64,000 nt of DNA, taken from assembly GCF_963921235.1 (NCBI RefSeq), contig NC_086106.1, forward strand, positions 25,358,001 through 25,422,000, read 5' to 3'. Of the stretch, positions 1 to 64,000 are shown in pieces. The stretch's first letter is position 1; every line of letters begins with the position of its first letter. A program made the translations under genes and the position numbers. The notes under the pieces are model-generated. The model saw only the letters and a list, made by a program, of their open reading frames with translations, was not told the origin of the DNA and did no database searches. This DNA is from Mobula hypostoma. Its lineage: Eukaryota.

Positions 1-1094
1 GAAATAACGAAAATCATTTCGACGGAATGGTGTCGGAGGCCATGACCTTAGATATTGCACAGTTCAGCTGGCGGCTTCTTTTCAAACGTTTTGAGCCTCT
101 CATTGTTTTAATCTGATTCTCTCATCTGCCTTTAGAATGCAACCATCCGATCCGCACCTATGAAAAACATTGTAACACATGACCCCGAGAATTCATTCCG
201 ATCTGTACTGATGCACAATACAATGCTTTCCATATGGAAGCATTTTCTTGCCCCAGTCTACAAGAAGCTCCAGAGTAATGGACACAATTCAATGATTTCA
301 AACTCAAGGATTTCAAACAATGATAATGTCTATATTTTCGCCACCTGGGTAAAGCTTTCTGCAAAGGCAAACGCTGAAGATCCAGGGTAAAGGGCAGCAC
401 CTACCATGCCGACATATGCGCAATGATTTTTGAACATACATTGTTGTGACTTTGCACTTTTTCATCTACCTGCAGTGCACTTTGACTGCAGCTGCTACAT
501 TCTATTCTGCCTCTTTCCGTTTCGCTCTTTTTCCCTCTCCCTCTCACTGCTCCCGTCTACACAGCGTGAGAAAATGACAACAGTCATAGCAGCCGTAAAT
601 TACGTCACGTAACACGTAGTCCCTTTTTGAACATATCAACTTAAGTTATACGTATATGTCGTAACATCATTTAATGTAATGCATTCCCACTAGTCATGCA
701 CACAAAATACCCATTTACCCCCACTCTTTCCTTTCCTTTCCTGGTCCATAGACTCTAGCTCTATCTTTATTTTGATCACTTGCGTTTTGATGTGATGTCG
801 GATCCATTCTTGTCTTGACATGTACAGCTTCTGCATTTGCAAGTTCCTCCCTCATCTTCACTGTAAAAGCCTCTAAAATCTCTGGCAAAGTTTCAAAAAC
901 GATGCCCATCAAAAATATCAGGGAGGTACGGATTTGTAGATAAGCGGGGAAAATGGACTTTCACGCAGATCTTTTGCGAATACGTTTCGCATTCTTAAGT
1001 TGATCACGTGACCGTGGAGGATTTGTGTGTGAGTCCCTGGCAGTTTTCCGGCTAAGGACCCCCACTGGCGCGTGCTCATTGTATAACGGAGGTC

Positions 1095-1200
1095 CAATTT
1101 TGTGCGGATTGTCATCGCCTTCCAATACTGTGGGCTTTATGGCACAAAGATACACGGCAGAGTCCGACAAGAACTCCCGAAATCTTCAAATTACCTCTCA
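1095..1200 (-). pseudogene. 5'-truncated V fragment (family A FR3 end) with RSS CACAGTA-22-ACAAAATTG
   Basis: SDSAVYLCAIKP end; 2-nt deletion relative to the 3.5-kb V; 5' part replaced by a LINE fragment. Confidence 0.88.
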
Positions 1201-1640
1201 TATTGATAGAATCGACGAAAATATGCAACGACAAACAAACATCCAAAGAGCAAACGGCCGCAAATTATGCAAATACAAAACAAAAAAAAAAGATAATAAG
1301 TAAAAAAACTATGTCAAAAACTCTGAGAACAAGAGTTGCAGCGTCCTTGAAAGTGAATCCATGGGCTGTGGAAACATTTCATTGTTGGAGTGAGTGAAGT
1401 TATCTACTCTGGTTCAAGAAACTGTTGGGTGAGGGGAACAGCTGTTTCTGAATCTGAGTGGATCTAAGTCTCATGTGCCTCCTTCCTGATGGCAGTATGG
1501 AGAGGAGAGCATGATCTGAATAGTGGTAGTCCTTTATGATATAAGCTGCCTTCTTCCTTGTTCAATGGTCGGGAGAGCTTTACCTGTGATGAACTAGGCT
1601 GTATTCACAACTTCTTGTAGGCTTCAGGAATAACTTCTCT
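1200..1640 (-). mobile_element. Rex1/Babar-like LINE 3' fragment
   Basis: ggttcaaga...ctgtttctgaatctg...ccttcctgatggcag resembles the fish/shark Rex1 3' region (recognised by eye). Confidence 0.55.
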
Positions 1641-2273
1641 CGCTTGAGCAGCACACTTACAGCCGAACACATAGGCGTCTATGCTGACCCTCAGCAATTT
1701 GGTCGTGCATCGTTTCTACTTTCACTGCGACTTGTCCTGTACTGAGAGCCTACTCAGTTCAATTTGGATAATTTCACTTTCTACTTACCAGGATCCGTGA
1801 AATGTATTTTCCCCACAAGTTAATAAACCAAGGGTCAAATTCAATTTAAAATTGCGGACACCTGAAGGAGGAAGTATGGAACTACAGTCCAAACGACTCA
1901 GATGATCTGAAAATAGATATGGAAAGAAACAGTTTTCAAGCCTCTCATCTACACGTTATTTTGAAGTTGTTAAAGCTCACAAGCTCTCCGTCTACAGAGT
2001 GAATTTTAAATACCGAATACTTGTTCTGATGGCCAGTGGCGAACCAGGATGAGAAAATCTAGTTATGAGGGTGCCCTCAAGTCAATATAATGACAAAAGC
2101 ATTTTGTTACTGAAAGAAGTGCAACAGGGCACTCTTTTTCCGACTTCCTGAACGCGTTACAGAGATGTTTTGAGCAGCAGGAAGTTACAGTGTCAACACC
2201 CACCCTGACAACCTCATTGACACTGAAAACCGCAGGACCGGTTGTGAGTGTAATATTCGTCTCCAGGAGAGTG

Positions 2274-2614
2274 AACCAACACAAGTCATTTGGATAGGTT
2301 GGTGTCGTAGGCCATGAACTTAGATAATGCGCAGTTCAGCTGGCGGCTTCTTTTCAAACGCTTTGAGCCTCACATTGTTTTAACCTGATTCTCTCATCTG
2401 CCTTTAGAATACAACCATCCGATCCGCACCTATGAAACATATTGTAACGCATGACCCCGACAACTCATTCCGATTTGTACTTATGAATAATACAATGCTC
2501 TGTATATGGAGGCATTTTCTTGCCCCAGCCTGCAATAAACTTCAGAGTAGGACACAATTCAATGATTTCAAACTCAAGGATTTCAAACAATGATTATGTC
2601 TATATTTTCGCCAC
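2274..2614 (-). pseudogene. Putative fossil V of a divergent family (copy at 1-344)
   Basis: 85-87-nt GT-AG intron with the V-type acceptor tgtcc...tttattgcag; MSC...YVS*VR and ELRISK(V/F)MA.DT motifs; weak RSS-like CACTCTC-21-ACAACCGGT. Confidence 0.35.
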
Positions 2615-3494
2615 CTGGGTAAAGGTGTCAACAAAGGCAAACACTTCAACCACTTCTAATATTTTCTTTTCTGTTCCACTCATCGGGAAGAAGGTATAGG
2701 GTGAAGGGCAGCACCTACCATGCCGACATATTATTGCGCAATGTTTTTTTTTAATGTACATTGACCTTGTTGTGACTTTGCACTTTTACATCTACCTGCA
2801 GTGCGCTTTCTCTGCAGCAGTTACATTCTATTCTGCCTCCTTTCGGTTCCTTATGTTTCCCTCTCCCTCTCACTGCTCTTCTACACAGCGTGAGAAAATG
2901 ACGACCATAATAGGAACCGCGAATTATGTCACCTAACACGTCGTCCCTTAATGAACATATCGGCTGAAATTATCAGTAGATGTCGTAACATAATTTAATG
3001 TAGCGCATTCCCACTAGTCATGCATAGCGAATACCCATTTGTCCCACTCTTTGCTTTCCTCTCCTGGTCCCTAGAGTCTAGCGGAATCTTTATTTTGATC
3101 AGTTATGTTCTGATGTGATATCGGATCCATTGCTGTTTTGACATGTACAGTTTCTGCATTTGCAAGTTCTTCCCTCATCTTCACTGTAAGAGCCTCAAAC
3201 ATCTCGGCCAAAGTTGTCAAAAGCGATGTCCAGCAAAAATATCAGGGAAATATGGATTTGTACATAAACGGGGAAAATAGACTTTCATGTGTGGGAAATG
3301 TTTATTCACTTTTGAGTTTGTACAACCTGGTACACATTCACTTGACGGATAGTTCCTTAAACCTGCATATCTTTTGCGAATATATTTCTCATTCTTCAGT
3401 TGATCACGTGACCGTGGAGGATTTGTGTGTGAGTCGCTGGCAGCTTTCCGGCAAAGGGCCCCCACTAGCGGGCGCTCACTGTATTACTGAGGTC

Positions 3495-3533
3495 CAATTT
3501 TGTGCAGAGCTGTCATCGCCTTGCAATACTGTG
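3495..3533 (-). other. 23-RSS (CACAGTA-23-ACAAAATTG)
   Basis: Heptamer 3533-3527, 23-nt spacer, nonamer 3503-3495 directly after the V coding end. Confidence 0.88.
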
Positions 3534-3966
3534 GGCTTCATAGCACAAAGATACACGGCGGAGTCCGACACAAGAGCTCCAGAAATCTTCGAATGAGCCA
3601 TCTTGTTGTCTCTCTGCCAACCAGCGGTAAACCTTGCCGGACATTCTGGATGCCGTACCACTTCTCCGGTGCTGCGTACCATTAGCAAACATTTTGGAGA
3701 TTCCACGTGATTCTGGACGTACCAGTAAATATTGGCAGGGATGCCGGTGTAATTACATTTTATTGTTACACTTTGTTCTTCCACAACCGTTAATTCAGTC
3801 GGCCATTGTCTCACGGAATCCTTCCCAATTGTTGCTGCAATTAAAGGACAAAATGCATGAACAAATCGAGCTTTCTCCGGACATAAGGGACAGATTCGGG
3901 CCGTTACCGCGGAGACTCACCTGGCATCATAATCAATATAATCAGCAGAAAATAAAGAAAATCCAT
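3534..3966 (-). CDS. TCR alpha/delta-type V segment (family A), potentially functional; leader 3966-3921, intron 3920-3835, V exon 3834-3534
   Basis: Leader MDFLYFLLIILIMMP, GT-AG phase-1 intron, open V exon ...VTIKCNYT...IYWYVQ...SDSAVYLCAMKP with C23/W41/C104; followed by a 23-RSS. Confidence 0.92.
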
Positions 3967-4149
3967 GGTGTCTGGTTTCAAACTCGATCGAAAGGCATTT
4001 TTTCTTGCAGTACAGTAAGTTAATATACTTGACTGAAATTGAAGAGTGAAATCAGACTTGCTGCATATTTGAGCTCGGGTAAATCTGGGGGCGGTGCCCT
4101 GCCAATGGATTGATTGGCTGTGAGCACCGAACTGATCCACTAATCAGAG

Positions 4150-5160
4150 TTAAGCTTGTTTCAATCCTCTGGCTGTTTTTGCTTGCCTTTATAACCCTTT
4201 CTATCACGTATTTCTCCTTCGCAATGTTTCCCTTATTTTCACTCATTTACAATCTCATTCATTATTTACCACACTCTTTTCCGCTCCTTCGTCCTTGCTG
4301 TTCCACTGCACCTCTCTCTCTCTTGCTCGCTCTGTATATGCCTTTCATCATATTCATCCATGTCCTTCCATTTTTCGTTGCCTCCTGTGACACTCATTTC
4401 TTCCATCGATGCTTCCTTCAGTTTCACTCGCGTGGCTTCCCTCAATCTCGCTCGTTCCTTACAGTTTGTCTTTCCCTCTTCCATTCCTTTCTATTCCATT
4501 GTTCCCCTACCCCGCTTTCTCACACTATCTCCTTCCTTCCCTCTTGCTCTCTCTTCCCATTTCTCTTTCTCTCGTTCCTTCCGTCCACCTCACTCTGTCA
4601 CGCTTTCTCTATCCCACACTCTGATCTTTTTATTTATTTAATTGGCGGTAGTTTGCGGAATAGGCCCTTCGCCTCTCGCGCTCCCAGACCCTAACCTAAT
4701 CACAGTGGAAATTACAATGGCTTATTAACCTACTTATTTGTACATTTTTGACTGTAAGTGGAAACAGGGGAAGCCAGAGAAAGCCCGGTCATTCCGAAGG
4801 GTGGACCTATAGACCTTTACTGATGCGCAGAACGGAACACCGAAATCCGTGCCCGGAGCTCGAAATAGCGCCGTGCGACGACTATACAATGGTGGCTGGA
4901 CTTCAATCCCTCTCTCACATTCTTCTTCGACTGAGTCGCCCCTTCTCTGTTTCTTGCTCCTCCCCTTTCCCTATCTCTCCTTACTGCTCAATCGAAAACC
5001 ATCTCTCTCGCTCTCTCACTTCATTGTTCTTACGTCTCTTCTATTCACTTTCTCACTATCGTTCCTAACCTCACTCTTTCTCCGCCCCCCCCAATTTTCC
5101 TCACCATATCCGTCCCTCTACCTTTCCCATGGATTTCATTCTGTCCTCTGCAAGCTCGCC
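4150..5160. repeat. CT-rich tract upstream of a V promoter; similar tracts recur upstream of most V segments
   Basis: Plus-strand C/T tracts also at about 7650-8050, 9620-10050, 14800-15110, 20040-20150, 27060-27370, 32380-32450, 36020-36070, 40320-40560, 47260-47560, 52730-53000, 55540-55660, 59330-59390 and 62754-62960. Confidence 0.9.
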
Positions 5161-5809
5161 ACCGCAATTCACACCTGACGCAATTCTCCGCTCCAGCAAA
5201 CGGGGGACAGACAATAAAGAAAACCTATTCCGTGGGGAGCGGGAGTGGGACATGTGCTTTCTGTAAGCATCTCTTTTCCTCTACGCTTCAGCCTTTTCTC
5301 TACGGGGAAGACGTTTTCACCCGAGTCTCGTAGAGGGACCAGGTTTGGTTGAAAAACCTACAAATGCTATAAGTCCAAAACAACGCACAAAACTCTGGAG
5401 GAAGAGTGCGTGTCAGGCAGCATCTATGGAGTAATGTAAACAGTCGGTGATTCGGTGTGAGACACTTCTTCAGGACTGAGAAGGGAGGACAGTGATGCCT
5501 AAGGTAAAAGGTGGAGGGAGAGGCAAGAGGCTAACTGAGAGGTGACATGTGAAATCATGCTGACAAAGGCCAAGGGATGGAGAAGAAGTTTCTGATAGGA
5601 GAGCAGATTGGACAGCAGGAGACTTGGAAGGATAAGGATACCCAAGGGGAAGTAATAGGCAGGTGAGGAGTAAAAGGTCAGAATGGGGAATAGAATAATT
5701 GGGCGTTGGTGGTAATTTGTTCACTCCGCAGAAGTTATCATACCATGAAGTGTTTGTAACCTTACAGGGTTTACTTTTTCCTTCTTACTTTACCTAATAT
5801 AGTAAATGG

Positions 5810-7566
5810 CTGCTCTGTGTTTTCACGTCAGAAGTTGGAGTCCTGTGAGATCCAGTGTCTCCCAGAAAACTACATCTGGTGTGTATCTGTCTGAAGCTCC
5901 TGGAACACCATGTTAGGGATCTGGAGTAGCAAATGAATGACCTGTTCGCTCCTACGACAGAGAGAGGAGACAAGCGATAGGGGTTACAGGGAAGTAGCCA
6001 TCACGAAGCTGCAGCAGGCGAGTGGCTGAGTGATTATCGGGGGAATGGAAATGTAGTTAGCACAGAGCACACTTGCGGCCATTCCTCTCAATAATAAGTA
6101 TAGCGTTTTGTATATTGTTGTGGGAAATGACCTCCCAGGGGAATGGTTCGAAGACCGGTTCACTGCCACTGTGCTGCAGAAGGGTTAGAGGAAGAGGAAA
6201 GCAGCGATAGCGACTCAATAATCAGGGGAACAGATATGAGATCCTGTTGACATAAACGGGACAGCAGAATAGTATGCTGCCTCGCAGGCGCCAGGGTCAG
6301 TGACTTTTCCGATCACGGACACGACATTTTTGAGAGTGAGGGACCGCATTCCGATGTCTTGGTACGTTTTGGTACCAATGACACACGAAGTAAAAGCAAA
6401 GAGATGCAGAAAAGAAATTTTAGAGAGCCATATAGAAGGCACTAACAGTGTGTCAAGCTTTGAAGTGTGCCACGGAAGAGAAGTGAGTGCAGTTACTCTT
6501 ACAAGGCTCAAAAAGCCGGAAGACCTCAGAGTCTATAAGTCACCCGGAACAGATGGACTGCAACCTCGGGTTCTGAAAGAGGTAGATATAGAGTTTGTGG
6601 AAGCATTATTAATTATCTTTTTAAAATGATTAGACTGTGGCATGGTGCCTGACGACTGATACGTAGATTGGTGCAGGGTCAGGCTGTATTGGTGAAGAAG
6701 GTCAGCTGCAGAAGGCTTTAGACAGATGATGAGAATGGGCAAGGGATTAGCAGATGAAATACAATGATGGAAAATGCATGGACTTCCTCTTTGGTAGAAT
6801 AAATAATTGTAATATTTTCTAAACGTGGAGAAAAGACAAACCTCTGATATGTAATGATGGAAGGAGACTTGGGGGTCCTTGTGCAGAATACCCTCAAGGT
6901 TAAGTGCAGGTAGAGTCGGGGGTTAAGAAGATAAATGCAATTTTAGAATTCATTTCAGGAGGTCATGAATACAAGAGTGGGGATGTGATTCTGAGGCTTA
7001 AATGCAACCGGTAAGTCTCACTTTGAGTATTGTGAACAGTTTTGGGCTCGTCATTTCGGAAAAGATGCGCTGGCATTGAAAATGGTTCAGAGCAGATTCC
7101 CAAAGATGATTCCCGGAAGTTACGGATTATCATACCACGAATATTTGATATTTATGAGTGTGTATCTATTGGAATTCAGAAGAACGAGGATGAACTCATT
7201 GATACTTTTCGAATGTTACAAGGCTTAGATAGAGCAGATGCGGAAAGGATGTTTCCCATGGTGGTGTACGACAAGAGGGTGCAGCCTCAATATAGAGGAG
7301 CGTGAATTTGAAACAGAGGTGCGGAGAAATTACTTTAGCCTGATGGTGGTAAATGTGTGGAATTTGTTATCACGGGCAGCCGTGGAGGACAGTACGTTGA
7401 GAGTACTTAACGCAAAACGTGATAGGTTCCCGGTTTAACATGGCATCGAGGGTTAAAACGGGAAAGCCGGAGAGTGGAACCGAGGAAAGATCACTGGATC
7501 AGCCATGATTGGCAGAGTCGATGTGCCAAATGGCCTATTTGTGCTGTTATCTCTTATGGTCTTATG
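5810..7566 (+). mobile_element. CR1 LINE, internally deleted
   Basis: ORF1 esterase-like DSIIRGTD..C, KSPGTDGLQPRVLKEV, RT C-terminal remnants, cttatggtcttatg tail. Confidence 0.88.
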
Positions 7567-8707
7567 CTGTCTTTCAAGATGTGCAGGATTTAGCAGAGAC
7601 ACACACATCTTCGCTCCCGGCTCTTCTCGCGCGTCTTCTTCTTGCTGTCTAAATCCTTGACACGTCATGTCTCCTTCCCTTCTTTGTCTCCCATAATCAC
7701 TCCTCATCACCTGTTTCCTATCTCTTCTCCCCATTATCGATACACCCTCTTTACGTGTCTTCTTTCTCTGTTCCGCATTCTTTTCCCATTTTCTCCCCTC
7801 TCTCCTTTGCTGTCTGACTCCCCCAGCCATTATGCTAAATATCTCGATCATTTTCGTTCTCCCCGCTCCGCCCTCGTTTTGCTCTGTTATTTTTGTCTTG
7901 TTATCGCTTTTCCTGTCTTTCTCTATCAATCATTTTGCTCTTCTACTCAGTCTCCCGAATTTCTCTCTCTCTCTCTCTTCCTCTTCCCTCTCTGTCTTTC
8001 GCTCTCCCTCCTTCTCTCTCTCTCCCACTGTGTCACTTTCTCCGGCCTTCAATCTCTGTGTCACTCATTGTGTTTATTCCACACGCTTGCACAATGCTCC
8101 CTTGATAATGCATAAGCAAGATAGAAATTCCCGAGGTGGATAGTGACTGGTATTGCTCCCCTGCACACTGCTTTGAAGTTATTGGGGCCTTTAAAATTAC
8201 ATTGAAGATATTGATATTTTAAAATAATCACAGGATACAGTACGTGGTGACTGAAAAAAAAAATGATGCCGTTGTTAAAGAATGGACAGATAAAAAGGAA
8301 TAATCCAATGATCTGGGTTACTAGGTTCATGCCTGGCTCCCTCCAGGCACAAGCAGACTCATGGGTAACTGTATAAAATAACTGCATCATGGTTCCTCAC
8401 TACAATAAGATTCATCTCTATCTTTTTCTTTGTCTACCTCCTCCGTCTTTGGCACAGATTCCCAGTAGTTGCTCCTCTTTGGATAAGCTTTATCCACGCA
8501 TTGGTATATAGACCCTTCTGATCCGAATCTCATATTGGGGGTGCCGGGTGTATTGTAACTCTTGTCCCCTAGGCCCCGCACACTCTGTTAGCCTCTGCGC
8601 AGGGAGGTGGTGTTGTCTTTTGGTCTCTGAGGACGGGACGTTGTTCAATGTTGAGCAGGGAGTGGTGGTTTATGAGATCCCTGAAAACCAAGTACCCATT
8701 GCAGGTA

Positions 8708-8860
8708 GGATTTTTTTTTCCAGATCCATCATCGCTCTGCCTTCAGAAGGGGTGTTAATGCAAAAATACACAGCGCAATCCAGCACAAAACCACCGGAGA
8801 TATTTTAGTGGTACTACTGGCCATTTGGTGTCCAAACCACTGGAAATCCAGACCGATTTA
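8708..8860 (-). pseudogene. Fossil family-A-like V 3' end (copies at about 18410-18560, 30770-30920 and 51120-51270)
   Basis: NISGGFVLDCAVYFCINT / NISSGFVPGSALYTCMIS; spacer end GGATCTGG-AAAAAATCC and downstream flank align with family A. Confidence 0.65.
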
Positions 8861-8980
8861 TTGTGCTTTTGAATATCGTTCTCTTAAGCCAAACACGTAA
8901 CTTTCGCAAAATCTGGGTGCGCCACTTCCGGTTTTCTCCCAAATGCCGCCTTCTAGCGGTGGTTCACTGCATTACACCTG

Positions 8981-9320
8981 GTAACGATGTACTCGGCGGA
9001 GTCCGACACTGGAGCTCCAGAGGTACTAAAATAGGCCACCTTGCTGCCTCTCTTCAAAACAGCGGAAAACCACACTGGAGATCCTGGTGTCCACTCCGTC
9101 TTTCCGGAGGTATATAACTTCACTATGCATTTAGGAGCTTCCCCGCGATAAGAAATGTAACAAAAAAGGCAACCATGCCATTGTAACTTGAGTTCAGTCT
9201 TACAATCTGTCCTTCCTCAACCGATAATTCAGGAGACTGCTGGGTGACTGTATCTTTCTCACTCGCTCCTGCAAGAAAAGGACAACCAACATAATCAACA
9301 AAGAGCTGAGGGAACAAATG
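8981..9320 (-). pseudogene. V pseudogene with RSS and C104 deleted
   Basis: GASEKDTVTQQSPELSVEEGQ..., C23>S, W41>C plus a frameshift, GAPVSDSAEY then jumps to the post-nonamer flank; intron largely deleted and ATG lost. Confidence 0.88.
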
Positions 9321-10426
9321 GTGTCTGACTTCCCACTCGAACTAAAAACAAATTACTTCTAGAAGGTTCATAACGTTGATCGATATTGCAGATGAAGATC
9401 AGTCCCGCTATATCTTTGAGCTTGTGGATTTACCCTCTCAATCGGTTTATTGCTGGGACCAATAAATCCGGTTACAAATATGAACTAGAATTTCTTCATT
9501 TCGTCTGTCTGTTGCAACTTGTCTTTATGACCTATTTTCTCTCAAACCTCAACCTCGTGGTGTCTCACCTAATTTCACCCATTGAAAATCTAATGTACTC
9601 CTTCTGAGACAATCTACCTCTTTACCTCTCTCTACCTTTTCTTTTACCTCTCTCTCTCTCTCTCTCTCGCTCGCTCTCTCTCTCTCGCTCGCTCTCTCTC
9701 TCTCCCTCTCTCTCTCTCTCATTCAGATACAACATCTCCCTGTCTCGCCCGCATTTATTTACCGACTATCTCTTCAATTACTCGTCTCTCACTCTAACTG
9801 TTCCTTTACACCCTTCCTTTACTGTTTGCAAAAGATTTAACTCCCTTCGCTTCTCATTCCACTAACCTCCTCATTGCTTTCCTTCCTTTTCTCATTTTTT
9901 CTTCTTTGTCGTTCATTCCTTCCAGCTTCTCTTCTTTGTTTTTCTTCTCTGCATCTCGTTGCTTTTCTTCAACTTCTTTTTAGTTCCCATTTTGTTTCCT
10001 CCTATTCCGTCAGTGACGAATTTGCAAGATCTCATCACTCTCCACAGTTTTTCTTTTTATTTTCTTTGTTTTTAAAGCCTTTTATTAATTATTATTGACA
10101 ACGAACAACAATAAAAAAATACATTGAAGTAATCAAGTCAACATATCAATATGTACACCAAGAGTTAAACTTTCAACCAAGTTAAACAATATATCAAGAA
10201 TATTAAGGAAAAAAACAAAATGTTAAAGCTATTTGTTTTTTTGGGAAAAAGAAAGAAGGAAAAAGAACACCTACTAACGAAATCAACAACAAAAAAAAAA
10301 ACACCTAACAAAAAAAAACACATTTGGAGCACAAACCCGGAGCTATACGTCATACAAGCCTCCAGAAAGGAAAAAAAAAACATCAATCCGCTAACCAAAT
10401 CCCTCTCTTTTGCCCAATTTGCTATT

Positions 10427-10584
10427 NNNNNNNNNNNNNNNNNNNNNNNNNNNNNNNNNNNNNNNNNNNNNNNNNNNNNNNNNNNNNNNNNNNNNNNNNN
10501 NNNNNNNNNNNNNNNNNNNNNNNNNNNNNNNNNNNNNNNNNNNNNNNNNNNNNNNNNNNNNNNNNNNNNNNNNNNNNNNNNNNN
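10427..10584. other. Assembly gap (others at 30258-30494 and 62576-62753)
   Basis: Runs of N. Confidence 1.
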
Positions 10585-11040
10585 GTTAGCTCTGTGCCAC
10601 ATGCAAGTACACAGTTTGTATAATGATGGTTATACGACGTTGAAATTCGGAAACAGTTTGGTCACTTGTTTTACTGTTCTGTAAGGTGTGTGGAGACACT
10701 ACAGCGATTTATATCACGTAGAGCAATTGTGGGATATGTGCAGACAACTGAACGTTGGATGCTGATGTTATAGAATGAAGATGATACCTGGAATGATGAA
10801 ATGGCCTGTATTTCTCCTCTTGCTAATGATTGTTACGCTGTAAATCATCCTGGTGACTTTGGTTGACTGTTCAGAAATTTGATCGCCATAGTTCACATTC
10901 TCAATAAACAGAGCAGAAAGCATTCTGACGGTAGTCAAGGGCAAAGGCGAGAACTTCGTTCTTGTGTGGATCCGTATTTAAAAGGAAACTTGACTCCCTC
11001 TCCACGAGGCACATCCGGAAGCTTCATTCAGACTGCAGTG

Positions 11041-11281
11041 GCTCTCCTCGGAGCAGATGTTTAAAGAGGTGCGGTGTTTATAAGGCTGAAGATGCTGTCT
11101 GCCAAAATAACCAGATGGATTGAACAGTTCCTATCTGTGTTGAAGAGAGAAGGATAAGCAGTATTGGACATATATAATTTTGAGCTGGCTACCGAGTGGA
11201 CCAAGCACACTTCTCCTGGAAAACGTAGCCGGGGTATTGAGACTTCGACAGGATTGTGAGTTATTACCTTCAGAATTTGGG
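11041..11281 (-). pseudogene. Putative fossil V of a divergent family (copy at about 23298-23538)
   Basis: AG acceptor, KVITHNPVEVSI...PGE..., IIYVQ, LQP..TSL.IC; in the 23-kb copy 11 nt after the Cys codon comes CACTGCA, then a CTCF-like GAGGGAGTC; frameshifted. Confidence 0.42.
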
Positions 11282-11937
11282 CTGAATAGGATGGAATCGG
11301 AATTGGAAAGGTAGGCAACCTGCGACCAGATAGGGGACGGCTATCGGGACGCTGGGGGGATGGGTGTCGAAATCGGTTAGCAAGAGGAAATCGGAGTAGG
11401 AGTGGAAAGAAAATAACTCTAAGGGAGTTGGAGCAGTTTGGACAGGAAGGATTTTCTGAGAGGATTTACGTTGATCTGAAAGAGACACAGGGAACGGGAT
11501 TGCCGGAACATTTGAACATTGAGAAATAAAACTTAATAACGTAGTTTTGCAGGTGCAGTTCCTTCAGTTTGCATTTTGCCTCATCCTGTTGTTGGTGGAA
11601 GCCGACAAGGTCCGACTCTCCCTTCATATCAAACTGCTACCCTCGTCTGTGCATCTTTCGGTCTTCCTCCCCGTCGAGTTCGAAACTGTAAGGAAATAAA
11701 GAAAAGCAATAAGCAACGTCTTTTCTGAGCATAGGAGTCGGGTGTTCAATCTTTTATGCCCTAACGGTGTTATCTTCATAGGGCTCTGTCCTGGGAAGGT
11801 GTGAAGGTGCCTGAGTCTCGTGGCTGGGCCCACGTTTATGTAGAGGTTAGGCTGAGGCCACCCTCTGGTATCAGAGCTCACTGCAGTCAGGATATGATTT
11901 TTTTGTCCAGCTCCGCCTTCATCCCCAATTTCTGTTG

Positions 11938-12213
11938 GCGAATTTGCGCAAAGATGCAGCGCAGAAATCCATACAAGAACTCCGGGGGTAGTTTCCAACT
12001 GGAAATCCGATATGTTGACAGGGTTGTCTTCAGACCAAGCCACGTATTCGAGAATGAACATCGTAAGTAATTTTCTAAAGTTTCCATGATGTTGACTGTT
12101 CTACAGATAGGCTAAGGCAGTTCATGAGTAATTTCAGCGCAGCGACATTCTCTGTCCGTCCTAAATCAATAATTTCTTCCGATCCTTGCTCAACTTATCC
12201 GCCCCATTCGTAC
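11938..12213 (-). pseudogene. Decayed V exon; leader/intron position occupied by CR1
   Basis: After AG, one frame reads GTNGADK...DGQRMSLR*NYS*TALAYL*NSQHHG...PGVLVWISALHLCANS; degenerate RSS (nonamer ACAAAAAAA at 11906-11898). Confidence 0.75.
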
Positions 12214-12229
12214 CTCTAACCAACTCAAA

Positions 12230-13865
12230 GTTTGTGAGGGGCGCCGGATCATTATGGGTTGTGATCAGAAACTGCAAGGGTTAAGGACCCCTGCTGGAAG
12301 CTATAAACAAGCCTCCCCACGGTAGCTAGAATGTGGAGGACAGATCACAAAAGGAAATAGAAACGGCTTTTCAAAAGGGTAAGGTTATGATAGTCATGGT
12401 AGATGTCAACATGCAGGTTGATAGGGAAAGTCAGGTCAGATATGCATCTCAAGAGAGTGCGTTTGTTGAATGCCTATGAAACGACGTTTTAGAGTATATT
12501 GTCCCTCCCCCTAAAAGGCGATCAGTTGTACAGGATTCGGTGTTCTGCAATGAACTGGCGATAATTAGTGACCTTAGGATAAAAGAACAATTTCAAGGCA
12601 GCGATCCCGATATGAATGAGTTCAACTTGAAATCTGCCAGTAAAAAAGCAAAGTTTGACGAAGCGGTATTTCGGCACAGTAAAGGAAATTTCAGTGGTGA
12701 GAGAGGAGTTGGTCAACGGTTTCATAGTGGAGGACTTGGATGGACGAGCTGCAAAGGAAGACAACAGAACAGTAAAGGCGTGAATTTCTGGGGAAAATGA
12801 GAAAGGAGGCAGATAGCTGTATCCAAAAATGAGGAAGTACGCAAATGGAAAGGTAGTGCAACCGTGGCTGACAAGGGGAGTCAAAGTTAATATCAAAGCA
12901 AAAGGGCGGGTATACAACAAAGCAAAAGTTAGTAACAAGGCAGAGGATTAGGATGTTTTCAAAACCCTAAAGTACAACTGAAAGGACCATTAGGCGGAAA
13001 AAGATGATATATGAGCACAAGATAGCAAACAATAACACAATGGATGGTAAAAGGTTATTTTCAGGAATGTAAAAAAAAACAGTGAGATCAGAGTGCATAT
13101 AGAAAGCAAGAAAATGGAGCCGAAGAAATAATGGTGGGGGACAAGTTGATGGCAGATGAACTATTTCAGTATTTCGCATCAGGTTTCACTGTGCAAGACC
13201 CGAGCATTGTGTCAGTCTTTGAAGGGTGCAAGGGAAGACATGCGAGTGCAATAACAGTTATAAGGGTGAAGGTCCTCAAAACGCTGAAGGACAGAAGGGT
13301 ACATAAGTCAACGGAAACAGATGAACTATAACCTGGTGGTAGCGGTAGAGATTGCGGAGGCATTCGGAATGATGTTTCATAATCATTGTCAATGATATAG
13401 GTGATGGATTAGATGGCTGTGTTGCCAAGTTTGGAGATGATACAAAGATTGATGGAAGGATAAGTTGTTCCTGGAGATGATTAGCAGAATGGGCAAGAGA
13501 GTGGTAGACTAAGTACAATGTACCAAAACGCATGTCATGCACATCGGTATAAGAAATAAATGTGCAGACTATTTTGTAAGCGGGGAGAAAATGCAAAAAT
13601 ATACGATGCAAAGAGTCCTGGAGGATCATAGTGCAGAAGACCCTGACGGTTCACTTGCAGGTAGAATCGGTGGTGAGGAAGGCAAATAAAATGGTAGCAT
13701 TCATTTCCAAAAGTCCAGAATACATGGGCACAGATATAATGCAAAGGATTTATTAGACACTTCAGGCCTCACCTTGAGCATTCCGAACAGTTTTAAGTTC
13801 CTATTCTAACAATGATGTACTGGCCTTGAAAATGGTTCAGAGGAAATTCACAAGGATGACACCAC
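12230..13865 (+). mobile_element. CR1 LINE ORF2 fragments (copies at about 24500-26110 and 44690-46350)
   Basis: Endonuclease- and RT-like remnants (EL.ISDLRIKEQFQGSD, VAKFGDDTK, LVVRKANKMVAFISRS). Confidence 0.88.
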
Positions 13866-13958
13866 CAGTCCCGCAAGCAAAGCAGCATTCCAAGTTAACT
13901 GAAAAATGTAGTCAGTAATTTCTCCCCTTTCCCCTGGATGTTTGCCTTCTTAAATAAA

Positions 13959-13967
13959 TCACGTGAC
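13959..13967. promoter_or_regulatory. E-box TCACGTGAC of the RSS-distal module
   Basis: Also at 1004, 3404, 26221 and 46447; CACGTG/CACCTG at 18594, 19211, 30954, 35203, 39611, 51308, 51916, 54757 and 58543. Confidence 0.6.
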
Positions 13968-14010
13968 AGTGGTGCATATGAGTTTGCGCCCCTGCTGTTT
14001 TCCGGCAAAG

Positions 14011-14025
14011 TGCTCCCTCTAGCGA
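14011..14025 (-). promoter_or_regulatory. CTCF-like motif TCGCTAGAGGGAGCA, 23 bp past the RSS nonamer
   Basis: Matches the CCASYAGRKGGC core; TCGCTAGAGGGAGCC also at 26273-26287 and 46499-46513. Confidence 0.7.
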
Positions 14026-14048
14026 GCGCTTACTGTATCACGCAGGTC

Positions 14049-14087
14049 GGATTTTGTCCAGAGCCGTTATCACCTTGCAACACTGTG
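14049..14087 (-). other. 23-RSS (CACAGTG-23-ACAAAATCC)
   Basis: Canonical heptamer, 23-nt spacer, near-canonical nonamer. Confidence 0.93.
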
Positions 14088-14521
14088 GGTATCATGGCAC
14101 AAAGATAAACGGCGGAGTCCGACACAAGAGCACCAGAGATGTTCAAATGGGCTGCCTTGCTGTCACGCTGCCAACCAGCGGTAAACCTCACTGGACATTC
14201 TAGATGCCTTTCCATCTTGCCAGTGCTATATACCTTCAGCAAATATCTTGGAGATTCCACGCGATGCTGAACGTACCACAAAATAATTAGAGGATTGCCA
14301 GTGTAATTACAGTTCAGTGTTACACGTTGTGCTTCAGCAATTGTTAATTCAAGAGGCCATTGCGTCAGCGAATCTTTCCCATTTGTTCCTGCAATAAAAG
14401 GAACATAATGCATGAACAGATCGGGCTTTCTTCATACATACGGAACAGATATAGGCGGTTACCGCAGAGACTCACCGGGCAGCATAGTCAATATAATCAG
14501 CAGATAACACAGCGAATTCAT
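14088..14521 (-). CDS. TCR V segment (family A), potentially functional; leader 14521-14476, V exon 14388-14088
   Basis: Leader MNSLCYLLIILTMLP, GT-AG 87-nt intron, open exon GTNGKDSLTQ...LNCNYT...WYVQH...DSAVYLCAMI. Confidence 0.94.
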
Positions 14522-14661
14522 GGTGTCTGGCTTCGATCTCGATCGAAAGAGAGCTTACTTTCAATAAGGTAATATCTTTGACAGATATTGAAGAGTAAAA
14601 TCAAATCTGCAGCACATTTCAGCTGGCGTAAGTCTGGGGGCGTTGCCCTTCCTATGAACTT

Positions 14662-14702
14662 ATTGGCTGTGAGCACCCATCTGCACCGGTCCGAGCACCA
14701 AT
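14662..14702 (-). promoter_or_regulatory. Putative V promoter: pair of oppositely oriented CCAAT boxes
   Basis: ATTGG...CCAAT about 140-180 bp upstream of the ATG; also at 35902-35938, 47113-47153 and 59223-59262. Confidence 0.55.
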
Positions 14703-15999
14703 CACAGTTCGGTTTGTTCAGGTTCTCTACATGCTTTTACAAATCCGACGCCTGGAGCTGTAAATAGCGTCGAGCTAACAACTGTGCCAGAGAGTGTTTA
14801 TGCTTCACTCTGTCTCTCTCTTGCGTTCTTCTTCCAGTCGGGCTCCCATCATATTTCTCTCTCCCCACGATGTTTATCGCTCTACTCTCTGTCCTATCGA
14901 TCACCATTTCTCGCTCTCTCACTTCTTCATTTCTCTTCCGTCTCCCAGAGTTATCCACTTTGTCATTCCATCATACCGAACCGCCCACTTTCTCCCCCCA
15001 TTTTACACACCATATCAATCGCCCATCGTTTTCCCTGGATATCACTTCCTCTGCCCACTGTTCAAACTGTATTTAACACTCACACGAATTTATCTTCAGA
15101 TTTGTCTCCTCCGGCAAACGGGCGAAACGCCACTGAGGCAGAGAATAAGAAAAGCGTCTTCACTCGGCGGAACAGGGAATGTGTTTTCTGTGCTAGTCTC
15201 TAGTCTCACTGCGCTTCAGTCGTCAGGAAAGCTGTTGTCTCTTGAGTGTTCTGAACGGACGAGAGTTGGATGAAAAAATTGCAGATGCTGAAAATCCAAC
15301 GCAACTCACAAAACTCTGGAGGAAGTCAGCAGGTTTGGCAAAATTTGGGGAAAATGTAAATAGTTGACGTTTCGGGGCTAGATCTCTCTTCAGGTCTGAG
15401 AAGTAAGGAGGTAGATACATAAATTAATATGTGAGGGGGCATGAACGAGGCTGACTGAATGGCGATGGTTGAAATCAGGTAGCTGGGAAAAGCCAAGGGC
15501 TGTAGAAGAAAGAAACTGATGATCTTATTAAGGCATGGTCTTATTCAATTACGGAGCAGGTTCGACGGGTCAAATAGCAAACTCTTAGACTTATGTCTTA
15601 TGGTCTTATGTTCTGCCCTTCCACGGTCATTAATTTCTTCACATTCTGAGTTACCGAATTTACCCCACTCGTATCTGGAACAAATCTCGGAGAGTGTTAG
15701 TGGCGCCGAATCGTAATGACGGAGTAGAACACGCACAAACTGATGAAGAAGCAATTATCCAGTCAATGCAGCCATTTTAATCAGCAAAAAAACACGAGTG
15801 TGATACGGTGTCATTGACATCAACAATAGTATTTTATCAAATTGTGAGCTAGGTGAAGGTAATTACGTCACGTCAGGAGCATCAGAGGATCGGCTGAGAC
15901 ACGTGCCCTTCATCTCGAACCGGATTGGTATATTGCCTATGATATCCCTTCGCCTCGACATGCGTGTTGGGTCTAGGTCAGCCTCTCTTAGGGCTTAGA

Positions 16000-18298
16000 T
16001 GGCTGTTGTGTTCTCTTAATGGGAGATGTTGGATATCTGGGAGATCCAGAGTCTCCCAGAGAGTTAAATCTGCAGGATTGCATCTGGCAGAAGCTCCTTG
16101 AAGACCATGGTAGGCATCTGGAGTGACCAGCTCAATGACCTTCAGCATGTACGGCAGTGCGAGAAGGTAATAGATCGGAGTGATAAGGAAGTGGCCACCT
16201 CGAAGCTGCAGGAGGCAAGAGGCTATTTGACTATCAGGAGAAATGGAAATGTGAATAGACAGTTAGCACAGTGCACACCTGTGGTCATTCCTGTCAACAG
16301 TAAGAATATTTTTCTGCGTGCCGATGTGGGGGATGAACTCCCAGGGGAATGCTAGAGAGTCAGGGCTAATGCAACGCAGCATAGCTCCGTGCTGCAGATA
16401 GGAAAGAGGGTGAAGAAGGGAGCGGTAGCGATAGGGGACTCAGCAATCATGGGAACAGAGAGCAGATTCTGCGGACGTGAGCACAACACCCTGATGGTAT
16501 TCTGCCTCCGACATGTCAGTTTCGAATCGCGTCAACGACATTTTAGAGAGAGAGGAGCAGCATCCAGATGTAATGGTACACATTCGCACCAATGACACAT
16601 GAAGGAAAAGCAAAGAAATCCTGAAAAGGGTATTTGCAAAGCAAGGAAGAAGGCACTAGCAGATGCTGACGGGTACTTGGGATGTGCAGTTACTATTATA
16701 GGGCTCAAAGAGCCGAAAGAGCTAAGTCACCCGTACCAGATGAACCGCAACTGCAGGTTCCGAAAGAAGTAGTGGTAAAGATTATGGTGATATTATTAAT
16801 GATCCTTCAAAAGTATTGTACTGTGACATGGTGCCAGTGGAATGCAAAATTGGAAAAGTCGCTCTACTCTTTAGGAAAAGAAGAAACTAAGGATCTGTTA
16901 GCCTGATCTCAGTGGTTGGGAATATGTTGGATTCAATTGTTAAGGATTAAGTTATGGAGTACTTCGTGACACAGGTCCAGATCGGGGAAAATCGGTATGG
17001 TTTCCTTCAGGAAAATATTATCTGACGATCATGTTGTAATTATTTGAGGAGACTACACGTAGGTCAGGTAAAGTGTGTGCAATGGATGTTGTATGTGAGG
17101 AGTTCCATAAGGCCTTAGGCGAGGTGAGAAGCATGAGGATGCTTACCAAGTTAAGAGTCTATGGTATTACAGGAATGTTACCGGTATGGTTAGAGCAGTA
17201 GCTGTTTGGCAGCAGGTAGCGTTTAGCAGTAAAGTAATCACTCTCCGGTTGGCTGCTGGTGACAAGCGGTGCTCCGCAGGGGTCAGTGCTAGGACCAATG
17301 TTGTTGTTTATTTTTTTGTTTATGTTGTACAGCAATGATTTAAATGATAGAATCCTTCGCTTTGTTGCCAGGTTTGCAGATGATACGAAAACTGATGAAG
17401 GGTCAGGGTGTATTGATAAAACAGATAATCTGCAGAAAGCCTGAGACAGATGACCAGAATGGAAAAGAGAATGGTAAATGAAATATAATGTTGGAAAATA
17501 CATGGTCATGTACGTTGTTGGAAGAAATAATCGTGCTATCTATCTTCTGAACGTGCACAAAACCAAAACTAAGACGTGAGAAGATCCAACGGCGCTTGGT
17601 AGTCCTTTAGTAGAACATCCTAAAGGTTAATTTGTTCGTAGAGTTGGCGGTGAGGAAGACAAATACAATGTTAGAACTCGGTTCAGGGGGTCAAGAATGC
17701 AAGAGTAGGGATGTGATGCTGCCGCTTAAAACACTGGTGAGGCCACACTTTGGATATTGTGAACAGTTTTGAGTTCCTCATCAAAGAATACGTCTGCACG
17801 CACTGGAGAGAGTTCAGAGGCGGTTCCCAAGGATGATTATATTAATGCTTTTCATACGAGAAAAGATTGATATTTATGAGTCTGTGTTCGCTGCAATTTA
17901 GAAGGATGAGCGGGATTTCACTGAATCCTTTCGAATGTTGAAAGGACTAGATAGAGTAGATGTGTAAAGGATGTTTCATATCGTAAGGTAATTTAGGACA
18001 AGAGAGCAAAGCCTCAACAAGACGGCGTCAACTTAATACAGAGATACGGAGAGATTCCATCAGCGCGACTGTGGTGAATGTGTTGCATGTATTAGCCCGG
18101 GCAACTGTGGAGGACAGGAGGTTGGGTATACTTAAGGCAGAGTGCGATATGTTTTTGACTGGCCACGGTATCAAAGGTTCCAAAGGGAAAGTCGGGAGTG
18201 GGGCTGAGGAAGGGTCAATCGATCAGCCATGATTTAATAGCGGAGCAGATTCGATGGGCCAAATGGCGTAGTTCTTCTGCTAAGTTTTATGGTGTTAC
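16000..18298 (+). mobile_element. CR1 LINE ORF1+ORF2 remnants (copies at about 28305-30020 and 48490-50730)
   Basis: AIGDSAIMGTESRFCG, VTSGAPQGSVLGP, FADDTK, CR1 3' tail. Confidence 0.9.
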
Positions 18299-18645
18299 GG
18301 AATTACCCTCTCTTTCAAAATGCGTAAGTTTTAGCGGACTTTCAATTTATCAGAGTGCGGTGAGCCGCGGGCGGGCTCCCACCGTTCCATGAGCCCATTG
18401 TATGCAGGATCTGCTCTGTCCAGATCGACAATCGCACTGTATTACGGAGGACTGATCATGCAGGTATACAGAGCAGAACCCGGCACAAAACCACTGGAGA
18501 TATTTGAATCCAAGCAGCGGCCATTTCATGTCAAAACATCCTGAAATCTTCACCGATGTAATTTGCTAGTTAGGTTCGCTCTCAGAAGTCAACCACGTGA
18601 TTCTTACAAATATTTGGGTGCGCCACTTCGACTTTTCTCTCACGA

Positions 18646-18660
18646 CCTGCCCTCTAGCGA
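18646..18660 (-). promoter_or_regulatory. CTCF-like motif TCGCTAGAGGGCAGG without an intact V
   Basis: Homologs at 8945-8959, 31005-31019 and 51360-51374; E-box CACGTG 46 bp further. Confidence 0.65.
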
Positions 18661-19340
18661 CGGTTCACTGCATCACACCTCGCACAGACAGTATGTACTT
18701 TCAACATAAATTCACTTTGAACAATGACCATTTCTCACAGTCCGCGAATACAACAACAAAAGTGCAATTTGCATACTCTATCACTCTAAACATCCGCAGG
18801 ATCTGTCGCATTATCTGAATACTTAGTACAAATCATAATTAGCCACTACAACATCCTTAATTTCAGCAGCATGGCACTTGCTGTCTTTGTCAAACTAAAA
18901 ACAACGAATTTGCCCACGTTCTGTCTTCCCTTAGTGAACCACTACCCTACTTAAATACAAATGGTATATCGCAGGTCCACTCCGTCCTTATTAACTTCTC
19001 TATGCCGAAGCTCGAACAATGTGACCAAAGACGACGTTATACTACGTTGCCAATCGTGATATGCCGTTGCAGCAAAGAGGGTGGGTAAATGCTCATTGCT
19101 GTATCCAGGAAGTACATTATAAAGATCCAGTTTGGGTTTGCGTTGTAGTCATGAACCGTTCCATTACCTTCGCCGCCTTGTGTTGGTGATTGTAGCGTTC
19201 TTAAGTAGGGCACCTGACCACGGCTGATTTCAGTGCGCGCCCTACTTTTTTTCCCGGCAAAAGACGCCCTCCAGTGAGACCTTTTTGCATTATACAGAAA
19301 CAGTTTTTGTCCGGACCCGCCGCCTTCAGGCAACAGCGTG

Positions 19341-19772
19341 ATACTTATTGCACAGAGATAAATGCCAGAGTCCGTCACAAGAGCTTTAGCGATATTCAGT
19401 TGAGCCGTCTTGCTGTCTTTCTGCCAACTAGCGGTCAATGTCACTGCGCAATCAGGATGCCGCTCTATTCTTCCTGTGCTATACACCTTCAGCAAATACT
19501 TTGGCGATCCTGCACTATGTTGAATGTACCAAAAGATATCTTCATCAGCATAAGTTATAATTACAAATCATTGTTATGGTCTTCCCTTCCTTAACCGTTA
19601 CGTCGGGAGGGTTCTGCTTCACTGAATCTATCCCAGACGATCCTGCAAGAAAGGACCGAATGCATTAACATCGCTAGCTTGTATTGAACACCGGAAAATT
19701 CGCGAGCCTCCTTAGCAGAGACTCACCAGGCAGCACAGCCAATGAAATCAGTATCGAACAGAGGGAAATCAT
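19341..19772 (-). pseudogene. V pseudogene (family B), +1 frameshift in CDR1; RSS CACGCTG-23-ACAAAAACT at 19340-19302
   Basis: Leader MISLCSILISLAVLP and splice sites intact; TATAACTTATGCT versus TATACCTACGCT in its paralog gives premature stops. Confidence 0.9.
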
Positions 19773-20039
19773 CGCGTATAATTTGTCTCTGAATCGAGCA
19801 GCCGATTCCTTTCAGGATGGAATTCTAACAGACATTATGGCGTGAGATGGTTTCAGCGGTACCTTTCACCTTGTGTAAGATCGGGGGCATTTCCCTGTTT
19901 AAAGGATTCTCTGACAGAACAAACCGATACTTTCTGAGCACCAATCAGAATCTGCTTTGTTTCCGTAGCGTCATTCTGCGTATTTATTTGCTCTATCCTG
20001 GTACCGCTTTCCCCTTCCTCCCCCCCCCCCCTCCCGCAG

Positions 20040-20105
<66 letters not shown>

Positions 20106-20299
20106 TCTCTCTGTCTCTTCTATCTATCTCCTCTCTCTTTTGCATGGAATCCCTGTGGATGCTCCTGACTGGCAAACATTATCTTCGCATAGATGTGTTC
20201 CTCCTCGTACGAAACTGTTACAAGGATTTCTGGGTGTGTTGTAGCTCGTGTCCCCCTGCCGCTTCACCCTCTTGCAGCCTCTGAGCAGGGAGGTTGCTT

Positions 20300-21275
20300 T
20301 TTGGTAAAATAAATATGGAAAAAGAACACCTACTAACTAAAACAAACAAACAAAAAAAAACTAACAGAAAAAAAAAACATTTGGAGCACAAACCCTGAGC
20401 AATATGTCATACAAGCTTCCAGAAAGGAAAAACATCAATCTGCCAACAAAATCCATTTACCCTAGAATCATAAGGGGACCATCTTAATTTTCTCAAATCA
20501 AATGATAGTTGCGGGCAAAAGAGCCCCACCTTTTCTCAACGTTATGTAGCCCGCCTGGCCACCCTCAGGATCGCTCTCCCGCCTTCTGACCCAACACCCC
20601 GCGCATACAGTATCTTCAGATACACAAAAACATAACAATTATCCCAATTGGTTAATAATATATTTCTTATCACCCTCTAAACCACAACAAGCTGCTAGCG
20701 CAAAATTTCTCAGCGTTTAACACAACAAAGCCGCATTCCCCAGATTAACACAAGAAAGACGCCATTTTAATTTGCCTCCGCAGTAACATAAAAATCGAAA
20801 CCCCCTTACAGTTAAATCGAGGATCAAAAGTTCGATTCTGATTTTCTCCCCACTAAGACATAACATCACCTGGGAAAACCATTGTATCAAAGTGGGAGCA
20901 GAAGCATCTTTCCATTTTAATAAAATAGCCCTTCTTGCCAATAGTGTGACAAATGCATTTACGTATTGGTGTGATATAGAAACACCGTGATTATATTGAC
21001 GGATTATACCGAACAAAACTGTCAATTTATTAAGTTGTAATTTAATTTTTAAAGCTTTAGAAATTAAAAAAAAAATAGTTTTCGAGAACTGTTTGAATGC
21101 AGAACAGAACAAAAACATATGTGTCAATATAGCTGTCTCAATTTTACATCTACCACACTGACTATTAACATTAGGAAATATTTTAGACAGTCGCACCTTT
21201 GTCCAATAACGATGTACAATTTTAAATTGAATTAAAGAGTGACTGGCAAAAATCGAAGAAGAGTTAACCAACTTC
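20300..21275 (-). mobile_element. L1/Tx1-type LINE 3' fragment (related 3' UTR piece at about 10075-10426)
   Basis: QFKIVHRY...CGRCK....LTHMFLFC zinc-finger-like C-terminus in ORF 20717-21403; shared sequence catttggagcacaaacc. Confidence 0.8.
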
Positions 21276-21950
21276 AAAATTCGCAACCAATCCTCTGTTA
21301 TCAATGTCTTGTTAGCTATTTCTTTCGCTTTCTCTTGCTCTTTATTTACACATCCTCCCTTTCCATTTCTCATGTTCTCTCCATACCCTACGTTCAATTT
21401 CACTTGCTTGCAATCTCTTTCCGCCCTGCCTCACCTTTCCTCTCTCTCTCATTCAACTGATTTCTCACTCGACCACTACACTTTTCACTCATTCACTTCT
21501 TTATTGCTCTCTGCACCGCCATCGATCATTTACATTCCTTGAATTTCTATCCCTTTTTTTCTCTAGGTCTCTCTCTCCCTCACTCCGCCATTTCCCCTCA
21601 ACTTCTACCACGTTATCCCCCTTTCTTAAAACCCAATCGAAACATAATATACATTATCCGTCTTCCTCTCCTCGGCGGTCAATAAGAAAGGATACGCCCC
21701 TGAAGACGGAAAGATATAGGAAAGTCTTTGCTTGGTGGTTGTGAACGGCGGTTGGTGAAGGTGTTGAATCAATTCTCGCTTTGACACTGAAGCCTTAAGT
21801 AGGCCTGTCCAGAGAGGGTACGTGTTTGCCAGTGTCCTCTGGATGGGCCTTTTTGAATGTTGCCGGTGAGGCCTAGGGCGTCCCCTAGAGCGAGACACCA
21901 GGGTGATTTTTTTGTTTGGTCCAATCCCGCCGTCACCTTGTAACACGATG

Positions 21951-22357
21951 GGCAGAAAGGCACAAGGATAAATGGTGGAATCTGCCAGAGTATCAGAAAT
22001 ATTTAAATGATACTGTTGGCCTTTTTTTGTTCATCGAACCCGAAACCCTTAACGGAACGCCTTGAGACTGAACTGCATTTCCATTCCAGAATAGAATAAA
22101 CAATATTTTCAGAGATTTTCCAGAATTTTATCAGTTTCCGTGTAGCTGCATCTCAGCGACGTTGTCTCTCATTCATCGACCATTAATTCCCGCCGAACCT
22201 GAGTCACCGAGTTTCCCCACTTGTATCTGTTAAACCTGGCAGAGTGGGTCAGCGGAGCCGAATCGCACTGACCACGTAGGAGAAGCGCTAATCCATTAGG
22301 CCGGGACACACCAGGGAGAGCAGCCGTTAGGATCATCGACCAACACTGGGGAAACCT
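21951..22357 (-). pseudogene. V pseudogene; RSS CATCGTG-23-ACCAAACAA
   Basis: 46-nt leader with ATG>AGG, 85-nt intron, NSVTQ...LRCSYTET..., WYxQ region deleted, HLNISDTLADSTIYPCAFL end. Confidence 0.85.
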
Positions 22358-22793
22358 GTTGTCTGCATTAAATCAATAATAGGATTTTATGAAATTGTTA
22401 CTCGAGAGAAGGTGATAGATTCAGTTCAGGGGCAGGGGAGACTCAGGTGGCCTAGAAACCGTGTCTCTCGCACCTCATTTGTCACTTACTCAAGGTGCAG
22501 GTTTATGGAATCAATCAGTACAATTATGTGTTCACAGAATCTCTCAGTTTCCCACTCATGATCCCCATCAACGATCTCCTTCTTGTAGTCTGAGTCCTTC
22601 CCACACTGGCCCTCCTTGCTTTGTTTCTCTCCCGTAATTAACTTCTCAACTGTTTGTCACTCTTTTCTCCTATCTCTTTCCCCTTCTCTTTTCCTTTCAC
22701 ATTTTTGTTCTCCCTCCTTTTTACCCAATTTGCCTTTGATTTCTCTATTCTGCTCCCTCTCTCTCACACGCACACACTCGTGCACACAGACAT

Positions 22794-22829
<36 letters not shown>

Positions 22830-24213
22830 GCTATCGCTAGTTTGTTCTGTGCCACATGCAAGTACACAGTTTGTATAATGATAGTTATACGACGTTGAAA
22901 TTCTGAAAGAGTTTGTTCACTTGTTTTACTGTTCTGTGAGGTGCCTGGAGACAATGCAGCGATTTATATCACGTAGAGCAATGGTGGGATATGTGCAGAC
23001 AACTGAACGTTGAATGCTGATGTTATAGAATACAGATGATACCTGGAATGATGACATGGCCTGTATTTCTCCTCTTGCTAATGATTGTTACACTATAAAT
23101 CATCCTGGTTACATTGGTTGACTGTTCAGAAATTTGATCTCCATAGCTCACATTCGCAGTAAACAGAGCAGAAAGCATTCTGACGATAGTCAAGGGCAAA
23201 GGCGAGAACTTCGTTCTTGTGTGGTTCCGTATTTAAAAGGAAACTTGACTCCCTCGCCACGAGGCACATTCACGGAAGCTTTATTCGCAGTGCAGTGGCT
23301 CTCCTCGAGCAGATGCTTAAGGAGGTTCGGGGTTTATAAGGCTGAAGATGCTGTCTGCCAAAATAACCATATGCATTGAACAGTTCGCATCTGTGTTGCA
23401 GAGAGAAGGATAAGCAGTATTGGACATATATAATTTTGAGGTGCCTTACCAAGTGGACCAAGGACACTTCTCCTGGCAAAAGCAGCCGGAGTGTTGAGAC
23501 TTCGACAGGATTGAGGGACATTGCCTTTAGAATTTGGGACGAATAGGATGGAATCAGAATAGGAAAGGTAGGCAACCTGCGACCAGATAGGGGACGGCTA
23601 TCGGGAAGCTGGGGGGGGATGGGTGTCGAAATCGGTTATCAAGTGGAGATCGGAGTAGGAGTGGAAAGAAAATAACTCTAAGGGGGTTGGAGCAGTTTGG
23701 ACAGGAAGGATTTTCTGAGGGGACTTACGTTGATCTGAAAGAGAGGCAGGGAACGGCAATGCCGGAACATTTGAACATTGAGAAATAAAACTTAATAACG
23801 TAGTTTTGCAGGTACGCTATGGGAAAATACAGTGCAGTTCCTTCAGTTTGCATTTTGCCTCATGCTGCTGTTGGTGGAAGCCGGCAAGGTCCGACTCTCC
23901 CTTCGTATCAAACCGCTATCCTCGTCTGTGCATCTTTCGGTCTTTCTCCCCTTCGAGTTCAAAACTGTAAGCAAATAAAGAAAAGCAATAAGCAACGTCC
24001 TTTCTGAGCATAGGAGTCGGGTGTTCAGTCTTTTGTGCCCTAACGGTGTTGTCTTCATAGGGCTCTGTCCTGGGAAGGTGTGAAGGTGCCTGAGTCTCGT
24101 GGCTGGACTCACGTTTATGTGGAGGTTAGGCTGAGGTCACCGTCTGGTATCAGAGCTCACTGCAGTCAGGATGTATTTTTTGTCCAGATCCGCCTTCATC
24201 CCCAATCTCTGTG

Positions 24214-24482
24214 GGCTAATTTGTGCAAAGCTGAAATCCACAAAAGAACTCCGGAGCTAGTTTCCAACTGGAAATGCGATATCTTCACAGGGTTGTCTTT
24301 AGACCGAGCCATGTATGCGAGGATGAACATTGTAAATGATTTTCTAAAGTTTCCATGATCTCGACTGTTCTACAGATAGGCAAAGGCAGTTCCTGAGTAA
24401 TTTTAGTGCAGCGACATTTTCTGTCCGTCCTAAATCAATAATTCCTTCCGATCCTTGCTCAACTTATCCGCCCCATCCGTAC
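24214..24482 (-). pseudogene. Duplicate of the 11.9-kb decayed V; RSS CACAGAG-23-ACAAAAAAT at 24213-24175
   Basis: Near-identical to 11938-12213; better-preserved RSS. Confidence 0.75.
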
Positions 24483-26310
24483 CTGTAACCAACTCAAAGT
24501 TTGTGAGGGGGGCTGGATCCTTATGGGTTGTGATCAGAAACTGCAAGTGTTATGGACCCCTGCTGGAAGCTATAAATAAGCCTCCCGACAGTATCTAGAA
24601 TGAGGATTGCAGATTACAAAAGGAAATAGAAACGGCATTTTAAAAGGGTAAGGTTATGATAGTCATGGGGGATCTCAACATGCAGGTTGATTGGGAAAGT
24701 CAGGTCAGATATGCATCTCAAGAGAGTGAGTTTTTTGAATGCCTATGAAACGACATTTTAGAGTAGATTGCCCATCACCCTACAAAGCGATCAGTCGTAC
24801 AGGATTCGGTGTTGTGCAATGAACGGGAGATAATTAGTGACCTTAGGATAAAAGAACAATTTCAAGGCAGCGATCCCGATATGAATGAGGTCAACTTGAA
24901 ATTTGCAGTGAAAAAGCAAAGTTTGACGAAGCGATATTTCGGCACAGTAAAGGAAATTTCAGTGGTGAGAGAGGAGTTGGTCAACGGTTTCATAGTGGAG
25001 GACTTGGATGGACGAGCTGCAAAGGAAGACAACAGAACAGTAAAGGCGTGAATTTCTGGGGAAAGTTAGAAAGGTGTCCGATAGCTGTATCCAAAAATGA
25101 GGAAGTACGCAAATGGAAAGGTAGTGCACCCGTGGCTGACAAGGGGAGTCAAAGCTAATATAAAAACAAAAGAGCATGTATGCAACAAAGCAAAAGTTAG
25201 TAACAAGGCAGAGGATTAGGATGTTTTCAAAACCCTAAAGTACACCTGAAAGAATCATTAGGAGGAAAAAGATGATATATGAGCACAAGATGGCAAACAA
25301 TAACATAATGGATGGTAAAAGGTTATTTTCAGGAATGTTAAAAAAAAACAGTCAGATCAGAGTGCATATAGAAATCAAGAAAGTGGCGCCGAAGAAATAA
25401 TGGTGGAGGACAAGTTGATGGCAGATGAACGATTTCAGTATTTCGCATCAGGATTCACTGTGCAAGACCCGAGCATTGTGTCAGTCTTTGAAGGGTGCAA
25501 GGGAAGACATGCGAGTGCAATAACAGTTATAAGGGTGAATGTCCTCAAAACGCTGAAGGACAGAAGAGTACATAACTCAACAGAACCAGATGAACTACAA
25601 CCTGGTGGTAGCGGGAGACATTGCGGAGGCATTAGGAATAATTTTTCAAAATCATTGTCAATGATATAGGTGATGGAATAGATGGCTGTGTTGCCAAGTT
25701 TGGAGATGATACAAAGATTGATGGAAGGATAAGTCGTTCCTGGAGATGATTAGGAGAATGGGCAAGAGGGTGACAGACTAAGTACAACGTACCAAAATGC
25801 ATGTCATGCACATCGGTATAAGAATTAATGTGCAGACTATTTTGTAAGCGGGGAGAAAATGCATATTTTCGATGCAAAGAGACCTGGAGGATCGAAGTGC
25901 AGAAGACCCTGACGGTTAACTTGCAGGTAGAGTCGGTGGTGAGGAAGGCAAATAAAATGGTAGCATTCATTTCCAGAAGTCCAGAATACATGGGCACAGA
26001 TATAATGCAAATGATTTATAAGACACGTCAGGCCTCACCTTGAGCATTCTGAACAGTTTTGGGTTTCTATTCTAACAATGATGTGCTGGCCTTGAAAAGG
26101 CCTTGTAAATTCACAAGGACGACCCCGTCTGTCCCGCAAGCAAAGCAGCTGTCCAACTAACTGAAAAATGTAGTCAGTAATTTCTCCCCTTTCCCCTGGA
26201 GTTCCGCCTTCTTAAGTCAATCACGTGACAGTGGTGGATATGAGTTTGCGCCCCTGCTGTTTTCCGGCAAAGGGCTCCCTCTAGCGAGCGCTCACTGTAT
26301 CACGGAGGTC

Positions 26311-26349
26311 GGATTTTGTCTGGAGCCGTCATCACCTTGCAACACTGTG
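26311..26349 (-). other. 23-RSS (CACAGTG-23-ACAAAATCC)
   Basis: Canonical heptamer, 23-nt spacer. Confidence 0.93.
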
Positions 26350-26782
26350 GGCATCATAGCGCAAAGATAAACGGCGGAGTCCGACACAAGAGCACCAGAG
26401 ATTTTCAAATGGGCTGCTTTGCTGCCACGCTGCCAACCAGCGGTAAACCTCTCTGGACATTCAAGATGCCTTTCCATCTTGCCAGTGCTATGTACCTTCA
26501 GCAAGTATCTTGGAGATTCCACGTGATGCTGAACGTACCAAAAAATATTCAGAGGATCGCCAGTGTAATTACAGTTCAGTGTTACAATTTGTTCTTCAGC
26601 AATTGTTAATTCAAGAGGCCACTGCGTCACCGAATCTTTCCCATTTGTTCCTGCAATAAAAGGACAGAATGCATGAACAGATCGGGCTTTCTTCATAAAT
26701 ACGGAGCAGATATAGGCTGTTAACGCAGAGACTCACCGGGCAGGATAGTCAATATAATCAGCAGATAATACAGCGAAATCAT
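26350..26782 (-). CDS. TCR V segment (family A), potentially functional; leader 26782-26737, V exon 26650-26350
   Basis: Leader MISLYYLLIILTILP, GT-AG intron, open exon with C23/W41/C104; duplicate of the 14.1-kb V. Confidence 0.94.
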
Positions 26783-29700
26783 GGTGACTGGCTTCGAACT
26801 CGATCGAAAGACAGCTTACTTTCAATAAGGTAATATCTTTGACCGATATTGAAGAGTAAAATCAAATCTGCAGCACATTTCAGCTGGCGTAAATCTGGGG
26901 GCGTTGCCCTGCCAATGAATTTATTCGCTGTGAGCACCCATCTGCGGCGGTCCGAGCACCAGTCACAGATCGGTTTGTTCAGGTTCTGTACATGCTTTTA
27001 TAAATCCGACACCCGGAGCTGTAAATAGCGGCGAACTAACCACTGTGCCAGAGAGTGGTTATGCTTCACTCTGTCTCTCTCTTGCATTCTTCTTCCAGTC
27101 AGGCTTCCATCTTATTTCCCTCTCCCCCCGATGTTTTTCGCTCTAATCTCGGTTCTGTCGATCACCATCTCTCGCTCTCTCACTTCTTCATTTCACTTAC
27201 GTCTCCCCGAGTTACCACTTTGTCATTCCATCATACCAAACCGCCCACTTTCTCCCCCCATTTTACTCACCATATCAATCGCCCACCGTTTTCCCTGGAT
27301 ATCACTTCCTCGGTCCAACTGCAAACCGTATTTCACACTCACACGAATTTATCTTCACATTTCTCCCCTCCGGCAAACGGACGAAACGCCACTGAGGTAG
27401 AGAATAAGAAAAAAACGTCTTCACTCGGGAGAACAGGGAATGTGATTTGTGTGATACTCTCTTGTCTCTCTGCGCTTCAGTTTTTTCTGTCCAGGAAAGT
27501 TGTTGTCGCTTGAGTGTTCTGGACGGACGAGAGTTGGATGAAAAAATTGCAGATGCTGAAAATCCAACGCAACTCACAAAACTCTGGAGGAACTCAGCAG
27601 GTTTGGCAAAATCTGGTGAAAATTTAAATAGTTGACGTTTCGGGCCGAGACCCCTCTTCAGGACTGGGAAGTAAGGAGGGAGATACATAAATTAATATGT
27701 GGGCGGCGGGGTGTGCATGAAAAAGACTGAATGAAAGGCGATAGTTGAAACCAGGTAGCTGGGAAAAGCCAAGGGCTGCAGAAGAAATAAACTGATTATC
27801 TTATTAAGGCACAATCTTATTCAATTGCGGAGCAGGTTCGACGGGTCAAATGTCAAACTCCTAGACTTATGTCTTATGGTCTTATATTCTGCCATTCCAC
27901 GGTCAATAATTTCCTCACATCCTGAGTTACCGAATTTACCCCACTCGTATCTGTAACAAATCTTGGAGAACGTGCGTGGCACCGAATCGTAATGACGGAT
28001 TAGAACACGCGCAAACTGATGAAGAAGAAATTATCCAGAGAGAGCAGCCATTTTAATCAACAAAAAAACACGAGGGTGATACGGTGTCACTCACATCAAC
28101 AATAGTATTTTATCAAATTGTGATTCAAGTGAAGGGAATTACGTCACGTCAGGAGCATCAGAGCCTCAGCTGAGACACGTGCCCTTCCTCCCGAACCGGA
28201 TTAGTATATTGCCTATGATGTGCCTTCGACTCGACAGGCGCGTTGGGTCTGGGTCAGCCTTTCCTAGGGCTTCATTTTACCCCTGTGACTTTACATAGAA
28301 TAGTAGATGGCTGTTCTGTTCTCTTCATGTCAGATGTTGGAGACCTGGGAGATCCAGAGTCTCCCAGCGAGCTACATCTGCAAGGAATGCATTTGGCTGA
28401 AGCTCCTTAAAGACCATGGTAGGGATCTGGAGTGACCAGCTCAATGAACTTCAGCTTGTACGGCAGTGGGAGAAGGTAATAGATCGGAGTCATAAAGAAG
28501 TAGCCACCTCGAAGCTGCAGGAGGCAAGTGGCTATTGGACTATTAGGAATATTGGAATTTTGAATAGACAGTTAGCACAGTGCACACCTGTGGTCATTCC
28601 TGTCAAGAGTAAGAATATTTTTCTGCGTGCCGATGTGGGGGATGAACTCCCAGGGGAATGCTAGAGAGTCAGGGCTACTGCAACGCAGCATAGCTCCGTG
28701 CTGCAGATAGGAAAGAGGGTGAAGAAGGGAGCGGTAGCGATAGGGCACTCAGCAATTATGGGAACAGAGAGCAGATTCTCCGGACGTTAGCACAGCATCC
28801 TGATGGTATTCTGCCTCCGACATGTCAGTTTCGAATCGCGTCAACGACATTTTAGAGAGGGAGGAGCAGCATCCAGATGTCATGGTACACATTCGCACCA
28901 ATGACACACGAAGAAAAAGCAAAGATATCCTGAAAAGGGTATTTGCAAAGCAAGGAAGAAGGCACTAGCAGATGCTGACGGGTAGGAGGAATGTGCAGTT
29001 ACTATTATAGGGCTCTAAAAGCCGAAAGAGCTAAGTCACCCGTACCAGATGAACCGCAACTGCAGGTTCCGAAAGAAGTACTGGTAAAGATTATGGCGAT
29101 ATTATTAATGATCTTTCAAAAGTATTGTACTGTGACATGGTGCCAGTGGAATGCAAAATTGGAAAAGTCGCTCTGCTCTTTAAGAAAAGAAGAAACTAAA
29201 GATCTATTAGTCTGATCTCAGTGGTTGGGAATATGTTGGATTCAATTGTAAAGGATGAAGTTATGGAGTATTTCGTGACACAGGTCCAGAACGGGAAAAG
29301 TCAGTACGGTTTGCTTCAGGAAAATATTACCTGACGATTATGTTGCAATTATTTGAGGAGACTACACGTAGGCCAGATAAAGTGGGTGCAATGGATGTTG
29401 TATGTGAGGAGTTTCATAAGGCCTTTGGCGCTTAAAACACTGACGCTTAAAAGACTAGTGAAGCCCCACTTTTTGTATTGTGAACAGTTTTGGGTTACTC
29501 ATTGAAGAATACGTCTAGACGCACTGGAGAGAGTTCAGAGGCGGTTCCCAAGGATCATTATATTAATGCTTTTCATACGAGAAAAGTTCAATATTTATGA
29601 ATCTGTGTTCGCAGCAGTTTAGAAGGATGAGCGGGATTTCACTGAATCCTTTCGTATGTTTAAAGACCTAGACAGAGTGGATGTGTAAAGGATGTTTCAT

Positions 29701-31695
29701 ATCGTGGGATAATTTAGGACAAGAGGGCAAAGCCTCAGGCAAGACGGCGTCAACTGAATAAAACGATACGGAGAGATTCCATCAGCGCGAGTGTGGTGAA
29801 TGCGTTGCATTTATTAGCCCGGGCAACTGTGGAGGACAGGTGGTTGGGTATACTTAAGGCAGAGCGTGATCTGTTTTTGACTGGCCACGGTATCAAAGGT
29901 TCCAAAGGGAAGGCCGGGAGTGGGGCTGTGAAAGGGTTAATCGATCAGCCATGATTTAATAGCGGAGCAGATTCGATCGGCCAAATGCCTTAATCCTTCT
30001 GCTAAGTTTTATGGTCTTGCGGTCTTACCCTCTCTTTCAAAATGGGCAAGTTTTAGCGGACTTTCAATTTTTCACTCTCGACCCTCTTCCCCTGTGTTCT
30101 TCTTGCTGTATCCGTACCAGAATATGTCTCCTTCTCTTCTTTGTATTCCTTTACCAGTCTTATCACCTGTTTCCTCTCCTTTCTGCCCATTCTCTGTACC
30201 CCGTTCTTTCCGTTTATCTTTTATTTTGTCCTCCACTTTACGTATCAAACATTCGTTNNNNNNNNNNNNNNNNNNNNNNNNNNNNNNNNNNNNNNNNNNN
30301 NNNNNNNNNNNNNNNNNNNNNNNNNNNNNNNNNNNNNNNNNNNNNNNNNNNNNNNNNNNNNNNNNNNNNNNNNNNNNNNNNNNNNNNNNNNNNNNNNNNN
30401 NNNNNNNNNNNNNNNNNNNNNNNNNNNNNNNNNNNNNNNNNNNNNNNNNNNNNNNNNNNNNNNNNNNNNNNNNNNNNNNNNNNNNNNNNNNNNNTCTCTC
30501 TTCTCTCTATTTCCTCCCTCTTTTGCATGGATTCCGTCTGGATTTTCCTGACTGGCAAACATTATCCTCGCTTAGGTTTATTCCTCCTCGTACGAAACTG
30601 TTACTAGCGGTTCTCGGTGTGTTGTAGCTCGTGTCCCCCTGACCTTTCACCCTCTTGTAGCCTCTGAGCAGGGAAGTTGTGTGGTCTCAGGACGGGGCGT
30701 TGTTCGATGTTGAGCAGAATGCGATGAGCCGCGGGCTCCCACCGTTCCATGCGCCCATTGGACGTAGGATCTGTTCTGTCCAGATCGGCAATCGCACTAT
30801 ATTAGGGAGGGCTGTTCATGCAAGTATACAGAGCGGAAACTGGCACAAAACCGCTGGAGATATTTGAATCCAAGTAGCGGCCATTTCATGTCCAAACACC
30901 TTGAAATCTTCACCGATGTAGTTTGCTAGTGAGTTTCGCTCTCAGAAGTCAACCACGTGATTATTTCAAATATTTGGGTGCGCCACTCGGTATTTCTATC
31001 ACGACCCGCCCTCTACCGGCGGTTCACTGCATCACACCTCGCACAGACAGTATGAACTTTCAACATCAATTCACTTTGAAAAATGACCATTTCTCACAGT
31101 CCGCGAATGCAACGACAAAAATATAATTTGCATGCTCTATCGCGCTAAACACTCGCAGGATCTGTCGCATTATCTGAATACTTAGTATAAATCATAATTA
31201 GCCACTACAACATCCTTAATTTCAGCAGCATGGCATTTGCTGTCTTTGTCAAACTAAAAACAACGAATTTGCCCACGTTCTGTCTTCCCTTAGTGAACCA
31301 CTACCCTACTTAAATACAAATGGTATATCGCAGGTCCACTCCGTCCTTATTACTTCTCAATGCCGAAGCTCGAACAATGTGACCAAACAAGACGTCATAC
31401 TACGTTGCCAATCGTAATCTGCCGTTGCAGCAAAGAGGGTGGGTAAATGCTCATTGCTGTATCCAGGAAACACATTATGAAGATCCAGTTTGGGTTTGCG
31501 TTGTAGTCATGAACCGTTCCATTACCTTCGCCGCCTTGTGCTGGTGATTGTAGCGTTCTTAAGCAGGACCCGTGACCACGGCTGATTTCAGTGTGCGCCC
31601 TACTTTTTTTTTCCCTGGCAAAAGACGCCCTCCAGTGAGAGCGTTATACAGAACAGGTTTTTTGTCCGGACCTGCTGCCGTCAGCAAACAGCATG

Positions 31696-32127
31696 ATAGT
31701 CATTGCACAGAGATAGATGCCAGAGTCCGTCACAACAGCTTTAACGATATTCAGTTGAGCCGTCTTGCTGTCTTTCTGCCAACTAGCGGTAAATGTCACT
31801 GGGCAATCAGGATGCCGCTCTATTCTTCCTGTGCTATACACCTTCAGCAAATACTTTGGAGATCCTGCACTATGTTGAATGTACCAAAATATATCTTCAT
31901 CAGCGTAGGTATAATTTCAAATCATTCTTATGATCTGCCCTTCCTTAGCCGTTACGTCGGGAGGATCCTGCTACAATGAATGTTTCCCAGACGATCCCGC
32001 AAGAAAGGACCGAATACATTAACATCGCTGGCTTGTATTGAACACCGGGGAAATTCGCGGGGCACCTTAGCAGAGACTCACCAGGCAGCACAGCCAATGA
32101 AATCAGTAACGAACAGAGGGAAATCAT
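31696..32127 (-). pseudogene. V pseudogene (family B), paralog of the 19.3-kb V
   Basis: Acceptor AG>GG, TAG in FR1, C23 TGT>TGA, heptamer CATGCTG. Confidence 0.92.
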
Positions 32128-32386
32128 CGTGTATACTTTCTCTCTGAATTGAACAGCCGATTCAGTTCAGTACGTCATTATAACAGATATTGTTCCGTGA
32201 GATTGTTTAAGCGGTACCTTTCACCTTGTGTAAGATGGGGGCTTCTCCCTGTTTAAAGGATTCGCTGACAGAAAGAACCGATACTTTCTGAGCACCAATC
32301 AGAGTCGGCTTTATTTCCATAGCCTCATCCTGCCTATTTCTTTGCTCCATCCCCTGGTACTGCGTTCCTGTCTCCCCACCCCCCCC

Positions 32387-32446
<60 letters not shown>

Positions 32447-35255
32447 ACTCTCAATGTTGATCTCTCACTGGGTGTGATTACTGCCGGCTCCCGATTACTG
32501 TCGATTCGGGGATATCAGTACAAAAACAGAGCTTTTTAATGACTGTAACTTCGAAATAGCGACTGCTGTCTCCTCTCTCGTTTTTGAACCAGCCATATCA
32601 GTCTCTCATTTATTAGTGTGTGAGAGAGAGAATGCCTATGAAACGATGAAATGTTGCAGTAAACAATTAGCTTTTGTTGTACTGTAGGCCAATCCCGCTA
32701 TGTGTATCTGGTTGCTTCGATGGTGGTTGCTAGTGGAAGTGCTGATGCTTTATGCTAGAATAAGTGAGAGAGGTAGAATCTGTTCAGGTTAATGCTGCTT
32801 GCCGCAGATTCTACAAAGGATGTGGCAGAGGACGTTTAGGTTCTTAGCTTTTTTCTGATATTGATGTTTTGTGTTTTTCTTCTGTTTGAAAAATATCTGC
32901 GGAAACTATAAATATCAGATTGTGTATTGTGTACCTGCTCTGATTTTAAAAGAACCCATGGAAACAAGCTGGGTATTCTTTTCGCTGTACCCTGAAACAA
33001 CTGTCAATAACAAATATGTTATAAACTTAAACCAGTGTGATCTAACTGTGAGCATTTGCAAAGTGAAGGAGTATATCAGGCTGTCCATCATCAGTTCATA
33101 TAATATGGGTTGAGAAGGAAACTAGCGATGGTGGCGGACTGCAGAGTGCCTATCATGACCCCCTGGCGATATCTGGTGTCATGTCACTAGGCATTCGGAT
33201 CAATTCCGAACTTCGATGCTGTCAGCCGATACTTACGTCCTCAGTTTCCACGATTCCCGTGTTTTAATGTTTTCCACTGCCCGAAAATTACCCTCTGAGT
33301 AGCATGTGTTGGTGATCGGGGGATCACTGAATGCACATGTTAAGAGGAAATTGCGAAGTTGGACAGATAAATCAGTTGACAATAAGACCATATGATACAG
33401 GAACTAAATTAGGCGATTTTAACTGTCGAGTCAGCTCCGCCATTTCAGATGAGAAGGTGTGGTAATGGAATTATTCGATACACTAACCATATAATTAAAA
33501 TGAGATTTTCCAAAAGTCGAAATATACCTTTGGAAACAGATGCTATGAGTTTGCGCGCCTTTGACAGTAACCGGACGTTTTCACTGTTTGTCTCTTCCAT
33601 CTGTGGGAAAACACAAAATTCTAAAAGCAAGCTCCCATGAAACAACCATAGACTGTTCCCACTTACAAGAGTAGTAAACTGTAGGATGAAATTGAATCTT
33701 AATGTTGGTATGACCTTGCTCTTTATTTCCTGCCTGTGCTGAATTTTATTCGTCATTACACTTTATTTTTGTATCCTTTTTTTTTTACTTTGCAATACCT
33801 CGATAAGCTGTGTAGTGAATTCACCCGTATAAACAGAATCAATGCAATAATGCGACAATAATTAACACATTCCGTTTTCAGCTTAGATATGTAGCAAGCT
33901 GCTACACGTGATGATAACATCGGATCCGTTAAATCTGATTGGGAAACCGGATTATACAAGCAATCACTCTGTCGTGATCCTTTTCCCTCTCTCTTCCGTC
34001 TCTCTCTTTATACTGAAAATGCCTTCAAAATATGAATCTCGGTTACATATATGTACTTTAATCATAAATTTACTTCAATCATTGAACCTTTTTCTCACAG
34101 CTTGGGAATGCAACGACTAATATAGTTTTTGCATTCTCCAATACACTTAACATCCTCAGGTTCTGCCAAATTATCTAAATACCCAGTATAAATCATAAGT
34201 AGCAGTTGTAATTTCCTTAACTCAGTAGCATGCCACTTGCAATTATTTGTCAATTCGAAAACGACTAATTGTCACACCCTCTGTTTCCTTTAGTCAGCCA
34301 TTATGCCATTTAAATATATTAGATTATGAGATTAGATTATGACAACACTCAGCCCTCTTTTATTGTCATTTAGAAATGCACAAGAAATGATACAATGTTT
34401 CTCCGGAGTGACATCACAGAAAACAGGACAAACCAAAGACTAACACTACAGAACCACATAATTATAACATATAGTTACAGCAGTACAAAGCAATACCATA
34501 ATTTGATGAAGAACGAACCATGGGCAGGGTAAAAATAGTCTCAGAGTCCCTGAGTCGATCGACTCCCGAGTCCACGACAGTAGGCGGTAAAAGAGAGAAA
34601 CTCCCTGCCATAGACCTCCAGGCACGGTCAATTTGCCGATGCCTTGGAAGCAGCCGACCACAGTCGACACTGCATCCGTCCATCCGAAAAGGACGGGAAT
34701 CCGTCTAGCCACTCCGATACAGCCTCCCAAGTGCCATCCTCCGTCAAGCGCCTTCGACCTAGCCCCGGCCGCTGTAACAAGCAAAGCCGAGGATTCCTGG
34801 CCTTCTGCTCCGGGGATACCGGTTACCACACTGTAGCAGCGGCAGCGAAGCGGGAATTTCAGAGGTTTCCCAAATGTTCCTCCATACCTCACGTCCGTCT
34901 CCATCAAATCAGAATTGTGCACGGTCCCCTACTTGACAGATTACAGATATCATTCACCGGAGAGGACCCGGTTCCACTCCGTCCTCATTAATTCACAATG
35001 CAAATAATTGAACAAAGTGACCAAAGGCAATGTCAAACAAGGCTTCCAATCGTGAATGCCGTTGCAGCAAAGGAGCGTGGGTGATTGCACATTGCCGTAT
35101 CCCAGAAAGTTATAAAGCTCAGTTTCTTTCCGCGTTGTAATCAGGAACTGCTCCTTCAGCTTCGGCGCCTTCTGCTGCTGAATGCAGTGGTCTGAAGTAG
35201 GGCACGTGACTGTGACTGATTTCCGGGCGCGCCCTCTGCAGATTCCTCGGAAAAA

Positions 35256-35270
35256 GGCGCCCTCCAGTGA
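35256..35270 (-). promoter_or_regulatory. CTCF-like motif TCACTGGAGGGCGCC past the RSS
   Basis: Related motifs at 19263-19277, 31624-31638, 54810-54824 and 58596-58610. Confidence 0.7.
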
Positions 35271-35294
35271 GAGCTTTTTGCAATATACAGAACC

Positions 35295-35333
35295 AGTTTT
35301 TGCACAGACCCGCCGTCCCCATATAACAGTGTG
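35295..35333 (-). other. 23-RSS (CACACTG-23-GCAAAAACT)
   Basis: CAC-starting heptamer, 23-nt spacer, A-tract nonamer. Confidence 0.85.
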
Positions 35334-35765
35334 GTACCCATTGCACAGAGATACATGGCAGAGTCCGACACAAGAGCTTCACGGATATTCAATTGAGACG
35401 TCTTGCTGCTTTTTTGTAAAGTAGCGCTAAACCTCTCTGGGCAATCAGAATTCCGCTGCGTTCTTCCTGTGCTATATAGCTTCAGCAAATAATTTGGAGG
35501 TCCTCTACGATGTTGAATGTACCAAAAGATATCTGCAGTAGCGTAGGTGTAATTACAGTTCAGTGTTACGTTCTGTCCTTCCTCAGTCGTTACTTCGGAA
35601 GGATCCTGCGTCACTGAATATTGCCCACTCGTTCCTGCAAGAAAGGACAGAATATATCAACAACGCTGGCTTGTATTGAACGCCGGGCAAACTCGCTAGC
35701 CAGCTTCGCTGAGACTCACCAGGCAGCAGAGCCAATGCAATCAGCAATGAACAGAGGAAAATCAT
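35334..35765 (-). CDS. TCR V segment (family B), potentially functional; leader 35765-35720, V exon 35634-35334
   Basis: Leader MIFLCSLLIALALLP, GT-AG intron, open exon GTSGQYSVTQDP...LNCNYT...FWYIQH...DSAMYLCAMG. Confidence 0.93.
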
Positions 35766-36027
35766 GGTGTCAAATTTCTGACTGAATCGAACGGCAGATT
35801 ACTTCCAGGGCGTTATTATCACAACAGATATTGTGTTAAATGATAGTTTCAGCGATATCTTTCACCTTGTGTAAAAGCGGAGGTGTTTCTCTGGTTAAAA
35901 GATTGGCTGACAGAAAGAACCGGACAGAAAGCACCAATCAGAAGCTGCTTTGTATCCATTCGTCACTCTGCCTGTTTTTCAGCTCTTACAGTGTCCGGTG
36001 TTCAAACCCCAACTCTCACTCACTCTC

Positions 36028-36065
<38 letters not shown>

Positions 36066-36170
36066 TCTCTCCTTAATCACTAAATATTCACATACCTAGC
36101 AATGCTGAATAAACATAATTAAGACTTCTCACGTGCTCGCTAATTCAAAATCGTCAATATCCCGATGGAA

Positions 36171-36242
36171 GTAGTTGATTCCTTTATTGCATTTGTAGTT
36201 GATTCCTTTATTGCATTTGTAGTTGATTCCTTTATTGCATTT
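36171..36242. repeat. 24-bp tandem repeat x3 (gtagttgattcctttattgcattt)
   Basis: Three exact copies. Confidence 0.95.
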
Positions 36243-36369
36243 GTTTTCTTGGTTAGTTATTTGAAGATATATCCTACAGTAGGCCATAAAGTCAATATGT
36301 TTCAATCTTCCAGCATTCCAGCTTATTCAAATGGCAGCAAGAGTTCATCTAGATATTTCCCAATCTCTG

Positions 36370-36590
36370 TTTGCTGCTGGTATGACAGTACCTTATCTCT
36401 GCCAATAGACTCCTGACAGCACTTCCTGTGTAGCCACCACTTTCTTCGTAAATAAAAACTCACATCTGGCATTTACCTTGTAATTTCTTCTATTCGCCTC
36501 AAGATATTGTCCTCTCGCATGAGCCATATCCACCCTTTGGTCAAAGCGCTGGTTGTCCACTTTATTTATGCCCCTTATCATGTCATACAG
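36370..36590 (-). mobile_element. CR1 RT C-terminal fragment
   Basis: MIRGINKVD...ARGQYL...FTKKVV. Confidence 0.65.
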
Positions 36591-36619
36591 TTATTAAATT
36601 ACCCCTTACCTTACGTCGT

Positions 36620-37838
36620 TCCAAAAAGAAAGGTCCTTGCTCCCAGAAACTGAAAAGACCTGTGGAATATAAATGCACTTGTGGATATACAACTGAATTT
36701 CAACATTACGATCCGTTCTCCTTTAATGGTCGATGAAGAGAGACAAATCTGTCCCAGCCGATTCTGCAAAAGAAGGACAAAGTGCCTGAACACTCAATGC
36801 GAGACACCAGCTGACTATTTGTGCAAAGGTAAGCCGGGAAGCATAACTCATATAATCGGTATAGATTTGGAATCACATAGAGTCGACTTTCAGGCGAGAT
36901 CCAAGCCAGATTACATTCAAGAAGGAAATGCCACAGGCTGCCGAAAATTATGTCAGTTACGCTACACTCTTCACTTTGTGAGAAACCTCCGTTGTTGCAA
37001 GGGGGCGTTTAGGGAGCCGACCCAAATGCAAGACACAGACACCGAAGTACTAGGAATTGAACTAAGATTATCAAGAATGCAAAGGAAGTCGGGAAGCAGG
37101 GATTGATCAGAGCGTAATCCAGGAAAGACAAAAGCGTAAACGGGAATAAGCGTAGCTGGACACGGGCACAGGCCCTGGACTAGACAAGGACTCAGGACCT
37201 GGAATAGCACTTGGACTACGAGCACAGGCCCGGACGTGGAACTTGGAACAAGGAGCCTGGACTAGGAACTCGGAACTCCGGAACCAGAGTTTGGACAAGG
37301 ACTCGGAACCTATGTCTTGACTCGGACCCGGAACCCGGGCCTAGGCTAGAACTCGAGATTAGGATCTTGGCTAGGACTCGGGAGGAGGACTTGGATCGGA
37401 CTTGAAATTCGACTGGGACTTGGATCGGAATTGACACTGGACTGGGACTTGGAACATGAGGCCTTAAATTGGACTAGACGGGAATATGAAGCCTTGAGTT
37501 GGACTGGACTGGAACATGAAGCCTTGACTTGGACTGGACTGTTACATGAAACACAGAGCCGGGAACCCTCCTTGGATACAGGATATGTGGCCGGGACTCC
37601 TCTTATACACGGAACACAGAGCCAGGACCGCTCCTTGAGTAAAAGACATAATGCCGGGACGCTTCTTATACACAGAACACTGAACACGAAGAGACAGATT
37701 ACGACTCAAGGTAGCTGCAAGCAGCTGGCGCAACCTAGCGAAGACGAGGACACGAAGAGGCAAGACCACACAACAATAGACTGATCCTTATATTGACGAG
37801 ACAAGGCTTCAGTCTCACTCCGAACCGTTAACTTGACA
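36620..37838 (-). mobile_element. Possible LTR-retroelement remnant with internal short tandem repeats
   Basis: Starts TGTCA on the minus strand; arrays of ggact/ggaac units and an about 29-bp repeat at 37470-37550. Confidence 0.35.
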
Positions 37839-37844
37839 GGGATT

Positions 37845-38480
37845 TAGATTATTTAGATTATGAAGACACGTAATACCCTTTTATTGTCAATAAGTAATGC
37901 ATGCATTAAGAATTGACACATTATTTCCTCCGGTGTGATATCACAAAAACACAAGACGAACCAATACTGAAAAAAAACTGACAAAACCACATAATTTTAC
38001 GTATAGTTACAACTGTGCAACAATACCATAAATTGATGAAAAGTCCAGGAGCACAGTAAATTTCAAAGTTTCTCAAATGTCCCACATCTCACGCAGACGG
38101 GCGACGGAAGGAAGATAAACTCTACCTGCCATGCGCGACCACAATCCATCTCTGAGTCATCCGAAAACTTCAAGCTCTGATCAGCTCTCCGACACCTAGT
38201 ACTGAGCGCCATCTCTGGACGAGCGATTCGACCTCTTTCTCGGTCGCCAAAAGCTAGCAAGGCGGGGAATTTGAGGCCTACCCTCGAAAGATTCCCGACC
38301 GCACAGTAACGACAGCAGCGGACGAGCGTTCAGAAATTTCTCCAGATGTTCCTCTGTGCCTTCACGTCTGTCTCCATCAAATTAGAAATTGTTCACGGCC
38401 CTTATTTAACAGATACGACATCTTTTTTTAAACCGGAGAGCTGCGCACGCGCGGTGCGCTGCCATCTTCTGCTCCCGCTA
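37845..38480 (-). mobile_element. Non-autonomous non-LTR-like repeat (relative at about 34320-34990)
   Basis: Both copies share an end (agattatga...ttttattgtca...ctccgg.gtga.atcac); AAGATGGCAGCG-type start. Confidence 0.5.
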
Positions 38481-38502
38481 AGTCACAGACGCGGTTGCAG
38501 GC

Positions 38503-38562
38503 GAGGTCACAGACGAGGTCACTGATGAGGTCACTGACGAGGTCACTGATGAGGTCACTGAC
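38503..38562. repeat. 12-bp tandem repeat x5 (gaggtcactga[c/t])
   Basis: Five near-identical units. Confidence 0.95.
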
Positions 38563-39660
38563 GAAGGTTGCGGAAAATGTTTCAGAGCAGTTTTCAGAGG
38601 AGGTTACAGACGACGTACAGAAGTGGTAACTCACGGGGTTCTGAAGGGAATGGTCCATCCACTGTCACTGAGCCCCAGAGATATTTATGTTGCCAGCCGG
38701 AGATGAGAATCAGGTGCCTCAATTATGGCCCCCGATGTAACAAGAGGAAAACGAAATAACCGGAGTACCGAATCCACGGACCGGGCAGTGAACCGCAATG
38801 AGCACTTCACGGAGTGGACCGTCACATCCGTAAGTTGCTCTGCTAAATGGGAGCTGAACCGGGGAAGTCAGAATTGAGACTATTTAGACAGCGATCTGAA
38901 TGGAACTATGACACTGTCCACTTCTTAATAACTAACTCTGATTCTAATGTATTTGTCGATCTCATACTTCTGTCCTTCGTTGCACTTAATATAACACTTC
39001 ATTACCAGCAATGGATCGCCTTCCTTGGTCCGTCTTTCATGACTGTCTTAAATTTTCGTTGCCGTGGCACGCTATACCTGTCTCTGTAGTCCAATCTAGT
39101 CCTTTATTTGTCTACTCCATACCCCCGCCGTCCATCTATTTCTCTCTCTCTCTCTCTCTCTCATCTCGCTCCCTAGCGCTGTGGGAACATCCGTTCGCAA
39201 GCTGCCAGTTCACTCGGTATTCCGGTATTCATTGTCAATCTGAAAAAAAAGTCAATTGTTCTCCACTTTTAGGAAGCTAATGATAATAGAGTCCAACTGA
39301 TTTTTTTCTTCATCAGAGGGACTTACATGACAGCTTAGCCGATGCTGTCTAGTCACATGCACCCTCAACATCTCCAGATTGCACTCATGTTCACTGTTCA
39401 TCGCGCAAGCTCGTCACAAATTATGTCCGGCCAAATGTTAACCACACAATATTGTTATAGGCAACAGACACACAATATTGTTATGGACACTGAGATATAC
39501 TGAAAAATGTCTCGGAAAAATGCCACAGTAATATGAGGTAGAGCTGAATTCAAGAAGTGTTCTTCAATGTTTGGCGCAGTTTGCTGCTGAATGCGGCATT
39601 TGAAACCGAGCACGTGATCCTTATGCTTTGTGCGTGTGGCTGTTCCAGTCTCCCAGCTAA

Positions 39661-39675
39661 GGCGCCCTCTAGTGA
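39661..39675 (-). promoter_or_regulatory. CTCF-like motif TCACTAGAGGGCGCC
   Basis: Near-consensus; identical copy at 61891-61905. Confidence 0.75.
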
Positions 39676-39713
39676 TCACGTGTCCGGACCCACTGTGTCC
39701 CTGAAATTCTGCA

Positions 39714-40143
39714 GGGTGCATTGCACAGTGGTATACGCCAGAGTCTGGAACAGGAACTCCAGATATATATAAATGAGCTGACTGTGCCTCTGTGTATATC
39801 AGCTGAAAATCTCGCCGAACATTCTGGAGGTTACTGCAGTGTTCTTGAGTAATATACTTTCAGCATTTATTTTTCGAGGTATTCTGCGATGCTGAGTGGA
39901 TCAAAAATATTTGCACTAGTTCTTGTGTAATTGCAGTTTAGTGTTATGAGCTGACATTCGTCAGCCGTTAATTTGGTAGCATACTGGATCACTGAAACTT
40001 TCTCTCTCGTTCCTGTATTAAAGAAAAAAATGCGCTAATATCCCGGACTTTCACTGAACTCACTTGGCACTGTCTCGTCATATGTGCAGCGTCTTGCCTT
40101 TCAGAATGATGAATGTAATGAATACGAAACAAAGGGAGCACAT
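39714..40143 (-). pseudogene. V pseudogene (family C)
   Basis: Leader MCSLCFVFITFIILK with a GC donor and 85-nt intron; LNCNYT, frameshift at W41, further frameshifts/stop, GVPVPDSGVYHCAM; heptamer decayed and nonamer partly deleted. Confidence 0.88.
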
Positions 40144-41127
40144 GCTCTGGCTGCAGCCTCGATAAAACGGTAGATAACTTCCAAGAAATTATCACTATGG
40201 CAGATGCTAGGGAGTAAAATCGTATCATAAATAGATTTCACTCTGCCCTGCTCAATGATTGGTAGATAAAACGGAGCCGATGCTCTACGAACACGAAAAA
40301 GAAAACCCGATTTCGTTGATTTCCGCTCTCTGCCTTTTTTCCCCACTTTCCCCACAATCTTCCTCCCTCTTCTCTCTCCACTCCCGATCTCTCTCCATCT
40401 ACCTATTTATCTATCTTTCTCTCTTTCTCACTCTCTTGCTCTTTCCCCACCTTCTTCTCTCTTTCGCTGTCCTTCCGAAAACTAATTTCTATTTATCTAC
40501 CTATTTTGTTCGCTCCATGAATTCATTCTCGCTTCCTTTGCCTCTCCTCTCTCCCTTCTCACAGCATGTCACTCCATGCTAACCAGTGTATTACAGAGTC
40601 ATTCACCATGTTATGACTTTCTACTGGACCTGCTATCTATCTTATCAATAGCCTTTTTAAGTTATTGGCGAAATACCTTTCAATCTATCCGCATCCCACT
40701 AGATATTCCTAGTCAATAGCACACCAAATATTTACATCCCTAATATTTTTTGTATAAGTGAACCAATCTCCTATCCATGGCAATAGACTCAATAGAGAAC
40801 TTATTCTCTGCAGTAGCCTTCGCCCTCATATCTTAATGACTCCTTTCTCAGAATGTAAAAACCCTGTAAGTCCTGTTCACCGTGTACCATGAAGGACATT
40901 TTGTGAAGAGTTCAAAGTCCTGACCGTTATTGTAGACAACAAGGTGAAATAGATATTCAGATATCTCGAAAATATTTTAACTTCTTATTTGTACCTACAC
41001 ACTGAACTTAGGCGTAGACGCCTGCGATCCTGAGAGCTGCCAGATTAAGGCGAACGAGCGATCTGCCTTCGTCTTTGCGTCGAATCTTGATTCGCTCTCT
41101 AGTCAGCGCTCTGTACACCAGTTGGAG

Positions 41128-41250
41128 ACTGTATTTCCACGTCTATTATTCCCCTCTAACGGGGAGTGCTGCATGGCAGAAAGATACAAGGAAGAGTCCG
41201 ATGCAAGACCCTCGGTGATGTATCATTGAACCATCTTCGATCATTTCGCA
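41128..41250 (-). pseudogene. Fossil V 3' end with degenerate 23-RSS
   Basis: KMVQ*YITEGLASDSSLYLSAMQ, a 23-nt spacer-like stretch, nonamer-like AAATACAGT, then CTCF-like TGACTAGAGAGCG. Confidence 0.65.
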
Positions 41251-41339
41251 AAGCAATAGTAAACAGCAAAGCATCAATTAACGACAGGTTGGGGTGCGGA
41301 AAAAAGACAGAGATGATGCAATAAATTCAGTCTTCAAGG

Positions 41340-43530
41340 CAGGGGCGGCGCTAATGTGGTGCTAACTGGGGCTATAGCCCCAGCAGAAATTGCAATAGCA
41401 CCAGCGTAGCACCACCAAGAAATTAACTGAAATTTGACATACAAATTGCAGCTTCTTTGCTTTCTGTGTATAGCTTTGAATACAGCTTGTTTCTGCAGTT
41501 GAGCGAGTGAAACAACACCCTCAACTACTATAGCACCCACGCAGCAATAAAGTTATAAACTCTTGAGATCCACTCTACACTTCTGCTTATTCGGTCGTTG
41601 TCAATGTCTCGCCGTTGCTGTCCTCAGATCAGTTCAGCTGATCTAAGATCACTTAAGGTGGTGATGTCACTCACTGTCACTCACGCGAGAGATTTGTAGT
41701 ACACATCCAGGCGCAGATCCATGGTCTCGCGAGACCAACGGATGCCCTCCAACACACACACACACACACACACACACTCGTTGTGCTTTTCCAATCTAAC
41801 GTGGGCCTAGCAAGTGCATTATTTTGGCGGCGTGAAGAATAGATCGAATTTTAGTGAGACAACGACCTCGTCCAGAAGAATTTGTGGTGTCTCAGCCTGA
41901 GCTTGTCTTAAGTGACATGCAGAAAGAAGTAAGTGGGGATGAGGACGACAGCAGTTGGTCGAAGGAGTGTGAGGGCGAAGTAGAGGAACAAGAAGTGGAG
42001 CGGGATTCGGAAGAGAACGTGAATGAAGCTGCTCTTAGTGCTAGAGGAAATACTGTTAGAGATATTCGCCAGCAGCCTGAGGAAGGACCCCATCGGCCAG
42101 CATTGAAAAGTACCCTTCGCTGCTCGCAACAGTTTGGCATTAAGCAAAGGAGGTTTATTCGTGGCTGGCTTGACTGACTGGAATATTCAATCGCGAAAGA
42201 TACTACGTTCTGCTTCGCATGCAGGCAATTCCTGTGTGGAGTACATGGGTTCCATTCTGAATGTACCTTCACTGCCACCGGTTACCACAACTGGCGGAAA
42301 GCTACAACATCTTTTAAACACACCATGTAAGTGCAGCTCAGGAGATTGCTATGGAGGCTCGAGCAGAATTCAGATTGAGAAAACAAGATGGTTCAAGTTT
42401 GGGAAATATGCTTGACAAAGAACATGCAAAGATTGTCCAAGAAAAGCGTGAGTATATGACAGCTGTGGTTGAGTCTCTGGCAATGACAGACAGCGAATGA
42501 CACAGTGGAATTTCTAGCTCTAATGCGACCCTATCGCGATGCATTTATAAAATTATACAAACTAATCTGCATATCACTGACTCTACCGGTGACATCTGTT
42601 TCATGCAAATGGAGTTTCTCTTGCCTCACACGCCTCAAAAACTACGTAAGGAATAGCAGCGGCGATGCTCAGAACAGCAACTTGGCCCTGTAGGCCTGAA
42701 ATAGCCGGAGGGCCAAAGCACTTGGCATTCAACAAATCATTGATGCTTTCACCACCAACGACAAAAACAGATGGATTGTGCTTCTATGAAAACATCAATA
42801 TGGAGTAGTTTTATTTTTTTCAATTTGGGACAAGACTAATGCTGATTATTATTATTATTATTATTATTATTATTTTGTAGTGGATCCCCCATAGTCTTTA
42901 TGTTTCTTGCAAATCCTAAAGTATTACATTTACTGCTGTTAAGCCTATTGGTTTTGCTTAGACTTCCAAGCGGTGATTCTGTTGATTTTTGTTTTAAATT
43001 CAGTAGCCGAATTAATTGTGGTATTGCACGGTCAGATTGCGATTTGTCCAACTCCTGGTAAATCCTTGCATCTGTTGTTTACCTTATTTGACTTTAATAA
43101 AGGTGCGTCTTTAGGCATTGTCTGCCTATGTAATGAGAATCGCAGTGGACATTGTGGGTTAGTGTTGTGTCTTTCAGTTGAAAAGCAGGCATTTGACGTT
43201 GATTGCGGAATTGGTGCGTGATTCACGTTGTGCGCTATGGGTCGGCTGCAGTGTTGGTTTGTTTGTTTATGTTCTGTGTAGTTCAGGTTGTCTCCGATGG
43301 TGCTGACTCTGTCACAGTCAACTTCTATATTATATTTATCAATTGCTGTTGCTTGTGAATCAACAGAGGCATTTGTAGTAGGCACATCATGCTTGAAGCT
43401 GACTTTTGAACGCCATGCGTCTGGCTTTGCCAATACATATTACCATAGGGTACATCCCTCAGCACCATCACTGAATAATCCAGCCCCACCGTAGCACCAG
43501 CAAGAAAAAAAATCTCTGGCGCCACTACTG
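41340..43530 (+). mobile_element. Internally deleted hAT DNA transposon
   Basis: D*LEYSIAKDTTFCFACRQF (TTF-type zinc finger), LTLPVTSVSCKWSFSCLTRLKNY (hAT dimerisation domain), imperfect TIRs CAGGGGCGGCGC/CAGTAGTGGCGC; no TSD match. Confidence 0.85.
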
Positions 43531-43539
43531 CTCCTCACT

Positions 43540-43900
43540 ATCAGCAAAACAAATGAACGGGTCATTGACTTCAGAAAGGGAGAGGGTGAGCGAACATAAC
43601 CAATAACTTTTTTCAGGTTCAGCACTTTGGCGCCATGTCCAAGGAAGCTCAAAAATGCAATCAAGATCTCAGGAGGCAAAATAAAATTCGCATGACCCCA
43701 TTGACCCGGAGTAATTTTTGATGAACCCTGTAGAAAACATCAGTTCCAGACGCATCATGGCTTGAATGGCAAATATTCTGCCAGTGACTGCAAGAACTTC
43801 GGCCGAGTTATGGACACAAGCTAGAACATTACTGATAGAACATGAATTCTGCCTGCACTCTTGCTGAATCAGTGAAGCACCAGGCACTTTCAAAATATTA
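43540..43900 (+). mobile_element. Rex1/Babar-like LINE RT fragment
   Basis: KTNERVIDFRKG and a degenerate AWxGNCSA.D.K.L.RV-like segment. Confidence 0.65.
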
Positions 43901-44489
43901 CCCATTCTCGACATTCGTTCATTTCTCCCCTCCAATCCGGCAACAGATATAGAAACATCAGAGTCAACCTCTAAAATTCTATTAAAAGACAACTGCGTAA
44001 TTACCCTGTAAGGTAAGTTGAACAGTTGACGTCGCAAGTTAAATCAAACGAAATTCACCATTTCGTCGACTGGCGCAACACTTTCTTTGCAGCTGCTTAA
44101 CTGTATTGCCAATTCTGTTGTTGACGCAGCTTGCACACCTTCAATGCACAATGTAATGATTTGATGCCTGTAAAAATATGCACGGCAGTATATTCACTGT
44201 ACCTCCGTGGATAAGTCACTCTCTAACCAAAGACTAAACCAGCTGGTCAGTCGCTGTGAGTAAGCAGGTGAGGCAAGAAATTAAACCGACATTATTTAAA
44301 GTATAGGACATAGGGTGAGCAACTAAACGTGGCGGTGGTCGTGTTCGGAAGTATGTTTTATTTGTCGCCGTGCTACATGCTGCCCCCCCACCCCCCCGAT
44401 ATTTCCAGGAACCCTGTTTCAGTCCGACCACTGATGTTGTCTGAATGTATGTCTCGATGTGACCATTTGCCTCGCTTCTCCGGAATCCG

Positions 44490-44670
44490 AAAGACCATAA
44501 GACCATATGATATAGGAAAAGAAGTACGTCATTCATTTCATCGAGTCCGCTCTGCCATTCAATCATGGGCTGATCCAATTCATCCAGACATCGCCATTCC
44601 TCAGCCTGCTCCCCATACTTTTTGATGTACAGGCTAATCAAGAACCTATCCATCTCTGCCTTAAACAAAC
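44490..44670 (-). mobile_element. CR1 3' end fragment
   Basis: Reverse-oriented accataagaccat tail and FKAEMDRFL. Confidence 0.7.
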
Positions 44671-46536
44671 CCGAAGTTTGTGAGAGGCGCCGGATCCTTA
44701 TGGGTTGAGTAAGAAACTGCAAGTGTTAAGGAATCCTGCTGGCAGCTATATACAAGCCTCCCGACAGTATGTGGAATGTGGGGCACAGATTACAGGAGGA
44801 AATGGAATAGGGATTTCAAAAGGGTAACGTTATGATAGTCATGGGGGATGTCAACATGCAGGTTGATTGGACAAGTCAGGTTAGATATGGATCTCAAGAG
44901 AGGGAGTTTATTGAATGCCTGTGAAACGACATTTTAGAGCAGATTGTCCATCACCCTACAAGGCGATCAGTTGTACAGGATTGCCTATTGTGCAATAAAC
45001 TGGATATAATTAGTGACCTGAGGATAAAACAACAATTTCAAGGCAGTGATCCAAATATGATTGATTTCAACTTGAAATTTGGCAGTGAGAAAGTAAAGTC
45101 TGACGAAGCAGCATTTCAGCACAGTAAAGGAAATTTCATATGTATGAGAGGGGAGTTGGTCAACGAATTCAGAAGGCAGGAATTGGAAGAACAGACTGCA
45201 AGGGTGGACAACAGACCAGTAAGGGCGTGAATTTCTGGGGAAAATGAGAAAGGTGCTCGATAGCAGTATCCAAAAATGAGGAAATACGCAAATGGAAAAG
45301 TAGTGCAACCGCGGATGACAAGGGGAGTCAAAGCTATTCTAAAAGCAAAAGAGCATGTATAAAACTAAGCAAAAATTTGTAGCACGACAGAGGATTAGGA
45401 AGCATTCAGAACCCTGGAGAAAAAACTAAAAGAATGATGAGGAGGTAAAAGATGGTATATGAACGCAAGCTAACAAACTATATCAAAGTGGATAAGAAAA
45501 GTTATTTATCAACAACGTAAAAAAAATAAAAGTGAGATGAGAGTGCATATAGAAAGCAAGAAAATGTAGACGAAGAAATAATGCTGGGGGACAAGTTGAT
45601 GGCAGATGGACGATATAAGTATTTCACATCAGGCTTCACTGTGGAAGACCTGATCAGCGGGTCAGACATTGAAAGGTGCAAAGGAAGACATCTGAGTGCA
45701 ATTACAGTTACAAGGGTGAATGCCCTTAAAACGCTGAATGACAGAAGAGTATATAAGTCATCCGAACCAGATGAACTGCACCCTTGCGCCCTGAAAGTGG
45801 TAGCGGTAGAGATTGTGGAGGCATTAAGAATGATTTTTTTCAAAATTATTGTCAATGATATAGATGATGGAATATATGGCTGTGTTGCCATGTTTGTAGA
45901 TGACACAATCACTGATGGAAGGATAAGTCGTTCTGAGGAAACATGCAGGCTACAGAAGGACAGAAAGATGAGGTGAATTGGCAAGGGAGTGGCAGACGAA
46001 GTAAAATGCACCAAAACCCATGTCATGTACAATGGTGTGAGAAATAAATATGCAGACTATTTTGTAAGCGGGTAAAAAATCCAAAAATCTCCGATAAAAA
46101 GAGACTTGGAGGATCCAAGTGCCGAACACGCAGACGGTTACCTTGCAGGTCAAAACGGCGGTGATAAAGAAAAATACAATGTTAGAATTCATTTCAAGAT
46201 GTGCAGAATAAATGGGCAGAGACGTAATGCAGAGGATTTATAGGACACGTGAGGCCCCTCACAGTGAGCATTCTGAACAGTTTTAGGTTCCTATTCTGAC
46301 AAAGATGTACTGGCATTGGAAAGGGTTCAGAGGACATTTACATGGATGACACAGTCAACCCGCAAGCAAAGCAGCTGTCCAACTAACTGAAAACTGTAGT
46401 CAGTAATTTTTCCCCTTTCCCCTGGAGTTTCGCCTGCTTAAGCCAATCACGTGACAGTGGTGGCTATGTGTTTGCGCCCCGGCTGTTTTCCGGCAAAGGG
46501 CTCCCTCTAGCGAGCGCTCACTGCATCACGGAGGAC

Positions 46537-46575
46537 GGATTTTGTCTTGAGCTGTCATCGCCTTGCAACACTGTG
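46537..46575 (-). other. 23-RSS (CACAGTG-23-ACAAAATCC)
   Basis: Canonical heptamer, 23-nt spacer. Confidence 0.93.
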
Positions 46576-46986
46576 GGCATCATGGCACAAAGATAAACGG
46601 CGGAGTCCGACACAAGAGCACCAGAGATGTTCAAATGGGCTGCCTTGCTGTCACGCTGCCAACCAGCGGTAAACCTCGCTGGATTCCGGTCCATCTTCCC
46701 AGTCAGCAAATATCTTGGAGATTCCTCGCGATGCTGAACGTACCAAACGATAGAATAAGGATTACCAGTGTAATTACAGTTCAGTGTTACACTTTGTTCT
46801 TCCGTAATCGTTAATTCAAGAGGCCATTGTGTCACCGAATCTTTCCCATTTGTTCCTGCAATAAAAGGACAGAATGCATGAACAGATCGGGATTTCTTCC
46901 ACATACGGAACAGATATAGGCCGTCATCGCGGAGACTCACCGGGCATCATAGTCAATATAATCAGCAGATAACACAGAGAATTCAT
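46576..46986 (-). CDS. TCR V segment (family A) with in-frame CDR2/FR3 deletions, potentially functional; leader 46986-46941, V exon 46855-46576
   Basis: Leader MNSLCYLLIILTMMP, GT-AG intron, open exon, C23/W41/C104 intact; PRYLLTGKMDRNPARF versus PRYLLKVYSTGKMERHLECPVRF in its paralog. Confidence 0.9.
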
Positions 46987-49900
46987 GGTGTCTGGCTTCA
47001 AACTCGATCGAAAGACAGCTTACTTTCAACAAGTTAATATCCTTGACCGATATTGAAGACTAAACTCAGATCTGCAGCTTATTTCAGCTGGCTTTTCCCT
47101 GCCATTGGATTGATTGGCTGTGAGCACCGATCTGCGCCGGTCCGAGCACCAATCACAGATAGGTTTGTTTCAGTTCCTCTATATGCTTTTAAAGATCCGA
47201 CGCCGGGAGATGTATATAGCGTCGCGTTAACCACTGTGCAAGAGTTGTTATACTTCACTCGCTCTCTCTTGCATTCTTCTTCCAGTCAGGCTCCCATCCC
47301 TATTTCTCTCTCCTCTCCATGTTTATCACTGTACTCTTTGTTCTACCGATCACCATCACTCGCTCTCTCACTTCTTCATTTATCTTCCGTAACCCCGAGT
47401 TATCCACTTTGTCATTCCATCATACCAAACTGCCCACTTTCTCCCCCCATTTTACTCGCCATATCAACTGCCCACCGTTTTCCCTGGATATCACTTCCTC
47501 TGCCCACTCGCAAACCGCAATTCACACTCACACGAATTTATCTCCACATTTCTCCCCTCCGGCAAACAGGCGAAACGCCACTGAGACAGACAATGAGAAA
47601 AACGTCTTCACTCGGGGGAGCGGGGAATGCGCCTTGTGTGCTAGTCTCTTGTCTCGCTGCGATTCTGCCTTCTCTCTCCAGGAAAGTTGTTGTCGCTCCT
47701 GTCTTGTGGACGGACGAGAGTTGGATGAAAAAATTGCAGATGCTGAAAATCCAACGCAACTCACAAAGCTCTGGAGGAAGTCAGCAGGTTAGGACAAATC
47801 TGGGGAAAATGTAAGTAGTCGACGTTTCGGGCCGAGCCCCTTCTTCAGGACTGAGAACTAAGTAGGGAGATGTATAAATTTAAATGTGAAGGAACATGAA
47901 AGAGGCTGACTAAAAGGCTATAGGTGAAACCAGGTAGCTGGGAAAAGCCAAGGGCTGTGGAATAAAGAAACTGATTTTCTTATTAAGGTATGATCTTATT
48001 CAATTGCGGAACAGGTTCGACGGGTAAAATGGCAAACTCCTAGTCTTATTTCTTATGGTATTTCGTTCTGCCCTTCCACGATCATTAATTCGCTCACATC
48101 CTGAGTTACCGAATTTACCCCACTCGTATCTGTAACAGCTCTCGCAGAGCGTGAGTGGCGCCGAATCGTAATGACGGTGTAGAACACGCGCAAACTGAAG
48201 AAGAAGAAGAAATTATCCAGACAGAGCAGCCATTAAAATCATAAACAAACACGAGCGTGATACGGTGTCGGCCTTAACATCAACAATAGGATTATATCAA
48301 ATTTTGAGCCAGGTGAAGGTAATTACGTCACGTCAGGAGCATCAGAGGCTCGGGGGAGACAAGTGCCCTTCCTCTCGAACGGGATTGGTTTATTGCCTAT
48401 GATGTGCCTTCGACTCGACAGGCGTATTGGCTCCAGGTCAGCTTCTCTTAGAGCTTCATTTCTCCCCTCTTACTTTACACAGCGTAGTAGATGTCTGTTG
48501 TGTTTTCTTCTTGGCAAATTTTGGAGACCTGGGAGATCCAGAGTCTTCCAGGGAACTACATCTGCAAGGAATGCATCTAGAAGAGCCCCTTGAAGACCAT
48601 GGTAGGAACTGGAGTGACCATCTCAATGACCTTCGGCTTGTACGACAGAGCGAGAATATAATCGATCGGAGTCATAGGGAAGTAGTCACCGCAAAACTGC
48701 AGGAGGCAAGTGGCTATTGGACTATCAGGAGAAATGGAAATGTGAATAACAGTTAGCGCAGCGCACCCCTGCGGTCATTCCTGTCAATAGTAAGAATATT
48801 TTTCTGCATACCTATCTTGGGGATGAACTCACAGGGGAATGCTAGGGAGACACGGCTAACGCAACGCAGCATAGGTCCGAGCTGCAGATGGGAAAGAGGA
48901 AGAAGAAGGGAGCGGTAGCGATAGGGGTCTCAGCAATCATGGGAACAGACAGGAGATTCTGTGGACCCAAGCACAGTACCCTGATAGTATTCTGCCTCCG
49001 ATATATTAGCTTCGAATCGCGTCAACGACATTTTAGAGAGGGAGGAACAGCATCCAGATGTCATGGTACACATTGGCAACAATCAACAATGAAGGAAAAG
49101 CAAAGAGATCCTGAAACGTGTATTTGCAAAGCAAGGAAGAAGGCACGAGCTGATGCTGACGGGTGCGAGGGATGTGCAGTTACTGTTACAAGGCTCCAAG
49201 AGCCGAAAGAGCTAAGTCAACCGTACCGGATGAACTGCAACCTCGGGTTCTGAAAGAAGTAGTGGCAGAGATTATGGCGATATTATTAATGATCTTTCAA
49301 AATTATGCCTGAGGAATGTAAAATTGGAAAACTCACTCTATTCTTTAAGAAAAGAAGAAATTAAAGTCCTGTTAGCCTGACCTCAGTGGTTGGGAATATG
49401 TTGGATTCAATTGTTAAGGCTGAAATTCGGTTTATTTGGTGACATGGGACCAGACAGGAGAAAGGCAACATGGTTTCCTTAAGGAAAAGATTGCCTGACG
49501 ATCATGTTGGAATCATCGGAGAAGACTACACGTAAGTTAGATAAAGCGGGTGCAATGGATGTTGTATGTAAAGAGTTTCATAAGGCCTTTGCCAAGGTGC
49601 CAAATATGAGGATGCTTACCAAGTTAAGAACCTATGGTATTACAGGAAGTTTACTGGCAGAGTTAGAGCACCAGCTGTTTGGCAAAAGGGAGCGAATAGC
49701 ACTAAAATAATCACTCTCCGGTTGGCTGCCGGTGAGAAGTGGTGCTCCGCAGGCCTCCGTGCTGGGACCAATGGTTCTTATGTTGTACATCAATGATTTA
49801 AATGATAGAACTCTTCACTTTGTTGCCACGTTTGCAGATGATTCGCAGACTGATGAAGGGTCAGGGTGCATTAATAAAACAGGTAATATGCATAAGGCCT

Positions 49901-52045
49901 GAGACAAATGACCAGAATGGGAAAGAGAGTGTAAATGAAATATAATGTTGGAAGATCCATGGTCATGCACTTAGTTGGAAGAAATAATTGTGTAGACTCA
50001 TTACTGAACGTGGACAAAAGCCAAAGCGCAGATGTGCAAAGTTGTAACACGGCTTGGTGGTCCTTGTGCAGAACACCCTAGAGATTAATTTACTCCCAGA
50101 GTCGGCGGTGAGGAAAACAAATACAGTGTTAGAACTCATTTCAGGGGCTGGAGAATACAAGAGTAGGGATGTGATGCTGACGCTTAAAGGCACTGGTTAG
50201 GCCCCACTTTCAGTATTGTGAACAGTTTTGGGCTCCACATTACAGAAAAAATCCGCTCGCATGTATGATTCCAGTAATGCAAGTGTTATCATACGAGGAA
50301 CGTTTGATATTTATGAGTCTGTATCCGTTGGCATTCAGAAGGATGAGGGGGATCTCACAGAATGTTTTCGAATATCGAACGTCCTCGACAGAGTAGATGT
50401 GTAAAGCATGTGGGGGATTCCAGGACAAGAGGGCATAGCCTCAGGGAAGACGACGTCACCTTAATACAGAAATGCGGAGAGACTCCATCTGCGACAGTGT
50501 GGTGAATGTGTTGCATTTATTTGCACGGGCAGCTGTGGAGGACGGGTGGTTGGGTATACTTAAGGCAGAGGATGATATGTTTTCAACTGGCCACGGTATC
50601 AAAGGTTCCAAAAGGAAGGCCGGGAGTGGGGCTGAGGAAGGGCCAATCGATCAGCCATGATTTAATAGCGGAGCAGATTCGATGGGCCAAATGCCCTAAT
50701 TCTTCTGCTATGTTTTATGGTCTTGTGGTGTTACCATCTCTTTCAAAATGGGCAAGCTTTAGCAGACTTTCAATTCTTCGCCCTCGACCCTTCTCGCGCG
50801 TTCTTCCTCTTGCTGTATCCTTACCAGGATACGTCTCCTTTCCCTGTTTGTCTCCGTTAATCACTCTTATCACTCTTCTCCTTATCGACCATTCTCTGAG
50901 CCCAGCTCTTTCCGTTTCGCTTTTTCCCTCCCGTGACGAAACTGCTACTCGTGGTTGTGGGTGTATTGTAGCTCTTGTCGCCCTGCCCCTTCACCCCCTT
51001 GTAGCCTCTGAGAAGGGAGGTTGTGTTGTCTCATGGTTCCTGAGGGCGGTGAGTTGTTCGATGTTGAGCAGGATGCGGTGGGCCGCGGGCGCCCTTCATT
51101 CCATTCGCACATTTTACGCCGGATCTGTTTTGTCCAGATCGGTAATCGCACTGCATTAGGACGGGCTAATCATGCAAATATACATAGTGGAACCCGGCAC
51201 AAAACTACTGAAGAGATTTGAATCCAAACAGCAGCCATTTCATGTCCAAACAACCGGAAATCTTCACCGATGTAGTTTGCTACTGAGTTTCGCTCTCATA
51301 AGTCAACCACGTGATTCTTTCAAATATTTGGGTGCGCCACTTCGACTTTTCTAGCAGGACCCGCCCTCTAGCGACGGTTCACTGCATCACACCTCGCACA
51401 TACCGTATGTAGTTTAAACATAAATGCACTTTGGAAAAATGATGATTTCTCACAGCCCTGTAATGCAACGACCAAAATACTATATGCATTCTCCATCACG
51501 CTAAGCATCCGCAGGGTCTGTCGCATTATCTAAATACTCACTATAAATCATAAGCTGCCACTGTAACAGTCTTAATTTCAGCAGCATGTCACCTGCTGTT
51601 CTTTGTCTAACTAAAAACAACGATTTCCCCACACTCTGTTTTCCCTTAGTGGACTATTGCCCTACTTAAATATATTGCAGTTCCACTCCGTCCTTATTAC
51701 TCCTTCATGTAGAACCTCGAACAATGTGGCCAAAGACGACGTCATACTAGGTTGTCAGTCGCGATATGCCGTTGCAGCAAAGAGGGTGGGTGAATGCACA
51801 TTGCCGTATCCCGGAAATACATTATAAAGATCCAGTCTGGGTGTGCGCTGCAGTCATGAACTGTTCCATTACCTTCGGCGCCTTGTGTTGGTGATTGCAG
51901 CCATCTTATGTAGGGCACGTGACCACGCCTGTTATCAGTGTGTGCACTCCCAATTTACCGGCAAAAGACGCTGTCCAGTGAGAGCTTTTTACTTTATACA
52001 GAACAAATTTTTGTTCGAGACCCGCCGTCTTCATGCAACAGGTAG

Positions 52046-52517
52046 GAATCATTGCACAGAGATAGATGCTAGAGTCCGACACAAGAGCTTTAACGATATT
52101 CAATTGAGCAGACTTGCTGTCTTTGTACAGGGGTATACTCGAAAGTCCGGGACAAGAATTCCAGAAATACTGAAATGACCTGACTCTGCGTTTGTGCAGA
52201 ACAGCTGTAAACCTCGCCGGACATTCTGAGGCCACGCCAGTTTTCCTCATCATATATCTTCAGCGGTTTTTAGGAGATTCACCGCGATGCTTCTCTTAGT
52301 TCGTGTGTAACTGCATTTCAGTGTTATCATCTGACTTTCGTCAGTCGATAATTCAGGAGCATCCTGATCATAGAACTGTACATTCTCGTTCCTGCAATAA
52401 AGGACAGAATGCAGTGTCATCCCTGACTTCCACTGAACTACGCTCTCGCTGGTCCTGTGTGCAGCGTCTTAGCTGTCAGGATGGCGAATGAAACCTATAA
52501 GAATCTGAGGGACACAT
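52046..52517 (-). pseudogene. Chimeric V pseudogene: family C 5' part fused to a family B FR3+RSS
   Basis: ...ISGILVPDFRVY then KDSKSAQLNIVKALVSDSSIYLCAMI; junction at about 52121-52124; frameshifts, broken donor, defective RSS. Confidence 0.85.
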
Positions 52518-52737
52518 GCTCACTCGCTTCAGCCCCGAAGGGATCGCAAATCCCTTACAACCACTTATCAACATGACAGATAACGGAAAGAAAAACGTAT
52601 CGGAAGTAGACTGAATGGTGCAATGCTCAACGATTGCAAGGTAAAACCAGAGCATAGGCTATATAAGCATTAATCAGAATACTGTTACTTTGAAAGCCCC
52701 TTTTTTCTTTTCCCACACTATAAATCTCTCTCTCTCC

Positions 52738-52790
<53 letters not shown>

Positions 52791-53313
52791 TCTTTCTTTC
52801 ACTTTCTTCCCCCCCCCACTCTACCTGTCTCCATCATCTACTTATCTACCTTTCTGTCTATATCTCATTCTCTCTTTCTCACTCATTTGCTCTATCCCTA
52901 CTGACTTCTCTCTCTCGTTCGCACACCGGACATTGATTTCTATTTTTCTATTTATTTACTCACTCTCGCTTTCTTTGGCATTCTGCCCTGCTCTATCCTT
53001 TTTCACAGCATGTCACTCCGTGCCAACCAGCGTATCCGCGACGATTCCAACGAGTCATCCGCAAAGTTAGGACTTTCCGCTGTTGCTTTTTTCTACTTTA
53101 TGATTAGCCTTTTAAGTTATTGACGGGTTACCTTTCAATCTTCCAGGACCCCATTGGATATTTCTTTGCAATAGCACATTAAATGTTTTTTTTTTCCGAT
53201 AGACGAAATGGCATTAAATGGTTAGCGGTCATGGAAGGCACCGGGCACCATTTAGAGCAGACACACATTGCGAACCTGAGCTTTCCAAATCCTGTATCGC
53301 TGTGGAACGTTGG

Positions 53314-53642
53314 TGCTGAACTGCGCAAAGCTATTCAGTGGATTCCGGCACGATGCCCCCGAACTTATTTGAGCGAAACATCTTTAAACAGAGACCCGAA
53401 ATATTAACTGGACTTGTCTTCGCGTACAACAATATAGTGACAAGGTCTGCTCTTCCACGGTCATTAAATCTCTCCTTTTTGGGTTCACAAACTCTTCCCC
53501 ACTCGTCCGTTTAATAGGCCCCGAATGTAGAGGGGCGACAGAACGCACTGACCCTGCAGGACGCGCTCCGACCGAAGAGACGGATTCACCAAGCAGAGTA
53601 GTCGATACAAAGACGATCCAGGGGTGGTTGCAGCGGGAACAT
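53314..53642 (-). pseudogene. Internally deleted paralog of the 63.3-kb decayed V
   Basis: Shared FR1 nucleotides and GGIVPESTE*LCAVQ end. Confidence 0.65.
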
Positions 53643-54863
53643 CGTACATTGAATAAAGTAACCAGAGAATGATTTGAAGATATTTCTCCGATAAAAAGAG
53701 AAGTTATTCAAGTAAGGACAAGCAGAGACTTTCCGGGCAACCCGGCGCTTTCATTTAAAAGTATATGTGCATTTTACTTCTAAATACAGGGTTGATGCCA
53801 ACCACAGGACGGTCTGGCGTTAATTCACTCATTTCTCCCCACACCGCTCCCCACCCCCTTCGTCTCCAGCACCGTCTGACTTCTCTCTCTCTCTGTCTCT
53901 TTGTCTCAGTCCATCACTTTTGACTCCGCATCTCCGATTATCCTCCGAATCGTCTCCCTCCGTATCTCTCTCACTCACACACACTTTCAAGTGGATCTGA
54001 AGGTGTTTATTTTTGCATTCTTTTAGTGTTTCACATTGTACTACCTCGATAAGCTGTTTAATTAATGCATCTGTTAAATCCCAGTCAATGCAATCATCCG
54101 ACAAGAATAAAAAAGCATATCCAGTAAAATGTCCCTCGTGGTGATAACATCAGATCTGTCAAATCTGTTTGGGAAACCAGATTATACAAGCTATCACTCT
54201 GTTGTGCTCCCATTCCCTCTCTCCCTCTCTCGCTCTCTTTTCTACTGAAAATGGCTGCAGAATATAAGTGTATGGGTAGTATGCGGTCAAGTGTATGTAC
54301 TTTAATCATAAAGTTTTTTTGAACTTGTACCTCTTACGCTGTCACGCTAAACATTGGCAGGTTCTGTCGTATTATTTAAATACTCAGCATAAATCAATGT
54401 CGCTTTTGCAACATCCTTAATATCGGCAGCATGCCACTTGTAAATCTTTGTCAATCCGAAGACCATTATTTTTCCCACCTGTGTTTTCCGTTTGTCAGCA
54501 ATTGTCCTATTTAAATATATCCCGCTTCCTTTCTCATTATTTCTCGCTGCAGACACCAGAACAAAGTGTCCATAGACAAGGTCACGCAGTGTTGTCAATC
54601 GTGGTATGCAATTGCAGCAAACGAGGTTGCGTAAAAGAACATTGCAGTACCCCGGAAATGCATTTTAAAGTTCCAGTTTAGTTGCGCATTGCAATCAGGA
54701 ACTGCTCCTTTAGATTCGGCGCCTTCCGCTGCTGATTTCAGCGCTCTTGAGTAGGGCACCTGACCATGGCTGAGTTCTATGTGAGACCCTTCCATTTTTC
54801 CGGAAAAAAGGCGCCCTCCATTGCGAGCCTTTTTTTTTTCCATTATACAGAACCAGTTTTATA

Positions 54864-55286
54864 CAGATACAGATACGTGCCAGTATTCGACACAAGAGCT
54901 CCAACCAAATGTAATTAAGCCGTCTAGTTTTCCTTCTGCAGCTAGCGGTAAATCTCACTGGGCAATCTAGATACCGCTCCATTATTGCTATGCGATATAA
55001 CTACAGCAAGTAATTTGGCGATTCTCCACAATGTTGAATATAAAAAAAGATATTTGCATCAACTTCAGTGGAATTACATTTCAGTGTTATGTTCTGTCCT
55101 TTCTCAGCCGTTACGTTAGGAGGATCCTACGTCACTGAGTCTTTCCCGCGCTTTCCTGAAATGAAGTTCACAGTAATTTAACATCGCTGTCTTGTATTGA
55201 CCGCAGGGGAAATTCACTGTCCACCTTCGCAGAGACTCACCAGGTAGCACAGCCAATGCATTACGTAATGAACAGAGGAAAAGCAT
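54864..55286 (-). pseudogene. V pseudogene (family B) with heptamer/spacer and C104 deleted
   Basis: Leader MLFLCSLRNALAVLP; two TAG stops, W41>F, frameshift; the end runs directly into the nonamer remnant. Confidence 0.9.
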
Positions 55287-55538
55287 GGTCTCTAATTTCT
55301 GTCTGGATCGAACGGCAAATTCCTTCCAGGACGTAATTATCACTCAACAGGTATTGTTTTGTGAGGTCGTTTCAGTGATAGCTTTCACCTTGTGTCAGAC
55401 TAGAGGCGTTTTGCTGCTCTTTGTAGTCGCTGGCATAAAGAACCGAAATTTTTCTGAGCAACAATCAGACTCTGCTTTACTTCTATTCATCTTTCTACTC
55501 GTTTGATCGTTCTTTGAAGACCGCACGTGAACCACACC

Positions 55539-55573
<35 letters not shown>

Positions 55574-56339
55574 CCTCTCTCTCCCTCTCCGCCTCTCTCT
55601 CCCTTCTCTCTTTCTATCTCTCCTGTTTCTTTCTATCTCTCCCTTTCTCTCTCTCCCAGGCTGCTTTGGGATTTTTTTTACTGATTGGACGATGTCTGTG
55701 GAGGGTATGAATTTCGTGATAAAGATTGTGTACATTCTCTGATTTTAAATGGAACCATTGTAGCATGCTGGATAGATCTTTTGCTGTACCCTGGTACATC
55801 AGAAACAAAACAAAAATATAATGAACATGAACCAGTTTGGGATAAGTGTGAGGGTCTGCAAAGTGAAGGAATATATCAGGCTGCCCTGCAGCTCATAGAA
55901 TATCGACTGAGCGGATAAATAGAGGTGATGAAATGCACAATACCCACCTTTCAGTGCGGTGATATCTGGTGTCATGTCACCAGGGATCCGGTTCATTTCT
56001 GATATTCAATCCGATCAGCAGGTACCCATGTGCTCATTTCCACTTTTCCCGCGTTATTACGTTTTCAACGTCCCGCAAAAGAAGCTTTGGGAAGCATTCC
56101 TCCTGTTAACAGGAATTTGCGAAAATTGGACAGGTAAATCTGTGAACTGTTAGAACATAATATATAGGAACATAATTAGACCGTTTGTCCGATCGTCTCT
56201 TCTTCGCCATTTCAGATCAGACAGTCTGGAAATGGAATTTTTCGATACGGTAAACGTACCATTAAATTGAGAGTTTCAGAAATTCGAAATATAGCTTTGG
56301 AAAAAAGCTGCGATAAATTTCTGTTCCTTCGGCAGTCAC

Positions 56340-57500
56340 GAGGAAATCTGCAGATACTGGAAAGTCAAGCAACACACACAAAAAATGCTGGTGAACACAG
56401 CAGGCCAGGCAGCATCTATAGGAAGAGATACAGTCAACATTTCGGTCCGGGACCCTTCGGCAGGACTAACTGAAAGAAGTGATAGTAAGGGATTTGAAAG
56501 TGGAGGGGGGGGGGAGATCCGAAATGATAGGATAACACAGGAGGGGAGGGGTGGATCCAAGAGCTGGAAAGTCGATTGGCAAAAGGGATCCCAGACTGGA
56601 GAAGGGAGAGGATCATCGGACGGTAAGCCTGGGGAGAGAGAGAAGGGGGAAGGGGGAAGGGGATCCCGGAGGGTGGGGTGCAGGCAAGGAATTATAGTGA
56701 GAGGGACAGAGGGAAAAAAAGAGAGAGAGGGAAAGAAAAACGGGTGGGAATAAAACATATATAATAAATAAATAAATAAACACTAAGCTTTGGGGTGTGA
56801 AGGGGATATGGGGCATTAACGAAAGTTGGAGAAGTGGATGTTCTTGCCATCAGGTTGGAGGCTACCCAGACGGAATACAAGATGTTTTTCCTCCAACCTG
56901 AGTGTGGTTGCGTCTTGACAGTGGAGGACCCGTGGACAGACATATCACAATGGGAATGGGAAGGGGAATTAATAATGTGTGGCCACTGGGAGTTCTTGAA
57001 TTCTCTGGTGGACATAGTGTAGGTGTTCAGGGAAACGGTCTCCCAGTTTTCATCGAGTCACGCCAATATATAGAAGGCCGCACCGGCAGCACCGGACGCA
57101 GTATATCACGCCAGCCGAATCACAGGTGAAGTGTCGACTCACCTGGAAGGACTGTCTGGGGCCCTGAACGGTGATGAGGGGGAAGTGTAAGGGCATGTGT
57201 GACACATATTCCGCTTACAAGGAGGAGCGCCGGGAGGGAGATCGGTGGGAAGGAATTGGCGAGGCGGGGTGCTAATGATCAAGGGAGTCGCGCTGGGAGC
57301 GATCTTCTGCGGAAAGCAGAAAAGGTCGGGGGGAGGGAAAAATATGCTTGGTGGTGAGATCCCGTTGGAGGTGCGGGAAGTTACAGACAATTATATGTTG
57401 CACCCGGAGGCTGGTTGGGTGGTGGGTAAGAAAAACGGGAACCCTGTTCCCGGTGGGTTGGCGGGAGGATGGGGTAAGTGCAGATGTGCGTGAAACAGTA
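56340..57500 (-). mobile_element. Penelope-like element fragment (terminal-repeat relatives at about 5370-5760, 15250-15510, 27535-27790 and 47720-47970)
   Basis: PCKRNMCHTCPY...HFTCDSAGVIYCVRCCRCGLLYIG GIY-YIG endonuclease remnant; terminus tgcagat.ctg.aaa...gcagg. Confidence 0.85.
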
Positions 57501-58661
57501 ATCAACAGTAATCAGTTGTTCTCTCTATGTGTCTCTTCCATCGTAGGGAAAACACTAAACTGGAAAAGCAGGTTTCAGTGTGCACAAGTATACATTCTAC
57601 CCGATTATAAGAGTATGGAAATGTGGAATAAAATTGAATATCAATCCCAATCCACCAGGGTCTGATCGTGTTCTTTATTTGCTGGCTGTGCAGCATTTTT
57701 ATACGTCTGTTGCACTTTTTTTTATATTGTTTTATTATTTTACTTTGAACTACCGCGATAAGCAGTGCAGTGAATTCATCTGCAATAACCGAATCGATGC
57801 AATCATGCAACAATAATAAACACATTCCGTTCGCAATCTAGGTACATATATCAAAATACTCAATGTGGTGATTACAGCGTATCCGTTAGATCGGGTTGGG
57901 AGCCAGATTATACGAGTTATCTCTCTGTTGTGATCCCATTCCCTCTCTTCCTCGCTCGCTCTTTCATACTGAATGTGCCTTCAAAATATGAGTCATCCGA
58001 CCGCATAGATGCCTATATTTATTTTAACCATAAAGTTACTTTCAACACCGAACCTCTTTCGCACAGCACGGGAATACAGCGACGATAATAGTCTCTGCAT
58101 TCTCTATCACGCTGAACATACGCAGGTTCTGTCGGATTATCTAAATTCTCAGTATAAACCATGAGTAGCTGTTGGGTCTTCCATAATTTCAGTGGGTTGT
58201 TAATTTCTGGGTTTCGTTAGCATGCCACTTGCAATTCTTTGTCATTCAGAAAAGCACCGATTTTGCCACCCTCTGTTTTCCATTGACCACTTTAAATATA
58301 CCCCGGTTCGACTCCGTCCCTATTATGTTTCCTTGCAAACAAACGAAAAAAATGGCCAAAGACAATGTCAGTCAAGACTGTCCATCGTTATATACCCTTA
58401 GAGTAAAAGAAGAAGGTCGAATGCACATTGTGTTATTCAGGAAATGAATTGCAAATTTCCAGTTCGGTTTCGCCTTGTAATCAGAAACTGTTCCTTCAGC
58501 TTCGGCGCCTTGTGCTGCTGCTTACAGCGCTCTTCCGCAGGGCACGTGACCATGGATGATTTCCGGGTGCGCCCCTTCCAGATTCGCCGAGAACAGGTGC
58601 CCTCCTGTGAGAGCATTTTGCACCATACATGACTAGTTTTTTGTCCGGACCCGCCGCCTGC

Positions 58662-59084
58662 ATACTCATTGCACAGAGGTACCTGCCAGAGTCCGAATCC
58701 AGAGCTTCATGGATGATCAATTGCGCCGTCTTGTTGACTCTCTGAAAACTAGCGGTAAACTGATTAATTCCATTCATTCCTCCAGTGCTAGTTACCTTCA
58801 GCAAATAATTTGGAGGTTCTCCACTACGTTGAATGTACCAACCAATAAAATATGCATTATCGTTAGTGTAATTACAGTTCAGTGTTATGTTCTGTCCTTC
58901 CGTGGCCGTTATGTATTGAAGATCCTGCGTCACTGAATCTTTCCCACTCGCTCCCGCAATAAAGGACAGAATGCATCAACAACACCGGCTTGTATTGAAC
59001 GCTGGGGAAAATCGCTGGCCACCTTCTCAGAAACTGACCAGGCAACACAGACAGTGCAGTCATTAATAAACAGAGGGAAATCAT
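58662..59084 (-). pseudogene. V (family B) with open exon but heptamer deleted and acceptor AG>GG
   Basis: Leader MISLCLLMTALSVLP; open frame ...LNCNYT...GWYIQ...DSGRYLCAMS; nonamer ACAAAAAAC at 58644-58636 with no heptamer. Confidence 0.88.
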
Positions 59085-59799
59085 GGTGTCTAATTTCTGG
59101 CTGAATAGAATGGCAAATGCCTTCCAGGACGCAATTATCACTCAATAGATATTGCGGTGTGAGGTCTTTACAGCGATACCTTTCATCTTATGTAAGAGCG
59201 GGTGCTCTTTCCTGGTTAAATAATTGGCTGACACAATAAACCAAGGCTTACTAAGCACCAATCACAATCTGTTTTTTATCATATGTCATTCTGCCTGTTT
59301 CTCCGCTATTTCAATGCCACGCGTTCCAATCTGTCTCTCTCTCTCTCCCTCTCCCTCCCTCTCTCTCTCTCTCTCTCTCTCTTCCTCTGTCCTACTGACT
59401 TTGTTACCCTGTTATCTGCATAATCACAACATATTCAAAAACTTATCAAAGTGTAATCAAACTCCGTTAAGCATTTTCCACATGGTCGTTTCTTCGACAT
59501 TGACAATATCCTGCTGGAAGTAGTTCATTTATTTATTTCTTTGTTTAGTTAGTTATTTGGTGATATATCCCACAATAGTCCCATAGGTCAACATTTTTCA
59601 ATCTTCTGGCATTGAACTAGTTAATCAATGTCAGCAAGTGTAGACAATGAAATCAGTAAGGATCAAGGCCGCACATGGTGTCTGCTTTCCCGCACGGTCT
59701 TAAGCAGATACCAAGAAGCTAATACCACAGATTTGCGAGAATTATGTCAGATCCACTGCACCCCTCACTTCGTGGAAAACCTGCGTAATTTGCTCTTCC

Positions 59800-60900
59800 A
59801 ACTGGGCGTGAATGGAACTAATACACTCCCGGCTTATTTATCAGTCACTCACTTTCATTCAGGTGCCTTGCCGGTCGGCGTGGGCGATCATGTGTCTCCA
59901 TCCATCACGGTCCCTGACCCTCCGAATTGTAATTGTTGCCTGCCCTGTTTCTAACCATGATGTTATTCCATCTATCATTTTCATTCTCTGTCTCGCTCTG
60001 CTTCTTTTTCCTCCAGTTTTCCAGTTGTAACTAAATGTTCTAATGTCTCTGTTCGGATGATGTGTCCAAAGAATTTTGATTGTTGTTTTCTGATTTGTTT
60101 TAAATATGTACGCTTTCTTTTCGTTCTCTGTATTACTTCTTCGTTGGTTATTCTGTCCGTATATGATATGCATATCATTCTTCTGAGGAACCACATCTCT
60201 GCTAAATTGATTCTATTTCCCATTGCAGTAATGAAGGCCCATGACTCGAAACTATACATCAATATAGGAAGCATTTAGCAGCTAAGAGGTTTAAGGCGGA
60301 TGTCAATTGTTATTTTCTTGTTCGTTAGGATGTTTCTGATTTCTGTAAATGCTGTTCTTGCCATTGCTATTCTTGCTTTTATGTCTGTTTCGCATTTGCC
60401 GTCAGATGTTATTCATGATCAAAGGTACTTGAAGTTGTGAACATGTTTCAGGATTTTATTTCCCAACACGATCCTACAGTTTGGGATATCAGTTTTATTT
60501 ATATTACCATTACTTCAGTTTTCTTTTTGTTTAAGGTTCGTCCAAGTCTTTCGCTGTCTGTGTTGAAAGTAGATCATTCACTCTAACTATATTCTGTTTG
60601 TCAATCTCACTTTTCCCTTTTTCGTTCTACTTTAATAAACACTTCATTTCTTGCAATGAATCTCCGTCTTTGTTCCCTATTTTGTTACTGACCTATATTT
60701 CCGTCGCTATGTCAAGCAATGGCTCCCAGTCTGCCTCTGTATTCCAATTTTACTGAAACATCAATGCAGCTTTAAACTTGTTATGGAAACTTCTTTTCAT
60801 CCAACGCCAGTCCATTCGGTATTAATTTGCAATTCGTAAAATAAACATCAATTTATCTGAACTTTTAGGACGCTAATGTCAATAGACACCACCTGCAATT
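59800..60900 (-). mobile_element. RTE-clade LINE fragment
   Basis: LPILMYSFESW...EMWFLRRM..ISYTDRITNEEV...FFGHIIR. Confidence 0.88.
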
Positions 60901-60984
60901 TATCTCCATCAGAAGCATTCGATGTGACAGCATGCCGAATGCTATCTAATTATATACAATCTCAGTATCACTAGGTTGCACTCA

Positions 60985-61640
60985 ACTTCACTGTTAATCA
61001 TAGCAAGAGGATACGAGTACAGGAGCAGGAAGGTAATACTGCAGTTATACAAGGCCTTGATGAGACCTCACCTGGAGTATTGTATGCAGTTTTGGTCCCC
61101 TATTCTGAGGAAAGACATGCTTGCCATAGAGGGAGTGCAGAGAAGGTTCACCAGATTGATTCCTGGGATGGCAGTACTGTCATAAGATGAAAGACTGGAT
61201 CGACTAGGCTTATACTCGTTGGAATTTAGAAGATCGAGGGGGGATCTTATTGAAACGTATAACATTCTAAAGGGATTGGGCAAGCAAGATGCAGGAAGAT
61301 TGGTCCCGATGTTGGGGAAGTCCAGACCGAGGGGTCAGATTTGAGAATAAAGGGGAAGCCTTTTTAGGACCGAGGTGAGGAAAAAGTTCTTCACACAGAG
61401 AGTTGTAAATCTGTAGAATTCCCTGCCACAGGAAACAGTTGAGGCCAGTTTATTGGCTATATTTAAGAGGGAGTTAGATGTGGCCCTTGTGGCTAAACGG
61501 ATCGGGGGTATGGTGAGGAGGCAGGTACAGGGTTCTGAGTTGGACGATCAGCCATGATCATATTGAATGCTGCTGCAGGCTCGAAGGGCCGAATAGCCTA
61601 CTCCTGCAGCTATTTTCTATGTTTTTATGTTTATGTTTAA
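60985..61640 (+). mobile_element. CR1 LINE 3' fragment
   Basis: YRSRKVILQLYKALMRPHLEYCMQFWSP and a tttatg tail. Confidence 0.92.
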
Positions 61641-61956
61641 TCCCTCGAGGTAGTGAAAAATGAAGTCTAGCAAAAAAAATTACCACGAGATATTCTTAGA
61701 GCCAACAGAGCGACATGGACACCACCATATAGTAGAAATGCTTCAGAAAGCCGCCACAGTATCCCTAGGTAAATCTAAATTCAAGCGGCGTTCCACAAGT
61801 TTGTCATATTTTGTTGCTGAATGCGGCATTTCAAATCGACCGCGTGATTTTCTGCTTTCTGCGTACAGCTGTTCCAGTTCCCCAACAAAAGGCGCCCTCT
61901 AGTGATCACGCAACGCTGGACTTTGTACAGACCCGCTGTTTCCCTACAACACTGAG

Positions 61957-62383
61957 GGGTCCTTTGTACAGAGGTACTGTATACACCTGAGTCCGGGACA
62001 AGAATTCCAGAGATACTTGAATGAGCTGACTCTGCGTCTGTGCATTACAACTGTAAACCTCGCCCGACATTCTGAGGCCGCTGCAGTTTTCCTCAGTCAT
62101 AGAGCTTCAGCAGGATTTAAAGACATTCTCCATGATGCTGAGTGTATCAAATATTTTTGCCTGAGTTCATGTGCAACTGCATTTCAGTGTTATTATCTGA
62201 CTTCCGTCAGCCGATAATTTAGGAGCATCCTGATTACAGATTTGAACTTCCTTGTTCCTGCAAGAAAGGACAGAATGCAGTGACTTCCCTGACTTGCACT
62301 GAACTACGCTCTCGCTGGACATGTGTGCAGTATCTTAGCTGTCAGGATGGCGAATGAAAATTGTAAGAAACTGAGGGACACAT
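61957..62383 (-). pseudogene. V pseudogene (family C); RSS CTCAGTG-23-ACAAAGTCC at 61956-61918
   Basis: Leader and FR1 1-nt deletions shared with the 52-kb copy, W41 frameshift shared with the 39.7-kb copy, several stops. Confidence 0.88.
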
Positions 62384-63270
62384 ATTCACTCGCTTCAGCC
62401 CCGATAGGATCTCAAATCACTTACAAGAATTATCAACATGACAGATAATGGAGAGTAAACGTATCAGAAGAAGATTCAATGGTGCAATGCTCAACGATTG
62501 CAAAATAAAACCAGAACAAAGGCTATATGAGAACTCGTCATAATCCAGTTACGTTGAAACCCCCATTTTGCTTTTNNNNNNNNNNNNNNNNNNNNNNNNN
62601 NNNNNNNNNNNNNNNNNNNNNNNNNNNNNNNNNNNNNNNNNNNNNNNNNNNNNNNNNNNNNNNNNNNNNNNNNNNNNNNNNNNNNNNNNNNNNNNNNNNN
62701 NNNNNNNNNNNNNNNNNNNNNNNNNNNNNNNNNNNNNNNNNNNNNNNNNNNNNCCCCTCTCCCCACTCTACCTCTCGCCATTTATCTGTTTATCTATCGT
62801 TCTCTCTTTATCTTGGTCTCTCTTTCTCACTCTTTTGTTCTATCCCAACCTACCCTCTCTCGCTCTCACTCCAGACATTGATTTCTATTTCTCTGTTTAT
62901 CTACATGTTTGAACGCTCTAACAACTCACTCTCGCTTTCTTTGCCATTCTGCCCCTGCTCTATCCTTTTTCACAGCATGTCACTCCATACTAACCAGCGT
63001 ATCAGCGACGATTCCTCCGAGTCATCCGCAACGTTATGACTTTCCGCTGCTGCTGTTATCTAACTTATTATTAGCCTTTTAAGTTTTTGACGGAACACAT
63101 TTCAATCTTCCAGAACCCCGTTGGATTAGTCTTGTCAATAGCATATCAAATATCTATTCCCAGGGACGAGCTGGAATTAGATTTTTAACGGATTTGGAAG
63201 GCTCCGGCTAGAGCAGGTAAACATTGCGAACACTGAGGTGTCCAGATCCTGTATCGCCGGGGAACGTTGG

Positions 63271-63673
63271 TGCTGAACTGCGCAAAACTATTCAGTGGAT
63301 TCCGGCACGATTCCCTCGAACTTATTTAAGCGGAACAACTTTGTCCAGAGACCCGAAATATTACTGGACTGTCTTCGCGTAGAACAATATTTCCTGCCAT
63401 GAATATTTTCATCGGTTTTCCAGAATATTGGACGCACGACAAACAGGTTCTGCCAGATGCCAAGTGACTGCAGCTCAGTGGCACGGTTTCCCCTTCCACG
63501 GTCATTAAATCTCTCTTTATGAGGTTCACAAAATCTGCCTTACTTGTCCCTGTATCAAACCCCGAAAGCGTGAGGGGCGCCTGAACGCAGTCAACTTGGA
63601 GGGCACGCTCTGACAGCTTCGCCTGATTCAACAAACAGAGTAGTAAGTATAAAGAACATCGCAGCGGGAACAT
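63271..63673 (-). pseudogene. Decayed V of a further family
   Basis: Hydrophobic leader MFPLRCSLYLLLCLL, AG acceptor, GTSKADFVNLIKRDLMTVEGETVPLSCSH...VQYSGKP..., end VPESTE*FCAVQ. Confidence 0.75.
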
Positions 63674-64000
63674 GGTGATTTGAATGAAATAAAGAGCAAG
63701 ATTTGAAGATGTTACTCCGATAAAACAGAAGTTACTCAAGTAAGTACGAGAGACTTTCCGGGAGATTCGGCGCTTTCGTTTCGATGTATATTCGTCTCCC
63801 CTCTCACTTCCTATGTTCCTATGGGAGAGTTTACTGCCGATCACCTGTCGGGGATATTGGAATGAGAAGAATGCTTGACTGTAACATCGAAACAGCGACT
63901 GCTGTCTCCTCTCTCGCTTTCCAACAAACCGTATCAGACTCTCCCTTGTTAGTATGAGAGACAGAAAGCCTGTGGGACAAAGAAATGATGCAGTAAACAG

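What the first reader, a model, noticed from the sequence alone, without database searches (positions are those of the whole stretch)
1004..61926. RSS-distal CTCF + E-box module on nearly every V segment
Seen in sequence: 12-27 bp past the RSS nonamer lies a CTCF-like 15-mer, always pointing in the direction of V transcription. Examples are TCGCTAGAGGGAGC at 14011, 26273 and 46499; TCACTGGAGGGCG at 19263, 31624 and 35256; TCACTAGAGGGCGCC at 39661 and 61891; weaker copies at 1057, 3457, 11856, 21877, 54810 and 58596. An E-box (TCACGTGAC, CACGTG or CACCTG) follows 44-47 bp further. Motifs and spacing hold across families A, B and C although the surrounding flanks differ. Established: CTCF elements just downstream of the RSS of proximal mouse Igh VH genes promote their use during cohesin/RAG scanning, whereas mouse Tcra/d V CTCF sites are mainly promoter-associated. 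Inference: this shark/ray TCR locus uses an Igh-like RSS-coupled loop-extrusion anchor with a bHLH partner, possibly an ancestral design.
Basis: partly seen in the sequence, partly recalled or inferred. Interest (0 to 1): 0.85.

Follow-up and report, generated by a model that had tools for sequence, protein, structure and literature searches.

The report
CTCF-type site beside ray TCR V-gene signals
Nearly every T-cell-receptor V gene segment in this ray DNA carries, just past its recombination signal, a kept CTCF-type docking motif pointing the same way as the gene, plus a USF-type E-box, an arrangement known from mouse antibody heavy-chain genes but, as far as my searches went, not reported for a fish T-cell-receptor locus.

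Summary
All 14 cited motif positions are right. The motif core starts 60-63 bp after the heptamer, about 23 bp past the nonamer. An E-box follows 44-49 bp later. I found five more copies: V3, V15 and three relic V ends.

Three corrections:
- The flanks of families A, B and C are homologous for 150-230 bp, so this is shared ancestry, not convergence.
- The fit to CTCF is uneven: 17.4 bits in family C, 8.8-10.6 in family A, mostly below 7 in family B. V2's copy fits better on the opposite strand.
- The E-box is GTCACGTG, the USF/TFE type rather than the E2A type. It is absent from the skate copies.

Selection is supported. The E-box is the least-changed non-coding 8-mer in the window's V units. 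Across 13 deep lineages from three species, the CTCF core is the most conserved 14-mer after the V end. Little skate V segments carry 17-bit sites at the same spot. A horn-shark read-through hints at one. Two bamboo-shark V segments lack it.

Best reading: an Igh-like, RSS-coupled CTCF element. Occupancy and function are untested, and "ancestral design" is not shown. Earlier notes of this scan (s1-141836, s1-141898, s1-142306) report the same motif elsewhere in this genome.

The parts
1005..1071 (-). V1 (family A, truncated V): CTCF-like core 1057-1071 (5.3 bits) and GTCACGTG E-box 1005-1010
3405..3471 (-). V2 (family A, intact V): core 3457-3471. It scores 6.5 bits on the sense strand but 14.1 bits on the plus strand (3459-3477), an inverted site. 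E-box 3405-3410
8894..8959 (-). V3 (pseudogene with the RSS deleted): core 8945-8959 (15.8 bits), ACCGGAAGT box, E-box decayed to TACGTG at 8894-8899.
11857..11871 (-). V4 (family D pseudogene): weak core ATACCAGAGGGTGGC (7.0 bits), no E-box. Its copy V8 near 24135 has decayed (0.2 bits)
13960..14025 (-). V5 (family A, intact): core 14011-14025 (8.8 bits), E-box 13960-13965
18594..18660 (-). Relic V 3' end about 620 bp downstream of V6: RSS decayed, core 18646-18660 (9.9 bits), CACGTG 18594-18599
19211..19277 (-). V6 (family B, frameshifted): core 19263-19277 (TCACTGGAGGGCGTC, 3.2 bits), E-box changed to CAGGTG at 19211-19216
21877..21891 (-). V7 (family E pseudogene): core GCTCTAGGGGACGCC (9.0 bits), no E-box at the module spacing
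26222..26287 (-). V9 (family A, intact): core 26273-26287 (10.6 bits), E-box 26222-26227
30954..31019 (-). Relic V 3' end downstream of V10: core 31005-31019 (14.8 bits), CACGTG 30954-30959
31569..31638 (-). V10 (family B, stop codons): core 31624-31638 (5.1 bits), E-box decayed to CACGGG
35163..35270 (-). V11 (family B, intact): core 35256-35270 (9.1 bits), two further sense-strand CTCF-like hits at 35227-35245 (10.5) and 35163-35181 (14.6), E-box 35203-35208
39611..39675 (-). V12 (family C pseudogene, nonamer region deleted): core 39661-39675 (17.4 bits), E-box 39611-39616, a second CACGTG at 39677 abutting the core
46448..46513 (-). V14 (family A, intact with in-frame deletions): core 46499-46513 (10.6 bits), E-box 46448-46453
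51308..51374 (-). Relic V 3' end downstream of V15: core 51360-51374 (10.7 bits), CACGTG 51308-51313
51916..51981 (-). V15 (chimeric C/B pseudogene): decayed core 51967-51981 (TCACTGGACAGCGTC), intact GTCACGTG 51916-51921.
54717..54824 (-). V16 (family B pseudogene): core 54810-54824 (4.7 bits), E-box changed to CAGGTG at 54757-54762, further sense CTCF-like hit at 54717-54735 (10.2 bits)
58543..58610 (-). V17 (family B, heptamer deleted): core 58596-58610 (6.8 bits), E-box 58543-58548
61841..61905 (-). V18 (family C pseudogene): core 61891-61905 (17.4 bits), E-box decayed to CACGCG

Best explanation
The block is a conserved CTCF-type binding element inside a 130-190 bp homologous flank that follows the 23-RSS of TCR alpha/delta-like V segments in this ray. 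Its core starts about 23 bp past the nonamer and reads in the V-sense direction. If these V segments join by deletion, that direction points to the D/J/C side.

Most likely it works like the RSS-proximal CTCF elements of mouse Igh proximal VH genes. Bound CTCF would stall cohesin that reels V-region chromatin past a RAG-loaded recombination centre, so the adjacent RSS dwells there and is used. In this species a USF/TFE-class E-box (GTCACGTG) 45 bp further on, and in some families a CCGGAA box, probably help keep the spot open or act as a barrier.

Shown here: sequence, position, orientation and conservation above the neighbouring flank. Inferred: CTCF binding, cohesin stalling and any effect on V use.
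For: **Position and orientation.**
- The core starts +60..63 after the heptamer in all intact RSS copies.
- 23 of 25 matrix hits of 9 bits or more lie on the V-sense strand.

**Conservation inside the window.**
- Between families the core 14-mer is 65-82% identical. The intron is 51-62%, third codon positions 52-63% and the inter-motif flank 42-51%.
- On a tree of 13 units the core takes 1.29 changes per site, against 1.97 for the intron. GTCACGTG takes 0.62, the least-changed non-coding 8-mer (1 of 246 windows).

**Conservation across lineages.**
- Across 13 deep lineages from three species, the core is the most conserved 14-mer from the V end to +200 (1 of 192 windows; 1.71 against 3.26 changes per site).
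- Column conservation tracks the information content of the CTCF matrix (rho 0.67, p 0.002). The lineage consensus TCACTAGAGGGCGCC is itself a 17-bit match.

**Kept where the RSS is lost.** V3 and three relic V ends have lost their RSS but keep 9.9-15.8-bit cores.

**Other species.**
- Three little-skate V segments have 16.9-17.4-bit sense sites 55-67 bp after the heptamer.
- One Logan contig has 18.3- and 14.5-bit sites at +61 and +89.
- A horn-shark V read-through encodes SAEGAL at the residue offset where that Logan contig encodes SADGAL from its CTCF core.

**Not a dispersed repeat.** The module occurs only beside V segments, and no RNA family matches.

**Known precedent.** Mouse Igh has CTCF sites within 100 bp of the RSS, all pointing to D-J-C (PMC5859386).
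Against: - Many copies fit the matrix poorly. Family B has G at the near-invariant A of the core and scores 3-9 bits. All copies have T where the matrix strongly prefers C at position 4.
- The best copies (17.4 and 15.8 bits) sit beside pseudogenes. Intact V segments have only 6.5-10.6 bits.
- V2's copy is inverted.
- Inside the window the core is only moderately special (18th of 246 non-coding windows).
- Introns also align between families and with skate at about 67%. Slow neutral decay in this genome could therefore explain part of the conservation.
- Two bamboo-shark V segments lack the site.
- There are no binding, cohesin, Hi-C or repertoire data, and no D/J/C-side partner sites could be examined.
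Confidence: 0.5

Rival explanations
1. Duplication legacy. The motif, its spacing and the E-box are inherited from one ancestral V unit and persist because this genome evolves slowly. They have no present function.
For: - The whole flank is homologous across families A, B and C.
- Introns and promoter regions also align at 58-68% between families and with skate.
- Many copies have drifted to poor matrix scores, one is inverted, and V8 and V15 have lost the core.
- Within the window the core ranks only 18th of 246 windows.
Against: - The core is the single most conserved 14-mer across 13 deep lineages and three species, ahead of the nonamer.
- Conservation per column follows the CTCF matrix.
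- GTCACGTG changes three times less than the intron.
- Cores survive where the RSS and V body have decayed.
Confidence: 0.2
2. RSS-flanking accessibility element of the V8E kind. The 130-190 bp flank is a small enhancer or germline (possibly antisense) promoter driven mainly by USF/TFE and ETS-type factors that opens chromatin at the RSS. The CTCF-like stretch is accessory or is bound by another zinc-finger protein.
For: - The E-box is the most conserved element in this window.
- CCGGAA or ACCGGAAGT boxes lie between the two motifs in family A, V3 and V16.
- The module has 53% G+C against 43% around it.
- Mouse VH8 genes carry a conserved ~200 bp open-chromatin element immediately 3' of the RSS that promotes recombination (PMC10390877).
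Against: - The E-box and the GGAA box are not kept in skate, L005 or families D and E, whereas the CTCF core is.
- CpG observed/expected in the module is not raised (0.74 against 0.71).
- No transcript evidence is available.
Confidence: 0.2
3. Compound insulator between V units, like chicken beta-globin HS4. There a CTCF site blocks enhancers and a USF site recruits activating histone marks as a barrier (that description is from my own knowledge). Here the pair would keep each V unit's chromatin state separate, without a direct role in RAG scanning.
For: - A CTCF-type core and a USF-type CACGTG are paired at fixed 44-49 bp spacing in 12 or more modules.
- Modules persist at relic sites with no usable RSS.
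Against: - The fixed distance to the RSS and the co-orientation with V in three species are not required by a pure boundary role.
- The USF half is missing in skate and L005.
Confidence: 0.1

Closest known systems
RSS-proximal CTCF-binding elements of mouse Igh proximal and middle VH families (7183, Q52, S107 and others)
   Same: A CTCF-type motif lies within 100 bp of the V 23-RSS on the non-coding side, on nearly every member. All copies are co-oriented with V, which means toward D-J-C in Igh (PMC5859386 Table 2 and orientation section; PMC7930373).
   Different: - The locus here is TCR alpha/delta-like, in a ray. In mouse Tcra/d the sites are mostly upstream of V promoters.
- Many copies here are weak matches.
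- A USF-type E-box accompanies the site in this species.
- Occupancy and effect on V use are unknown.
V8E elements downstream of mouse VH8 genes (part of the PAIR regulatory modules)
   Same: A conserved ~200 bp block lies immediately 3' of the RSS, shared by a set of V genes. In mouse it is linked to open chromatin and higher recombination (PMC10390877).
   Different: - V8E is defined by open chromatin in pro-B cells. That paper names Pax5, E2A, YY1 and CTCF as binding the neighbouring PAIR elements, not V8E itself.
- V8E is restricted to one VH family.
- Here the block spans several V families, and its deepest-conserved part is the CTCF core.
Chicken beta-globin 5'HS4 insulator (CTCF site plus USF site)
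   Same: It combines a CTCF-type site with a USF-class CACGTG box in one short element. This comparison rests on my own knowledge, not on a tool result.
   Different: No boundary or barrier activity was tested here. The USF half is not conserved outside this species' A, B, C and relic lineages.

Membership tests
V-RSS-associated CTCF-binding element (Igh VH-CBE type) | Sequence matches the CTCF core motif | tested here: inconclusive
   - Scores are 17.4 bits (V12, V18), 15.8 (V3), 9.9-14.8 (relics), 8.8-10.6 (V5, V9, V14, V7, V11) and 7.0 or less in eight others.
- The lineage consensus is a 17-bit match, and conservation follows the matrix.
V-RSS-associated CTCF-binding element (Igh VH-CBE type) | Lies within about 100 bp of the V RSS, on the side excised at joining | tested here: met
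   The core starts 60-63 bp after the heptamer start, about 23 bp past the nonamer. The offset is the same in skate and L005.
V-RSS-associated CTCF-binding element (Igh VH-CBE type) | All sites share one orientation, pointing to the D-J-C end | tested here: inconclusive
   Sites are co-oriented with V in every copy except V2, which is inverted at 14.1 bits. The D/J/C region is outside the window, so the direction toward it is assumed from deletional geometry.
V-RSS-associated CTCF-binding element (Igh VH-CBE type) | Bound by CTCF and cohesin in the rearranging lineage | not testable with these tools
   No chromatin data are available. A literature search found no paper on CTCF at shark or ray TCR loci.
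V-RSS-associated CTCF-binding element (Igh VH-CBE type) | Convergent partner sites near the recombination centre | not tested
   This lies outside the 64-kb window. Only two plus-strand hits of 9 bits or more exist in the window.
Two-part CTCF site (core plus upstream motif bound by zinc fingers 9-11) | A CTGCAGTTCC-like motif upstream of the core, at canonical spacing (about 8 nt to CCA in the IL3 site) | tested here: not met
   A TGCAGTGA block is present in V3, V4, V14, the relics and one skate V. It ends only 3-5 nt before the core, 3-5 nt closer than in the IL3 example. Families B and C lack it.
USF/TFE-class E-box | Palindromic CACGTG with GT or T on the 5' flank | tested here: met
   (G/A)TCACGTG is found in 12 of 20 modules. 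More than half of the 21 CACGTG in the window lie in modules. Which protein binds is not testable here.
V8E-type RSS-flanking enhancer | Open chromatin and enhancer marks immediately 3' of the RSS | not testable with these tools
   Only sequence conservation of a 130-190 bp flank is shown.

The most novel reading that the evidence does not exclude
RSS-coupled, V-co-oriented CTCF elements are an old feature of elasmobranch, or even jawed-vertebrate, translocon antigen-receptor loci. On this reading, cohesin-driven RAG scanning with V-side anchors predates the shark-ray split. Mammalian Igh retains the layout, while tetrapod Tcra/d moved its sites to V promoters.
Probability: 0.15. Interest if true: 0.8.

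Novelty: new member of a known kind. Interest (0 to 1): 0.5.

Why it matters
CTCF sites next to the RSS are central to the current model of how RAG scans mouse Igh, but how old that design is remains unknown. This window shows the same layout at a TCR alpha/delta-like V array in a ray. The sites sit at a fixed offset, share the V orientation, are conserved above the local background and recur in a skate.

That gives a concrete target set for CTCF/RAD21 profiling, Hi-C and repertoire sequencing in elasmobranch thymus. The window offers natural variants for relating motif strength to V use:
- strong copies (V12, V18);
- medium copies (family A);
- weak copies (family B);
- an inverted copy (V2);
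- copies with the RSS lost (V3 and the relics).

The outcome would say whether loop-extrusion-guided V choice is ancient or arose more than once.

Tried and rejected
- **Convergence across unrelated flanks.** Rejected: the flanks align across families.
- **Dispersed repeat or SINE carrying a CTCF site.** Rejected: the module is found only beside V segments, and there is no Rfam match.
- **CpG-island-like protection of the module.** Not seen: observed/expected is 0.74 against 0.71 for the window. Only G+C is higher.
- **Canonical CTCF upstream motif.** A TGCAGTGA block exists, but its spacing is 3-5 nt too short.
- **E2A-type E-box.** Only V6 and V16 have CAGGTG. The conserved form is CACGTG.
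- **Better motifs beside functional V segments.** Not seen: the best scores are beside pseudogenes.
- **Wider species sampling.**
  - The word-indexed protein search found nothing useful.
  - Three look-ups had no record.
  - Three more hit chromosome-scale assemblies whose DNA the tool could not deliver, two from horn shark (GCA_036365525.1) and one from GCA_963921235.1.
  - L004 is too short and of unknown origin.

Full report
**What is in the window.** Translated searches find about 18 V segments, all on the minus strand. They have 23-bp-spacer RSSs, and their best matches among solved structures are TCR alpha chains.
- By sequence they fall into families A (V1, V2, V5, V9, V14), B (V6, V10, V11, V15, V16, V17), C (V12, V18) and D (V4, V8). 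V7, V3 and a fragment V13 stand alone.
- Only V2, V5, V9, V14 and V11 look intact. The rest have stops, frameshifts, truncations or damaged RSSs.
- Earlier notes of this scan call the genome a ray, and one calls it a devil ray. I did not check the species.

**The observation.**
- Where the RSS is intact, the 15-mer begins 60-63 bp after the first base of the heptamer, about 23 bp past the nonamer.
- An E-box follows 44-49 bp after it. CACGTG is perfect in 12 of 20 modules.
- V6 and V16 have CAGGTG. V10, V18 and V3 are one base off. Families D and E have none at that spacing.
The relics align to the end of a V, a decayed RSS and the module.

- As a control, the same matrix finds 15-23-bit sense-strand sites 700-1200 bp upstream of V segments in a tetrapod-like TRA-type locus (L001), the promoter-side layout known from mouse Tcra/d. 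It finds none after their RSSs.
- The window has 25 hits of 9 bits or more, against about 8 expected from independent-base and first-order Markov models. 23 are on the V-sense strand.
- At the homologous site the scores are: 17.4 (V12, V18); 10.6 (V9, V14); 9.1 (V11); 9.0 (V7); 8.8 (V5); 7.0 (V4); 6.8 (V17); 6.5 (V2); 5.3 (V1); 5.1 (V10); 4.7 (V16); 3.2 (V6); and nothing for V8 and V15. V3 scores 15.8 and the relics 9.9-14.8.
- V2 fits better on the opposite strand (14.1 bits).
- Six of 16 flanks reach 9 bits, against 1.3% of random windows, though the copies are not independent.
- Family B has further sense-strand CTCF-like hits 30-90 bp downstream (35227, 35163, 54717).

**Ancestry or selection.**
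- Units of families A, B and C align from about -476 (promoter and leader) through the intron, V exon and RSS to +150, and to +230 for B against C. Motif and spacing are therefore inherited.
- The question is whether they change more slowly than neutral neighbours. They do.

| Region, between families | Identity |
|---|---|
| Intron | 51-62% |
| Third codon positions | 52-63% |
| Flank between the two motifs | 42-51% |
| CTCF core 14-mer | 65-82% |
| GTCACGTG | 76-94% |

| Region, changes per site on a 13-unit tree | Changes per site | Rank among non-coding windows |
|---|---|---|
| Intron | 1.97 | – |
| V exon | 1.99 | – |
| CTCF core | 1.29 | 18th of 246 |
| E-box | 0.62 | 1st of 246 (2nd of 682 overall) |

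- Inside this window the E-box is the outstanding element, and the CTCF core is only moderately special.

**Other species.** Proteins related to V11 led to DNA from several assemblies.
- *Little skate* (GCA_028641065.1; species confirmed). Three V segments have sense sites of 17.4, 16.9 and 17.4 bits, 55-67 bp after the heptamer. None has CACGTG.
- *A Logan contig from run SRR17051963* (species unknown). It has an 18.3-bit site at +61 and a 14.5-bit site at +89.
- *Horn shark* (GCF_036365525.1). A gene model reads through the RSS and encodes SAEGAL at the residue offset where the Logan contig encodes SADGAL from its CTCF core. This is an indirect hint only, because no DNA could be fetched.
- *Brownbanded bamboo shark* (GCA_003427335.1). 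Two V segments have no such site within 320 bp.
- *A teleost-like locus* (L006). One of about 14 V segments has a hit.

I aligned ten lineages of this window with two skate V segments and the Logan V.
- The CTCF core is the most conserved 14-mer between the V end and +200 (1st of 192 windows; 1.71 against 3.26 changes per site).
- Per-column conservation follows the information content of the matrix (rho 0.67, p 0.002).
- The consensus TCACTAGAGGGCGCC is itself a strong match, apart from T at matrix position 4.
- The E-box is not kept outside this window's A, B, C and relic lineages.
- One caveat: skate and ray introns also align at about 67%. Neutral decay is slow in this group, so cross-species presence alone proves little. 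The excess over the neighbouring columns is what counts.

**What the E-box is.** The conserved form is (G/A)TCACGTG, the class bound by USF, TFE/MITF and MYC/MAX. E2A and HEB prefer CAGSTG. That assignment is from my own knowledge. More than half of all 21 CACGTG hexamers in the window sit in modules. A CCGGAA box, which is ACCGGAAGT in V3, lies between the two motifs in family A, V3 and V16, but not in C or most of B.

**Other checks.**
- The module occurs only beside V segments.
- No RNA family matches.
- CpG observed/expected is ordinary, though G+C is higher.
- A TGCAGTGA block 5' of the core resembles the CTCF upstream motif. It ends 3-5 nt before the core, whereas the IL3 insulator example has 8 nt. 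I do not count it as a canonical two-part site.

**Assembly gaps.** None touches a V exon or a module.
- The flanks of 30258-30494 and 62576-62753 map collinearly onto paralogous units.
- The two sides of 10427-10584 map 2.4 kb apart in the paralogous stretch, which there holds an RT-like ORF and V7. Continuity is not shown, and one V could be hidden.
- I did not fill any gap.

**Comparison with what is known.**
[quoted passage not shown] In Tcra/d many sites lie upstream of V promoters and orientations are mixed (PMC5859386; PMC7930373).
- Mouse VH8 genes carry a conserved ~200 bp open-chromatin element immediately 3' of the RSS that promotes recombination (PMC10390877).
- The ray module resembles the first in motif, place and orientation, and the second in being a longer conserved flank.
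- A full-text search found no paper on CTCF at shark or ray TCR loci.
- Earlier notes of this scan report the same kind of motif 561 kb upstream (s1-141836, followed up, which claims sharks have it too), 438 kb downstream (s1-141898) and 21 kb downstream (s1-142306) in the same genome. The finding is therefore locus-wide and not new to the scan.

**Verdict.** Three parts of the interpretation are overstated:
- its uniformity across the V segments;
- the 'bHLH partner' as a general feature;
- the 'ancestral design'.

Binding and function remain to be tested.

Noticed in passing
window 18540-18800, 30900-31160, 51255-51515 (minus strand): Three relic V 3' ends lie about 620 bp downstream of V6, V10 and V15. 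The end of FR3 is still recognisable and the RSS is gone, but the CTCF-like core (9.9-14.8 bits) and CACGTG are kept.
   Followed up: partly
window 8745-9281 (minus strand): V3 is a composite pseudogene. A V body loses its last codons and its whole RSS by deletion and runs straight into a 15.8-bit CTCF core and an ACCGGAAGT box. A second partial V end follows at 8745-8846.
   Followed up: partly
window 14166-14184, 26428-26446, 46654-46672, 19419-19437, 31774-31792 (minus strand): The FR3 codons for F/L-T-A-G/S-W-Q-R/K form a sense-strand CTCF-like match (8.3-12.6 bits) inside the V exon of families A and B. This may be a by-product of the coding sequence.
   Followed up: no
window 51948-52366 (minus strand): V15 is chimeric. 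Its 5' part groups with family C, and its 3' end and flank group with family B, with a duplicated FR3 stretch. This suggests unequal recombination between V units.
   Followed up: partly
window 58636-58675 (minus strand): V17 has an intact reading frame but lacks the RSS heptamer in the alignment with its relatives.
   Followed up: partly
window 12282-12300 and 24551-24569 (minus strand): Family D units (V4, V8) carry a sense-strand CTCF-like hit (10.3 and 11.4 bits) just upstream of the V exon, on the leader or intron side rather than the RSS side.
   Followed up: no
window 38380-38520 (minus strand): A tandem run of cagtgacctc-like units is followed by AAGATGGCAGCG and GCGCGTGCGC, which look like YY1- and NRF1-type boxes. 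This may be the promoter of a repeat element.
   Followed up: no
window 20717-21403 and 59859-60274 (minus strand): Long ORFs that look like retrotransposon remains lie between V units. A 0.6-kb repeat at 60998-61632 matches little-skate DNA at 72-88% identity.
   Followed up: no
window 10427-10584: The two sides of this assembly gap match points 2.4 kb apart in the paralogous stretch 20298-23538, which there holds an RT-like ORF and V7. A V7-like segment may be missing from the assembly here.
   Followed up: partly
L001 (GCA_029204185.1), 7952, 9810, 15669, 23658, 27253, 30437: In a tetrapod-like TRA-type V array, strong sense-strand CTCF matches (15-23 bits) lie 700-1200 bp upstream of V exons and none after the RSS. 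This served as a control for the matrix.
   Followed up: partly
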